Part shown: positions 1-64,000 of the stretch, one piece after another
Position numbering within the stretch: position 1 is the first letter of the stretch
Layout: each line of letters starts with the position of its first letter
Assembly (NCBI GenBank): GCA_051362555.1
Contig: CM120640.1
Location: 15,252,001-15,316,000, forward strand
Direction of reading: 5' to 3'
Length of the DNA stretch: 64,000 nucleotides
Source of the DNA: Lingula anatina
Taxonomy: Eukaryota; Animalia; Brachiopoda
Position numbers and translations under genes: made by a program
Notes under the pieces: generated by a model
The model's database searches: none
Seen by the model: only the letters and a program-made list of their open reading frames with translations
Told to the model about the DNA's origin: nothing

Positions 1-3000
1 GATGGAATCGACACAGACTGCGATGGGGCAGTGGATGAGGAACAGTGTGATGGCGTTGGTAGGTTTATTAATCTGCCTTAAAACATATTTTGGATACCAA
101 ACTTATGCAGACTCTCAACATTATATGCCAATCAAATGCCAAAATTATTTTTGTTTTATACTTATTTCTTTTGTTATTACTTCTAGATAATGATAACGAC
201 GGCCAGATCGATGAAGATTGTGCCGCAGCCCAGGACACAGGTGGCCGGGAGTTCATAGTTATGTACCTAGACAACATAGTCGAAACTCCAAAAGGGTTTG
301 CTCTAGAATTGTTCGTAACAACTTCATATGACGTGCCTGTCAGTGTGAATGTTTCCACCCCGGCATGGAATAGCCCACCCATGATGGAGACCTTCACCAT
401 ACAACCTAGAGAGGTGCGGCTTGTCAATGTTTCTCGCAATCTACGTATGAGCGGCACTTCTATGTCCACCAAGGCCGTGTTGGTGCAGGCAGATAACGAG
501 GTCGTCGTGTACGGTGTCAACAAAGAGCTCTTTTCAAACGATGCTTTCCTGGCATTGCCCACCGATGTCATTGGTCAAGAATACTACACTGTTTCGCATT
601 CACCCCCTGAAACGGCCTGTGTTTTCGGTGTTGCTGGTGTCTATGACGGGACCGTTGTTACAATAACTCTACCCTCTCCCTCTGGCACGGCTGTTTCGGT
701 CAACTACAATGGCGTCGTATATGGAAATGGCAACACTTTTGAGGTGGCTTTGAATCGTTACGATACATTCCAGGTCCAAGATTCTAACAAAGGTGATCTA
801 ACGGGAACCTATATTACTTCAAACCAGCCAGTTGCAGTCTTCAGTGGCAACATTAGAACCAACGTGGGCGCCGGCACCCGATCACGTGATCATCTTGTGG
901 AGCAGATGACGCCAGTGCCGTCATGGGGAACAGAGTTCATCACAGTGCCCACGCCGAACCGCACTGTTGGGGATATAGTCAAAATCGTCGCTAGCTCTGA
1001 TAACACTGTCGTTGAATTAACCGGGCAACCGCAGATTGTGCTTAACAAAGGGCAGTATGCTGAAAGAGTGATCCCGTCTGTTCTCTACACTCGCATTGTT
1101 GCTAATAATCCAATATTGGTTGTTCAGATCGTTTATAGTCAGTTTTCTTCCACTGAACCGGCAGATCCCGCCCTAACAATCATTCCACCCATCCAACAGT
1201 GGGCTTCAGAGTACAACTTTGCTACTACACAGTACAGTGGGGGTGAAACTGGCGGAGACTATACTCACTTTTTTCTGCTGGTAATTCAAAATACGCAGAG
1301 GAATGGTCTGTTGTTTGACGGACAGCCTCTCAGCAACATACAGTGGACAAATGTACCAAACACAGACTATGTAGGTGCAAACTTTGTGGTATCTGGAGGG
1401 GCCCACAGCATCCGCCATGTAGCACGCGATGTTTCTTTCATGGGTCTGTTGTATGGTACCGCAGACAGGGAGAGCTACGGTTTCCCAGTTGGTATGAAGT
1501 TAGCCACAATCACCCAGGTAATAGTTGACCTGTTTTCATGACCCATTAGATAAATTCTGAGAGTGGAAAATGTTTTTCTAATGCTACTTTTGATGAAAAT
1601 CACATCCACCACATACTCGTGCTTATCTTAATATTAAATAACAGTAATCATACATTTGTTGCTATTTTCCTTTCCAGCCGTCCACATCAACTGTCAGTAC
1701 AACTCCGAGCACAACTCTTGTCACGACAACTACAACGGTCACAACGACCACCACACCTACTTCGACCACGCCAACTACAACCACGCCGACCACGACCACA
1801 CCCACCACGACCACACCGACCACGACCACACCCACCACGACAACTACCTCGGCGACCTCGACAACAGCCAGCACCACAAGGGCTGTTACATCCACGCCTT
1901 CGACAAGTAATTTTTTATTTCTTTACCTTAAAACAATTTGATAATGTCCTTCAGGTAAATATAGACATATTTTCACCTACTCTATGAGCTTTAAGAATAG
2001 TAATCGTAAATGACTAATCGCCATTATTATGCCTTTTTTACTTAAATCTCGCCTTTTGCATTGTTGGTGTTTCAAAATCTGAGTGCATTTTTTCCTTTAT
2101 TTGTAGCTATTGCCTACAGTGCTGGTAGAGAGTTTGTGGTTGTGTTCATGGAAAACAGTGTGGAAAATCCAGCGGGTTACGACTTAGAGCTTTTTATTAC
2201 CAGTGTAAATAACGAGGCTGTCCAAGTGAACGTGACCACACCCATGTTTAACAGTCCGAGCGTGACCCTCAGTGAGAGGCTGAGCGCCGGAGAGGTTAAG
2301 AAGTTTAACATAAGCAATGCTCTGAGGATGACCGGTACATCAAAAGGCTCGAAAGCAATACGCATACAAGCATCTGGAGACGTAGTTGTCTATGGCGTCA
2401 ACAAAGAATTGTTTTCCAATGATGGTTTCCTTGCCCTCCCGCTAAGTACTCTTGGAGGTCTTTACTATGCCGTTAGTTATGGACCTCCTGAAATAGCGAC
2501 CCAATTTGCCCTTGCTGCACCAGAAGATAATACAGTTGTCACAATCACTTTCCCAGCAAATAGTGGTGTCAGCCTTACATACGATGGACTTACATATACA
2601 GGAGGTGAAACTTTGCAGGTGACACTCAATAGATATGAAACCTTCCAAGTACAGAGCACTTCAGGTGATCTCACGGGTACCCGCGTGTCTTCGAATAAAA
2701 ACATTGCAATGTTCAGCGGCAACATCAGAACCAACGTAGGGAGTGGAATATCACGCGATCATTTGGTTGAACAGTTGCCTCCTGTGACGTCGTGGGGACA
2801 AGAATTCAATACTATTCCTATACCCGGACGCACAATCGGAGACCATTTCAGAATCATAGCCGGTCGCGACAACACTGTAGTTACAATTACAGGTCTTCCA
2901 ACAGTGACATTATCTAAAGCTGGGGATTTTGTTGCACTGAATATTTCTTCCGATAGCTACACCCACATTGTTGCCAATAAGCCAATCCTTGTGGCGCAAA

Positions 3001-6000
3001 TAGTTAAGAGCCAAGTCAGTGCCACAACGGCTGAGGTGGCAGATCCCGCCATGATCCTAATCCCACCTGTAGAGCAGTATGCCACACGTTACCTTTTTGC
3101 CACTCCCAAATACTCGGGTGGCGTAGTAGGGGGAGATTATACTAACTACTTCATGATCATGGTAGCAGACGACCAAAAGGACGGTCTTAGATTAGATGGC
3201 TCCAGTTTGCCAAACCCAACTTGGGTAACAGTACCTGGAACTAGTTACGCTGGCACGGCTGTCAACGTCGGCGATGGACAGCATGTGTTAGAACATGTCA
3301 CAGGGAATGTCCCATTCATGGGCTTGCTGTATGGAACTGCAGATAGAGAAACCTATGGCTTCCCAGTAGGAATGTTGTTGGCTAAATTGCAACCGGTGAG
3401 TACAGGTATATGTACACAATACAGATAAGACCACTTACAGTTTTTAGAATACATTTAATCCGAACGCCTGAGATACATACATAAATTTACTTTAAAGAGT
3501 AGTGTAATAGGAATAAAAAGTACTTTGTTAACCAAACTCAATTCAAAACCATCATTTTGAGAAACTGGTTAATAAAAGTAAATCGTTATCTCATACAGGC
3601 ATGTGATAAACCGGCACAAACACCAGGCGATGGTCTGGACAACGACTGCGATGGAACTATTGACGAGGAGAAATGCAACGGCCAAGGTATGTTGACAATG
3701 GAAGTGTATTGAAAACGCGTTATCAAGACAAAAACATTGAAACATGTTCAAATATCAGAATTTATGCTAGTGAGTAATTAAAAAATTGATATTCTGTTGA
3801 ATGAGGCAACTATTCAGGCACGGCCTTGGCAGTATCAAACGTCCAATTTGAAAGATAAATTATAAAGTTATAAGTTTCAAATATTTGCATCCTTTATTTA
3901 TCAATTTCATTTGAATTTGACATCAGTTTGTTTTTTTTTTTCTAACAGATGAGGACGGAGATGGGCTAATTGACGAAGATTGCCAAGGTAAATTTCAAAT
4001 GTATTTACATTAGCTGCTTTAAAAACAGAACAAAAAGAAGAAAGACAGTCATAAACAAATGTGGTATGAAAAATTAGTTTTGTTCAAATTTCACATTGCA
4101 TTTTAGGCATCCAAGATACTGGTGGCCGTGAGTTCTTGGTTATGTACATGGCTAACATAGTGGAGGCCCCACAAAACTTCCCACTTGAACTTTTCATTAC
4201 TACGTCTCACAACGTACCAGTAAATGTGAACATCACTACACCGAGATGGAACAACCCATCTTTGTCCGTTCAAGCCACCATCAACCCAAGGGAGGTTCAG
4301 AAATTCAACCTTTCCCATACACTGCGCATGGACGGCACCAGCATGTCCACTAAAGCAGTCCTCATCGAATCCGACTTTGAAATTGTTGTCTACGGTGTGA
4401 ACAAAGAGCTTTTCTCTGATGATGCCTTCCTGGCCATACCGGTGGATTCTTTGGGCACCGATTATTACACTATTTCCTATTCCCCACCAGAGATTATGAC
4501 CGAGTTTGGAATTGTTGGTATTTACAACAATACAGAGGTGACTATCGTGTTTCCATCCCCAGCGGATGTTCCTGTTAGTGTTACGTATGGTGGTGTTACC
4601 TATAGTAATGGTCAGACGCTGCGCCTGAATATGAACAGGTATGATACATTCCAAGCACAAAGTGTGGGTGATCTTACAGGTACCAGAATCCTATCCAGTC
4701 AGAAGGTTGCCGTGTTTAGCGGAAATGTCAGAACGAACATCGGTGCTGGCACCAAGTCTCGTGACCATCTCGTAGAACAGATCCCTCCAGTGCAATCTTG
4801 GGGAAAAGAATTTGCTACGGTGCCAATCCCTGGCAGAACAACTGGAGACATTTTCAGAATAGTAGCTTCAAAGGCCAATACTCAAGTGACCACAACTCGT
4901 GGAAACCCAGCAGTCACAGAAACGTTCACTGTGAACAGAGGTGAATACCTTCAGCTCCGCATCCCATCAACTGACTACATGCACATCATGGCTAGTGAGC
5001 CAGTTCTCGTTACACAGTTTGTATACAGCCAAGAGAGTGAAAGTACCCAAGAGGTTGCTGACCCATCCATGATAATCATTCCTCCCGTTGAACAGTATGC
5101 TTTCGAATATAACTTTGCAACTACAGAATACAGTGGAGGCGTAACCGGCGGAGATTACAGACATTTCTTTATGCTGGTTGTTGATAATGCCAATAAGGAT
5201 GGGTTTACACTGGACGGAGCACCCCTTTCATCAAACAGAGCCTTGATATGGAACCCCATTGGCAACACCAATTATATGGGAACCGTGTTTGAAGTACCTG
5301 GAGGTGCCCATACAATGAGACATACAACTGGCACTGTGTCCTTTATGGGGTTGTTGTATGGAACTGCAGACAGAGAGAGCTACGGATTCCCTATCGGAAT
5401 GAATCTAGGGTCTATTCAGCCAGTAAGTGAGGACAAATTCAGTATAAATCTTTCGAGATACAGAATAGATTGTTAAGGTTGAATTTAATTACTGATGGAA
5501 ATTTATTGAAAACTTTTGTTTTACTCTCAGATTATTTCCCACGTAACTGTTTGGCAAGTTATTGTTCTTCATTGAATTGCAGACCTGCAATCAACCAGCC
5601 CAAAGACCCGGTGATGGTATAGATAATGACTGTGATAATTTGATTGATGAAGAGGATTGTGATGGCATTGGTAGGTTTATCTGAATTGACAACTGTGTCG
5701 AGAAAATTTATTATCAACAACCTATTTCATACTTCAATTTTTTCTTTTCCTTTTTTTAAATTTAACGATGTTCATGTAGTCAGTTTTAAATTGGCACATA
5801 CAAAATGCTTACTGACAATGTCTCTTTTCATTTTCAGACGACGACTCGGATGGCTTGATAGATGAAGATTGTCAAGGTAATATCAACTGTTTTTCCTTAA
5901 TCTTAGTTTTTTTTAGAACATAAAACGATGATTAGCTTTATCGGTACTCTTCGTATGTTTACAGTTTATCAATATATAACACCTTTTCGTATACATGTAG

Positions 6001-9000
6001 GTATCCAAGATACTGGAGGCCGTGAGTTCTTGGTTATGTACATGGCTAACATAGTGGAGGCCCCACAAAACTTCCCACTTGAACTCTTCATTACTACGTC
6101 TCACAACGTACCAGTAAACGTAAACATCACTACACCGAGATGGAACAACCCATCTTTGTCCCTTCAAGCCACCATCAACCCAAGGGAGGTTCAGAAATTC
6201 AACCTTTCACATACACTGCGCATGGACGGCACCAGCATGTCTACTAAAGCAGTCCTCATCGAATCCGACTTTGAGGTTGTTGTCTACGGTGTTAACAAAG
6301 AGCTTTTCTCCGATGATGCCTTCCTGGCCATACCAGTGGATTCTTTGGGCACCGATTATTACACTATTTCCTATTCCCCACCAGAGATAATGACAGAGTT
6401 TGGAATCGTTGGTATTTACAACAATACAGAGGTGACTATCGTGTTTCCATCCCCAGCGGATACTCCTGTTAGTGTTACGTATGATGGCGTTACCTATGGT
6501 AATGGTCAGACGCTGCGTCTGAATATGAACAGGTATGATACATTCCAAGCACAAAGTGTGGGTGATCTTACAGGTACCAGAATCCTATCCAGTCAGAAGG
6601 TTGCCGTGTTCAGCGGAAATGTCAGAACGAACATCGGTGCTGGCACCAAGTCTCGTGACCATCTCGTAGAACAGATCCCTCCAGTGCAATCTTGGGGAAA
6701 AGAATTTGCCACGGTGCCAATCCCTGGCAGAACAACTGGAGACATTTTCAGAATAGTAGCTTCAAAGGCCAATACTCAAGTGACCACAACTCGTGGAAAC
6801 CCAGCAGTCACAGAAGCGTTCACAGTGAACAGAGGTGAATACCTTCAGCTCCGCATCCCATCAACTGACTACATGCACATCATGGCTAGTGAGCCAGTTC
6901 TCGTTACACAGTTTGTATACAGCCAAGAGAGTGAAAGTACCCAAGAGGTTGCTGACCCATCCATGATAATCATTCCTCCCGTTGAACAGTATGCTTTCGA
7001 ATATAACTTTGCAACTACAGAATACAGTGGAGGCGTAACCGGCGGAGATTACAGACATTTCTTTATGCTGGTTGTTGATAATGCCAATAAGGATGGGTTT
7101 ACACTGGACGGAGCACCCCTTTCATCAAACAGAGCCTTGATATGGAACCCCATTGGCAACACCAATTATATGGGAACCGTGTTTGAAGTACCTGGAGGTG
7201 CCCATACAATTAGGCATACAACTGGCACTGTGTCCTTTATGGGGTTGTTGTATGGAACTGCAGACAGAGAGAGCTACGGATTCCCCATCGGAATGAATCT
7301 AGGGTCTATTCAGCCAGTAAGTAAGATAAAATAGAGTTCAACTCCCTGAAGTAAAAGTTTGATAATCGACACCCTTGAATAAATTTGGTTAAAGCTTTTT
7401 ATAAGATTTTATTTACTAAAACCCTAATAAATAATCTATCATGTTCCTATTTGATAAAGGATTGTTTCTAATCGAATTACAGACATGCAGTCAACCAGCC
7501 CAAACACCCGGTGATGGTATTGACAATGACTGTGATAATGTGATTGATGAAGAGGAATGCAATGGCATTGGTAGGTTTGTCTGAATGGACAATGATGCCG
7601 AGATGATTTATTATCAACAGCCTATTACATACGTCAGTTTTCTGTTACTTTTTTCTCAAACAAAGTTGATGTAGTCATTTCGAATGGGCACATACAAAAG
7701 ACCTACTAAAAGTGTATCTGTTCGTTTTCAGATGACGACTCGGATGGCTTGATAGATGAAGATTGTCAAGGTAATATCAATTGTTTTTTTTTCTTTAATT
7801 ATAGTTTCATTTTTTTTGATAGAACATATAAGGTTGATTAGATTTCTTAATACTCTTTACATGCCTACAGTTTATCATTAAAAGTAATGCTTTTTCTTTA
7901 AGGTATCCAAGATACTGGAGGTCGTGAGTTCTTGGTTATGTACATGGCTAACATAGTGGAGAACCCTCAAAACTTCCCGCTTGAACTTTTCATTACCACG
8001 TCTCACAACGTACCAGTAAATGTGAACATCACTACGCCGAGATGGAACAACCCATCTGTGTCATTTCAAGCCACCATCAACCCAAGGGAGGTCCAAAAAT
8101 TTAACCTCTCACATACACTGCGCATGGATGGCACAAGCATGTCCACTAAAGCAGTTCTGATCGAATCTGACTTTGAGGTTGTTGTGTATGGTGTGAACAA
8201 AGAGCTTTTCTCCGATGATGCCTTCCTGGCCATACCAGTGGATTCTTTGGGAACCGATTATTACACCGTTTCCTATTCCCCTCCAGAGATTATGACTGAG
8301 TTTGGAATCGTTGGTATTTACAACAATACAGAAGTGACTATCGAATTTCCATCCCCAGCGGATACTCCTGTTAGTGTTACGTATGATGGCGTGACTTATG
8401 GTAATGGTCAGGCGCTGCGTTTGAATATGAACAGGTATGATACATTCCAAGCACAAAGTGTGGGTGATCTTACAGGTACCAGAATCATGTCCAGTCAGAA
8501 GGTTGCCGTGTTCAGCGGAAATGTCAGAACGAACATCGGTGCTGGCACTAAATCTCGTGACCATCTCGTAGAACAGATCCCTCCAGTGCAATCTTGGGGA
8601 AAAGAATTTGCCACGGTGCCAATTCCTGGCAGGACAACCGGAGACATTTTCAGAATAGTAGCTTCAAATGCCAATACACAAGTGACCACAACTCGTGGAA
8701 ACCCACCAGTCAATGAAACTCAAACTATAAATAGTGGTGAATACCTTCAGCTCCGCATCCCATCCACTGACTACATGCACATCATGGCTAGTGAGCCTGT
8801 TCTCGTTACACAGTTTGTATACAGCCAAGAGAGTGAAAGTACCCAAGAGGTTGCAGATCCGTCCATGGTCATCATTCCTCCTGTTGAACAATATGCCTTC
8901 GAATATAACTTTGCCACTACAGAATACAGTGGAGGCGTAACCGGCGGAGACTACAGACATTACTTCCTACTTGTAAGTCCAGAGGCGAGTAAAGACGGTT

Positions 9001-12000
9001 TTCTACTCGATAATTCGACATTATCAACTGCAAAAGCACTCACCTGGAATCGAATAGGGAACAGCAACTACATGGGAACTGTTTTCGAGGTGGCCGGTGG
9101 AGCTCATACCATACGACACACTACAGGCACGGTATCCTTCATGGGCTTGCTATACGGATCTGCAGACAGAGAAAGCTACGCATTCCCCATCGGTATGAGA
9201 TTAGCATCTCTGCTAACAACGGTAAGGTCCAAGTTCATTAAGCATCCCCCAACTTATTTTTTGCAGTTCCTGTTGTGATCTTTTGTGTTATTGCTGTGCA
9301 CGGTCTTCAAACACGCACTTTTCAATGGCTTATTTTTGTTGCTTTCTTTGATGTCAGTTGTTTTTTTCTTTTGGTTATTGTCATTTTACATTAACTTTAT
9401 CTGATACATTGTTTCACAAAAAAAAAAAAAAAAAAAATTGCCATCTCATTGAGAGTGGCTATGCCTTATGGTTGACATGATTATGAACTTTTGGATGTAC
9501 TAGCAGTTAACATTTACTCTGGTCACTCTGGGATGTCAGTTCCAGTATTTTTGTGAAACAATCGCTATATATCAACACACTGGGAGCTTATTGCTTCAGT
9601 GTGGGAGCAACGTTGTGTTTGTAAATTTGAATGTTCAAGCCCCATGTGAAAGATTTCTTTGCTTCACTTACTATTACAACAGTAACAATAACGCTTAACT
9701 GGGGTTTGTTGCTGGTGTTGCTTTATTGACTGTTTCATAATTGGCCACTGTTTGATGTTGTTTTTCAATAGAGCACGGTGGCGCCTGGGGTGACAACTAC
9801 AACGACCACAACAATAACTCCTCCAACTTCCCTCACAACTACAACACCCACTACTTCAACTGCTACTAATACTACGCCATCGTCTACAACCAAAACTACT
9901 GCTGCTACAATTACTTCGGCCTCTACCACCACAACCCCGACTACAACTACTACAGCTCCTACAACTGTCACTTCCACTACTACTCCTACCCCTACAACTA
10001 CCACTGACATTCTAACCACTGTAACCAGAATCCCAACTACCACAACCCCGACTACTACTTCACAAACATCCACCACGATCGCAATTAATACCACAACAGC
10101 ACCTTTCATAACAACAGAGATAACAACGGTAAGTCTCATAGGGAGTTCAGCTTCCTTCCATTTACATTCTAACCTCTTCACAGCTACCTAATTAACACTA
10201 TAAGAAATTTGACCTTTAGAAGGGCTTTTCACATTTCGTATATTCTGAAATTGTGTATTTTTAGGAACAATGCGATTTTCAACTATTTTTAAGCGATAAT
10301 TTTGAATTTGATGCAATGAATTATCGACAAAAGTAACGCCTTACAAAAAATTATATACGTCGCAAAGGTTTTGAGAACTGCATCCAATCTGTTGATGTTC
10401 ATGTTGATGTCTAGTTTCAATTTTGTTTGAACATTTTAGCCGTCAACTACAGCTGCGCCAGTCACTACCTCAACATTGCCGACTTCAACAACGACGCAGG
10501 TATGTTATACTTTTTAAACAAAGATAGTTTAGGTTGTATTGTGGTTTTACCCTCGCAAAATGTTGTTTGACTTTAAATCCATTTAATATATCATCGCCGT
10601 TAGATGTACCTAAAAGATGAAAGAGGTAATAGTGCTTAATGTGTGTGATATTTTAAGGCATCGCATCCGTCACTCTCTTTCAGCCAACAACAACGACCAC
10701 TACTACAGTTTCAACCACCACTACTGCATCAACTACGACAACAACGACTCAGGTGAGAATACTATGATAGTTCAGTATTTCGATGAGAAAGTGTTGAAAC
10801 TTCTTTAGACGTAACAACAATACTTATCGGCATGTTAAGAAAAATGAAGTACCAAAAACAAAGTATTTTGAAATTGCCTTGCTGTAAGTCAAAACATTTC
10901 TTGCCATTTTAGCCTACCACTACTACCACGACCGTTGCAACCACTACGGCTACCCCATCGACGACGACACCGGTAAACATTTTCATATATCATCATTTTA
11001 ATTAGATTTTATGAAGATGTTGAGATCATTTGAAATGTCATATAATAATGATATTATGCACTTTGAAACTAAATTTATATACAACATAAGTGTAGCATAC
11101 CCTTTTACTTTTGTATGCTCGTGCATTTAATTATGCAATTTTTGTTTTTCAAAAATGGCACCGGCATTAAATTTGTACATTTTATTGAACATCTTCTCCA
11201 GGCCTGTGCAGCACCTGCCATGGTACCGGGTGATGGGGTTGATAACGACTGCGACACCTCGGTAGATGAAGAAGAATGCGATGGAATCGGTGATTACATA
11301 CTCTTTAGTCTTTTCTAAAAAAATTCTGGATTTATGTTTTTCATATCTTACTAGAAATTCTGCTGTCAATGGTTCCATGAGTTAAGAATCATAGTATAAC
11401 TAATAGGAAAAGTAATGAATCCGGTCAAAAGAATGGCATTTGATACGTTATATCAAATATCTCAATAGAAGCATTTGGTGACTTAAAATTTGCTTTGTCT
11501 GTAGATAATGATGGTGACGGGAAAGTAGATGAAGATTGCAGGGAGTTCCAGGACACAGGTGGTAAAGAATTCTTCATTGTCTACATGGACAATGTTGTTG
11601 AAAACGAGCAAGGCTTTGACTTGGAACTGTTCATCACGTCATCCTACAACATCCCCGTCCAGGTAAACGTCACCTCACCAAAATGGACACAGCCTTATGT
11701 GTCCATTTCGGACACCATTAGCCCTCAGGAGGTGAAGAAGTTCAGCTTCTCCAAGGATCTGCGCCAGAAAGGAACTGGCATGTCCACTAAAGCCATACAT
11801 GTCAGTGCAAGCAGTGCCGTGGTCGTTTATGGTGTCAACAAGGAGCTGTTTTCGGACGACGCTTTCTTAGCTTTGCCTGTAGACACCCTGGGAAGGGAGT
11901 ATTACACCGTCTCCTACTCTCCTCCTAATATCGCCACTCAGTTTGCTATAGTTGGCGTGTTCGACGGCACTGAGGTGGTTATTCGTTTCCCCAATCCTTC

Positions 12001-15000
12001 GGGACCCCCTGTCAGTGTTGACTACAATGGTAATACATACACTAATGGCCAGACTCTCCGTATGACCATGAACAAGTATGACACTTTCCAAGCCCAGAGT
12101 GTAGGTGATTTATCCGGCACCCGCATCACCGCCAGCCGCAAGATATCCGTGTTCAGTGGGAACGTAAGAGCGAATATCGGCGCTGGAACCTCCTCCCGCG
12201 ATCATCTAGTAGAGCAGCTTCCGCCTACCGCCTCCTGGGGCAAGCATTTCATCACTGTCCCCACGCCAGGCCGTACGACAGGCGATGTTTACCGAATAGT
12301 TGCCACCAGACCCAACACCCAAGTCGCCATTGCTAATACCACGGCCACCGTTACCTACACGCTGGCTGCAAGCGATGTCCTAGAGGTGACCATTCCTTCC
12401 ACTTCCCACACCAGTGTCACTGCCTCTGAGCCCATTCTGGTGACCCAATTCGTGTACAGCCAATACTCGCCCGATGAACCAGCCGATCCATCTATGATAG
12501 TGGTACCACCCACAGAACAGTATGCTTATGAATATAACTTTGCAACGACCACATACTCTGGGGGAGTCTCCGGCGGCGACTACACCAACTACGTCATGGT
12601 CGTCATAAAGGATGCGGACAAAGATGGCCTGCTCCTGAACGATGTACCTCTGAATCAAGCGAGATCCCTCACGTGGTCCCCCGTGGCATCCACCGAGTAC
12701 GTTGCCACCAATTTTACCGTGCCACAGGGAGCTTACAGACTGCGACACTCCACTGGTGCAGTTACATTCATGGGCATCCTGTTTGGTTCGGCCGACAGAG
12801 AAAGTTACGGTTTCCCAATTGGAATGAGACTTGCTGCTATTCAAACTGTACGTGTATTTTTTTTTTTTTTTTACAATTACGATGTCTAAGCTATTTTTTC
12901 AGTAGTTCTACACATTTCCCTCGTTTACTTTAATATATTTTTGTATTGAATTTTATTATTTTTGTGCACAGTATGGATTATAACAACATAGTAGAATGTA
13001 ATAGGGCCTATTTGATGTACACAAAAATGCATTTTTCATTTAGCACACAATTCTTGCTCTTCTTGTGATAAAACGAACTTAAGAAGAGAAATGCAAAACA
13101 AGATTAACCGTTTTTTCACTTGAATTTCCGAGCAGGTGTGCGTTCCCTCCACTATGACTCCTGGTGACGCCGTAGACAACGACTGTGACGGAGCCGCAGA
13201 CGAGGAAATCTGTAACAGAATAGGTAAAGATGATGGACTATTAGAGACCCCCCCACACACACACACCTCCGTGAACTCCGCTCAACGTTAAACTCACGAC
13301 CAAAAAGGTTTTTTTTTCACTGTCATCCTTTTTATTTGAAAACCAATTAAATATGACCATTATTATTGACTTTCGAAGTCAAAATATTCCTATTCCTCTA
13401 ACCGATTTCACTTGGATCTCCTAAGCTGAAGAATGTTTAATTTTAGTGGGGTATGCCTACCTCTTTTTTAGCACTGGTAATTCAACTCCCATGATTCTTT
13501 TTCGTTGCAGCTTTATACGATGTGATTTTTAATAGCATGAAACATAGTTTAAAGGGATGAATCCTTGGTGCGATTATAATTTTTCTTTTATTCAAAGCAT
13601 GGGGGCTTATATCTTATTTATATTATAATACAGGTATATATAACCCTTGCACTCACAAGGTAATGCGACAAAGAAGACAAAAAATGCAGTGCGCTCTAAA
13701 ATGACATGGAGGCGTATCTATATAATGAGTTAATTTACCCCTTTATGTTTAACTTTGAATATCTAAACAACTTAATCTTATATTTATTATAATAATTGGC
13801 AACAAAGATGCATTATTACTTTAACACGCTTGACTTTTTATCTGTTTTTAGACGACGACAGCGATGGTTTAATTGATGAAGATTGCTCAGGTAAGATTAA
13901 AAAATGCTTGGTGCGAAGTGCCTTTGTGTTTTCATTGACTTCATTCATCAAATTAGCCGTTTCACGTATAATTACATATAATTTTGACTTTTAGCCTATG
14001 ATATTTATTATGGAGGTTAACAAGTATTACATAACCGTGCCAAAGGCGCATGTGCACCCACTTTTAAAAGTGTTATAGCGCACATACATGTAGATGTCCA
14101 GTTCACCAATGCACCGTGTTATTACAAAACAAGTCAATATGAGATAACAATTAATGACACCCCCACCCCCTCTAAAGTATGTCGTTAACAATGATATCGT
14201 AATTCAAAGGATGGTCCTCCGGCATACCTGGTTAAGGGCGTGATCTTTGACTTGCTTTTGTATACGGCTATTATATTACTTCTAGCACTGTCATGCTATT
14301 GTCGTGAGTGAATGGTAAGACACCAGTGAATAGCCGATTGCGATGAGATAGATTGGATTTCAAAGTCTTAAATGCACCTTATTAAACGTTGATCATTCCC
14401 TTAGTGACATTTCCCTGAGCTGAACATCTTACGATGTCGCGGTCACGTTTGCTTATATATGTTATAATTTTTGACATGTTTTTGATTTTAGCTGCCCAGG
14501 ATACTGGAGGCAAAGAGTTTCTGTTGATGTACATGCAAAACACCGTAGAGTTCCCTCAGAATTTCCCACTGGAGCTGTACATCACGACTTCCTACAATGT
14601 CACCGTCGATGTGAACGTGACAACGCCCAAGTGGAATCCGGCCTATCAAAGCCAAGCCAGTATAGATCCACGTACAGTGAAATTTGTGAACCTCACCCAC
14701 GACTTACGCATGTCAGCAACAGGCTACGGTAATCAAGCTGTGTATGTTACGGCGACTAACGAAGTGGTTGTTTATGCGGTGAACAAAGAGCTGTTCTCCA
14801 ACGATGGCTTCCTTGCTTTACCCACTGATGTTTTGGGCACCGAGTATTTCACTGTGTGTTACGGCCCGCCTGAAATCGCCTGTCAGTTTGGCATAGCAGC
14901 ACTGGAAAACGGGACTGAGGTCACTGTCACCTACGCTTCTACTTCCGACCAAGCTCAGTCTGGCACACCCACATCGGCATTATCACTGAATCGGTTCGAT

Positions 15001-18000
15001 ACCTATCAGGCTCAAAGTGTTGGTGATATGACTGGCACATTAATATCATCAAACAAGCCCATAGCAGTATTCAGCGGCAATGTCAGAACAAACGTAGGTG
15101 CCGGAACGCGCTCTCGTGACCACTTGGTAGAACAGTTGACACCTGTTCCGTCTTGGGGTAAAAACTTCGGCACCGTGCCCACGCCAGGGCGTACAACTGG
15201 GGACGTATTCCGATTCGTGGCAGCTACAGATAACACGGTCGTCCAGGTGACGGGCCTCCCCAGCTTCACGCTTAACCGTGGCCAGTGGGAGGAGCAGGTT
15301 ATCCCCTCCACTACCTACGCCCACATCACTTCAAGCGAGCCGATCATGGTGGTGATGATTGTGTACAGTCAGTACAGTTCAAGTGAAGTGGCGGATCCCT
15401 CCATGATTCTTATCCCTCCCATGGAACAGTATGCTTTCGAGTATAACTTTGCCACGCCACAATACTCCGGCGGCGTGACAGGAGGAGACTACGTTCACTA
15501 TTTCTCACTGGTCGTTCGCGATGCTGACAAGGCCGGCCTATTGCTTGACGGAAATGCGCTCAGCAACGTTGTCAGCCTGAGCTGGAATAGTATACCGGGC
15601 ACTGAGTACGTGGGAGTATCCTTCCAGGTGTCAGGAGGTGCACACAATATCAGGCATTCGAGAGGAGACGTCAGCTTTATGGGCTTGTTGTATGGTACAG
15701 CAGACAGAGAGAGCTACGGCTTCCCTGTCGGTATGAGATTGGCCGTGTCCGAGGTAAGTGGCGAACACAGTTTTTTGTTCAATATCTTTGGCAGGAATTG
15801 AGTTTACAGGTAGTGTGTTGAGGTGATCGTAATTGCATGGGAATTGATGCGATGAGTAATTTTAATTTAATTTTTGTTTTGGTAAGATCGCACAAACCCT
15901 AAAACTATTTCTTAGGTAAAACTCTCTCTCCTATTCATAAATCGATCACATTTCAGCCGGCAACACAAGGACCGACTTCTGCCACCGCTGCCACTGCATC
16001 TCCATCAACCGCTTCGACTACCGGTGTTGTTACACCCACACCTACCACACCCACAACCACTACAACCTCAACTACCACAATTTCTACAAGTACAGCGACA
16101 GCACCGCCAACAACTTCATCACCCTCAGGTAAGAAAACGCTTTTAGCGCGAAGCCTTGCAAAAAATAATCACTGTAGTGTTATGTAAAAAATGTAAACTC
16201 GCCAAACGAATATTTTGGGGTCTAAATGTATAGATTCAATTAATAATTCATAGATTCAATGTTTGTTTGTTTGTATGCCTTTATATCCGTTTTTTCCTAT
16301 ATGTAACGCAAGGTTAATTGTGCTTTTGCCTTATAAAGGTGCTGTAGGAATCCAAGGACCGCCTGGCCCAGAAGGAGCAAAGGGATCAAAAGGCGATGTA
16401 GGTCCACAAGGTTTGGTGGGTCCCAAGGGAGAGAAAGGCATAAAGGGTGCTATGGGCCCGCAAGGACCTAAGGTAATTTATTGGGCTAACTTTTTGAACC
16501 AATTGTTTGTTGCAATAAAAATTTAAAAAATCATATAATGGTGTCTTTCGTCAGTGATGCCAATGCCTTCAAACAGAAATAAGGTACCAAGTGAAGTAAG
16601 TAGACCTTTTGTTAACAGTTGTAATTTTTGCCATTGCCTTACTCAGGGTTCTACTGGCCCCACTGGCAGTCAAGGTCCACAGGGTCAGAAAGGAGAACCA
16701 GGGGTTCAGGGTCTTAAGGGTGACCGAGGTGTCGAAGGCCCGGCTGGCTCAGCAGGTGCCACCGGGCCTCCTGGGCCTCAGGGTGGAGCTGGTCCAACTG
16801 GAGCCAAGGGAGATAAAGGAGACAAAGGTAATAAAATTTTGTATCATAAATTTTAAGTACCCTTTTTTGAAGGCTTTTGGAGTTTGGCTCCCCCTACTGT
16901 ACATTAATAATTAGTTTTCAGTTTTTGCCGATTTTTTACACTATTGGCTTTTCATATGCAAAACACCAAAAAGGGGTTAATGAAGTATTAGGAGGGTACA
17001 GGGTATATTGTGACCTATGTGGATGTAGTGATTTAAAAAAACCCACTTCATTATGAATGATCAATGACAATCTGTTAATTTTGATAATCAAGTTAATATT
17101 GTAAAGAATATCTAGAGTGACAAACACTTCCACTTCAATTATACAGACACCGCGAGAGTTATTTTAAACACATGTTAAATCTGTCGTCCCTCCAGGTAAC
17201 CCAGGTATCCAAGGTCCGTCAGGTCCCACTGGTGTTGCTGGGCAACAAGGACCGTCAGGAAATCGGGGACAGAAAGGTGACACCGGACTAATAGGTGACA
17301 CAGGAGTCAAGGGGGATAGAGGCTTACAGGGACCACCTGGTCCACCCGGCGACCAAGGTATAAGGCAAACATTTGAATATTATAATACTTGATAGATTAT
17401 ATTGTAGCTCGTGGGTTTTCCCCGGACATGGAGTTTTTTATGAGACACGTTTGTATTACAGCATTTTGTTCATATTTTTATTTTACTTATACTCATAAGC
17501 GTTCTGTGTTTTTTAAAATGTTGCTGAAAAAAGATGGGGTTGATAGATATGTTTTGCCCATGAAGAGCTTTTTTCTCAGACTTCCACTAATAAGTTTGCA
17601 AATATAGTAGTTTATGTCATTATTACCGTGGTAATGATGTGGATAATTCTGATTTTAGATATTGATGAGTGTCAGCTTGGCAACCATGGCTGCGCCCACA
17701 ACTGTGTGAATACATACGGCACCTACCATTGTACATGTAACACAGGGTTCAACCTACAGCCAGATACAAAATCTTGCGTTGGTAAGTAAATAAAATATTT
17801 ACACACAAGAAGCATTGTGATAATAAACATAATATGTGATAAAGCGTAAAAACAAACGGTGTTTGAAATAAATTTGTTGATTAAAAAAGAACATTTGCTA
17901 GTGGGATTATTGAAAATGTGACTGGGGGTAAAGCATCAAAATAATGTAGTTATAAAAGGGATTAAAAAAGTGCCTTAAAATCGTAACACATTTTTAGGTT

Positions 18001-19552
18001 ACATGACATTATCGTTTCCATTTATTTTTTCGCATATTCTTTTCTCAGACATTGACGAATGCAGTGGTCCAGGCAACGGTGGCTGCTCCAATACGTGTCT
18101 GAATAATGTGAATGGTGGTTATATGTGTACATGTCCCGCTGGTCTGGTCCTAAGTAATGATCAGCATACTTGTGAAGGTAAGTAGGACCACATTCTTTGA
18201 CTTTGGTATTTGTTATCATTATCCATTGTGGGAAGTACTAGTTATTTTTAAAAAATATTCTGTCGTGCAATTGATCATGGCGTTCACTACCTACACTGTG
18301 ATACATTTTACCCTAGTAATTCAGCAAAGTATTTTTCCAGTATTTTAATCTATTTTACATTATTTTATACACCATAGCCTAGTAATAAATTCAACCATAT
18401 GAAGGCATTATGTAATCAAATATTTTAATTGTTACTTAATGCTACCCATGTGTTACAGATCGCTCATATATCAATACTAATTTCATTCCAGATATAGATG
18501 AATGCAGCCGCAACCAAAGCACGTGTGATTCAAGCCAGATATGCTTGAATCTGATTGGCTCATACTCGTGTCTGGACGCTCTGAACATTACTTTTACCGA
18601 CCTGGGCAACCAGCTCTTGGCCTCAATGAACGGTAAGTCTTTTGATGAACTTAAATTTTTTATTGTAAACATTTCTTCTTTCTTTATTTTTTTATTCATA
18701 TTCTTATTACTTCTTTTTATAGGACATAAACGACGACATTTTAATGATATTATTTATTTATCTTTTATAATTTTTTCAGTATTCGTTTTATGGACGACCC
18801 ACTACTTTCAAAATCACAGTATTGAAAAGTTGTTTGGAAGTTTTTTAAATTCGCCATTCATTCAGTTTAAATTGTGTGGGGTTCTCATTGTGCACAGCGT
18901 AGTTCATTTGTTGCCTTTTCAATTCCATTGATAGCACTGAGGGCAGTCAATGTTACAGGAATTGTAGAAATGAAAAACAAATTGGAAGCTGCGACAGTTG
19001 GTGAGTTATATAGAATTATTTATTCCCTGTGCAATTATTTTTCTACAATCGCTTTAATGAAACTGATGGAAACACAAGATAACTCGTGAAAACCAATCCC
19101 CCACCCCTCACGAAAACTTAAGTGTGCATAATGATATTTTATGAGGTGTATGAAAATAATATTATATTCTTCTCTCAAATCCAAAATAGCTAAAAAACTC
19201 TTCTATTTTGCTAAATTGATATTTTTTCCACTTTTGATCTTGTAAACATTTTTTTTTTCAAAATTTTTCATTCAAATTTGTAGATCTTGAAACCGCCAAG
19301 ACCGGCTTCCAACAGCAGGTGGCCACGAATCCTCTCTGCTCGTCTCCGAGCCAGCTGCTCTCCACTACCGTCATGATCATCTTGATCGTCTGGCTTATCG
19401 TCCTGACTCTTATCATGCTTATCCTCGTGATCTGCCTCATGCTGAGGCGGAACAGCATGCGCAAAGAAGAAAAACTACGGAAAGACTATTATAGAGAGTC
19501 AATGTACAAAGCGAACTTTCAGTTCCCAACCATGTCCTCGCGCTATGCGTGA
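1..19552 (+). CDS. Gene A (5'-partial, >=3993 aa in window): multi FCGBP-N (IgGFc-binding-like) domain / DxDxDG linker / mucin / collagen / cbEGF type I transmembrane protein
   Basis: 31 GT-AG exons join in frame (11982 nt incl. stop): 1-58, 187-1517, 1678-1906, 2107-3395, 3599-3686, 3949-3987, 4107-5422, 5583-5670, 5838-5876, 6001-7316, 7483-7570, 7732-7770, 7903-9221, 9772-10128, 10440-10499, 10684-10752, 10913-10972, 11202-11289, 11505-12847, 13136-13223, 13852-13890, 14492-15753, 15957-16128, 16339-16472, 16647-16827, 17196-17357, 17659-17781, 18049-18177, 18492-18632, 18935-19000, 19284-19552. Seven ~430-aa repeats carry FCGBP N-terminal motifs ([13 protein letters not shown]...LG..YY, DLTGT.I.S..P.AVFSG, DHLVEQ.PP...WG, DP.M..IPP..QY, ESYGFP). 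Confidence 0.88.
187..1517 (+). CDS. Gene A exon: DxDxDG half-linker fused to FCGBP-N domain 1
   Basis: ORF 90..1541; acceptor ttctag|at at 186/187, donor cag|gtaata at 1517/1518. Confidence 0.88.
2107..3395 (+). CDS. Gene A exon: FCGBP-N domain 2
   Basis: ORF 2061..3428; tgtag|ct acceptor, ccg|gtgag donor. Confidence 0.88.
4107..9221 (+). repeat. Three near-identical tandem ~1.9-kb gene A modules (FCGBP-N domains 3, 4, 5 plus linker exons)
   Basis: Exons 4107-5422, 6001-7316 and 7903-9221 translate to nearly identical proteins (ORFs 4136, 5928, 7932); period 1894-1902 bp; introns 5671-5837 and 7571-7731 are still alignable. Confidence 0.92.
9772..10972 (+). CDS. Gene A Thr/Pro/Ser-rich mucin-like segment (4 exons)
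   Basis: Exons 9772-10128, 10440-10499, 10684-10752, 10913-10972, all phase 0-0 with GT-AG boundaries, translating to poly-Thr/Pro. Confidence 0.8.
11505..12847 (+). CDS. Gene A exon: DxDxDG half-linker fused to FCGBP-N domain 6
   Basis: ORF 11495..12889; gtag|at acceptor, act|gtacgt donor. Confidence 0.88.
14492..15753 (+). CDS. Gene A exon: FCGBP-N domain 7
   Basis: ORF 14434..15801; tttag|ct acceptor, gag|gtaagt donor. Confidence 0.88.
16339..17357 (+). CDS. Gene A collagen triple-helix domain (3 exons, 53 Gly-X-Y triplets)
   Basis: Exons 16339-16472 (15 triplets), 16647-16827 (20), 17196-17357 (18), no interruptions. Confidence 0.9.
17659..19552 (+). CDS. Gene A C-terminus: 2 full cbEGF, 1 four-Cys EGF-like unit, helical stalk, TM helix, cytoplasmic tail
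   Basis: DIDEC...C.N..G.Y.C motifs in exons 17659, 18049, 18492; [27 protein letters not shown] followed by RRNSMRK; TGA stop ends at 19552. Confidence 0.88.
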
Positions 19553-20087
19553 AGTTAGTTGAGGATATGTCTATGCAAACACTAGTCTGCTTTTTGCATC
19601 ACAACAAGTAGTGTAAAGCACTGGTCAGTTGAAAAAGGAAGTGAAACTTTTCACTGATATTTTTATATGAAATCTCGTTTCTTTGCCAATCAAGGCGACA
19701 CATACATGTATGTAGTAAAATCCCACATTATTATATACACGAGGGGTCAGTAGTTTATATGATAACATATTAATGTTACATTGTTATTTTATATATAACC
19801 AGAACGATATTTATTGTATGATGTGATACGAATTCATTCGAGGAAGTGGTCCTCGTGATATCAACATTCCAAGACCCTTCCGTATCCTTTTATAAGCGTG
19901 GTTGATCTTCCACTTGCTCTTCATTTACACAGTATTTCTATTAGATTGTGATTTATTGTCAGTCTAGGTTGTTAAATTGTAGCCATATTAAAGTTATGAC
20001 AAGAAAATGACAGTTTAGGGATGTCATTGTTAAAGCTACATGTTTTTGATTAGATGATGTTATTCTGTTGTACGAACGTTGAACAGC

Positions 20088-20093
20088 AATAAA
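20088..20093 (+). promoter_or_regulatory. Candidate polyadenylation signal of gene A
   Basis: AATAAA ~535 nt after the stop, followed by a T/GT-rich stretch. Confidence 0.4.
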
Positions 20094-21079
20094 CTCATTT
20101 ACAATTTTTTCTAGCGTGGTTTATACTGTTTCTCCCCAAATAACACTCTTATTGACCCAATCACTGGTAATCGTAATTATAAATGATCATATTGAGTCTA
20201 TCTTAGTTTCTAAGACTATAATATTTATTCATTGATGAGAAACTAACCTTACTAGTTTTAGCTGTTTAAGACAATGGTTTGGATCTTTTAAAGGCAAACA
20301 GGACAATTTTTAACTATAATTTACTTCTATGTAGACTTTGAAACGTTCCTTGATAAAGAGATTAAAATTGAGCTGAATTATAAAACATCTCAGTTATTAC
20401 ATGTTTTATATGTTTATTTTCTTGAAATAAATTTCGATTCTCACAGATTATTAAAGAATGACTTTGCCGGTGAGATGGTCTCTAAAAATTATAAAAAGTA
20501 GGTTATGATATGGCGTATAAAGTATACTTGTAGACTATTGTTCCTGAGACAATTTTTTTTGTCAAGTAAGCTGATCTCGGTGCTCATGATATCCTCTTCA
20601 GAAACTTTGTATAACATAAGACATCCATTCCAACACCTGCAACATGCATGACTCATGATATTTAAGAGAAAGTCAGTTGATACTGCTATTTGTAAAGTAC
20701 AATCGTATCTATATACTAACCATTAACATTTGTCATGCTATGAGAAATTCGTTAGCACATCGATATATCGTCGCTTCCTTATCACATCCATGTCGTGGCA
20801 TTTTTAAGTCACTATCATTACAGTGCTTTGGAAAATGATTTTTGTCCCAAATTTTCATGATTCAAAAAATGAAAGAAAAAAATGCATGGAATGAAAAAAT
20901 GGAGATTGTTTCATAGTGCTCTCTCCACCGGAGAGACCTCGCTCTCGTGGGGCTGTTGCCGACGGTCGGTTCAGCGTCCTACGACGAGTTGCTGGCCAGA
21001 GGGAGATTCCTGGGTGGAGAGCGACACGGGTGAGGTGATGTTCTTGGCACAAGTGAAATGAGTCGTAGTAATGTAGTGA

Positions 21080-23908
21080 TCACTTTCGTCTGTTTCTCAT
21101 CCAAGTGTTCCTGTGTGTTATGTTAGAATGTCTTCTCCTGTTGCGTTTCCCATACTTGCCAGTGTACGTGAATTCGGCTGCGTTCCCGAGTCCGACTACG
21201 ACGCAAGCACCCAGACCGCTGCGATGGAAGTTCAGGACCCCTACCTCTTCCCAGCGTTTGGTTTCCATGTCATACTTTTCTACTGAACTCATTGTGTTTT
21301 GTCCTGAAAGCAAATAGATATTCACTTTATATAAGGAAACAATGAGAACAATAATAACATAGTGCCTTACTTATGTGATGAATTAATACATCTTAAATAA
21401 ATCAATAAACTGATTACCTTAAATAAAAGAAAAAGAAAATAAAAACATCCTAGTGATGTGCTTACAAAAATACAGCAGTATATTCAGTATGTATTACATA
21501 ATGAAATGACAAGTGATTTATAATAACATAGTGCCTTACTTATGTGATGAATTAATACATCTTAAATAAATCAATAAACTGATTACCTTAAATAAAAGAA
21601 AAAGAAAATAAAAACATCCTAGTGATGTGCTTACAAAAATACAGCAGTATATTCAGTATGTATTACATAATGAAATGACAAGTGATTTATACAGGTCACC
21701 CGTCTGACTACGCAACGAAACTGGCTGAGAATTCATCGTGTAATAAACTTGCTCATGGAGACCCTACTGTTCATGTCAAAAACTTGCCATTGAATCCGCC
21801 AATGACGTAAACGCTTCCCTCCAAGACCACTGTTGCAAAGTTGCTCCTCGCCTCCTTCATGGTAGAAATAAGGGTCCACTTGTGCGTCCTTGGGTCATAT
21901 TTCTCACCTGAGGTCGTGAACGTCATAGACAAATGAAAATAGGTGTACCACGCTAGACTAAAACAACGTTAGACTAAAATTCCACTGGAAAAATGCTGCC
22001 TATAACTGCTTATAATAGCCTACTATTAAGTTTGTTAATTTATTTGGTTTTATCCGTACAAATATCTATCAAAGCCAACCACGCACCATAATTTTTCTTA
22101 AAATGCAATAAAATAAATAAATAATGTAAAAAGCCGAATATGAATAAACCTTACACTTTAAAATGAATAAAACGCCACCACACTTACCGCACTTCCTCCT
22201 TGTCTGCGAGACGTCGTCATAGCCGCCGATGGCGACTAACATGTTGTTAACAGCAGCGAGTCCGGTTCCGCTACGGGGATGGTTCATGGTCGGTAAAAGT
22301 GACCACTGGTCGGTGACAGGGTCGTACCTCTCCGCAGAATTCAAACAAGATTCTCCGTTAAACCCACCTGCCACGTACAACTTCCCTTGAACGACAGTTT
22401 TAGAGTGAGATGCTTAAAGAAAAGTTCTGAAGAAAATCTTTATACGTGCAATTCTATTTTGGGTCATCTTTTTCGAGTATTTGGTATTACGTGAGAAGAT
22501 ATATTAAAGTACACAAGTATTACACTTAAATTCTACGAAGGTAAATAGTCCTACCATTAAGCTCTGCCGCGCCTCCGTCACTGCGCTCACAAAGCATGTC
22601 TGAAACGAACGACCAGCGCTCCGTCAGCAGATCATACTTCTCTACGGTCCGCAGCCTACCCACGGGATCGGGTGTTCCCGGCTCGTAACCGCCACATGCG
22701 TAAATGCAGTCGCTCACTACACCAGCTATCACATAGCACCGTTTTGTATACATGGGGACTTTTTCGCTCCACGTCTTACTTGCCGGATCGAAACATCTCA
22801 TTGTGTTATAGTAACGTTTCCCGTTATAACCCCCCATGACGTAGATTTTGTTGTGGAGCGTAACGACTGCATGGTATGCCCTTGGATAGTCACGGTCTTC
22901 GAGTTTAATGTGGGAAAACCAACAGTCCGCTCGGACATCATACGCTTCAAACTGAGCTGTGGGACTGCCTTCACTCCAACCTCCTATCGCAAAAACCAAA
23001 CTTGATGGAACGCGAGGACGAAACATGCATTTCAAGCGAGTGGTCGGTAGAGTGTGGGACAGCGGCTTTTCGTATTCCTTCACATAGGCCTCCGCTTGAT
23101 GATAAATAGCAGAATCCAAAAGGTTTACCAGAGCTGGATGTTGACGGACCAGTGGCATTCTTATGATTCGATGAATAAGATCTGGATCACATAGTCCAAA
23201 GCGAACGTTTAAGAGAAGTTTTTCTCCTAATTTTCCCTTGTTCTGGTCACTTAGATCTTGGTGACTTATCCAAGAAACAATAGCGTTGAAAACTTCTTGT
23301 TCTGACTTGACGTTCAATCTATCGTCGCTAATTATTTCTTCAAAACATTCTAAGTCAAGCCCCATCATTTCTTCATGTTTACAAACCTCTGTGAAATTAT
23401 TCAAAATGTATCTGAAAACTGTTTCTGCTAAATTCACAAAATTGAAGAGTTTTGCAAAGTTCCAAATTCCCACACAATTTTCTGGCTGCAAACTGGATAC
23501 GGCATACCTACAGCATTTAGTCACAAGACCGTCCATCTGAAAACGATCAGCTATCGGCAGCAGATGTTCCACTTCATTTTCCGATATTTTTGCATCTGAT
23601 GTGTACGCAAACTCTAATATCTTTTCCATTATTGCACAGGTCACATCTGGGATATTCACCACCGCAGATTTCGTCTCTTTCATTCCGTTCAGAAAAACTG
23701 CTTGGAAGTATGGACTTGCGGCGGCAAGGACACATCTGTGTGCGCACAAATGTCCGTCTGCCAATGTTAATTCTGCATCGCATAACGATTGCTCTGTTCG
23801 AAGATAATTCAGATTTTGGTGAAAATCTGTAAAAATATTTGCGTAATTCATTGAGATGATCAATATGCTGAAATGTACATCTTCTGTTGATTCAATTCTA
23901 ATAAACAT
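21080..23908 (-). CDS. KLHL10: BTB-BACK-Kelch protein, KLHL10-like (~631 aa, 4 exons)
   Basis: Exons 23908-22555, 22385-22188, 21907-21788, 21303-21080 join in frame (1896 nt). BTB (AHRCVLAAASPYFQAVF), BACK (ENCVGIW...SDDRLNVKSE) and six Kelch repeats; AIGGWSEGSPT..EAYD.RAD.W and PRAYH match the KLHL10 subfamily from recall; orthology not tested. Confidence 0.8.
21351..21691. repeat. Perfect two-copy 169-bp tandem repeat in the last Kelch intron
   Basis: Unit starting ataataacatagtgccttac at 21351 recurs at 21520. Confidence 0.9.
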
Positions 23909-25150
23909 AGAAGTCGTTACAACGTAAATCTTGACGTACTCGTGCTACGTAGACGAAACCTCATGACGTCATTTGTCAAGGAGACGTCGTTTGTCATGTT
24001 ACTGCGGGACTGGTAATATTTTATTCTACTTTTGCTGTGCAAACAAATATTATCACATATATTGGCATATTTTCACATTAAATATCTGATACAGACGTAT
24101 TTGATGGCTAGTAAAGTTTAGTCGGATATCTTAAAATGTGCAGACGTCGTGTTTTAAATTGTTACTCGTTTCTCGTGCGGGCCCACTTAAGAAACAAGGC
24201 TGTTGAATTCTTATTCATTTGAATTTGAATAAACGTCTTTTTCATATAGTAATATCTCATACATTTTTAATTTCATAACTGGATCAAATTCAGTCCTTTA
24301 GGCCTAGTCGCTTTCAATTTCATTTGAATGCTAATAAGCTTCAATATTTTGACGTGTTCAGAAGTGAATATTCATGCTTGAGTGCTCAACGCGTGCATTC
24401 TTGCTCACTAAGAGCCCCTTGAAAAGACAAATAAAACTAAAGCGGCAACGCCATTGTTATTTACCTCGAATGGAATTCTATGCTTACATACGGGGACTTC
24501 GGCGACCCACGGCACAGTAAAGCGTCTCTGTATGTGGATGTCAGGTGAAAAAGCTGGAAGGCTGTCCAGGATAGAAGAGAACCGAAGGGGAAAAGTACAG
24601 TTCTACATGGCACGTTGATAATTACTTCGCGAACAGCTCTCTGATTATCAAGGTAAATAATGTTTTGCATACGACAGTTTGCAAGAATGGCCTGTCAGAT
24701 TGATCGTCGTCAACTTCGAGCCTTTAGCAGGTTCAGTTGCTTGTCTTGGTCGATATTGACGATGTCAGCCCTTCACGTTTGTAGTATAAAACATTCTAGT
24801 ATATTTCATTTCAAAATTCAGGTTTTTGCATACAAAATACAAATATATAAAAGCTCGGTCTTCACCTGAGCGTGCTAGGTCTATTGAGTTATGTACTGCG
24901 CCCTTTAAAGTGTAGCCTATTGTTAACATTATTGAAAGCTTTTTATTGTTAACTTTCACCAAGACGTATAATGTTCCCTTTTGTCCTAACCAATCGATAT
25001 TTGGAGAAAATGTTAACTTATGACTGAAACGCGAACCGGCATTCATAAAATTCACACTTTATCAAAAAGGTTCTATAATATAGATGCGAATCTTTAAAAC
25101 GTGGTAACAAAGGAATTTTCTTTAGGGTCTTTTCTTCATACTCGAACTTA

Positions 25151-25408
25151 CGCCCCATACTCATAGACGCCATCGGTCTACGTGGATCGGCCCAACTCTG
25201 CAGGGACTCTCGCCGACTGCAATCAGCGTAACTGAATGACACGCCTCCTCCTGGCGTTATGTAGAATACAGAGAAGCTGGTGATTGTAGGAGTATGGAGG
25301 AGGAGGAGGCGTGTAATTCAGTAGGCCTAAAGCTGTTTGCACTTAGTGAGAGCCCCTGCAGAGTTGGGTCGATCCACATTGACCAATGGTGTGTATTGGA
25401 ATGGGGTC
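25151..25408. mobile_element. Palindromic MITE, Tourist/PIF-Harbinger-like
   Basis: Long imperfect inverted repeats (ggtctacgtggatcggcccaactctgcagggactctc / gagagcccctgcagagttgggtcgatccacattgacc; tgaatgacacgcctcctcct / aggaggaggcgtgtaattca), flanked by TTA at 25148-25150 and 25409-25411. Confidence 0.7.
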
Positions 25409-26280
25409 TTAGGCTATATTTAAATGTGACACTTTGTTTATGTGTCATATGAAATTATTAGAGTGTAAAGAAAACTCCAACGGATGAGAACTGCAGGGTT
25501 GTCCTTCGTAAGTGAAAAACATCCGATTCTCCGTAGAAATTTACCTCAGCACGCTTGATTTCATCCGATCATTATATAACAGCTTGTTGCAAGCATGTTT
25601 GTTCAACCTTAGATATTGATACTATGTCTGAGGTAATTAATAAAGAAAATCACAATTGCTTACGAAATCGTTAAAATAGAAAGTACCAATCCAAGTTTGT
25701 TACATAAACAACACCGATTTCCGTTAATATTTTATTGTCTCTTGATTAAGTGTCGTGCTGACTGTTATATTGGTTGTAGGCCTATGCGAAGTGGACCTTT
25801 GGAACCAGCCAGTCGAGGTCATATGCAGTGGTTGCAACAGGTCAATTATCATTGTCGTGATTTGAAGCTATTAATTTCTTTTTAGGCTTACGATGCACAT
25901 ATGCTTTCTATATAGAAAACACTCGTGATAACTTCAGCAAACGCTTCCTTCATTGCTAAGGTATTCCTACTATCCAAATGTCGTTGAGACAATTACGAAC
26001 TCTAAGCCCCTACGAACTCTAACTCTAAGCATTCTCAATTCTAAATTCCTGATTTTTACGTTACAAATGAAATTTTCCAATCTCCATTTTCATTACGAGA
26101 CTGGCTAAAAAATTACAAACTTTGAACTCACTTTTTTAAAATTGTAATTTTGCCAATGGCTTTGGATATGGTATACTTAGCATGCCTCGGTAAGTTATGG
26201 TAAAGTGTTGAAATTCCAGGAAAATTATAAATGTGCTCTGTAAAGGTCTTATCGTTATTGTTTAACTTGAACCATTTCAG

Positions 26281-29200
26281 ATGGTGCGCTGCAGTTGTCA
26301 TGTGTTTGTAGCGTTGGTTGTAACTCTGGTGTTCATTCCTGGTGTTGCAGCTCAGACAGGTATATTTTACATTTACTTCGTAAGCAGTGTTTTTTTTTTT
26401 TTTTTTTTTTCAAAACGAGTTATTTAATTTCTCATACTGTTGTTGGAGGCAGGGCTTTTATCAACCACGCCGGTCATAAGGGCAGAAAGTAGAATGTGTG
26501 TGTGTGTGATGGGGGGGGGGGGGGGGGGGGGGGGGAAGGGGGGGAGGGGGGGAGGGGGGCGCAAAGGTAATCGCTCGGTCCTCTTCTCCCTCCACAGTGG
26601 CTGATGTTTTTTTTTAAAGGTTTTCTCCCTCACTTAATATTTGCATCTTACTCATCTGTATTTCATTTTTAGAAGAAATCAATTTTTCGTATTATCCCCC
26701 ACTCTAAAAAACTTGACGTGACCAGAAGAATAAGAGAAACATGAAATTAAACTCTACTCGTCCGTTATGCAATACATAATTATTCTAACCACACCTTATC
26801 CAACATGGAGGACAATGATAAAAAGTAAGCAATAAACATTGCTGACAACTAAACTACAGGGTTACCACTTAATATGGAATATTTTTTATCATTGTTATTT
26901 TTTAGTGCTGATTAAATTTTTTTTGGCTTGAGTCATTAAAAAAGTATGTCACTGAGTGATAATAACATCCAGTCTTCTGTTGTGAGAAATTTTGGTCAAT
27001 AATATTAAATCTGACATAAGATGCCATTCAAAAGAAAGGAACACCCCCAGAAAACCATATCAACAGTTTGATGTCAGTATAAACTTTAAGATAAGATATT
27101 AAAGAAAATGATAGCCTCCGGACAGTGATATGTTACACAGTCAAAGAACTCACTACAGTAAATCATGAAAAGTCAGTAATTGCGGGTATGACCTCCAGCA
27201 GCCGCTTGCAGCGCCCTCATCCTACATGGCATATCCTGTGACACGTTTTTTAGAGTTTGGGTGGGGATATCATTCCACGCAGTGATATTTGCCTGTCGCA
27301 GTTCATCACTATTTACCGGCCGAGGACCATAGCTATTAATTCTGTGAGTTACTTCCGCCCACAGATTTTCAATTGGGTTCATATCTGGAGAGTTTGCAGG
27401 CCAGGGCAGTTGCTGAACCCATTGGTTTTGAAGAAAAACAGTGATTCTGCGGCCTCGATGTGGGGTTGCGCAGTCGTCTTGGTACACAAAGTTGTTCCTG
27501 AAGATGAATCTTACCAATCGAAGCATTGTTTGCTGTAGATCGTCTCTGTAGGAATCCTGGATGAGGTTGCCTCCTAGAAAAACCAACTGGTTCTGGGCAC
27601 CGACATGAAATGCTCCCCAAACAGAGACGTTACCATCCCCTGGTTGCACCCTAGGCAGTACACAATCATTGTTTTATGCCCCTCGTACACGTCGGTGGAC
27701 ACGGGTTCGATGATCAACCCTAAAAAATCCATATCTGGCCTTATCACTGAAAACAACATGATTCCAGTGTTTTGGCTGCAAACGCACGTGGTCCCCAGCC
27801 CTTTGCAGACGTCGCTGTATATGACCTGCTGTTAACAGTGGTCTCCCTACTGGCCTTCGTGCAAAATAACCGGCTTGCAGAAATCTCTTGTTCACGTGGG
27901 ACCTTGAAACGGGCGTTTGAATGACATTCTGCCTCTCTTTTCTGAGGACACTGGTTGTCTTTGTACGACCAGCACGGCGTCCACTAAGGAGAAGGCGATC
28001 CTGTCTTCTTGGTGTGATACGCAGACACCCTGGTCGAGGTATTGGAGTAGGTGCCCCTGTAGCAGCATTTCTTTAGAGGACTTCACAAACGGTTCCTGAT
28101 AAATGTTGAATTACCTGGCAATGGCTGTCCGTTTCTGGCCATTTTCTCTGAGAGCAAGAATCCTATAGTAAGCTGCGTTGCCTTGTTGTCGTACCATATC
28201 TTCACTAAGGTACCTGTCAAGTTTCAGAGCGATCCCCTTGTTGCTTCTCTAAACACGCTCCAAAGATTGACAAAACCCATGCGTTTTTATACAAGGGCAG
28301 AAATTGCCGAAAAGACCACCCCTCATATTTCTGACCATAGAACATGCAACTGCATGCATCAATTGTTTCGAGAGTTGTGTGGTAATTAGGTAACACACCT
28401 GGCTACACATGGAGTGACACCTCAGCTTTGGATTTAAAGTAGTTAGAGAGAAATTAAATATTTTGTAGAAAATTTATTCGCCAAAAAATAATATTCCATA
28501 TTAAGTGGTAACCCTGTATGTCAGGAAAATCACAGTATTTGTTCAGACAAAATGTACTCTCGTCCTTTTTTCAACGTCGCGCCTTTTGATTCCTTCTCTA
28601 GTGGCTCAGTTAACTTGTAAAAACAATACATTTTATTAGCTTCACTCACTCCAAAATTTTATTATCCGCAGGGGACAACGCTGGTCGACAGTTTGTCTTA
28701 GCGTACATGGAGAACAAGGTAGAAGTTCCCACAAATGAGCCTCTGGAACTACACGTAGCTACTCAAAAATCGAACGTGCGGGTAACAGTATCAGCTCCCA
28801 AATTCACAGGGACTACTGTGAATAGCAGTGTATACATGCAGAGTGAGGATGTGCGTATCATCACTATCCCAAGTTCCATGAGGATGGAAGGATCGAGAAT
28901 AGAAAACAAAGCCATCCTGGTTGAAGCCACTGATGATGTCATAGTGTACGGAATTAACAGAGAGCCTTTTTCAAACGATGGGTTTCTGGCTCTTCCTGTC
29001 AGTGCTCTGGGACGTGATTATTACGTCACAACGTACAGCCCGCCCACTATCATGGCTGAGATTGGAGTTGTTGCGGTCGAAGACAGCACGACACTGACAA
29101 TATCATTACCAACACACACTGATGGCCTCTCTGTTGCTTTCAATGGGCAGACGTACGCTAAAGGACAGGAAATACAGACAACAATCTCTGCATTCCAAAC

Positions 29201-32200
29201 CCTCCAGCTTCAAAGTGTCTCCGATTTGACGGGCACGCGAATACGATCGAATAAAAACGTAGCCGTTTTCTGTGGAAACGTCCGTACAAGCGTCGGGGTA
29301 GGGGACTCTCGGGACCATTTGGTGGAGCAGATCCCCCCTGTCACGTCGTGGGGCTACACATTTGCAGTGGTGCCAGTGCCGGGAAGAACGCTCATCGGTG
29401 ACTTGATCCAGATAATCTCAAGGGATAGCAACACGCGTGTTGAGATACGGGAGGCAGGGGCTACGATGCGCGTTCTTGATTTCAGTAGAGCTGGCGAAAG
29501 CCAGAATATTACAACATCCCCAAACGGCTACATATCCATTACCTCTACCGGTGGCCCTATATTAGTCACTCAGATAATTTACAGCCAGTTGTCAATGAGC
29601 GAGCTATCCGACCCGGCCATGATAATTGTCCCGCCAATGCAACAGTACAAAACCAGTTATGCTTTTGCAACGCCAACGGTAGCCGATAGAGGATACACCA
29701 ACTACGTCTTAATCGCTGTCCATAAAAGTGCCAAGGACGCCATTTTGCATAATAACGAGTGGCTCCAGCAATCTAACGTTGTTCTTTGGGAAAGCATTCC
29801 TGGAACTGAGTTAGTAGGAGCCAGTTTCAACATATCGTCTGGCCGACACTTTCTGTGGCATTTCACGTACACTACCCCGTTCATGCTGATACTGTACGGA
29901 GCCGCAGACAAGGAGTCCTACGCATTCCCTGCTGGTATGAAAACCGGAGCAGTTCAGCAGCAACAAGTAAGAGAAAACCAGCGAAATTTTATCTAAGCAC
30001 ATAAGATTATTTCAGCATTTCATGACCTTTATACACATACTTAGGCCTACGTGTCTCTTGTTTGTTCTTTACATACACAATCTTCACATTTGGAAAGTTC
30101 CATCATAAATGCAGTCCAAAGCTTATATTAAAATTTACCAAGCAGGGTTTGCTTTTGGTCTTTGAATATAGGTTTCTTCTGATCTTTTTCAGACATGCGT
30201 GGCACCACCAATGGTACCGGGGGATTCGGTGGATAACGATTGTGATGGACAGATGAATGAAGAGAAGTGTGACAAAATGGGTAAAATTTTCTATATATAG
30301 ATCTTAGCAGATACACATACACTGTGTATATTGTTAATGTCTCATGTTGAGTAAAGATAATATTTGGGTTCGGCTATAAGATTTTTGGGTTATAACTGTA
30401 AGACAAATGTATGAATTTGCTTATGAAACATTATGATTTAACTCTTTCTTTCGCGATATGCTTTATTCTTGCACATGTGAATTTCTGTGATATATTTTAA
30501 TAGATAACGATGGTGACGGGAGAGTGGACGAAGATTGTTCTGGTACGTATCCAGAGCTTTGCTCATAAATAAACCGAGAATATCTACTCCGAAATTTAAG
30601 TATTCAATATTTCTTTATATAATCTTTTTACAGAGACTGAAACAACTTAGTTTTAGTGCATTAACTTATCAATAGTTGTTGTGTATTCAACTTGTGTTAC
30701 AGTTGCACTGGATTCAAAGGGTTCGGACTTTCTGGTTATGTATCTTAACAACGTCGTACAGGAATTCACGGACCCTTACGACCTGGAGTTATTCATAGCG
30801 ACAAGTTCCAACCAGCCGGTCCAGGTGGACATCACTACACCCAGATACGCTTTTCCTTACGTGAAAAGTTCCGAAACCGTCAACCCGAACGAAGTCATCA
30901 GATTTCCCATTTCCCCGGAACTCCGAATGGAAGGAACAGACGTTTCCACCAAAGCAATCCAAGTTACAGCGACAGGGACAGTGGCTGTGTACGGCGTGAA
31001 TAAAAAGAAGTTTTCAGCGGACGCTTTCTTGGCCTTTCCAACCGACACATTAGGGACTGAGTATTACACTGTGAGTTATGCCCCTCCTACAATTGCAAGT
31101 GAGTTTGGTATTGTGGGCGTGCAAGATGGAACCTCTGTGACAATAGAACTGCCTTCTTCATCCCGATCTTCAATCAGCCTAAATCTTGGTGGTCGCACGT
31201 ACAACAACGGTGACAGATTCAGTCTTATTCTGAATAGATATGACACTCTGCATATTCAGAATTCGGCTGACCTTACCGGAACCCGTATTACGTCCTCTCA
31301 GAAGATAGCCGTGTTCAGTGGGAACGTCAGAACCAACATAGGCATTGGCACGTCTCGGGATCACCTTTCTGAGCAGATCCCTCCCGTTTCGGCGTGGGGA
31401 AAAGAGTTTGCAACGGTCCCCATTCCCCGTAGAACGACTGGAGATTTCTTCCGCATCATTGCCGCAAGAGACAACACTAAAATATTGCTGAGGTACATTG
31501 AAAGTGGCGGGGTCACCATCCAAAGGGAATTCATCGACATTCAGACCGCCGGGGATTTCGTAGAAAGAGTGGTGCCATCCAATGATTATTTATATCTTAT
31601 TGCCAACGAGCCGGTCCTGATGGTCCAGTTTGTTTACAGTCAAATATCTGACACTGAGACAGCAGACCCATCTATGATAATCGTCCCTCCCATGGAACAG
31701 TATGCCTTCCAGTATAGTTTCAGCACCCCTATATATTCTGGGGGAGTGGTTGGTGGGGATTACACACACTATGTGCTAATGGTGGCGCCTGCGGATCAAA
31801 TTGATGGGATTCTGCTCGATAGTGAAAGACTAAGTATCAGTAAACCTGGACTTGTATGGACACCCATAGCCGACACCACGTACTCGGGGACGTATTTTAA
31901 TGTTTCAAGCGGTGTGCATCACATTCGCCATAGCTCAAGCGGTGTCGCCATGATGGGAATTTTGTATGGCAAAGCAGACAGAGAGAGCTACGGTTTACCA
32001 GTGGGGATGCAGTGTGAAAACATTGCTTTTGTAAGTATGTCTGTGATAAAATTACTTCTTGAACTCAAGGTAAAAGAACAATCTAATTATGTTTTTCAAA
32101 CAAAGATAAAAGATAATTTAACCGTTTTCTTCTTCTACCCAACATTCATTCCTCCGAATCATTCTTCCCGTGCAATAGGTATATTTTACGTTATATATGA

Positions 32201-35200
32201 TAATTATTGTGCCCATATGGATAATCACAATGTTGTTTCCTTTCAGAGTTGCAACGCTCCACACATGGTAAATGGGGATGGACATGACAACGACTGTGAT
32301 GGGAGAGTGGATGAGGAATATTGCGATGGAATTGGTAAAATTTGACGTTTGCTTATCTTCATATCAGTTTTTTTGTTTACATATATTTCATTAACATTTA
32401 AGTAAGAGAAATGTTGCCAATCTTAATCATTCTGCTTCTCTGTGGTTAGATTTCAAGAGTATTTTATTGGTAGAATTTAAGATGTTTTATTGGCCTCATT
32501 ACAGATAATGATAACGACGGAAAAAAGGACGAAGACTGTACAGGTAATGAGTTCAAAGAAGCAATTATAAGACAAGCTGGATATATCTCACTACAAGCGT
32601 AACATTTAAGGAGCACTTTGGGTGTGCTTTAAGGCTTATAAAGCGAAAACCTAGGAAGTGTGTGGGAGCCTATGGCTCCCCTCACGGACTTCAAGATTTG
32701 GGATGTTTATGCCTTATTATTTAGCTTTTTAGAAGTGTAACGAATGGTAACTCTTTCTCTCAACACTGTTTCTTTGTGATAGTCAGCATATTACTGGATG
32801 CACTGTTGTACCCACAAAGCATTTGCCATCAGTAAGATTTTTTCATTGCGTTTTGTCACTTCTAAGCAACCTTGCGTTCACTATAATGATTATTGAAGTC
32901 TTATAAAGCTGAACTTTTTATTTCATCCAGAAACTTTGGACTCGAGTGGGAGAGAATTTGTCATAATGTTTATGGAAAACTCTGTTGAAGACCCAGTGAA
33001 TAGCCCCCTAGAGATTTACATCGCAAACACATATCCAACCGTTACCGCAACAGTCAACGTGACAACGCCATTATTTAGCCCTGCAATGGACGAAAGCGTC
33101 ACCGTCAGCCCTACTGAAATGAAAAGGTTGACTATGGCCAGGACCATTCAGACGACTGGAACAGGTATAGCTAACACGGCAATTCTCGTACAAGCTACCC
33201 AAGACGTTAATGTCTACACGGTCAACAAGGAGAAATATTCAACTGACGGCTACCTCGCCTTTCCAACAGACGTTTTGGGAACGAAATACTTTGCAGTGTG
33301 TTATTATTCCACAGGAAGCAGCAACAATTGCCAGTTGGGTATTGCAGCGCTGTCAGTTACTGTGGATGTTCAGATCGAAATGCCGAGAGGCCGCAGTGTT
33401 CCGTTAACTGTGACGTATAACGGGTACACATACAGAAGCGGAGACGTGATAAATCTGCGATTGACCAGATACCAAACGTTCCAGGGACAATTCAGTGGTG
33501 ATCTGACTGGTGCCGAGATTACCGCGACCCAGCCCATTGCAGTGTTCAGTGGGAATATTAGAACCACTGTGGGGAATGAATCTAGCTACCGTGACCATCT
33601 GGTTGAACAGATGCCTCCTGTTGAAACGTGGGGACAAGAGTTCTTCGCTGTTCCATCTCCAAGGCAAACCAATGGGGACATATTTCGAATAGTAGCAAGT
33701 GACCCGGCAACCCGCATTTCAATATCAGGATTTGGATTGACCCAAGAAGAGGTTACGATAGGGACCAGTGACTTTGTGGAAAGATCCTTCCCTTCTGGTA
33801 CATTTGCTCATATTTCAAGTTCTAAGCCAGTCATGGTGGTGCAGTTCACCAGGGGTCAAGCTGTTACCAGTGATGTAGGAGATCCGGCAATGGTTCTCGT
33901 ACCGCCTGTCAAACAATGGCAGTCAGAATACACGGTCACGTCTCCGCAGCAAGCCGGTACTGGTGCAGCATACACCAATTACGTCATGGTAGTCGCAGGA
34001 AATGCAGATAAGGACAACATAAAAATCGATGGCCAGACTTTGGCATCTCTAAGTTCTGGTCTGTCTGGCTCCATAAAGCGCCGTTCTCTTAGTTCTCCTG
34101 TGCAGTGGACTGAAATTCCAGGAACTACGTACGCAGGGACTGTCTTCCAGCTACCTGCTAATGCGCAGAGAGTCACCCATTCTGGAGACTTCATGGCTAT
34201 GGTGTACAGTGCAAGTGACAAAGAGAGCGTTGCCATGGCAGCTGGAACACGGCTGAAGACTTTGATACAACCAAGTAAGTCTTTCCATTAAGTATTGCGA
34301 TTTATTTAGTTTATTTGCTTTCTAAATTACTGATTGTGACAATATTGGTATCACCAAGTATTATATTCCACACTTCTTTCTCTTTACCTTATTACTGTTA
34401 TTCATGCTAATGAGTGGTTTTATATTTGGTATTCTCTTGAACTGAGATCAGAGATTTCATTTAGTAAAAATATTTTTTTCTTTCATTGTGGTTTTGTGTA
34501 ATGATGATGAAAAAGGAAATTGTTTCGAAAATCATGCTTCATAGGTAGAACACACTTTCGTAACGATTCCATTTTAATAATAATATCTTCAATCGTCCAT
34601 TTATCTAGTTAACGGAAATTGGGGAGCATGGGGAGAATGGGCCCCTTGTTCTGCGTCCTGCGATGGAGGGAGTTACTCAAGAAGACGTGCGTGTAATGAC
34701 CCCGCCCCTAGCAATGGCGGGGGAAATTGTGTTGGCAGCGATACTCACGTCCAAGTTTGTAACGATGTTCCGTGCACAACCAGTAAGTGGTTATTAAGAT
34801 TTTGACTGATTTTGCTTAATGACTATCGTGATCTCTTTTCGTGGTATTAGTGCTCCTGAATTGTTTTGTGATGGAGGGTGATATGGAACGTTCAATGCAT
34901 TAAGAGTACGGTGGGCTGGGCGTTGTTCACATGTAGTGTTTATGGAGTACATTTGTCGTTTGTAGCGATCGTTGGACCTCCTGGACCGCAAGGACCACCT
35001 GGACCTAAAGGTGAAAAAGGTGCCCAGGGCCCTGCAGGACCCCCAGGGCCAAAAGGACAACGCGGGCAGCAGGGACCGGAAGGGCCAACAGTACGTTATA
35101 GTTTATTGTGTGCCCATGGGGCGCCACAGCTGAAATGCATTACTTTTAGGCACGCAATAATCATTAGGCCATTATATACCAGAAATTTAATTTCCCTGAA

Positions 35201-37378
35201 CATGTTAACGCTTTTCCCTGAACCATCAAGGTATAGAAAGTAGCATTTCCAAGTCTTATTCCCCGCATTATTTCAACAGGGTCCTACTGGTGCTCAGGGC
35301 CCGGCAGGTATCCAAGGCCCTCAAGGAGTATCTGGGGTTCCAGGGGACACAGGTCCCAAAGGTGACAAAGGTGTGAGAGGCCCAGACGGTCCAGTTGGTC
35401 TTACCGGACCCACGGGTCCACAAGGCATAACTGGACCTACAGGATCTACAGGAGCCAAAGGGGACAAGGGCGAGCAGGGAGTGAAGGGGTCGAAAGGCGA
35501 CAGAGGTGCAACTGGTATTCAGGGCATTATAGGTCCAACGGGCGCCAAAGGCGACCAAGGTGTTCAAGGACTCCAAGGATTAAAGGGCGATATGGGAGTA
35601 GCGGGGCCCATGGGACCTATGGGTCCCCCAGGAAATAAGGGTTAGTGCGTATTTGAATGTGTAAATATTAATAAAAAAGTTTTTCGGCCCTTTTTTATAA
35701 CCATAGTTTTAATAAGTTTCAAACATAATGATATCAATTTTTTTCAATAATCATTTGAAAATGGTCATTATTAAGATAATAAAAATGTGTAATGTGCACC
35801 ACAGCGGAAATCCTATCTTACAATTTTTATTTAATTTTTCAGAGGTGGACGAATGCCAGACTAATAAGGGAGGTTGCAGTCACACCTGTATGAACTCCTA
35901 CCTGTCCTATCGCTGTGTATGTGACGCCGGGTATCAGCTGAACGAAGACAAGCATTCTTGTGCCGGTGAGGGAAAGCCTGTTGTCAATCACATTTAGTTG
36001 TTTCGTCAATATTGAACCGGTGTATATAACATTAATGAAATACTTGTTCGGACTCGAGCATATTTAAGTTTCAAGTGTGCTATTTTATTATAGATTAAAA
36101 AAAGGGTCATGCCAAAATAGCGTCTGCTTGAACTTTTTAAGGCTGCTATCAAAAAAAGAAAGTGCATTTTCCATTTACATAAATTTACATGGATTTGAAT
36201 ATTACCAGCGCCTCCTTTTTTCTACCACCTGATGTTGTCGTTATTGATGTTTTGTCAATCATTTTAGACGTGGACGAGTGTGGCAATGACAATGGCGGCT
36301 GTGACCAGTTGTGTTACGACGCAGTAGGCACCTACGTCTGCGCGTGCCGGACTGGGTTCAGACTGAGCCCCGACAGACACAGCTGTGAAGGTACTATTAC
36401 TAAATAATGTATTATTAAGAAAGGGGGTTGAAAGCAAATAATAATAACAGATCAATAATAATAAGAAAAAATAGAAATCAAAATAAATGAATATAAAGTT
36501 TAAAACATTTATGTCAGCCATGGCTGGATCTGTATCGTTGAATGTATTACATAGTGCGGGTGCTGTATTGAAAAGCTGTGTCCGTAAGTGATTTCAAGAA
36601 CTTGTTGTATTTTATGTGTTCTATCTCAGATGTTGATGAGTGTGCTGTCAATAATGGCGGGTGTAATTCAACACAAAAATGCGTCAACACTTTGGGGAGC
36701 CGAAGTTGCGTGATGACCATTTCGTCGTCTGTTGACTCCTTGGCACAATCGCTGCAGCTGAAGGTCACAGGTAAGTAATCATTCGAAATATCTCATTCTC
36801 CACTGTCTACAAAATCATACTTATTCATGAGTTTCAACATACCAAGCAGCCTCTCCCCATAAAAATGATTTGATGGACAGTCTTGATTCCATGTCAGGTA
36901 AATATAGAATAGCAATCTGTTATTCTTTTCCAGTGTAGGGCTGTTGTCGCAAACTGCGACAACAGCCCTACACTGGAAAAGAATATTAAATCGCCCCAAA
37001 GGGTCCTCAGGTGTTGTATAACAGAAACAAAAGGAAAATCTTTTCTCTGTAGTAGTACACTGATTTTGTACTCTTGTTCCAGAATTAACGACACTCTCGG
37101 AAACCATGTCTCAGGTTGTGAAGGACCAGACGGCCGCTCAATCGTCTGCTCAGACCGGCAACTGTGGCTATGATGCTACACTAGTGAATGGTTACCTCAT
37201 CATCGGCATTATTATATGGCTGATTGTGGTCACCTTAGTTCTACTGGGACTAGTTATATATCTGATTTACAAGAGGGGAAGAGACAAGAAATGGGAGAAA
37301 ACGCAGGAAAAACTCTCAAGAGAATATTCATATTCCAGAAATTCGCCTTCGATGTTTTCTGCAGTGAAAGCATATTAA
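26281..37378 (+). CDS. Gene B (complete, ~1880 aa): signal peptide, 3 FCGBP-N domains, 2 DxDxDG linkers, TSP1, collagen, 3 EGF-like units, TM, short tail
   Basis: Exons 26281-26359 ([26 protein letters not shown], signal-peptide-like), 28672-29966, 30193-30280, 30504-30542, 30703-32030, 32247-32334, 32505-32543, 32931-34274, 34609-34782, 34966-35090, 35280-35640, 35843-35965, 36268-36390, 36630-36770, 37083-37378; total 5643 nt, phases compatible. Confidence 0.87.
26509..26559 (+). repeat. Poly-G / G-tract cluster (G-quadruplex-prone) in gene B intron 1
   Basis: Long G homopolymer followed by further G runs separated by A residues. Confidence 0.7.
26857..28516 (-). mobile_element. Tc1/mariner (DD34E) DNA transposon, full length with decayed transposase
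   Basis: 27-bp perfect TIRs cagggttaccacttaatatggaatatt; TA target duplication at 26855-26856 and 28517-28518; minus-strand transposase fragments (about 28197-27173) [28 protein letters not shown] with 34 residues between the second D and E; broken across frames. Confidence 0.93.
34609..34782 (+). CDS. Gene B thrombospondin type-1 (TSP1) repeat exon, missed by the ORF track
   Basis: [56 protein letters not shown]: WxxWxxW, CS.SC and RxR motifs; phase 1-1. Confidence 0.92.
34966..35640 (+). CDS. Gene B collagen triple-helix domain (2 exons, 53 Gly-X-Y triplets)
   Basis: Exon 34966-35090 (13 triplets) plus exon 35280-35640 (40 triplets), uninterrupted. Confidence 0.9.
36921..36985. repeat. 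Perfect 31-bp-arm hairpin in the last intron of gene B
   Basis: tattcttttccagtgtagggctgttgtcgca - aac - tgcgacaacagccctacactggaaaagaata. Confidence 0.92.
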
Positions 37379-40300
37379 TTAAAGGGTTGGCAGATAATAC
37401 ATTTTAAACACGTTAAGCAGTATGAACGTCTGCTTCGGCGTTTTTTTATAGTATTGAATTTACTTACAAATTGCTTAATTAGTTAAATGCAAAACCATGC
37501 GTTTCAAGTTTTGTGAAGTATTAAAAAGCAAATTACATGTAGTTTAAAGGAATGTCTTTCGACATGATAAATGTACATGTAATGCCCTCCTTAGACTGAT
37601 ATACTAAATTGTGATAAATTTATCATTACCTTTATAGATCTCCTATTTGTCAATCGTTTTTAAATCAATTTTGAGGAGTTATTTATTATTTATTGACTAT
37701 TCCGTCCATTCCTGCTAAATGTACATGTACATATATGCTGTAATATGGTGTTTATCTTTTTTTTTTACCTTTTATTTAACATATTTTCACGATTGATATT
37801 TTGCGTTTTGCATCAAATACGGATATTTGGATAATATCTGCATCGATAGAAATTTGCTGTGATTTTTGCTTTATCTGTGATTTTGCTCACATTGAGTCAC
37901 ATTTTCATATTTATTGTACAGTTGATTTGCTATACACACTAAGTTCGATTTTTGAACTCTTTGGCGAGTGCTATATTTTTGTGTCACAGCGTGCTGCGAA
38001 TTCATGATCATGATGTAAAAAATGTCACTGAAATAAAGATGCTATTTTCACAAAAAAAAAAAAAAACAATTTTTTTTACATTGTACAGATATGGTGCACT
38101 TGAATTGGGTCTCCAGTAGGTTTGTTCCAGGTTCGTTATAGGCCTACAGGTTGCCAGAAAAATGTATTTAAAGTAATCATAAAAATTGTTTGATGTTTTT
38201 GATACACTTATGAATTGTTCTGTCTTCATTTTGAGATATACATTCTAATAAACTCGCTTGCAAGGTCAGTTAACACGAGTGAATAGGCCCAGCAGCGAAA
38301 TGACATGAAATAAAAGGAATCCAGATATGCTCATTACAGCATGAAGGTCGTCTATTTTACTTTCCGCCTGTACAAAATCAACAAAAGTGATAATTTATTT
38401 CTCATAGTAGCGCTACATACACAGAAGTTTCGACTGTATAAATTACTATAAAACCTTTAACAATAGAAATTATAATAAAAATTAAAATAATAACACATTT
38501 CAAGTAAAAATCAATAAAAGAGGAATGACACCGTAAAGAGACAGAATCAATCATGCATTTGGGGCCCCAAAGCACTGTAAGTTACTAACCAATAAATTCA
38601 ACCATTCTGAATGACATACATGTAGGCCCCTACAAGTAACAATGGGAATGGCGGTATAAGTGCTCGTATTAAAATATTTGTCGTAAATAGGCCTACTCTT
38701 TCATTCGTCTGCGCCTCCAGTATTTTATAGCGGTAATTATTGGAGAAATAGTGATACTCACAGACATGTATTTGCTTCTACATTGTAGGTATTGTAAAAG
38801 CTAGACCTCGCGACTGCAAAGTATAAATGGACCTACTGTGTACCCAGTAGTCTGTATATCCGACTGTGTCCAACTGCCAAGTGAGCGTTTGGGAAGGCAG
38901 CTCACACTGCGATGTGCAACTAATATATATGTAATGCAAGTTAGTCATCAAAACTTTCTGTGTTAGCTGGGATGTGACAATGGGGTTACGTGGTAAATGA
39001 CTGTGGTTTTTATTTTCCATGGAGTTTTTAAAAATACACATACCAGGTACAATGTAACGTAGCCTACGTACGTAGCCTACCGTACCATATGATAGCGTTA
39101 TCATAATGTCATTTTGTAGGGCCTGCCATTTATAAGCAGAATGTAGCCTAACCACTTAATAACGATAGCCTATGTGTTAGCTGGGTAGATTGTAGAAACC
39201 ATTTAAGAAGTTCGATTTTAGAAACAAGCCTTGGCTTCCGTATAACAAAAGATTTACAATGATATAAAACAACGTGATGTAGCGATTCCTATCCGAATGT
39301 CGCCGCACTTTAAGACAGTGCATTGAACTCCTTAACATTTTTTATAGTGAGGCCCTATAAGTGCAGGTGCACTTGAACCGGATAAAAGCCGTACAAAAGT
39401 CAACACTACGGCATCGTCATTTGTTAATACGTGGACGGCGCCCGTCGTACCTGTGAGTCGTCTGGGGTAAACATGAACATTTTTGCATCACTCTTTTTAA
39501 ATTCAGTTGGTGACTTCATATGCAGTGGTCGTGATATCATCCCTTGAAAATTCAGCAAAGTTTTAGTTTAGGACCAATGCAGCACGACTGCGGGAACTGA
39601 TAAATATTTGCGTCACCAGTACATCTACTACTAGTAAGATTTAGCCTACAGCTTTACTGTTTACAAGAGGTGTCAAAGATTTTACCAGCTCTTTCTTTTC
39701 GTTATAATAGGCCCTACGTCTGTGGAAATTTTAGAAGAGGTCAGAGGTACGTTAATTTGTCTAGAGTCATGTTATTTTTATTTGTCTTTGTAGATGTACG
39801 TTATTCATGGCTTTTGTCAGTAGGCCCTATTATACCTGTGTAGGAAATTGGCTCTGAACGCTAGAAACCATGCACCTGAAGGGCGGCAGGCGGTCTGTTC
39901 AATCGCGCACGCGTGTCACCTTGACCTGAACTTGATGTAGATCCTGGTGCCTTGAAGGGCAGATTAGCATTGTAGTTGACTAGTGTGATAAACCAACGAC
40001 TTATAAAACGTCCTTGGATAAACTAAAGTAGTTTTTGTGGTTTTTAGAAAAATTGACTGATCAAGTTGACAGCCGAGCCTTGGTTCATTTGCACCAACTG
40101 AGCTTGTTACCCTGTACGATCGAGGGATCTATGGTGTGTGTGTGTCAAATAAGTCATTTAATGTGTTCTTTACATTCTAAATTTGCAGAATACAACTTGC
40201 TAGAATTACAGTTTTTGAACAGGGCAATTAATTGCATTAATTTTAAGGCTGTTGTGTATCATAAAGCCTACATGTATTTACAGTGAAAAAGGAACACTTA

Positions 40301-40390
40301 CCAGAAAAAATATTAATATGGCCCATTGATTTTGGTATTACATATATGTAAATGACACACTGTTATATTTTCCAGGTATATTAGCAAAAA

Positions 40391-43300
40391 ATGGAAATAG
40401 TAGATTACGTGACTGGTCTAGATGTGAAGACGGTAGTCGTTGCCAGCCTGGCATTTCTTCTAGCCATGGTGTATCTAAGACGGAGGAAGGGAAATCTACC
40501 ACCTGGACCCATGCAAGTGCCTTTTCTTGGAAGCATTTTTGGTATATTGAAACTTAACTAACTTACTATGTGTACTTTTTAAAATCTTCAGTAGATTGTG
40601 CCATTAAGTTTGTAAGTATGAAGCAGCTAGTAGAAAAGATGTGATATGTGGTACTTTTTGCCATGTACCATAAAATCGGAGTTTTAAGTGTTCAAACTCA
40701 TGGGCTCAAACTCATATTAGCCCTACCGGTATATATCCTTTAGTTTTTTAAATAATTTTTGAGTTGCCCTCTTAATTGATACATAATTTCATTAGAAAAG
40801 AGTTTGGCATCATTTTGCATCATGCATATCAAAATTCTTGATTATTTTTTTGCAGCTCTCAATAAGGATGTTAGACTGTTCAAGGTGTGTGAAGAACTGG
40901 CAAAAACATATGGTGAAATGACAACAGTTAGTTTAGGCAAGTCAAGTTACAGACTATTCATATTTATTTAGTTGTTAGGATAGTCAAAACTAATATAATT
41001 AATGTCTTTTTGTAAAATAGCATAATCCTATGCAATTTACATCACGACAGACAAATTCTTAACTTGAGATGGAAAGGAACTTTTAGGGTGTACATGGCAA
41101 CAAATTTGGTCTTATCAACTGATTAAAGATGCATTTTAAGTCAAATTTTGTCTCACAATCCTACCAAATGCCACCATTTATTTTGAAATAGTATACTTAA
41201 TAGAAATACCAAATATGCAATTGTGGGCACGACTTAACATCAATGTGTCATTATGTTCGGGTACATGGGAGATGAGTGAGAGTGATGATTGTGCAATGTG
41301 CATGCAGTGCTACATCATTTATGGGATTTTTACAAACTGTAGGGAAGGATAAATAGCCTGAGATCCAAAATTTTGAAGAAAGTGCCGTTTCAAAGCTATT
41401 ATATACAAGGGATTAATTTGGTAAATGTGACGTTGCAAGTCAACTTCATTTTGGTTGTATAAGAAACTAGTTGATGTGGTTTAAATGCCCTAATTACTGG
41501 GAATCTTCGCTCGTTTTATATGTAGAAATGTTATCCTTTCTTTTCAGGGTTGGTACTGGATAAGCTTGTCATTTTGAACTCTGCAGATGTGGTTCATGAA
41601 GCCTTGGTAGAGAAGAAAGAAATAATGGCAGGAAGAGATACAACTATTTGGTCATGTAAGACCTTGAGAAAATACAATATTTGGTATAATTTTACTTTGC
41701 TGAAGGTACATGTAACTGCTTATGGCTAATATTGCAGCTAGAAGTCACCTCAGGGATGGGAGGTATGTTATGGGTCTGATCTCCATCATATAGCAATTAA
41801 TATTCAAGGGGGTTTTGAAGCAGATAGTTGAATGAAAACTTTAAATTAAGTGTCTCCAGTCTGGTAATACTATACTGGTTAATAACATTGAACAAAAACA
41901 TTTTGGCATGCGCATTTAATTCTACCTATGTGGTTGATGCTTACATACTGTACGTATAAAAATCTTATCAAAACAACCTTATTGTCCACAACATAAAATT
42001 TTCTACAGACAAATGACTAAAGGTGGCTATTGTAAACTTTGTTCATCAGATTTCATATTAATTATACCTAAATTACTTCAATTCATTTGTTGCAAAGAAG
42101 AATGATCATATCCTCCACTTAAAGCAGTGCAAGAAATGGGATATCTTATTGATAATTTATTATCCTCTTTTAACAGTTGACCAGTTTTACTGAAGAGTTT
42201 AAAGATATAACATTTGGTGGCTTTTTTCTAAGCTGGAAGCTGATATTTATTGATAATTTATTATCTTTTTCTTACAGCTGACTTTTTTACTGAAGGGTTT
42301 AAAGATATAGCGTTTGGTGACTTTGGTCCAAGCTGGAAGCTTCAAAGAAAATTGGCACTTAAAGCTATCAGGTACATGTACCTCTGTATAGCTTATGACT
42401 CAGAAGACCAAGAAGAAAGCTATTTGATGAAATAATGTTTTCATTGTCTCTTGTGCCATTAATCTGTTCTGAAGAGATAAACATGTTTTTCTGTTAAGTT
42501 CCTGTAAAGTTCTCAAGAAATTTGACTATTTTTGTTTAGGTTCAAAACTTTGCTTTTTCTTTTCAAAATTTATGAAAAAATACCACATTTGTTACTTATA
42601 ATTTTTTTCCACCATTTAGTCCATATCCTGTAAAACTTTGATGAATGAGAATATTGGTATATCGTCATTATAATACATGTATTTCATTGGTTTTGCAGGA
42701 CATATGCCATGGGGACTAAGTTGGAGCAATTATTGAAGTCCTCCTACAGTGATGTGGCAGCTTTATTAGAGAAAGAGAAAGAACCTTTTTACTTTGGGGA
42801 GTACATCCATTTAATGTTGTATAATATTATCTGTAGAATGGCATTTGGAAAGAGGTAGGAACAGTAATAGTTAATGCACCTCAAAGTCATTATTTGTGCC
42901 TTACACCTTTATGTTATAGCAAAAATAAATTTCCCTTAATAAAGGGTATGCCCTATCCGGAATTGCTGGTGCAATTTCCATTTATAAAGCAAGACGGTAA
43001 AATGATTTCCTGATTACTAATCTTTCAGTCTGAAGAGTAAAATTCATCAACATTACTACCAGTAGGTTAAAAAAAATACTATTTATAAAATCAATCCTTC
43101 TCAGTAAATATCTTAACAATATGTGCTTTCATTTAATAGGCACAACAATCACAGAGTTAAATACCAATTTGATTAATTGTTGTGATTTTTTAGCTACAAA
43201 ATTGATGACCCCGAGTTTCTTCAGTTGAGAAAATTACTAACCTTGCTGGTGGAAGATTTCTTCCAAAGTTTTCTACCACCAGATTTGCTACCACTGCTGG

Positions 43301-43618
43301 AGCATGCACCAATAAAAAGAGTAGCTTCATTTAAAAAGTGTGTCAAGGAATTGCATGGAATAATCTATAAGAAATTGAAAGAGCACAAGGCAACTTTTAA
43401 TCCAGGTAATTCATATTTTTGGCAAGTGTTTTAATGTCCTTAGGCACCATTTCAAAAGTCCAGTACATTTCTTAAAAAAGTACTTCAGCATTGATTTTTA
43501 GAAATATTTGTTTTTTATTATAGCACAGTATGTGCAAACAATTTACTTTCGAGTTGTGTCTGGAAAGTGAGAAGGTACATTGTGTACATGTAATACAAGT
43601 ATACTTTGTATGACATAT

Positions 43619-43670
<52 letters not shown>

Positions 43671-46138
43671 CACTCATTCATTGTTGTACTTTTTCAAGTT
43701 ATGTACTTTTTAAGTAGCCCATGAAAATGTATACTAGTGGTACTCTCTGACGTGAAGTCATCTCTCTTTCAGAATTTCTGAATGTATGCAACACTAACAT
43801 TTCTTTTGGGGAATATGACGTACTGATTTTGTTTATCTTTGATAAATGATTCCTGTTCCTTTTGATGTACAGATGCTGCTCCACGTGACCTAATGGACCA
43901 GCTGCTTTTAGCACAAAAAGAGTCTGAAGAGGAGGAAGGTGAAGATACTAAGAACTTGCTGACAGACACACATGTTGTGCAGACTGTATCAGATGTGTTT
44001 TTTGGTATGGATTTGAAATTTTCATAATGAGAGAAAATAGTTTTAATGGATCAACTAACTTTCTAATTACATGTTACTCTTTCACTAGGGGAAAATTTAG
44101 ATATTATGTATGTATTTTAATGTCAATTTTAGAATTTGTATAAGCAACCTGTAATTTTTATCATTGACTCTTTAATTTGTAATTTTGACTTCTTAATTTG
44201 TCAATTCAGCTGTTAATAAATAATTATATTTAGCTTTTAATTGAAAACCCATTAAGGTTATAATAGAAATGCCATATACAAATAAATAATAAATATTATT
44301 ATTATTATTATTTAGCTGGAACAGAAACCTCCTCAGAAACCCTGAAATGGACACTTATGTATACAGCAGCTTATCCAGATGTTCAGGAAAAGATGCACAA
44401 TGAAATATTGGATGTTTTAGGTGAATGGTAAGCCTAAATGGGTAATTTTTGTATTGAAATGGAGAACATTGTACTTCAACATTACCAAAGTGTAGTTACA
44501 TATGTGAATGGTAAAAATATCTGACAAGATCTCATTGCACCAAGAAATGGTTATGAATATCAATTTGGACAACTGAAATAAAGAATAAAATGTGCAAAAA
44601 TTGTAAGAATTATTATCAAGATGAAGTTGACATTGGTCTTGAAGAAAAAAGTGTCAAAGAACAGGATTGAAATCATTTTCGTGGAATTTGGCTATATTTT
44701 TCTACAAATCAGTTTTTAAAGCAAATGTTAACCCATGCCACCAGTACATCATGTACGAGCCACTTCTTCTGCAATAGCATGTGCTATTCAAAGTTTTATT
44801 TTTGATACATGTGCCAATTTTTTGACGTATCTTTGTTTCTATAACAGGAGACGGTGATGACCTTCTCCAAAGCAAATCCAAGGTAACATACTACGATGCT
44901 GTTTTGCATGAAGTTATGAGACTGAGGCCAGCGATCCCAATGTCTCTGTTTCACAAAGTCCTGCAAGATACAAAACTGGGTAAGTATACTTGCTATCTTT
45001 CAAATTTTTTCAGTTTATCCTGTATGAGTGAATTCAGAGTAAAAAACACATCATTTCTAAAAAGACTAAACATGTTTTCTTCACCTTTGAGACATTACAT
45101 TTCAATTAATTTAATTAATTTTTCATCAGTTGTCATTGATCATGTGACTGACTTGTCAATTTGAATTTTAAAACTTTTAATCTCAAAAGTAGTGTCACAT
45201 CCATGCTTTGAATGTATTCATTATTACTTCAAGGAGAATACGATTTGCCAAAGGGAACCATTGTCACTCCAAACATATGGGGAATACACCATGATCCCGC
45301 TTACTGGGATTCACCAGAAGAATTCAGACCAGAAAGGTTCTTAGATGAACATGGCCACATACATGTGGATTCTAAGATATGGCTTCCATTCTCCAGTGGG
45401 AAGAGAAAGTGTCTTGGGGAAGCCCTGGCCAGATCTGACATAATGATGATCATGGTGTGTACCCTTTAGATGAATGAGTTTTTTTTAATTGTAAAAACAG
45501 AATATAGGACATCTTCACCCCCCCCCCTCCAACAATACCATCATTCTTTTTGTTACATTTATCTTTAAATAGAAATTACTTAATTACAAAAGCATGGGCA
45601 GATTTTTGTGTGAGAACTGAAGAACTTTTTAACCTACCGGTAGATACACCATATTTTAAATACCTGATCTACATTACATTCCAAAAACATCAGAATTTAA
45701 CATCATTTTGGCAAGATCATAATGACAAGTGATAGAAATGAATATTTCATTCAAAACAAAATGCATTTTAAATGGTCCATTAAATGTGCTTGGACATATT
45801 TGTACAGTACCAAGTTGCATGTTTGAATTAAATGTTATGCACTTCTAAGCAAATTATCAGAAAATAAGAAATTATTAGAAATTATAAGAAAATTATCAGA
45901 AATCAATCAAAACCATTTTTAGTGTTGTCTTTGGTGTTGATAAGATCCCCTTTGTCTTAATTTTGATGATCATTTACATGATTTGACTTTTTGTTTTTTG
46001 TTTCATTAGGCTTTGTTTTACCGGGACTACAAGGTGAGCTTTCCACCCAATGTAACAGGAGACTTCGAACCTGCAGATAAAATTCTTGACTGCCACTGTA
46101 AACCTCAGAAACTGGTTATTGAAAAGAGAAAAGGCTAA
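40391..46138 (+). CDS. Cytochrome P450, clan 2, CYP17A1-like (506 aa, 11 coding exons), copy 1
   Basis: Exons 40391-40541, 40856-40936, 41548-41655, 42278-42371, 42699-42854, 43194-43405, 43873-44004, 44316-44420, 44848-44979, 45234-45454, 46010-46138 (1521 nt). TM anchor, PPGP, WKLQR, AGTETS, EVMR, PERF and heme motif FSSGKRKCLG. A likely non-coding first exon ends at 39746 with an acceptor at 40375. Confidence 0.9.
43622..43667. repeat. (TA)n microsatellite
   Basis: Direct dinucleotide run; absent at the matching position in CYP copy 2. Confidence 0.9.
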
Positions 46139-46150
46139 ATTTTCATATTA

Positions 46151-46153
<3 letters not shown>

Positions 46154-46214
<61 letters not shown>
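46154..46214. repeat. (TA)n microsatellite just after the CYP stop codon
   Basis: Direct dinucleotide run. Confidence 0.9.
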
Positions 46215-46217
<3 letters not shown>

Positions 46218-47151
46218 TATGCCAGGACAAGAAAACCATTTTATATAAAATCCTTTTTACTTTTTATTAACATTAGATAATGTTTTCCATTTATATCTGA
46301 ATAGAATAACCATTTAACAAATTTCAGCATCAGCAATGGATATTGGATGGAGTAACATGTTGATACACCATGTTCCAATCTTTTATCTTTATATTTTGAT
46401 AATTGTGGAAATACTTGACTAAATCTAACTTCTGCTATGGCACTTGATTAAATTGTCATTACCATGTTGGTAACTGCATACATACATTTGTATAGTACAA
46501 GAACTTAAAGTGTAAATGTCAAGACAATATGTATATGGTGGAGCTGTACATGAAAGAGCTTGCACCAAAGAAGCAATTGACTACAAATGTGAATGCTTCT
46601 GTGCTGAGCTTAAGACATATATTTTAAACTATATATAGTCTTTCATTTAGTGGATTCTTTTGCAATGCTTACACTTTTTTAAATTAAGACACTCTGCTTA
46701 CATTCCATTTTACTAAGAAAACAACTCCTATGTCAGTACATTAAATTATGTACACAATACCACATGTTTACCAGTTTTTCTTTTATCCCTCCCACTGTGA
46801 CACTGGGGGTCTTGGAGTAACATGCCAAGTAATGACAGTTCACAGAATCCATTTAATTTTTTTTACATTAACAAATATTTTAGTGCAATTTTACCTTTGG
46901 CCATATATAATTCACTTAAGTGGCATTAAAACTTTGATTATCATGTAAGTACCAATAAAAAATAACAGGACGAATCATGTGCAAACATAAACACATATAG
47001 AAATAGAATTCATTGTAAAAATCAGTGACATCATATACCTTCAAGAGTTCTGGAATGAGATTTATAACTTTGGACAGTATACATAATTAATCACATCTTT
47101 AATGTGTACTGCTAGGGCTGCTTTACATGATCTTGGAAAATTTTTGATATG

Positions 47152-47318
47152 CAGGCCTGTAACCAGGGGGGGTTCAGGGGGTTCGAAAGAACCACCCCTT
47201 TTGCTGGGGAAAGGTCCACTCTGGGTAAAATTTGATCTAGGTGCATGAAGTTTTTATGGAAAAAGATCCATTTTTTCAGAAAAAGAACCCCCTTTTGAAA
47301 TTGCTGGCTACCTGCCTG
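47152..47318. mobile_element. Small CAGG-terminated MITE
   Basis: Imperfect TIRs caggcctgtaaccag / ctggctacctgcctg with a 5-bp direct repeat atatg on both sides. Confidence 0.7.
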
Positions 47319-48647
47319 ATATGTGATATGTATTAATAAGAATACCAATATATATATGTATACAATTTTTATAATATGTAAAAGTTCGGAATTATGCCTC
47401 TGATTTATAATACATTCAAAAAAGTTCAAATCTAATAATCTCCTAAGTGTGTTGTAACCCTTTATTATCATCCAGACACCGAAAATGAAGTTTTTCTGCA
47501 CCTAATTATTCAATAATGCATCTATCTTTGTGCTGATGAAAACAATAAAAAAACGAAAATATACAAAATCGGCTTTTATATTTCTCCTTGCATTGTAAAA
47601 GCGTAGGAATTTCAAGGCTTTAATCGCCAATTTAACACTTTTTTATTCTGAGGTGAGATAGCAATTGGTATGGGGCGTAACTTCATCCCTGAACAAGATT
47701 TATCACGAAAATCGGCAGAGTTGACCATGAGTGTATCAACTTAGTTGATCATTAAAAAATTGTTTTATGTAAAAAAGTGTTAAAATAGAAATAAACCCAT
47801 TTCAGTACAGTTCTGTCTTGTTTACATTTTGGCAATTTCAAGGTGTGACTTTGAAGTTTCATAGTCCCCAAGACCTTTGCTAGTCACATTTTCTGAATAT
47901 TCACGAAACTTCTATTTTATCATTAAAAATTGATCGTCATTATGCTGTTAGTGCCATAGTGCCCATTAAAGGAAAACCATGTCACTCACTCTTTTCAAAT
48001 TTACAGGAAAAAACATGGGCCTTAAATGCAGCTTCCTTTGGAAAAGTAGACTGTTTAGTTAATTTTTCTGGAAGTTATACATTTTTTTGTGAAAATTTGA
48101 TTTTTCGTATATTTCAAATTGGCATTTTCTAGATGTGACTTTTCACTCCCATCCACCAGGAGCCCTGTACTGTTACTTTGTAACATTTTCTGTATTTTTT
48201 AACTTACAATAATGATTCTTAGGATTGACATACAGCCCAAATTAGAAAAACAGCTCTAATGAATTAATGGTCAGAGGTAAATGTACGTTAAATTGGTTAG
48301 AATCATGTTATTATTATACGTTATTCATAGTTCTTCTCAGTATTATACCTGCATAGCATAGGCTCTGATATTGAGCGATAGAAACCATATAATACACCGT
48401 AAGGTAAGTTGTTAAATCACGCATGCTTGTCACCTTGATCTTGATCTAAATGTAGATCTTGCATGATAAACTTGATAAGCATTTGATTTGCATTGTGGTA
48501 GACTAATGGTTATTTAAAGTATTTTTTGTGGTTTTTAGAAACATTGGCTGTTCAAGTTGACAGCCAAACTATGGTTAATATCGTTCATTTGCACCATTGA
48601 GCTTGTTACACAGTAGGGGAGACCGGAGCTATACGTACAACTGTACT

Positions 48648-48860
48648 TGGACCCCCGAGGTAAGTTGGCCCTCCCATCAATATATGACAAAGTAACTATG
48701 GGGTAAAAGAATTGATCACATCATTTTGTAAAGTGACCGTACTTAGTATCCAATAGTGCTAAGAAATCGTTGCCAGTGAGTCCAAATGAAATAATTAAGC
48801 ATCTTAAAGTAACTTAATTAAAGAGACTTGATGGGGGGCCAACAAACCCCACGGCTCCAC
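48648..48860. mobile_element. MITE-like element at the duplication junction
   Basis: Imperfect inverted repeats tggacccccgaggtaagttggccctcccatcaa / ttgatggggggccaacaaaccccacggctcca. Confidence 0.55.
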
Positions 48861-50747
48861 AAGGCATAACTGGATCTACAGGGGCCAAGGGGGACAAGGG
48901 CGAGCAGGGAGTGAAGGGATCAAAAGGCGACAGAGGTGCAACTGGTATTCAGGGCATTATAGGTCCAACGGGCGCCAAAGGCGACACAGGTGTTCAAGGA
49001 CTGCAAGGATTAAAGGGTGATATGGGAGTAGCGGGGCCCATGCCACCTATGGGTCCTCCAGGAAATAAGGGTTAGTGCGTATTTGAAGGTGTAAATATTA
49101 ATAAAAAAGTTTTTCGGCCCTTTTTTATGGCCATAGTTTTAATAAGCTTCAAACATAAAAATCATTTTTTAAATGATCATTTGAAAATCATCATTATTAA
49201 GATAACAAAAATTTGTAATGCGCACACCACAGTGGAAATCCTATCTTACAATTTTTATTTAATTTTTCAGGGGTGGACGAATGCCAGACGAATAAAGGAG
49301 GGTGCAGTCACACCTGTATGAACTCCTACCTGTCCTATCGCTGTGTATGTGACGCCGGGTATCAGCTGAACGAGGACAAGTATTCTTGTGCCGGTGAGGG
49401 AAATCCTATTATCAATCATAATTTTTTTGGTCAATATAACATAAAAAATTCTTGTTCGGCTTGTGCATATTTACATTTCGAGTGTGCTATTTTTATACAT
49501 AAAAAGGTCATGGCAAAATAGCGTCTGCTGAAACTTTTAAAAGCTGCTATCAAAAAGAAAAACTGCATTTTCCATTGACATAAATTTACATGGATTTGAA
49601 TATTACCAGCGCCACCTTTTTTTCTACCACCTGATGTTGTCGTTATTGATGTTTTTTCAATCATTTTAGACGTGGACGAGTGTAGCAATGACAATGGCGG
49701 CTGTGACCAGTTGTGTTACGACGCAGTAGGCACCTACGTCTGCGCGTGCCGGGCTGGGTTCAGACTGAGCCCCGACAGACACAGCTGTGAAGGTACTATT
49801 ACTAAATAATGTATTATTAAGAAAGAGGTTTGCAAGCAAATAATAATAATAACAGATCAATAATTATAAGAAAAAATAGATGAATCAAAATAAATGAATA
49901 TAAAGTTTAAAACATTTATGTCAACCATGGCTGGATCTGTATCTTGAATGTATTACATAGTGCGGGTGCTGTATTGAAAAGCTGTGTCCGTAAGTGATTT
50001 CAAGAACTTGTTGTATTTTATGTGTTCTATCTCAGATGTTGATGAGTGTGCTGTCAATAATGGCGGGTGTAATTCAACACAAAAATGTGTTAACACTTTG
50101 GGGAGCCGAAGTTGCGTGATGACCATTTCATCGTCTGTTGACTCCTTGGCACAATCGCTGCAGCTAAAGGTCACAGGTAAGTAATCATTCGAAATTTCTC
50201 ATTCTCCACTGTCTACAAAATCATACTTATTCATGAGTTTCAACATACCAAGCAGCCTCTCCCCATAAAAATGATTGATGCCATGTTAGGTATATATAGA
50301 ATACCAATCTGTTACTAAATCAAACTGCGACAACACCTACACTGGAAAAGAATATTAAATCGCCTCAAATGGCCCTCAGGTGTTGTATAACAGAAACAAA
50401 AGGAAAATCTTTTCTATGTAGTAGTACACTGATTTTGTACTCTTGTTCCAGAATTTACGACACTCTCGGAAACCATGTCTCAGGTTGTGAAGGACCAGAC
50501 GGCCGCTCAATCGTCTGCTCAGACCGGCAACTGTGGCTATGATGCTACACTAGTGAATGGTTACCTCATCATGGGCATTATTATATGGCTGATTGTGGTC
50601 ACCTTAGTTCTACTGGGACTTGTTATATATTTGATTTATAAGAGGGGAAGAGGCAAGAAATGGGAGAAAACGCAGGAAAAACTCTCGAGAAAATATTCAT
50701 ATTCCAGGAATTCGCCTTCGATGTTTTCTGCAGTGAAAGCATATTAA
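48848..50747 (+). pseudogene. 5'-truncated duplicate of gene B (partial collagen, EGFs, TM, tail)
   Basis: Starts in mid-collagen exon with no acceptor; exons <48848-49070, 49271-49393, 49670-49792, 50036-50176, 50452-50747 are nearly identical to gene B; 9-nt deletion and a Gly->Pro change (GPM-PPM) in the helix. Confidence 0.85.
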
Positions 50748-51736
50748 TTGAAGGGTTGGCAGACATTGTATTTTAAACACGTAAGCAGTATGAACGTCCT
50801 CTTCGGATATTTTTCAATATTGAATTTACTTAGGTTGCTTAATTGGTTAAATGCAAAAACGCGTTTTAAGTTTTGTGAAGTATTAAAAAGCAATTTACAT
50901 GTAGTTAAAATGAATGTCTTTCAACGTGATTAATGTGCATGTAATGCCCTCCTTAGACTGATATACTAAATTGCGATAAATTTATTATCAATTTTGATAA
51001 GTTATTTATTGTTTATTGACTATTCCGTCCATTCCTGCTAAATGTATACTGTAATATGGTGTTTACTTTTTTTTTTACATTTCATTTAACTTATTTTTAC
51101 GATTGATATTTCTCGTTTTGCGTCAAATATGGATATTTGGATAATATGTGCATCGGTAGAAATTTGCTGTGATTTTTGTTTTATCTGTGATTTTGCTCAC
51201 ATTGAGTCACATTTTCATATTTATTGTACAGTTGATTTGCTTACACACTTAGTTCGATTTTTGAACTCTTTGACGAGTGCTATATTTTTGTGTCACAGCG
51301 TGCTGCGAATTCATGATCATGATGTAAAAAATGTCACTGAAATAAAGATGCTATTTTCACAAATATATATATATTTATTTCATTTATCAGTCAGCAAAAT
51401 AGGAAAAAACTGATGAAAAATGATTTGGAAAAAAAATTCCATATTAAATGTCAAGTCTATTATTTCTTATCATCTCAATTTGATTAAAAGACAGGACCTG
51501 AAAATGTGATTTATGTATATCCTCAGAATATAGATATTGTTGCCATTAAAAATGGTGTTTAAGGTTGCATAAGAATTTTTCACTTTTGCATTTATCTGTT
51601 CAAATTGAAGTATTCATTTGAGGATAGGTCACCAAATACAAATCAATTAACGGTAGTAAAAATCAGAATCTGTCAAAAATGGACCAGTCCTTTATCAAGA
51701 ATTATGAGAAAATCGTAACCATGAGAACAAACGAAT

Positions 51737-54413
51737 GAGGAATACCAGCCCGCTTGGCGCCAGGTGTCGCTAGTGTGAATTCAGTCCTTCCACAGTCGCC
51801 ATGTTGGATATTGTATACGTTGGACTGTGGTACTGGCCTTAATAAACATGCCTCAGTATTGTTGTGTACCTGAATGTCAAAGTCGGCAAGGTGGGCATTA
51901 TTTTCTTGAGGATTCAGGGTTTCGTTTGAAGTGAAGGGTTGCCCATGTCAACACACCTTCCATGTTAAAGGGACAGTTACAACTTGACCCAGGCACAGTA
52001 ATTAGGCCCCTAAAGATAGACGAGTTGCCTCAAAAAGAATACACGTAAAAAGGTTAATTGATCTTGGCAAAACTTATAAAGTTTTGGAAAGAGAGCTCCA
52101 TAGCAAGAAAGTGCCCTTAGTGCGTTTTCTTATGTCCGTAATTTCAGAAGAGTTGTCAGTAAATATATATAAGTGCCGGTAGCCTACTACCCGCATAAGG
52201 TTGTGTTATTAAGTAATATCCTTTTTTATTGATGTATTGAGCATGACCGGTAATGTTAATTAAATAATTATTTTTATTTAAAATCATTATTCAGTACCTC
52301 GTAAGAATCATAAAACTAGGTATAGTTAGATAATTTATTTGTTCATGTATAGATGCAATTTCTCAGCCAATGGAATAATGCATGTTTGGAAATCTTTTTG
52401 TAACAGTTTAAGAAATAAAATTTAAAGAAAGAAAACATTTTATAAATGAACAGTTTTTGTTCTTTTTTTTTACAAAATAGCACTTCTGAATTGTTTTACT
52501 TGAGTAGAAACACCATATTATTTCATCGCTCTGAAAATTCATTAAAAAGCAGCAAAACCAAATATTTAATTTAAACAAAATAATTATTCAGTCCATAGTA
52601 AAAACCATGAAACCATGTTATGCTTAGATAATTTATTTGTGCTATAACTTTCCGGAATATATAGCTGCAATTTCTCAGCCAATGGATTACTGTAGGTATG
52701 GAAAACTTTTTGTAACAGTTTAAGAAATAAAAATTAAAGAAAGCAAACATTTTACAAATTAACACAGTTTTTTGTTCCTTTTCACAAAATAGTACTTATG
52801 AATTATTTTACTTGAATAGAACCACCACATTATGTCATCACTTTGAAAATTCTTTAAAAAGCAGAAAAACCAAATTATTTGCTGTAAATACAACTAGCAA
52901 TTTATTTCATCCCACTAAAAATACTTTACAAAATAGCATCATAGGTTTTTTTTTTCATTACAGTTAAATATTATTAAAAACAGCATAAACACATAAGTAC
53001 TTTTTGTAAAGAATATAGCACCACCAAATTATTTCATTTTAGTTAAAACATTTTTTAAAATTGCACTTCAAATTATGATTGCAGCTAAAACCATCTCATA
53101 CAGGGGTACTTTCTATAAACTAGTTGACACATACTTCCTATAGTGTTTTTCATTAAAAAAAGTTATTCTGGGCAAAATACATGTAGAAAAATATCCAGCG
53201 TCAGAATGAATCAACCCCACAAACAGATCTTTGAATGTAAACACAACAAAATAGCAGAATGGGCGATTTGTAATGAACATCTGGCCTTCTAACTTAGTAT
53301 AGTATTCGCGGGTTTTCTTTAGGCCCAGATTCGTGCACGAGATACACATTCCAAAAAGGGGAAATCAGGTCCGGGTCCAACTGTCATGTGTCTACAATGG
53401 TTTTGGACACAACAATGATTCATACAGTTTGTTTATATACTTCTTCTCTGTGGCTGCAATTATCTCTCCAAACCTGGAAGCAGTGATCTGCCATTGTCTC
53501 TCCTTGTGTCAGATTGCGCTCTTTCCTTGTTATAACTTGCTATGCTCAGTGTCCTTCGCTGTTTGTTCCTCAACCTGAAATATTCATATCCCATTAAAGC
53601 ATGGTAGATGGTTACAGCATTAAATAGTTAACATACAATATTATATTTCTATGAAGTCAGACATCACCTAGTTTGATAATTCTTTCTCATATTTGGGCCT
53701 GATTCTTAATATTAGACCTCTGTTTTCACTTACATCATTCCCTCTATCCATGCATTATTGTTTTCATGGCACTTGGCAATAGTTGTTGTCCATCACAGCC
53801 GCCTGTAAGTCAGCTTTAGGGTAGGCATAACTGGTGGCTACATCAATCTTTGCCGCTGATGTGAAGTGACGGGTAAGATTCCTGAAGTAATCATTTTATC
53901 CTGCTCTTGAAGCTGGCTGTCCTGGGGTCCTGAAATCGACAGTTTCAGGCTTTGCCCCCAATATATGGGCCTTCTTTGGGTAACCTTATAAAGAAAATAA
54001 ATAAGTACATTTACTAAGTATACACAATCTTCGTCTTTCGTGCTACTAAAACAAAATATGAGCGTAGGCCTACTCGTACTTACAGTAGTCTACATGTACA
54101 TAACATGTCAGATTTGACACACACACCTCGACTAATGTTCGGTTTTTTTCAAGGAAAATAGTTAGCATTCGTGTTTTTCAAGCACTAAATGAAAAGAAAA
54201 CACATACCTTTCAGTCAATTCACATTTTCATCCAGATGTTATGGCACCACATTCAAGTAAATTGCGTTTGAGTTGGTTCACTGTCAGCGACGCGTGCACA
54301 CGCTCCATGTTAAACTCTGGTGTAAAACCGTGAGCAAGATTCTGCGAGATTTAAGAAGGACTGCTTTCACCCCCACGCCATCTAGCGGCAGACCCTTAAA
54401 GCGGGTATTCCCC
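51737..54413. mobile_element. Decayed, internally deleted ISL2EU-type (PHIS superfamily) DNA transposon
   Basis: Termini gaggaatacc / ggtattcccc flanked by AT; plus-strand THAP remnant from 51848 (MPQYCCVPEC...GHYF..D..R.K*); convergent minus-strand spliced remnant with SAP (54308-54208, LTVNQLKRNL..CGA.TSG*K..LTER) and YqaJ exonuclease motifs (53574-53113, ER..ITASRFGEI ... YY..LEGQMFITNRPFCYFVVFT); in-frame stops present. Confidence 0.75.
52320..52880. repeat. Diverged two-copy ~300-bp tandem repeat inside the ISL2EU-type element
   Basis: ttagataatttatttgt...gcaatttctcagccaatgga...tttttgtaacagtttaagaaataaaa occurs near 52327 and 52625. Confidence 0.75.
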
Positions 54414-55560
54414 ATTGGTTCCATTTTGCTTTAGAACAAGAAAATTATATGTAAAATTTCTGAAAAAGCAGGAATGTAAATTTATACAAATTTAATCTAT
54501 ATCTGATGGTGGAAACATTAAGATATTTACTTTTAGTTTTGATAACAGCTTAAATGCTCATATTCCATTATTTACAAAATACTGTATACATATTTTTTAT
54601 TGTTTTTAGAACTAATTCAATAATAGAGAACTTCAGCTACCACAAAAACACATTATTTTCATATCAATTCCCTTTATCATTACTATTATCGGCAATTTTA
54701 TAATAAAACGGAAAACGACGAATTTGAAAAGTATTAATTCAGTTTTCGTGTAATAGGTGCACGAAGAAGCGTGGGGTTCATGGGTGTAAAACAAAGGCTA
54801 GGCGTAATAGGCGCATGTTGTGCAGAATCTGGCTGAGCTTCTGAAAAGAGAAAATAATGTTTAAAACTTAAGACTAAACGGAAAGACTTAACATACAGAT
54901 AATGCATGTAATAACACAGAGGAGCGGATATATATAATAGAATTGGCGTGATGATATAAATATTTGAGACCTCTTGCTTTAGCAAGAAACATTGATAACA
55001 CAACTCGTTCCATTTGGGGCGGTGGAGTTATTTCCCCTGTACCACATCCATTAATATATTTGCATTTCAGAGAAGCTCAAAAGATCACATTTACATATTC
55101 TCTTCGAAGAATATAGGAAATGCAGTGCACCTATATTTTACCTTCCGCCTGTACAATATCAACAAAAGTGATAATTTATTTCTCAAAGTAGCGCTACATA
55201 CACAAAAGTTTCAACTGAACAAATTACTTATAAAAACTCGAATAATAAAAATTTTAAAATAAAAATCAATAAAAGAGGAATGACGCCTTAAAAAGACAGA
55301 ATCAATCATACATTTGGGGTCCCAAAGCACTATAAGTTACGAACCAATAATTTCAACCATTCTGAATGACACACATGTACATTTACAAGGACTCGTATCA
55401 AAAATATTTGTCGTAAATATTCTTTCATTCGTCTGCGCCTTTAGTATTTAATAACAGTAATTATTGGAGAAAAAGTCATACTCACAGACATGTTCGTATT
55501 TGCTTCTGCATTACATAGGTCTTAGAAAAGCTCGACCTCGGGACTGCAACACACACACAC

Positions 55561-56020
55561 CAGGGCCGTAGCCTGAGCAAAATGCCAAGGGGGCAGTAAC
55601 GGACACGAGGGGGCAAAGCCCTCGACGGGGGAGGGTGTGGGAGGGTGTGGGAGGGGGGTGTCCCCCTCCCACGGTGTGGAAAATTTTTAAAAAAACTGTA
55701 TGTATAATACTGCATTCTGGTGCATTTTCACTGTTTAAAAGTCAGGGTAAACAATAACCTGATAACAGCCTGGGGGATAGCTCCCTAAGGGAGGGTGAGC
55801 TTTTTGGCATGACACTGAGTTGGCTAAAAACAGTACACCTTTGTAAACAGATTGTTGAATGATTGTCTAGTGGCCATGAGTGCATTTTCTCACAGAATTG
55901 ATACCAACTTTGCAATTTTTTTTTTACCTTTGCGAGTGTTTTTTTTTTTTTTTTTTTTTTTGCCTCAAATCCCAGGGGAGCTGCCCCCCCCCCCCTGCCT
56001 CCCCGGAGGCTACGGCCCTG
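55561..56020. mobile_element. MITE with CAGGG termini
   Basis: 14-bp perfect TIRs cagggccgtagcct / aggctacggccctg; cacac on both flanks; absent from the paralogous site near 38820. Confidence 0.85.
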
Positions 56021-56705
56021 CACACTGTGTGCCTAGTAGTCTATTAATACCAGACCGTGTCCAACTGCCAAGTGAGCGTTTGGGAAGACAGCTCACACTG
56101 CGATGTGCAACTTATTTCTTATGCAAATTAGTCATCAAAACGTCAGAAGTGTCAACTGGGATGTGACAATGGGGTTACGTGGTAAATGCCTGTGGTTTTT
56201 ATTCTGCATGGAGTTTTTAAAAATACACATACCAGGTAGGCCTACATTGTAACGTACGTACCGTACCAAATGATAGGCCTAACGTTCAATAAGCAGAATG
56301 GTCTGCGTACCTAAACATAACATCAGGTACAGGTACCGGTTCAGAGGTTTAAGTCCAGGTCTGGACCTGAACCTGTACCTGAACCAGTGTTCGGGTGTCC
56401 CATGGAGGACCGAAGGCCCGATAGCGAGCGGTAGAGCCGCGAGCTTCCTGGGGGAGGGGGGTCCGAGGCATGCTCCACCAGGAAATTTTGAAATTTTTAA
56501 CCATTTTAAACGCCATTTTCGGCATTTTGAGAGGCAAATAATTGTTCTTAAAGGTAAGTTTATTTTACGACAGCGTTAATGTTTTGATATGTTGGACGTT
56601 CCGCCGCTGCACTGGATGGTAACATTACAGAGGTTGCACCGTGCGTTCTGGCCCCCTAGCTAACGGCTTAGCGATTCCTATCAGTCTGCGAAGGATAGGC
56701 CTACC

Positions 56706-56839
56706 TACGGAAGCCGTCTGGTGTCATGTTAAAAAATTATTATCTCGCAATTTTGAGGTAGTAATTGAAATTTGGACAAAAAAATATTATCTCGAAATTT
56801 CGAGATAATTTTTTAACATGACACCAGTCGGCTTCCATA
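56706..56839. mobile_element. Mariner/Tc1-type MITE
   Basis: ~35-bp near-perfect TIRs tacggaagccgtctggtgtcatgttaaaaaattat / ataattttttaacatgacaccagtcggcttccata, with TA at both ends. Confidence 0.8.
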
Positions 56840-57068
56840 CCTACCGGCAGGGCCTTTATCAGACAAAGGCGGGTCCAAATGGAAGGGGGGGGGGGGTAAA
56901 ATGGTAAAATATTTAAATCATTGTCCCGCCCACATGCTTAAATATGGAAAGAAGAGACCCACAAAATCAGCTAAATCATGGTTCACCCACTCCCATTAAG
57001 TAATTAAGATCTAATAAGGGGGAGTGGAATGTCGCCGCACTTTAAGACATCACAATTAAACCCCTTAA

Positions 57069-57405
57069 AGGGATAATAACTCTTCGTTTCGGCCAAAAAA
57101 TGAATTTTCCTGGAGTAAACAACAATTTTCCCATACTTACCAATGGTTTATGAATCCATTTTTACATTCAAAGTTAGTCCCTGGTTTTTTTCTAAAAAGT
57201 TTGGTTTTTTGTTAAAATCTCTTAAGAGATTTTAACAGAGTATAGCCATCAATGGAGGTCACGTGGTCTAAAGACAAGCTCAGACATCAGAATAATAGCT
57301 ATAACTGCCGTTTTTGTGGTAAAACAGAATATACTATATTTCTATGAGTTATTCACAGTGTTTTTATTGTGAAATATAGATCTCATACGAAGAGTTATTA
57401 TCCCT
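57069..57405. mobile_element. TTAA-specific MITE (Kolobok-like AGG termini)
   Basis: 19-bp perfect TIRs agggataataactcttcgt; TTAA duplicated at 57065-57068 and 57406-57409; empty site with a single ttaa in copy 1 near 39332. Confidence 0.88.
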
Positions 57406-57441
57406 TTAACATAGTCTGACCCACAATTGGTAGGCCTTTTG

Positions 57442-57569
57442 TACCATCTACTACCAGGGCGACAGATTGATCTTCCACAGATATTCACAGATATGTCTAT
57501 AGATAAATAGTCATTTTGGCTCTCAGCAAAAAATGTCCACAATAATAACTGCGGCCCTGGTAGAGGGTA
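57442..57569. mobile_element. Small MITE-like inverted-repeat element
   Basis: taccatctactaccagggc / gccctggtagagggta inverted ends; not present in copy 1. Confidence 0.55.
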
Positions 57570-58540
57570 GGCCCTTTGCCCGGTTAGTGCAGGTACACTA
57601 GAACCGGAAAGAAGCCGTACAAAAGTCAACACTACTGCATCGTCATTTGTTAATACGTGGACAGCGTCCATCGTGCCTATGAGTCGTCTGGGGTAAACAA
57701 AAACATTTGCGTCACTCTTTCGGCTCGTTTCCTCTTTTTAAGTCCAGTTGGTGACTTCATATGCCGTGGTCGTGATATCATCTCTTGAAAGTTCAGGCCT
57801 TTATAAGCGAACTTTTAGTTTTAGGACTAATGCAGCACGACTGCGGGAACTGATAAAAAACTCAGTACATATACCAGTAAGAGTTGGCCTACAGCTTTAC
57901 AGGAGGTGTCAAAGGCATTTTACCAACGCCTTTTTATTGTCTGTGGAAATTTTACATGAGGTCAGAGGTACGTTTATTTGTCTAAAGTCATGTTATTATT
58001 ATTTGTCAATGTAGATGTAGTAGTACGTTATTCATGGCTTTTATTAGTATTATACCTGTGTAGCAAATTGGCTAAATTGAACGATATATAGAAACCATAC
58101 ACCTGTAGGTCAGTTAAATCGCGCGTGCGTGTCACCTAGACCGTGATCTTGAGTAAACCGTGGTAGACTTGATAGCTAGGGCATTTGAGTTGCATTGTGG
58201 TTGACAAGTGTGTTAAATTAAAGTAGATTTTGTGGTTTTTAGAAACATTGGCTGATCAAATTGACAGTTCATTTGCATCAACTGTTATTGCCTGTTACAC
58301 GGTACAGAGGGATCTAGTATGTGTGTGTGTGTGTGTCAAATAAGCCATATAGATCTACATTTTAAATTTGCCCAATATATAACTTGTTAAGGCTGTTGTG
58401 TATCTTTAAGTCTACATGTATTTACATTGAATATGGGAACACTTGCCAGAAAGAAATATTAATATGGTACCATTGATTTTGTTATTAGGTAAATGTCACA
58501 TGCTCAACATTTTTATATTTACCAGGTATATTAACAAAAG

Positions 58541-59476
58541 ATGGAAATAGTAGATTACGTGATTGGTCTAGATGTGAAGACGGCAGTTGTTGCCAGCCTG
58601 GCATTTCTTCTAGCCATGGTGTATCTAAGACAAAGGAAGGGAAATCTACCACCTGGACCCATGCAAGTGCCTTTTCTTGGAAGCATTTTCGGTAAATTGC
58701 TTAACCTAATACTTCCTTATATCGGGGGGAGGGGTGGGGCAATTTCAGTGGATTGTGCAAGTATATGTAAGTATGAGGCAGCTACATGTAGTAGAAAAGA
58801 TGTGATATGTGGTACTTTTTGCCACCATAAAATTATAGTTTTAGCCTTATTATACACATATATCCTGTAGATTTTAAAATGATTGAGCTGTTCTTAGAGA
58901 AGAGTTTGGCATAATTTTACAGCGTGCTTATCAAAATTCTTGCTTAATTTTTTTTTGCAGCTCTCAATAAGGATGTTAGACTGTTCAAGGTGTGTGAAGA
59001 ACTGGCAAAAACATATGGTGAAATGACAACAGTTAGCTTAGGCAAGTCAAGTTACAAACTATTCATATTTAATTATTATTCTTTTATTTATTATTTATTT
59101 ATTTATTATATTATTATTATTATTCATATTTATTGGGATAGTCAAAACTAATCTAATTAATATCTTTTTGTAAAATAGCATATAACTAATACTATGCAAT
59201 TGACATCATGACAGACAAATTCTTAATATAACTTGAGATGGGAGGGAACTTTCTCAAAAATTGAACAATGTACATTGCATCAAATTTGGTCCATCAAGTT
59301 TGGTCTTACATGTATCAGCTGTTTAAAGATGCATTTAAAGTCATATTTTTACCACAAAATCTGACCCAGTGCCACCATATAGTTTTAAATTGTTTAATTT
59401 AGAGAAATATTAAAGGGCATCATTCATATTTCCACAAAATGATATTTGAACAGATATTTTCTGTTTTCTTTACGTG

Positions 59477-59514
<38 letters not shown>

Positions 59515-62500
59515 CTTTACAATAATTTATTATGTGGGAGAGGAGTGAGAGTGATGATTATGCAATGCACGTGCAGTGCTACTGTATGTCATTTATGGGA
59601 CTTTAATAAACTGGAGGAATGGATAAATAGTTTGAAATAAATTTACAACCAAAAATTTGAAGCAGGTGTTGTTTTGAAACTTTGGGAGGGGGGCAGAACA
59701 GGGGATTAATTTTGTTAATGACATGGCATGTCGACTTTATTTTCGTCATATAAGAAACTAGTGGAAGTGGTTTATATACCTTATCGGCATCCACACTTGC
59801 TTTATATGTATTATAACTTTTAAAATGTTATCCTTTCTTTTCAGGGTTGGCACTGGAGAATCTTGTTGTTTTGAACTCTGCAGACGTGGTTCATGAAGCT
59901 TTTGTAGAGAAGAAAGAAATACTGGCAGGAAGAGATACAAGTATTTGGTCATGTAAGTATTTGTAAAAAGTACAATTATTTGATGTAATTTTACCTTGCT
60001 GAAGGTACATGTAACTGATCATGGCTAATATTGTAGCTGGAGGTCACCTCAGGGATACGAGGTCATGGGTCTGATCTCCATCATATAGCACTTAATATTG
60101 AAGGGTGTTTTGAAGCAGAGAGTTGAATGCATAACTTCAAATTAAATGTGTCCAGTTTGGTAGCACTACTTTAGTATACTGGTTTATAACAGTGGACAAA
60201 AAAATTTGGGAATGTGCATTAATTTTATCTGTATACTGGTAGTTGATACTTACAATCTGTATAAAACTCTTATCAAACCAGCCTTATTGTCCACAACTTC
60301 TACAGTCAAAATGACTAAAGTGGCTATTGTGAACTTTGTTCAGTCAATTTCATATTAATTACAAGCAATGTGGTTTTTATAGCTGATAATCTTTTTTTCC
60401 TTTTCTTACAGTTGATTAACCTTACTGAAGGTTTTGAAGATAAAGTATTTGGTGAATTTGGTCCAATATGGAAGCTGATATTTATTGATAATTTATTATC
60501 TTTTTCTTACAGTTGGCTTCTTTACTGAAGGATTTAAAGATATAGCATTTGGTGACTTTGGTCCAAGCTGGAAGCTTCAAAGAAAATTGGCACTTAAAGC
60601 TATCAGGTACATGTACTTCTGTATAGCTTATGACTCAGAAGACCAAGAATAAAGCTATTTGATGAAATGGGGTTTTCATTGTCTCTTGTGCCATACATTG
60701 TACATCAGTTCTGAAGAGATAAACATGTTTTCTGTTAAGTTCCTGTAAAGTTCTCAAGAAATTTGACTTTGTTTGTTTAGGTTCAAAACTTTGCTTTTTC
60801 TTTTCAAAGTTTATGAGAAAATACTACATTTGTTACATAATATTTTTTTCCACATATTTATATTAATGCCATATACTGTTAACATTGTGTGCAGAATGAT
60901 GAATGAGAATATTGGTAGATAGCTGTATTTTAATGGTTTTGCAGGACATATGCCATGGGGACTAAGTTGGAGCAACTATTGAAGTCCTCCTACAGTGATG
61001 TGGCAGCTTTATTGGAGAAAGAGAAAGAACCTTTTTACTTTGGGGAGTACATGCATTTAATGTTGTATAACATTATCTGTAGAATGGCATTTGGAAAAAG
61101 GTAAGAACAGTAATAACAGTTAATGCACCTCAAAGACTTTCATTGTGACATATATATATAGCAAAAATATTATTGAAACTAAATTTCTGCAATTTTGCAT
61201 TAATAAAGGGTATATCCTATCCAGAATTGTTGGTACAATTTCCATTTATAAAGCAAGACTGTTGGTAAATTGATTTCCTGATTACTAATCTTTTCAGTCT
61301 GAAGAGTAAAATTCACCAGCATTACTAGGTTAAAAATATACTATTTATGAAAACTATCCTTCTCAGTAAATATCTTAAAAATATGTTTCCATTTAAGAGG
61401 CACAACAAACACACATTCAAATACCAATTTGATTAATTGTTGTGATTTTTTAGCTACAAAATTGATGACCCGGAGTTTCTTCAGTGGAGAAAATTACTAA
61501 CCTTGATGGTCGAAGATTATTTTCAAAGTTTTCTACCACCAGATTTGCTACCTCTGCTGGAGCATGCACCAATAAAAAGAGTAGCTTCGTTTAAAAAGAG
61601 TGTCAAGGAATTGCATGGAATAGTCTATAAGAAATTAAATGAGCACAAGGCAACTTTTGATCCAGGTAATTCATGTTTTCTTTAGGTGTTTTAATGTCCT
61701 TAGGCACCATTTCAAATGTCCATTCTATTTCAGTACTCCAGTATATTGCTTTTTAGAAACATTTGTTTTTTTTTATATAGTACAGTATGTGCAAACAATT
61801 TACTTTTGAGTTTAGTTGAGTTTTTTATTCCACCTGTATTATGTGGTAATTTCTTAAATTTCTTGTTTGCTTCACTCATTCTTTGTTCTATTTTTTCAAG
61901 ATGTGTACTTTTTCAGTTGCCCATGAAAATGTTCTCTCTGATGTGAAGTCATCTCACTTTCAGAACTGAATGTATGCAATACAGAAAATTGTTTTGGAGA
62001 ATATGACATACTGATTTTGTTCAACTTTGATAAATGATTCCTGTTCCTTTTGATGTACAGATGCTGCTCCACGTGACCTAATGGACCAGCTGCTTTTAGC
62101 ACAGAAAGAGTCTGAAGAGGAGGGAGGTGAAGATACTAAGAACTTGCTGACAGACACACATGTTGTGCAGACTGTATTAGATGTGTTTTTTGGTATGAAT
62201 TTAAGATCCTCATTATGAGAGAAGATAGTTTTGATGGAATAACTAACTTTCTAATTACATGTTACTCTTTCACTAGGGGAAAATTTAGATATTATTTATG
62301 TATTTCAATCTCAATTTTAGAATTTGAATAAGCAACCTGTAATTTTTATCATTGACTCTTTAATTTGTCATTTTTACTTTCTAATTTGTCATTTGAGCTG
62401 TTCATAAATTGCTATATTTAGCTTTTAATTAAACATCCATTGAGATTTTAATTGGAATTCTATATACAAATAAATTATTGTTATTATTATTATTTAGCTG

Positions 62501-63590
62501 GAACAGAAACCTCTTCAGAAACTCTGAAATGGATACTTATGTATACAGCAGCTCATCCAGATGTTCAGGAAAAGATGCACAATGAAATATTGGATGTTTT
62601 AGGTGATTGGTTTAAGGCAAATTGGAAAATTATTTGTATTGAAATAGGGAAAATTGTTCTAACATATTACCATAGTGTAGTTACATATGTGAATGGTAAA
62701 AAAATCTGACAAAATCTCATTGCACCAAGAAATAGTTACGAATATCAATTTTGACAACTGAAATAAAGAATAAATTGTGCAAAAATTATATGAATAATTA
62801 TCAAGGTGAAGTTGACATTGGTCTTGCAGAAAAAAGTGTCAAAGAACAGGATTAAAATCATTTTCATGGAATTTGTCTATATTTTTCTACCAATCAGTTT
62901 TTACAGCAAACATTTATCCCATGCCACCAGTATATCATGTACCAGTTGCTGCTTCTACAATAGCATGTGCCATTCAAAGTTTTATTTTTGATACATGTAC
63001 CAATTTTTTGCTGTATCTTTGTTTCTATAACAGGAGGCAGTGATGACCTTCTCAAAAGCAAACCCAAGTTAACATACTGTGATGCTGTTTTGCATGAAGT
63101 GATGAGACTGAGGCCAGCAGTCCCAATGTCTCTGTTTCACAAAGTCCTGCAAGATACAAAACTGGGTAAGTCTACTGGCGATCTAGGAAAACTTTTTGGT
63201 GTATCTTTAATATATATGTATAATTAAAGTTAAAGATTAAAAAAATCATTTTTTAAAAGACTAAACATGTTTTGCTTACCTGGGAGCCATTACATTTCAA
63301 TTAATCAAATTAATTTTTTTATCAATTGTTCTTGATCATTTGATGTACAGTATTCATTATTTCTTCAAGGAAAGTATTATTTGCCGAAGGGAACAATTGT
63401 CACTCCAAACATATGGGGAATACACCATGATCCCGCAAACTGGGATTCACCAGAAGAATTCAGACCAGAAAGGTTCTTAGATGAACATGGCAACATACAT
63501 GTGGATTCTAAGATATGGCTTCCATTCTCCAGTGGGAAGAGAAAATGTCTTGGGGAAGCCCTGGCCAGATCTGACATAATGATGATCATG
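58541..63590 (+). CDS. Cytochrome P450, clan 2, CYP17A1-like, copy 2 (3'-partial; last exon beyond the window)
   Basis: Exons 58541-58691, 58961-59041, 59845-59952, 60513-60606, 60945-61100, 61454-61665, 62061-62192, 62498-62602, 63034-63165, 63370-63590; same exon sizes as copy 1, open frame, all P450 motifs intact. Confidence 0.9.
59480..59512. repeat. (TG)n microsatellite
   Basis: Direct dinucleotide run in intron 2 of CYP copy 2. Confidence 0.9.
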
Positions 63591-64000
63591 GTGTGTACCC
63601 TTTGGATAAATGAAATTTTTTTGATTGCACAACAGTATCTAGGACATCTTCACCCCCCCCCCCCTCCTCCAGAAATACTACCGTTCTTTTTGTTACATTT
63701 ATCTTTAAATAGAAATTACTTTACTGAAAAAAATCATGGGTAGATTTTTGTGTCAGAATTGAATTTTTTAACCTAAATACACCATATTTTAAATATCTGA
63801 CCTACATTACATGCCAAAAACATCAGAATTTAACATCATTTTGGCAGGATCATGATGAAAAGAGATAGAAATGAATATTGCATTCAAAACAAAATACATT
63901 TTAAATGTTCCAGAATATTTATGGACATATTTTTACAATAGTTTTCATGTTTTAATAAAATTTGATTCAGGAAAACCTTTTTAACGACGTCTTTGGTGTT

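What the first reader, a model, noticed from the sequence alone, without database searches (positions are those of the whole stretch)
1..37378. A paralogous pair of type I transmembrane collagens tipped with arrays of FCGBP-N domains: candidate undescribed surface receptor/adhesin family
Seen: both genes splice into (FCGBP-N domain + Asp/Cys linker)n, a spacer (mucin or TSP1), uninterrupted collagen, 3 EGF-like units, a stalk, one C-terminal TM and a short tail; gene B also shows an N-terminal signal-peptide exon. Established: the known membrane collagens (XIII, XVII, XXIII, XXV, SR-A/MARCO, EDA) are type II proteins, and vertebrate FCGBP is secreted with one N-terminal domain followed by VWD modules. 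Inference: these are type I proteins that trimerise through the collagen and display 9 (gene B) or >=21 (gene A) FCGBP-N heads per trimer, a collectin/ficolin-like avidity design anchored the opposite way. Roles in mucus, microbe recognition or adhesion are plausible. I do not recognise this architecture as a described family.
Basis: partly seen in the sequence, partly recalled or inferred. Interest (0 to 1): 0.9.

Follow-up and report, generated by a model that had tools for sequence, protein, structure and literature searches.

The report
Membrane collagens tipped with mucus-protein domains
Two lamp-shell (brachiopod) genes join arrays of a mucus-protein domain to a short collagen rod and a membrane-spanning segment near the protein's end, with RNA reads confirming most of that join in one gene; the proteins likely stand on the cell surface as trimers, anchored the opposite way round to known membrane collagens, and likely tether mucus, a design also predicted in a moss animal.

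Summary
The window is from the brachiopod Lingula anatina: gene B matches RefSeq XP_013396611 at 1872 of 1880 residues. Both genes splice, all GT-AG and without stops, into FCGBP-N (Pfam IgGFc_binding) arrays (7 or more in A, 3 in B), a mucin or TSP1 spacer, exactly 53 unbroken Gly-X-Y triplets, three EGF-like units, a stalk, one transmembrane helix and a basic short tail. RNA reads support 8 of the 9 junctions from gene A's last FCGBP-N exon to its transmembrane exon, but only 2 of 14 in gene B. The same order occurs in a third Lingula gene (also 53 triplets) and in a bryozoan model (about 52 triplets, similar transmembrane segment). Ten paper searches found no description. The parts are known: Lingula EGF-collagens, type II membrane collagens, frog tandem-IgGFcBD glue proteins. 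FCGBP-N on type I membrane proteins without collagen is common in animals. New is the collagen rod in type I orientation. Trimer formation, topology and function are inferred; no ligand is known for the domain. Best guess: a surface tether for mucus.

The parts
1..19552 (+). Gene A (5' end outside the window): 7 FCGBP-N domains, mucin stretches, 53-triplet collagen, 3 EGF-like units, stalk, TM, 37-aa tail; 31 exons, 3993 aa
   Evidence: reads; no database protein above 55% identity among those fetched
187..1517 (+). A: Asp/Cys half-module + FCGBP-N 1 (one exon)
   Evidence: joint 1517>1678
1678..1906 (+). A: mucin exon (76% Ser/Thr)
2107..3395 (+). A: FCGBP-N 2
   Evidence: joint 3395>3599
3599..9221 (+). 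A: three recent tandem units (88-nt + 39-nt Asp/Cys exons, then FCGBP-N 3 at 4107-5422, 4 at 6001-7316, 5 at 7903-9221), 88-89% alike in DNA
   Evidence: joint 7570>7732
9772..10972 (+). A: four mucin exons (357, 60, 69, 60 nt); the 357-nt exon is skipped in the reads seen
   Evidence: joints 9221>10440, 10499>10684, 10752>10913
11202..15753 (+). A: Asp/Cys exons with FCGBP-N 6 (11505-12847) and 7 (14492-15753)
   Evidence: joint 15753>15957
15957..16128 (+). A: mucin spacer exon before the collagen
   Evidence: its end appears as a loose end of 4 reads at 16337
16339..17357 (+). A: three collagen exons, 53 unbroken Gly-X-Y triplets
   Evidence: joints 16472>16647, 16827>17196, 17357>17659
17659..19000 (+). 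A: EGF 1 (17659-17781), EGF 2 (18049-18177), 4-Cys EGF 3 + stalk start (18492-18632), stalk exon (18935-19000)
   Evidence: joints 18177>18492, 18632>18935, 19000>19284
19284..19552 (+). A: last exon: stalk end, single Cys, TM helix (19370-19438), basic tail, stop
26281..37378 (+). Gene B = LOC106163541: signal-like exon, 3 FCGBP-N, TSP1, 53-triplet collagen, 3 EGF-like units, stalk, TM, 36-aa tail; 15 coding exons, 1880 aa
26281..26359 (+). B: predicted signal-peptide exon (the upstream in-frame ATG of the RefSeq model is absent here and a stop precedes)
   Evidence: hydropathy only, SignalP not available
28672..34274 (+). B: FCGBP-N 1 (28672-29966), 2 (30703-32030), 3 (32931-34274) with 88-nt + 39-nt Asp/Cys exons between
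   Evidence: no joint listed
34609..34782 (+). B: TSP1 exon
   Evidence: joint 34782>34966, 3 reads
34966..35640 (+). B: two collagen exons, 53 unbroken triplets
35843..36770 (+). B: EGF 1, EGF 2, 4-Cys EGF 3 + stalk start
   Evidence: joint 36390>36630, 8 reads
37083..37378 (+). B: last exon: stalk end, single Cys, TM helix (37199-37267), basic tail, stop
48848..50747 (+). 5'-truncated duplicate of gene B's 3' end (mid-collagen to stop), 91-99% alike in exons; likely a pseudogene piece

Best explanation
Genes A and B encode an FCGBP-N array, a spacer, 53 unbroken collagen triplets, EGF-like units and one C-terminal transmembrane helix; the proteins are predicted to be type I membrane proteins that likely trimerise and likely hold their heads off the cell surface as a multivalent tether for mucus. 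Shown: exon chains, domains, the splice path from the last head to the membrane exon in gene A, and the same order in a third Lingula gene and a bryozoan model. Inferred: a cleaved signal peptide puts everything before the helix outside; three chains are brought into register near the membrane (conserved helix with an I/V-W-L motif, a single Cys just outside it, a heptad-like stalk in Lingula) and the triple helix zips outwards; 159 residues make a rod of about 45 nm (textbook rise, recalled) that lifts 9 (B) or 21+ (A) all-beta heads, spaced by O-glycosylated or TSP1 stretches, above the glycocalyx, where they bind secreted glycoproteins with avidity. My odds: architecture 0.9, type I trimer 0.75, mucus tether or adhesin as the main job 0.4.
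For: Chains and domains. Reads: 8 of 9 junctions from FN7 to the TM exon of A (7 joints, 1 loose end), first mates almost all on the - strand in the three stranded runs. Topology: 0-1 basic residues in the 15 before the helix, 7-8 in the 15 behind it in the three Lingula proteins. Conserved rod: 53 triplets in A, B and LOC106153735, 155 residues with one break in the bryozoan XP_067936654. TM segment: bryozoan vs B 79, vs LOC106153735 59, vs A 50, against 29 control segments from FCGBP-N proteins (mean 27.7, max 42). Single Cys outside the helix in 3 of 3 Lingula proteins. Function by analogy: vertebrate FCGBP is a core mucus protein (PMC11796319, passages); secreted tandem IgGFcBD proteins with glycosylated spacers make frog glue (PMC11237159, passages); two Lingula genes whose best hit is FCGBP are mantle-high (PMC4595640 supplement; ids not mapped to these genes).
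Against: No ligand is known for FCGBP-N, and IgG binding is disputed. Gene B: only 2 of 14 junctions in reads and none joining an FCGBP-N exon to TSP1; gene A: EGF1>EGF2 not among the joints shown, 17 of 30 introns unseen, short reads cannot prove one full-length transcript, 5' end outside the window. Heptad signal is weak in A (456 of 5000 shuffles as good), modest in B (93), strong only in LOC106153735 (5), and absent in the bryozoan (my own score). Pro is rare at collagen Y positions (5-8 of 53), so helix stability is not assured. The bryozoan model has gaps in both heads, no clear signal peptide and a neutral charge balance behind the helix. Depth was low in all 6 runs laid, and their tissues are not given.
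Confidence: 0.42

Rival explanations
1. Same structure, but a pattern-recognition or phagocytic receptor: the heads bind microbial surfaces, as in scavenger receptors, collectins and ficolins.
For: Collagen rod plus trimeric heads is the defence-collagen design (own knowledge; bioRxiv 2021.10.08.463732 passages). Recent tandem duplication of heads and exon skipping fit a diversifying receptor. FCGBP-N also tips an anemone receptor tyrosine kinase (P0015).
Against: No lectin or SRCR domain; 35-37-aa tails without a YxxPhi motif in the Lingula proteins; no expression data for haemocytes or infection.
Confidence: 0.25
2. A cell-to-matrix anchor for shell, periostracum or pedicle cuticle, one of the Lingula EGF-collagens.
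For: Lingula has 17 EGF+collagen genes, 4 in the shell proteome (PMC4595640); FCGBP-like genes are mantle-high.
Against: The four shell EGF-collagens are 774-1548 aa with 30-31% Gly, unlike these proteins; accessions of gene B and its paralogs are absent from the supplement of a second shell proteome, where a control accession occurs 10 times; the design also occurs in a bryozoan.
Confidence: 0.13
3. The membrane form is a precursor: the ectodomain or the heads are shed and work as secreted mucus or glue components, like PRITs.
For: MACITs are shed by furin (PMC4678570). Basic clusters lie in gene B FN3 (K-R-R at 1388) and in two sites of LOC106170605.
Against: No such site in gene A, LOC106153735 or the bryozoan protein, and none beside the membrane.
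Confidence: 0.12
4. The FCGBP-N exons and the collagen/EGF/TM exons are separate genes or an assembly artefact.
For: The window holds near-identical repeats and a segmental duplicate; gene B's FN3>TSP1 joint was not seen.
Against: Reads join FN7>mucin>collagen>EGF1 in gene A; introns are mostly 120-630 nt with compatible phases; RefSeq models of three Lingula loci and one bryozoan locus join the same domains.
Confidence: 0.04

Closest known systems
MACITs (collagens XIII, XXIII, XXV; C. elegans COL-99), PMC4678570
   Same: Single-pass membrane protein with a collagenous ectodomain; coiled coil beside the membrane that helps trimerisation.
   Different: MACITs are type II with interrupted helices and a conserved C-terminal motif; these have a C-terminal helix, one unbroken 53-triplet rod, EGF units and FCGBP-N heads.
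Lingula EGF-domain collagens (Luo et al. 2015, PMC4595640)
   Same: Same species; collagen followed by EGF/EGF_CA/FXa_inhibition domains; these genes likely fall among the 17-22 counted.
   Different: The paper treats them as secreted shell collagens; the text and supplement searched do not link them to FCGBP-N or a membrane anchor (Fig. 6b itself not visible); the four shell proteins are shorter and Gly-rich.
PRITs, proteins with repeated IgGFcBD in tandem (frog glue; PMC11237159)
   Same: Tandem single-exon IgGFcBD domains of about 400 aa separated by predicted O-glycosylated repeats.
   Different: PRITs are secreted, with no collagen, EGF or TM, and arose in amphibians.
Vertebrate FCGBP and invertebrate FCGBP_N proteins (PMC4948705, PMC11796319)
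   Same: The FCGBP_N domain (PF17517); varied invertebrate architectures were noted.
   Different: FCGBP has one N domain plus VWD-C8-TIL units and is secreted; no collagen or Lingula entry in the text of the supplement searched.
Streptococcal Scl1/Scl2 surface adhesins (PMC5005324)
   Same: Lollipop layout: N-terminal head, unbroken collagen stalk, anchor at the C-terminal end; adhesin function.
   Different: Bacterial, cell-wall anchored, unrelated V-domain head; an analogy of topology only.
Class A scavenger receptors, collectins, ficolins (recalled)
   Same: Collagen rod with trimeric recognition heads; neck coiled coil.
   Different: Type II or secreted, heads at the C-terminus, known ligands.

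Membership tests
MACIT membrane collagens | Type II topology (TM near the N-terminus) | tested here: not met
   Strong helix at the C-terminus, basic residues behind it; only a short signal-like stretch at the N-terminus of B. Hydropathy and charge, no dedicated predictor.
MACIT membrane collagens | Interrupted collagenous domains | tested here: not met
   One unbroken run of 53 triplets in both genes.
MACIT membrane collagens | Juxtamembrane coiled coil aiding trimerisation | tested here: inconclusive
   Heptad score beaten or matched by 456, 93 and 5 of 5000 shuffles for A, B and LOC106153735; none in the bryozoan.
FCGBP_N / IgGFc_binding domain proteins (PF17517) | Domain match above the curated cut-off | tested here: met
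   10 of 10 exons, 193-230 bits against 25.6.
Vertebrate-type FCGBP | VWD-C8-TIL repeats behind the N domain; secreted | tested here: not met
   No VWD, C8 or TIL hit in P0001; TM present.
PRITs | Tandem IgGFcBD with disordered glycosylated spacers | tested here: met
   Gene A: 7 domains and three spacers of 60-76% Ser/Thr.
PRITs | Secreted member of the amphibian gene lineage | tested here: not met
   Brachiopod genes with a C-terminal TM; no PRIT was placed in my tree.
Lingula EGF-collagens | Collagen plus EGF-family domains in one Lingula protein | tested here: met
   P0001: Collagen, EGF_CA, cEGF, FXa_inhibition.
Lingula EGF-collagens | Present in the shell matrix proteome | tested here: inconclusive
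   Not among the four listed by length and Gly content; accession absent from a second proteome supplement; absence from a proteome is weak, and gene A has no accession.
Defence collagens (collectins, ficolins, SR-A) | C-terminal CTLD, fibrinogen, C1q or SRCR head | tested here: not met
   None in Pfam scans of P0001, P0105, P0109.
Defence collagens (collectins, ficolins, SR-A) | Binding of microbial ligands | not testable with these tools
   Needs binding assays.
Collagens in general | Triple-helical trimer | not testable with these tools
   Needs CD melting or native gels; the sequence requirement (53 triplets) is met.

The most novel reading that the evidence does not exclude
An ancient lophophorate family of type I membrane collagens, shared by brachiopods and bryozoans and so older than their split, with a ruler-like rod of 52-53 triplets and a conserved membrane helix that lets paralogs form mixed trimers, giving a combinatorial surface display of FCGBP-N heads. 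It would be a rare shared molecular character for Lophophorata and the first clean system in which to find the ligand of the FCGBP-N domain.
Probability: 0.3. Interest if true: 0.75.

Novelty: new variant of a known kind. Interest (0 to 1): 0.55.

Why it matters
The animal membrane collagens in the papers read are type II and fold from a membrane-proximal N-terminal site; a type I collagen with its heads at the N-terminus must assemble the other way and copies the layout of bacterial Scl adhesins. FCGBP-N is in human mucus, frog glue and gliding bacteria, yet has no known ligand; a natural multivalent, membrane-bound display in an animal with a genome and transcriptomes gives a handle. If the bryozoan gene is a true ortholog and phoronids have it while molluscs and annelids do not, the architecture bears on lophophorate relationships.

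Tried and rejected
Trimer prediction of gene B residues 1630-1835, 3 copies: no answer (0.35 against a control at 0.29); used neither for nor against. Run search: no RNA holder listed; raw-read runs of the same species label were laid instead (6 of 9 listed runs: X1, X3, X4, X7 on gene B; X1, X2, X3, X8 on gene A). Solved relatives of FCGBP-N: none by sequence (best E 0.68); Foldseek best TM-score 0.16; VIA best Z 10.4 to 1nc7 (rmsd 4.3, 107 aligned, first subdomain only), all others under 8; the model is over 400 residues and single subdomains were not searched, so this shows no new fold and no function. Profile search of 1.84 billion representatives: 12,568 hits, 0 of the best 150 carry a collagen run, but the known Lingula collagen proteins are not among them either, so this search has little power for the architecture. 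No database model of gene A was found (best 55%); the three searches covered 780-5000 aa and a capped number of candidates, so this is not absence. ESM Atlas: busy five times, no result. No genome was held, so gene A's 5' end was not reached. The 72-nt stalk exon of my first gene B chain was dropped. Register test of A vs B collagen: best at a shift of one triplet (34 of 104) against 24 of 106 unshifted, no support for co-evolved register. Domain tree: quick search only, 54 rows that I picked from 249 fetched FCGBP-N proteins; bryozoan heads fall in a group with Lingula and three unnamed proteins at 94, below the 95 mark, so it does not prove orthology. Earlier findings of this scan: none. PMC11452194 held nothing relevant.
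Full report
What is there. Six-frame reading shows ten long open frames on the + strand between 1 and 34300, and each matches Pfam IgGFc_binding, the FCGBP-N domain, at 193-230 bits. I chose exons by eye from the sequence and checked them by script. Gene A has 31 exons in 1..19552 and is cut by the window's start; gene B runs 26281..37378. All introns are GT-AG, phases fit, and neither chain has an internal stop. Each protein has its heads first (7 in A, 3 in B), then a mucin (A) or TSP1 (B) spacer, exactly 53 unbroken Gly-X-Y triplets, two full EGF units and a third with four Cys, a stalk, one strongly hydrophobic helix and a tail of 36-37 residues.

Source and independent gene model. The third head of gene B hits a Lingula anatina RefSeq protein at 100% (XP_013396611, 'uncharacterized'). 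Its chain equals mine at 1872 of 1880 residues, skips a 72-nt exon that I had guessed, and adds 20 N-terminal residues. The 72-nt piece is frameshifted in a duplicate 13 kb downstream while the flanking exons are in frame, so I dropped it. The upstream start of the RefSeq model is absent in this window and an in-frame stop precedes it, so translation here likely starts at the signal-like exon at 26281.

Transcript evidence. Four RNA runs on gene A show 12 of its 30 introns as GT-AG joints, among them FN7>mucin, both collagen-collagen joints, collagen>EGF1, EGF2>EGF3, EGF3>stalk and stalk>TM; mucin>collagen appears as a loose end of 4 reads; EGF1>EGF2 is not in the list, of which 3 rows were withheld. 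So 8 of the 9 junctions from the last head to the membrane exon are supported. One joint skips the 357-nt mucin exon; another (5670>7732) either skips a whole repeat unit or is a read from a near-identical repeat. In three runs first mates lie almost only on the - strand, as expected for a + strand RNA in most stranded libraries. Gene B is barely covered: 2 of 14 joints (TSP1>collagen, 3 reads; EGF2>EGF3, 8 reads), and most reads laid there belong to a transposon in intron 1. Short reads do not prove a full-length transcript.

Relatives. A search with gene B's model found the same domain set in two more Lingula loci and one bryozoan. LOC106153735 has three heads, 21 TSP1 units, again 53 triplets, EGF units and the helix, with 13 isoform records in one cluster. 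Watersipora subatra XP_067936654 has two gapped heads, a mucin stretch, 155 collagen residues with one break, EGF units and the helix. LOC106170605 has a different order (head, long collagen, EGF, heads, helix) and an unlike helix. Of 249 fetched proteins with the domain, 5 (these 4 loci) carry collagen, whereas 50 have a hydrophobic segment behind the heads (isoforms and likely GPI signals included), among them an anemone receptor tyrosine kinase and amphioxus mucin-4-like proteins. So FCGBP-N on a type I membrane protein is common; the collagen rod is the rare part. The bryozoan helix region scores 79, 59 and 50 against the three Lingula ones and at most 42 against 29 controls, which with the shared order and rod length suggests common descent; the quick tree neither proves nor contradicts it.

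How it likely works. Basic residues cluster behind the helix in all three Lingula proteins (7-8 of 15, against 0 before it), and B and its paralogs begin with signal-like stretches: type I topology, inferred without a dedicated predictor. A run of 53 triplets would form a triple helix only as a trimer (established collagen chemistry); it is poor in Y-position Pro (5-8 of 53) and rich in Lys, Gln and Thr, with 7-8 KGD/KGE motifs, which by my recall can stabilise helices through salt bridges. Register likely comes from the membrane end: conserved helix, one spare Cys just outside it, and a heptad-like stalk whose signal is weak in A, better in B and its paralog and absent in the bryozoan. The head folds as an all-beta unit of about 430 residues (AlphaFold2 pLDDT 84.6, pTM 0.86), larger than the 297-position Pfam model. 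The Asp/Cys module behind most heads resembles Pfam Cu-binding_MopE weakly, below its cut-off, and follows the domain in 58 of the 150 best profile hits; it likely binds metal and stiffens the joint. For function I lean to a mucus tether or adhesin, because the tested settings of this domain are mucus and glue, with a microbe receptor as the main rival. No ligand is known, so this step is a guess at about 0.4.

What is in print. Lang et al. (PMC4948705; passages, section 16 whole, one of two supplement files searched) define FCGBP_N, note varied invertebrate architectures and regard the proteins as secreted; 'collagen' and 'Lingula' occur 0 times in the supplement text, though its figure may hold labels that were not extracted. 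Luo et al. (PMC4595640; passages, supplement searches, part 19 of 24) count 17 Lingula EGF+collagen genes and treat those in the shell as secreted; figures were not visible. PMC13425148 (passages, supplement searches) does not list these accessions. PMC4678570 (passages) defines MACITs as type II. PMC11237159 (passages, outline) describes secreted tandem IgGFcBD proteins. The bioRxiv collagen survey (passages; supplements not seen) names an N-terminally anchored choanoflagellate collagen-lectin. PMC5005324 (two passages) gives the Scl lollipop with a cell-wall anchor. A search for five locus and accession ids found 0 papers, and searches listed nothing on a type I FCGBP-N collagen. The library lacks most subscription papers.

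Verdict. Real genes, an architecture that I could not find described, at least three Lingula loci and one bryozoan model. It is built from known parts by exon shuffling, sits in RefSeq unnamed, and has no tested function. New variant of a known kind; interest 0.55.

Noticed in passing
window 21083-23944, - strand: A BTB-BACK-Kelch gene lies between genes A and B, head to head with gene B.
   Followed up: partly
window 26855-28518: Tc1/mariner-type element in gene B intron 1: 33-nt terminal inverted repeats (97%), broken transposase (HTH_Tnp_Tc3_2 and DDE_3) on the - strand; RNA reads of other copies pile on it.
   Followed up: yes
window 35409-45841 vs 48848-63969: Segmental duplication (72-89% alike) carrying the 3' end of gene B and a cytochrome P450 gene in each copy.
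   Followed up: partly
window 13847-13882: 26-82 reads per run from another, much more expressed gene match only this Asp/Cys exon in runs X1-X3: a further gene with the module.
   Followed up: no
P0015 (Actinostola): FCGBP-N + Asp/Cys module + SEA + FN3 + TM + tyrosine kinase: a receptor kinase with this head, if the model is right.
   Followed up: partly
P0037 (LOC106174328) and P0228: Other Lingula membrane proteins with FCGBP-N but no collagen: five heads with 35 TSP1 units, and a single head with TM.
   Followed up: partly
P0002, P0227, P0231 (unnamed records): Proteins with heads 35-53% identical to the window's and the Asp/Cys module, P0002 with three heads in tandem; they group with the Lingula domains in the quick tree.
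   Followed up: no
window about 34060-34095 (gene B FN3): An insertion in the third head carries a K-R-R cluster, a possible convertase site; similar clusters occur in other Lingula FCGBP-N proteins.
   Followed up: partly
tails of A, B, P0105, P0109: All four end with Tyr in the last two residues; meaning unknown.
   Followed up: no
window 21351-21691: Exact 172-nt direct repeat, possibly an assembly duplication.
   Followed up: no
P0221, P0224, P0223, P0250: Proteins with 6-17 tandem FCGBP-N domains exist elsewhere (one from catshark, with a C-terminal hydrophobic segment).
   Followed up: no

What the first reader, a model, noticed from the sequence alone, without database searches (positions are those of the whole stretch)
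16339..35640. Both paralogs have exactly 53 uninterrupted Gly-X-Y triplets despite divergent sequence and different exon splits
Seen: gene A has 15+20+18 = 53 triplets in three exons; gene B has 13+40 = 53 triplets in two exons; X/Y residues differ widely and both helices run straight into the first EGF. Established: chains of heterotrimeric collagens keep matched helix lengths. Inference: A and B may be alpha chains of one heterotrimer, mixing long (>=7-domain) and short (3-domain) heads, or the rod length is under strict selection. Caveat: the stalk between EGF3 and the juxtamembrane Cys is 60 aa in A and 47 aa in B.
Basis: partly seen in the sequence, partly recalled or inferred. Interest (0 to 1): 0.78.

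Follow-up and report, generated by a model that had tools for sequence, protein, structure and literature searches.

The report
Membrane collagens with fixed-length stalk
Two neighbouring lamp-shell genes encode predicted membrane-anchored collagens whose stalks both have 53 repeats; related genes in other animals have 51, so the match likely reflects a family-wide stiff spacer of about 45 nm that would hold mucus-type heads off the cell, and is not evidence that the two chains pair.

Summary
The count is right: A has 15+20+18 and B 13+40 uninterrupted Gly-X-Y triplets, both running into EGF1; stalks are 60 and 47 aa. B is Lingula anatina LOC106163541. Both genes are spliced in RNA. The heterotrimer inference is not supported. 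The rods are homologous one triplet out of step (34/104 X/Y identities against 24/106 in step), the collagen exons total 477 and 486 nt, and 5 of 8 compared segments have equal length anyway. Charge-pair scores: AAA 19, AAB 18, ABB 17, BBB 16; an impossible cross-species trimer scores 17. The path from rod to membrane differs by 15 residues. So this is an apparently undescribed family of predicted type I membrane collagens carrying FCGBP_N heads on a 51-53 triplet rod, the mirror image of class A scavenger receptors. Four rods from at most three lineages is a small sample; trimer composition and ligand are untested.

The parts
1..15753 (+). Gene A head: 7 IgGFc_binding (FCGBP_N) exons with Cys/Asp-rich linkers and Ser/Thr-rich spacers; 5' end outside the window
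   Evidence: exon model; Pfam PF17517 on the last domain; alignment; domain cut-out
15957..16128 (+). Gene A Ser/Thr-rich linker exon before the rod
   Evidence: RNA joint
16339..16472 (+). Gene A collagen exon 1, 15 triplets
   Evidence: RNA joints
16647..16827 (+). Gene A collagen exon 2, 20 triplets
17196..17357 (+). Gene A collagen exon 3, 18 triplets
17659..18632 (+). Gene A three EGF exons (third has four Cys only, then stalk)
18935..19552 (+). Gene A stalk, single Cys, TM helix and cytoplasmic tail (exons 18935-19000, 19284-19552)
26281..26359 (+). Gene B first coding exon, signal-peptide-like hydrophobic leader (judged by eye); 5' exon joins from about 24652
28672..34274 (+). Gene B head: 3 IgGFc_binding domains with two Cys/Asp-rich linkers
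34609..34782 (+). Gene B TSP1 exon
   Evidence: Pfam PF00090; RNA joints
34966..35090 (+). Gene B collagen exon 1: one non-Gly triplet, then 13 triplets
35280..35640 (+). Gene B collagen exon 2, 40 triplets
35843..36770 (+). Gene B three EGF exons (third has four Cys only, then stalk)
37083..37378 (+). Gene B stalk, single Cys, TM helix and cytoplasmic tail
48848..50747 (+). B': partial tandem copy of B's 3' end; starts inside collagen exon 2, lacks one triplet, one Gly replaced by Pro; no upstream exons found

Best explanation
A and B are sister copies in a family of predicted type I membrane collagens (leader, FCGBP_N heads, collagen rod, EGF domains, one membrane helix) whose rod has 51 to 53 triplets in all four genes read, so 53 = 53 likely comes from shared descent plus selection on rod length, and each chain would most likely form its own homotrimer. 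Inferred mechanism: three chains align at the membrane end (TM helix, EGF block, and in B a heptad stalk), the rod zips from the EGF side, Lys-Gly-Asp/Glu pairs stabilise it in place of Y-position proline (5 to 6 of 53), and the stiff rod of about 45 nm presents three clustered head arrays above the EGF block to bind mucus or surface glycans with high avidity. Shown: architecture, splicing, counts, homology. Inferred: topology, trimer, folding direction, selection, ligand.
For: Homologous loci L017 and L018 (2 of 49 loci) give clean gene models (13 and 20 exons, no stops, one GC donor) with 51 triplets each (L017 one Gly-to-Ser; L018 one 2-residue break). Their head domains fall with all A and B domains in one group of 26 of 42 rows (SH-aLRT 98, quick tree); L018's last exon aligns with those of A and B; all four end the EGF block with a four-Cys EGF. 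Their rods share no detectable X/Y similarity with A, B or each other (5 of 6 pairs p 0.34 to 0.93; only A-B passes) and split differently over exons (12+17+22; 10+19+22), yet span 153 to 159 aa, while heads number 1, 2, 3, at least 7 and last-Cys-to-TM distance is 28, 29, 59, 73 aa. A and B are each other's best match after the rod (125 to 159 bits against 54 to 104). Homotrimer charge pairs exceed shuffles for A (19 against 8.8, p=0.001) and B (16 against 6.5, p=0.001). A junctions are seen in 7 of 8 runs, B junctions with 3 or more reads in 2 of 8.
Against: Only four rods, from at most three lineages, and a shared ancestor with few indels could give the same picture. L017 and L018 models rest on splice signals alone (no RNA). 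L017's head sits on a long branch (1.81) in an unfinished tree. L017's rod shows no homotrimer charge excess (10 against 12.0, p=0.77). A's stalk has no heptad signal (p=0.60; B p=0.009), and L017 and L018 have no room for a long stalk, so the trimer-nucleating part is unknown. A and B are expressed about equally in run X6, and B was never seen without A. The head's function is unknown (PMC11796319, passages) and its model matches no solved fold, so the ligand is a guess from FCGBP's mucus association.
Confidence: 0.6

Rival explanations
1. A and B are chains of one preferred heterotrimer (AAB or ABB) mixing long and short heads, and keep 53 triplets to match each other.
For: Adjacent genes, equal counts; AAB (18) and ABB (17) are the best mixed registers and peak at no shift when B is slid by -6 to +6 triplets; triplet alignments place indels in opposite directions so that the total is equal; similar TM and equal Cys-to-Trp (18) and tail (52) lengths; about equal junction counts in run X6 (A 6-14, B 6-10).
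Against: AAA scores 19 and BBB 16; both chains are net positive (+4, +5) with no complementarity; the impossible B-B-L017 scores 17; rod-to-TM path 190 against 175 aa; no B junction listed in X1, X3, X9 where A junctions are (low counts); unequal chains also form heterotrimers (PMC8971810); homologues without any known partner keep 51.
Confidence: 0.15
2. Equal length is only inheritance: collagen rods change length slowly and nothing selects for about 45 nm.
For: P(net zero) 0.14 to 0.47 under simple indel walks; 5 of 8 compared A/B segments are equal in length; intron to intron the modules differ (477 against 486 nt). Otolin rods also stay within 69-74 repeats among vertebrates (PMC2939893, passages).
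Against: X/Y residues are saturated and introns rearranged between lineages while length stays within 2 triplets; class A scavenger receptor paralogues range from about 75 to 250 collagen residues (PMC3567963, passages); the relaxed copy B' has already lost a triplet at about 89% DNA identity.
Confidence: 0.2
3. They are structural shell-matrix collagens, like the EGF-collagens found in the Lingula shell, shed from the mantle surface.
For: Lingula has 17 EGF-plus-collagen genes, 4 in the shell proteome, and two mantle-specific FCGBP-like genes (PMC4595640 passages and supplement).
Against: B's accession and the IgGFc domain have 0 occurrences in the 2026 shell-proteome supplement; TM anchor and tail; short rod; the 2015 gene numbers could not be tied to A or B.
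Confidence: 0.1

Closest known systems
Class A scavenger receptors (SR-AI, MARCO, SCARA3-5)
   Same: Single-pass membrane protein with a helical stalk, one collagen rod and a distal head; described as homotrimers (PMC3567963, passages).
   Different: They are type II; here the leader is N-terminal and the TM C-terminal. Heads are FCGBP_N arrays, not SRCR or lectin; EGF domains lie between rod and membrane; rod length is narrow here and wide among their paralogues.
MACIT collagens XIII/XVII/XXIII/XXV, colmedins, ectodysplasin
   Same: Membrane-anchored collagen.
   Different: All described as type II (PMC7848082, PMC4678570, passages); MACITs have several interrupted helices, here one rod.
Lingula EGF-collagens (Luo et al. 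2015, PMC4595640)
   Same: Collagen followed by calcium-binding-type EGF domains, tandem genes; A and B probably count among the 17 (not checked).
   Different: The passages seen describe shell-matrix fibrillar collagens; no FCGBP_N head or TM anchor is mentioned in them (Fig. 6b not visible).
FCGBP and invertebrate FCGBP_N proteins (Lang et al. 2016, PMC4948705)
   Same: FCGBP_N (PF17517) domain, extracellular.
   Different: No VWD-C8-TIL units; tandem FCGBP_N arrays on a collagen rod. Of 218 FCGBP_N proteins retrieved only B itself has a collagen run (many are fragments).
Streptococcal Scl1/Scl2 (recalled, no call)
   Same: N-terminal head, collagen stalk rich in charged pairs, C-terminal surface anchor.
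   Different: Bacterial, no EGF, no homology tested; analogy only.

Membership tests
Heterotrimeric collagen pair (A+B) | Matched helix length | tested here: met
   53 and 53, though homologous positions are one triplet out of step
Heterotrimeric collagen pair (A+B) | Inter-chain charge pairs favour a mixed trimer over homotrimers | tested here: not met
   AAA 19, AAB 18, ABB 17, BBB 16, others 10-13; cross-species control 17; crude count, not an energy
Heterotrimeric collagen pair (A+B) | Expression in the same cells at matched level | tested here: inconclusive
   bulk RNA only: about equal in X6, both low in X7, A above B in X1, X2, X3, X8, X9, neither in X4
Heterotrimeric collagen pair (A+B) | Physical co-assembly | not testable with these tools
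   needs co-expression and pull-down
Class A scavenger receptors | Type II topology | tested here: not met
   N-terminal hydrophobic leader and one C-terminal TM followed by basic residues
Class A scavenger receptors | Collagenous domain | tested here: met
   PF01391
Class A scavenger receptors | Coiled coil between TM and collagen | tested here: inconclusive
   heptad signal in B (p=0.009), none in A (p=0.60); short in L017 and L018
Class A scavenger receptors | Binding of polyanions or modified lipoproteins | not testable with these tools
   rods of A and B are net positive; no binding data
MACIT collagens | Type II topology with several interrupted helices | tested here: not met
   single uninterrupted rod, C-terminal TM
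FCGBP | FCGBP_N domain | tested here: met
   PF17517, E 1e-57 to 1e-66 on the 4 exons scanned
FCGBP | Multiple VWD-C8-TIL units | tested here: not met
   none in B's Pfam list or in the visible part of A
Lingula EGF-collagens | Collagen plus EGF domains | tested here: met
Lingula EGF-collagens | Presence in the shell proteome | tested here: inconclusive
   B absent from the 2026 supplement; A has no accession to search; 2015 gene numbers not mappable

The most novel reading that the evidence does not exclude
An undescribed animal family of type I membrane collagens in which the rod is a molecular ruler of about 45 nm, held at 51 to 53 triplets across distant lineages while its sequence, introns, head number and stalk all turn over; in Lingula the two sister chains can also co-assemble (AAB or ABB) to tune how many FCGBP_N heads a trimer carries.
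Probability: 0.25. Interest if true: 0.72.

Novelty: new variant of a known kind. Interest (0 to 1): 0.47.

Why it matters
The membrane collagens described in the reviews read here are all type II; a type I family with FCGBP_N heads would be a reversed design of the scavenger-receptor plan. A rod whose length outlasts its sequence points to a fixed distance at the cell surface that can be tested by changing triplet number. The short homologue L017 (one head, 791 aa) is a simple construct for finding what the FCGBP_N domain binds, which is open even for human FCGBP. The exact 53 = 53 match by itself is ordinary.

Tried and rejected
No whole genome was held, so other Lingula paralogues could not be counted. 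Gene A's protein was not among hits of 784-2235 aa or 3326-5000 aa, nor; lengths between and above were not covered by the word search. A search with B's rod-to-tail part was swamped by collagens and EGF arrays: none of the 120 listed had both. Longest runs in 117 of those 120 have median 59, 7 within 51-53; that set is biased by the query and was not used as a null. ESM Atlas gave nothing usable or generic EGF clusters under 0.9. No RNA holder was listed by index; raw runs were laid instead. The head model (pLDDT 84.7, all-beta) has no fold match in PDB (best TM 0.17) and no sequence match; the wider VIA search never ran. The last-exon model is low confidence (pLDDT 63.7) and shows only helices. 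The careful tree did not finish; the quick tree was used. Two B' rows had wrong coordinates, were dropped and redone. 47 of 49 metagenome loci show no collagen run; only 14 of the 26 loci checked for length had 2 kb or more downstream, so their blank says little. Earlier findings of this scan: none returned. Rejected: alternative splice sites changing the counts (RNA joints and RefSeq agree), and B' as a third functional chain (no upstream exons).
Full report
What is in the window. Two genes on the + strand share one plan: arrays of IgGFc_binding (FCGBP_N, PF17517) domains, a collagen rod, three EGF domains, a stalk with one Cys, one membrane helix and a short tail. A is at least 3993 aa with 7 visible heads; B is 1887 aa with 3 heads and a TSP1 domain. 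B matches Lingula anatina LOC106163541 (P0001) at 99.2%, so the window is from this brachiopod or a very close form. Topology is inferred as type I from a hydrophobic leader (by eye) and one C-terminal helix followed by basic residues.

The observation. A has 15+20+18 and B 13+40 triplets, uninterrupted, each followed at once by EGF1; stalks are 60 and 47 aa. RNA reads confirm all 4 junctions around A's rod exons and 2 of 3 for B; RefSeq supplies the third.

How the equality arises. In step, X/Y identity is 24 of 106, near shuffles (p=0.057). With A triplet i on B triplet i-1 it is 34 of 104, reached by 0 of 5000 shuffles; over A triplets 10-50 it is 27 against 15 of 82. From the first acceptor to the last donor the modules are 477 and 486 nt: B's exon opens with a non-Gly triplet where A has its first Gly triplet, and B has an extra triplet near the end. 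The first eight triplets align about equally in either register (6 against 5 of 16), and cheaper gaps give more indels that line up the two phase-0 introns, so the number of events is uncertain. Under simple walks P(net zero) is 0.14 to 0.47, and 5 of 8 compared segments of A and B are equal in length (segments chosen by me). Exact equality between sister genes is therefore weak evidence of anything.

Heterotrimer test. Counting axial Lys/Arg-Asp/Glu pairs (geometry as used in peptide design; PMC7824840, passages; exact offsets recalled) gave AAA 19, AAB 18, ABB 17, BBB 16, BAA 13, BBA 12, ABA 11, BAB 10. AAB and ABB do exceed shuffles and peak at no shift, which counts for compatibility, but both chains are self-complementary and the cross-species B-B-L017 scores 17. 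Rod end to the TM Trp is 190 aa in A and 175 in B. In 8 RNA runs (6 to 30% of each read), A junctions appear in 7; B junctions have 3 or more reads in X6 and X7, 1-2 in X2 and X8, none listed in X1, X3, X4, X9. X6 has both about equally. Tissues are unknown and counts low. Matched length is not required for mixing: adiponectin/CTRP9 is unequal (PMC8971810, passages).

Relatives. Of 218 FCGBP_N proteins, only B has a collagen run; many are single-exon fragments. A metagenome scan gave 49 loci; 2 of 49, L017 and L018, carry collagen and EGF exons after the head. They are intron-bearing genes of unnamed animals, with no blastn match to each other or to the other loci. L017: leader, 1 head, 51 triplets (12+17+22, one Gly replaced by Ser), 3 EGF, TM; 791 aa. 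L018: 2 heads, 51 triplets (10+19+22, one 2-residue break), a longer EGF block, TM; 1472 aa modelled. All their heads group with those of A and B (26 of 42 rows, SH-aLRT 98, quick tree; the group also holds Lingula proteins without collagen, P0197 and P0060). Rod spans are 159, 159, 153 and 155 aa, or 44-45 nm at 0.286 nm per residue (recalled value). Only the A-B pair of the 6 pairs has detectable X/Y similarity, while heads, EGF block (109-211 aa) and stalk (28-73 aa) vary freely. Rod length is thus the best-kept dimension of the family.

How it likely works. Three chains would gather at the membrane end and zip the helix outward from the EGF side, as collagens with C-terminal trimer domains do (established knowledge, recalled). 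B's stalk has a heptad signal (9 of 14 a/d positions hydrophobic, p=0.009); A's does not. Y-position Pro is scarce in A and B (6 and 5 of 53) and Lys-Gly-Asp/Glu motifs are frequent (8 and 7), which fits charge-pair stabilisation. The single juxtamembrane Cys in A and B has no partner within the chain and may link chains; L017 and L018 lack an equivalent before the TM. The rod would hold three head arrays clustered and clear of the membrane. FCGBP is a mucus protein and its N domain has no known role (PMC4948705 and PMC11796319, passages); the head folds confidently as an all-beta unit with no solved match. I commit to an avid cell-surface binder of mucus or microbial glycans, about 0.4 for the ligand class, 0.6 for homotrimers as the main form, 0.7 for selection on length.

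Compared with what is known. It works like a class A scavenger receptor in mirror image but fails membership on topology and head (PMC3567963, passages). MACITs, colmedins and ectodysplasin are type II (PMC7848082, PMC4678570, passages). Lingula EGF-collagens are known as a group (PMC4595640, passages of text and supplement; PMC13425148, passages and supplement search). Five searches (listings only) showed no paper on an FCGBP_N-collagen-EGF-TM protein; the text of Lang 2016 has no occurrence of 'collagen'. Its supplementary figure of 974 architectures and Fig. 6b of Luo 2015 were not seen and may show such proteins; subscription papers are not covered.

Verdict. Observation confirmed; heterotrimer unsupported but not excluded; a conserved 51-53 triplet rod in an apparently undescribed type I collagen family is the real result, resting on four genes. 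New variant of a known kind; interest 0.47.

Noticed in passing
window 35409-48000 against 48848-64000: Tandem segmental duplication (72-89% DNA identity) covering the 3' end of B and a cytochrome P450-like gene (P450 call by eye from the haem motif, no Pfam run). The copy B' keeps intact EGF and TM exons (21 of 683 nt differ) but starts inside the rod.
   Followed up: partly
window 21070-23930, - strand: BTB-kelch-like gene between A and B (by eye from ORFs), weakly transcribed.
   Followed up: no
window 27173-28072, - strand: Broken Tc1/mariner-type transposase remnant in B's intron (by eye); reads on both strands with many differences come from other copies.
   Followed up: no
window 4107-5422 and 6001-7316: Two head exons of A are 97.8% identical in DNA: recent array expansion or homogenisation.
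   Followed up: partly
window 16032-16063: Reads of runs X1 and X3 show a 33-base in-frame duplication in A's Thr-rich linker: the linker varies in length between individuals; no indel was listed in the rods, at low depth.
   Followed up: no
window about 34075, B third head: An inserted loop with a Lys-Arg-Arg site, a possible convertase cut that could release B's heads.
   Followed up: no
window 18492-18632, 36630-36770; L017:6603-6710; L018:12377-12595: The last EGF has only four Cys in all four genes, a family signature.
   Followed up: partly
L018:5187-5393: GC-AG intron needed for the open frame.
   Followed up: no
L017:1100-2400: A spliced gene with an SH3-like stretch lies upstream (by eye).
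   Followed up: no
P0197, P0060-P0062: Other Lingula proteins carry heads of the same group with a C-terminal hydrophobic helix but no collagen, so the rod is optional in the wider family.
   Followed up: partly
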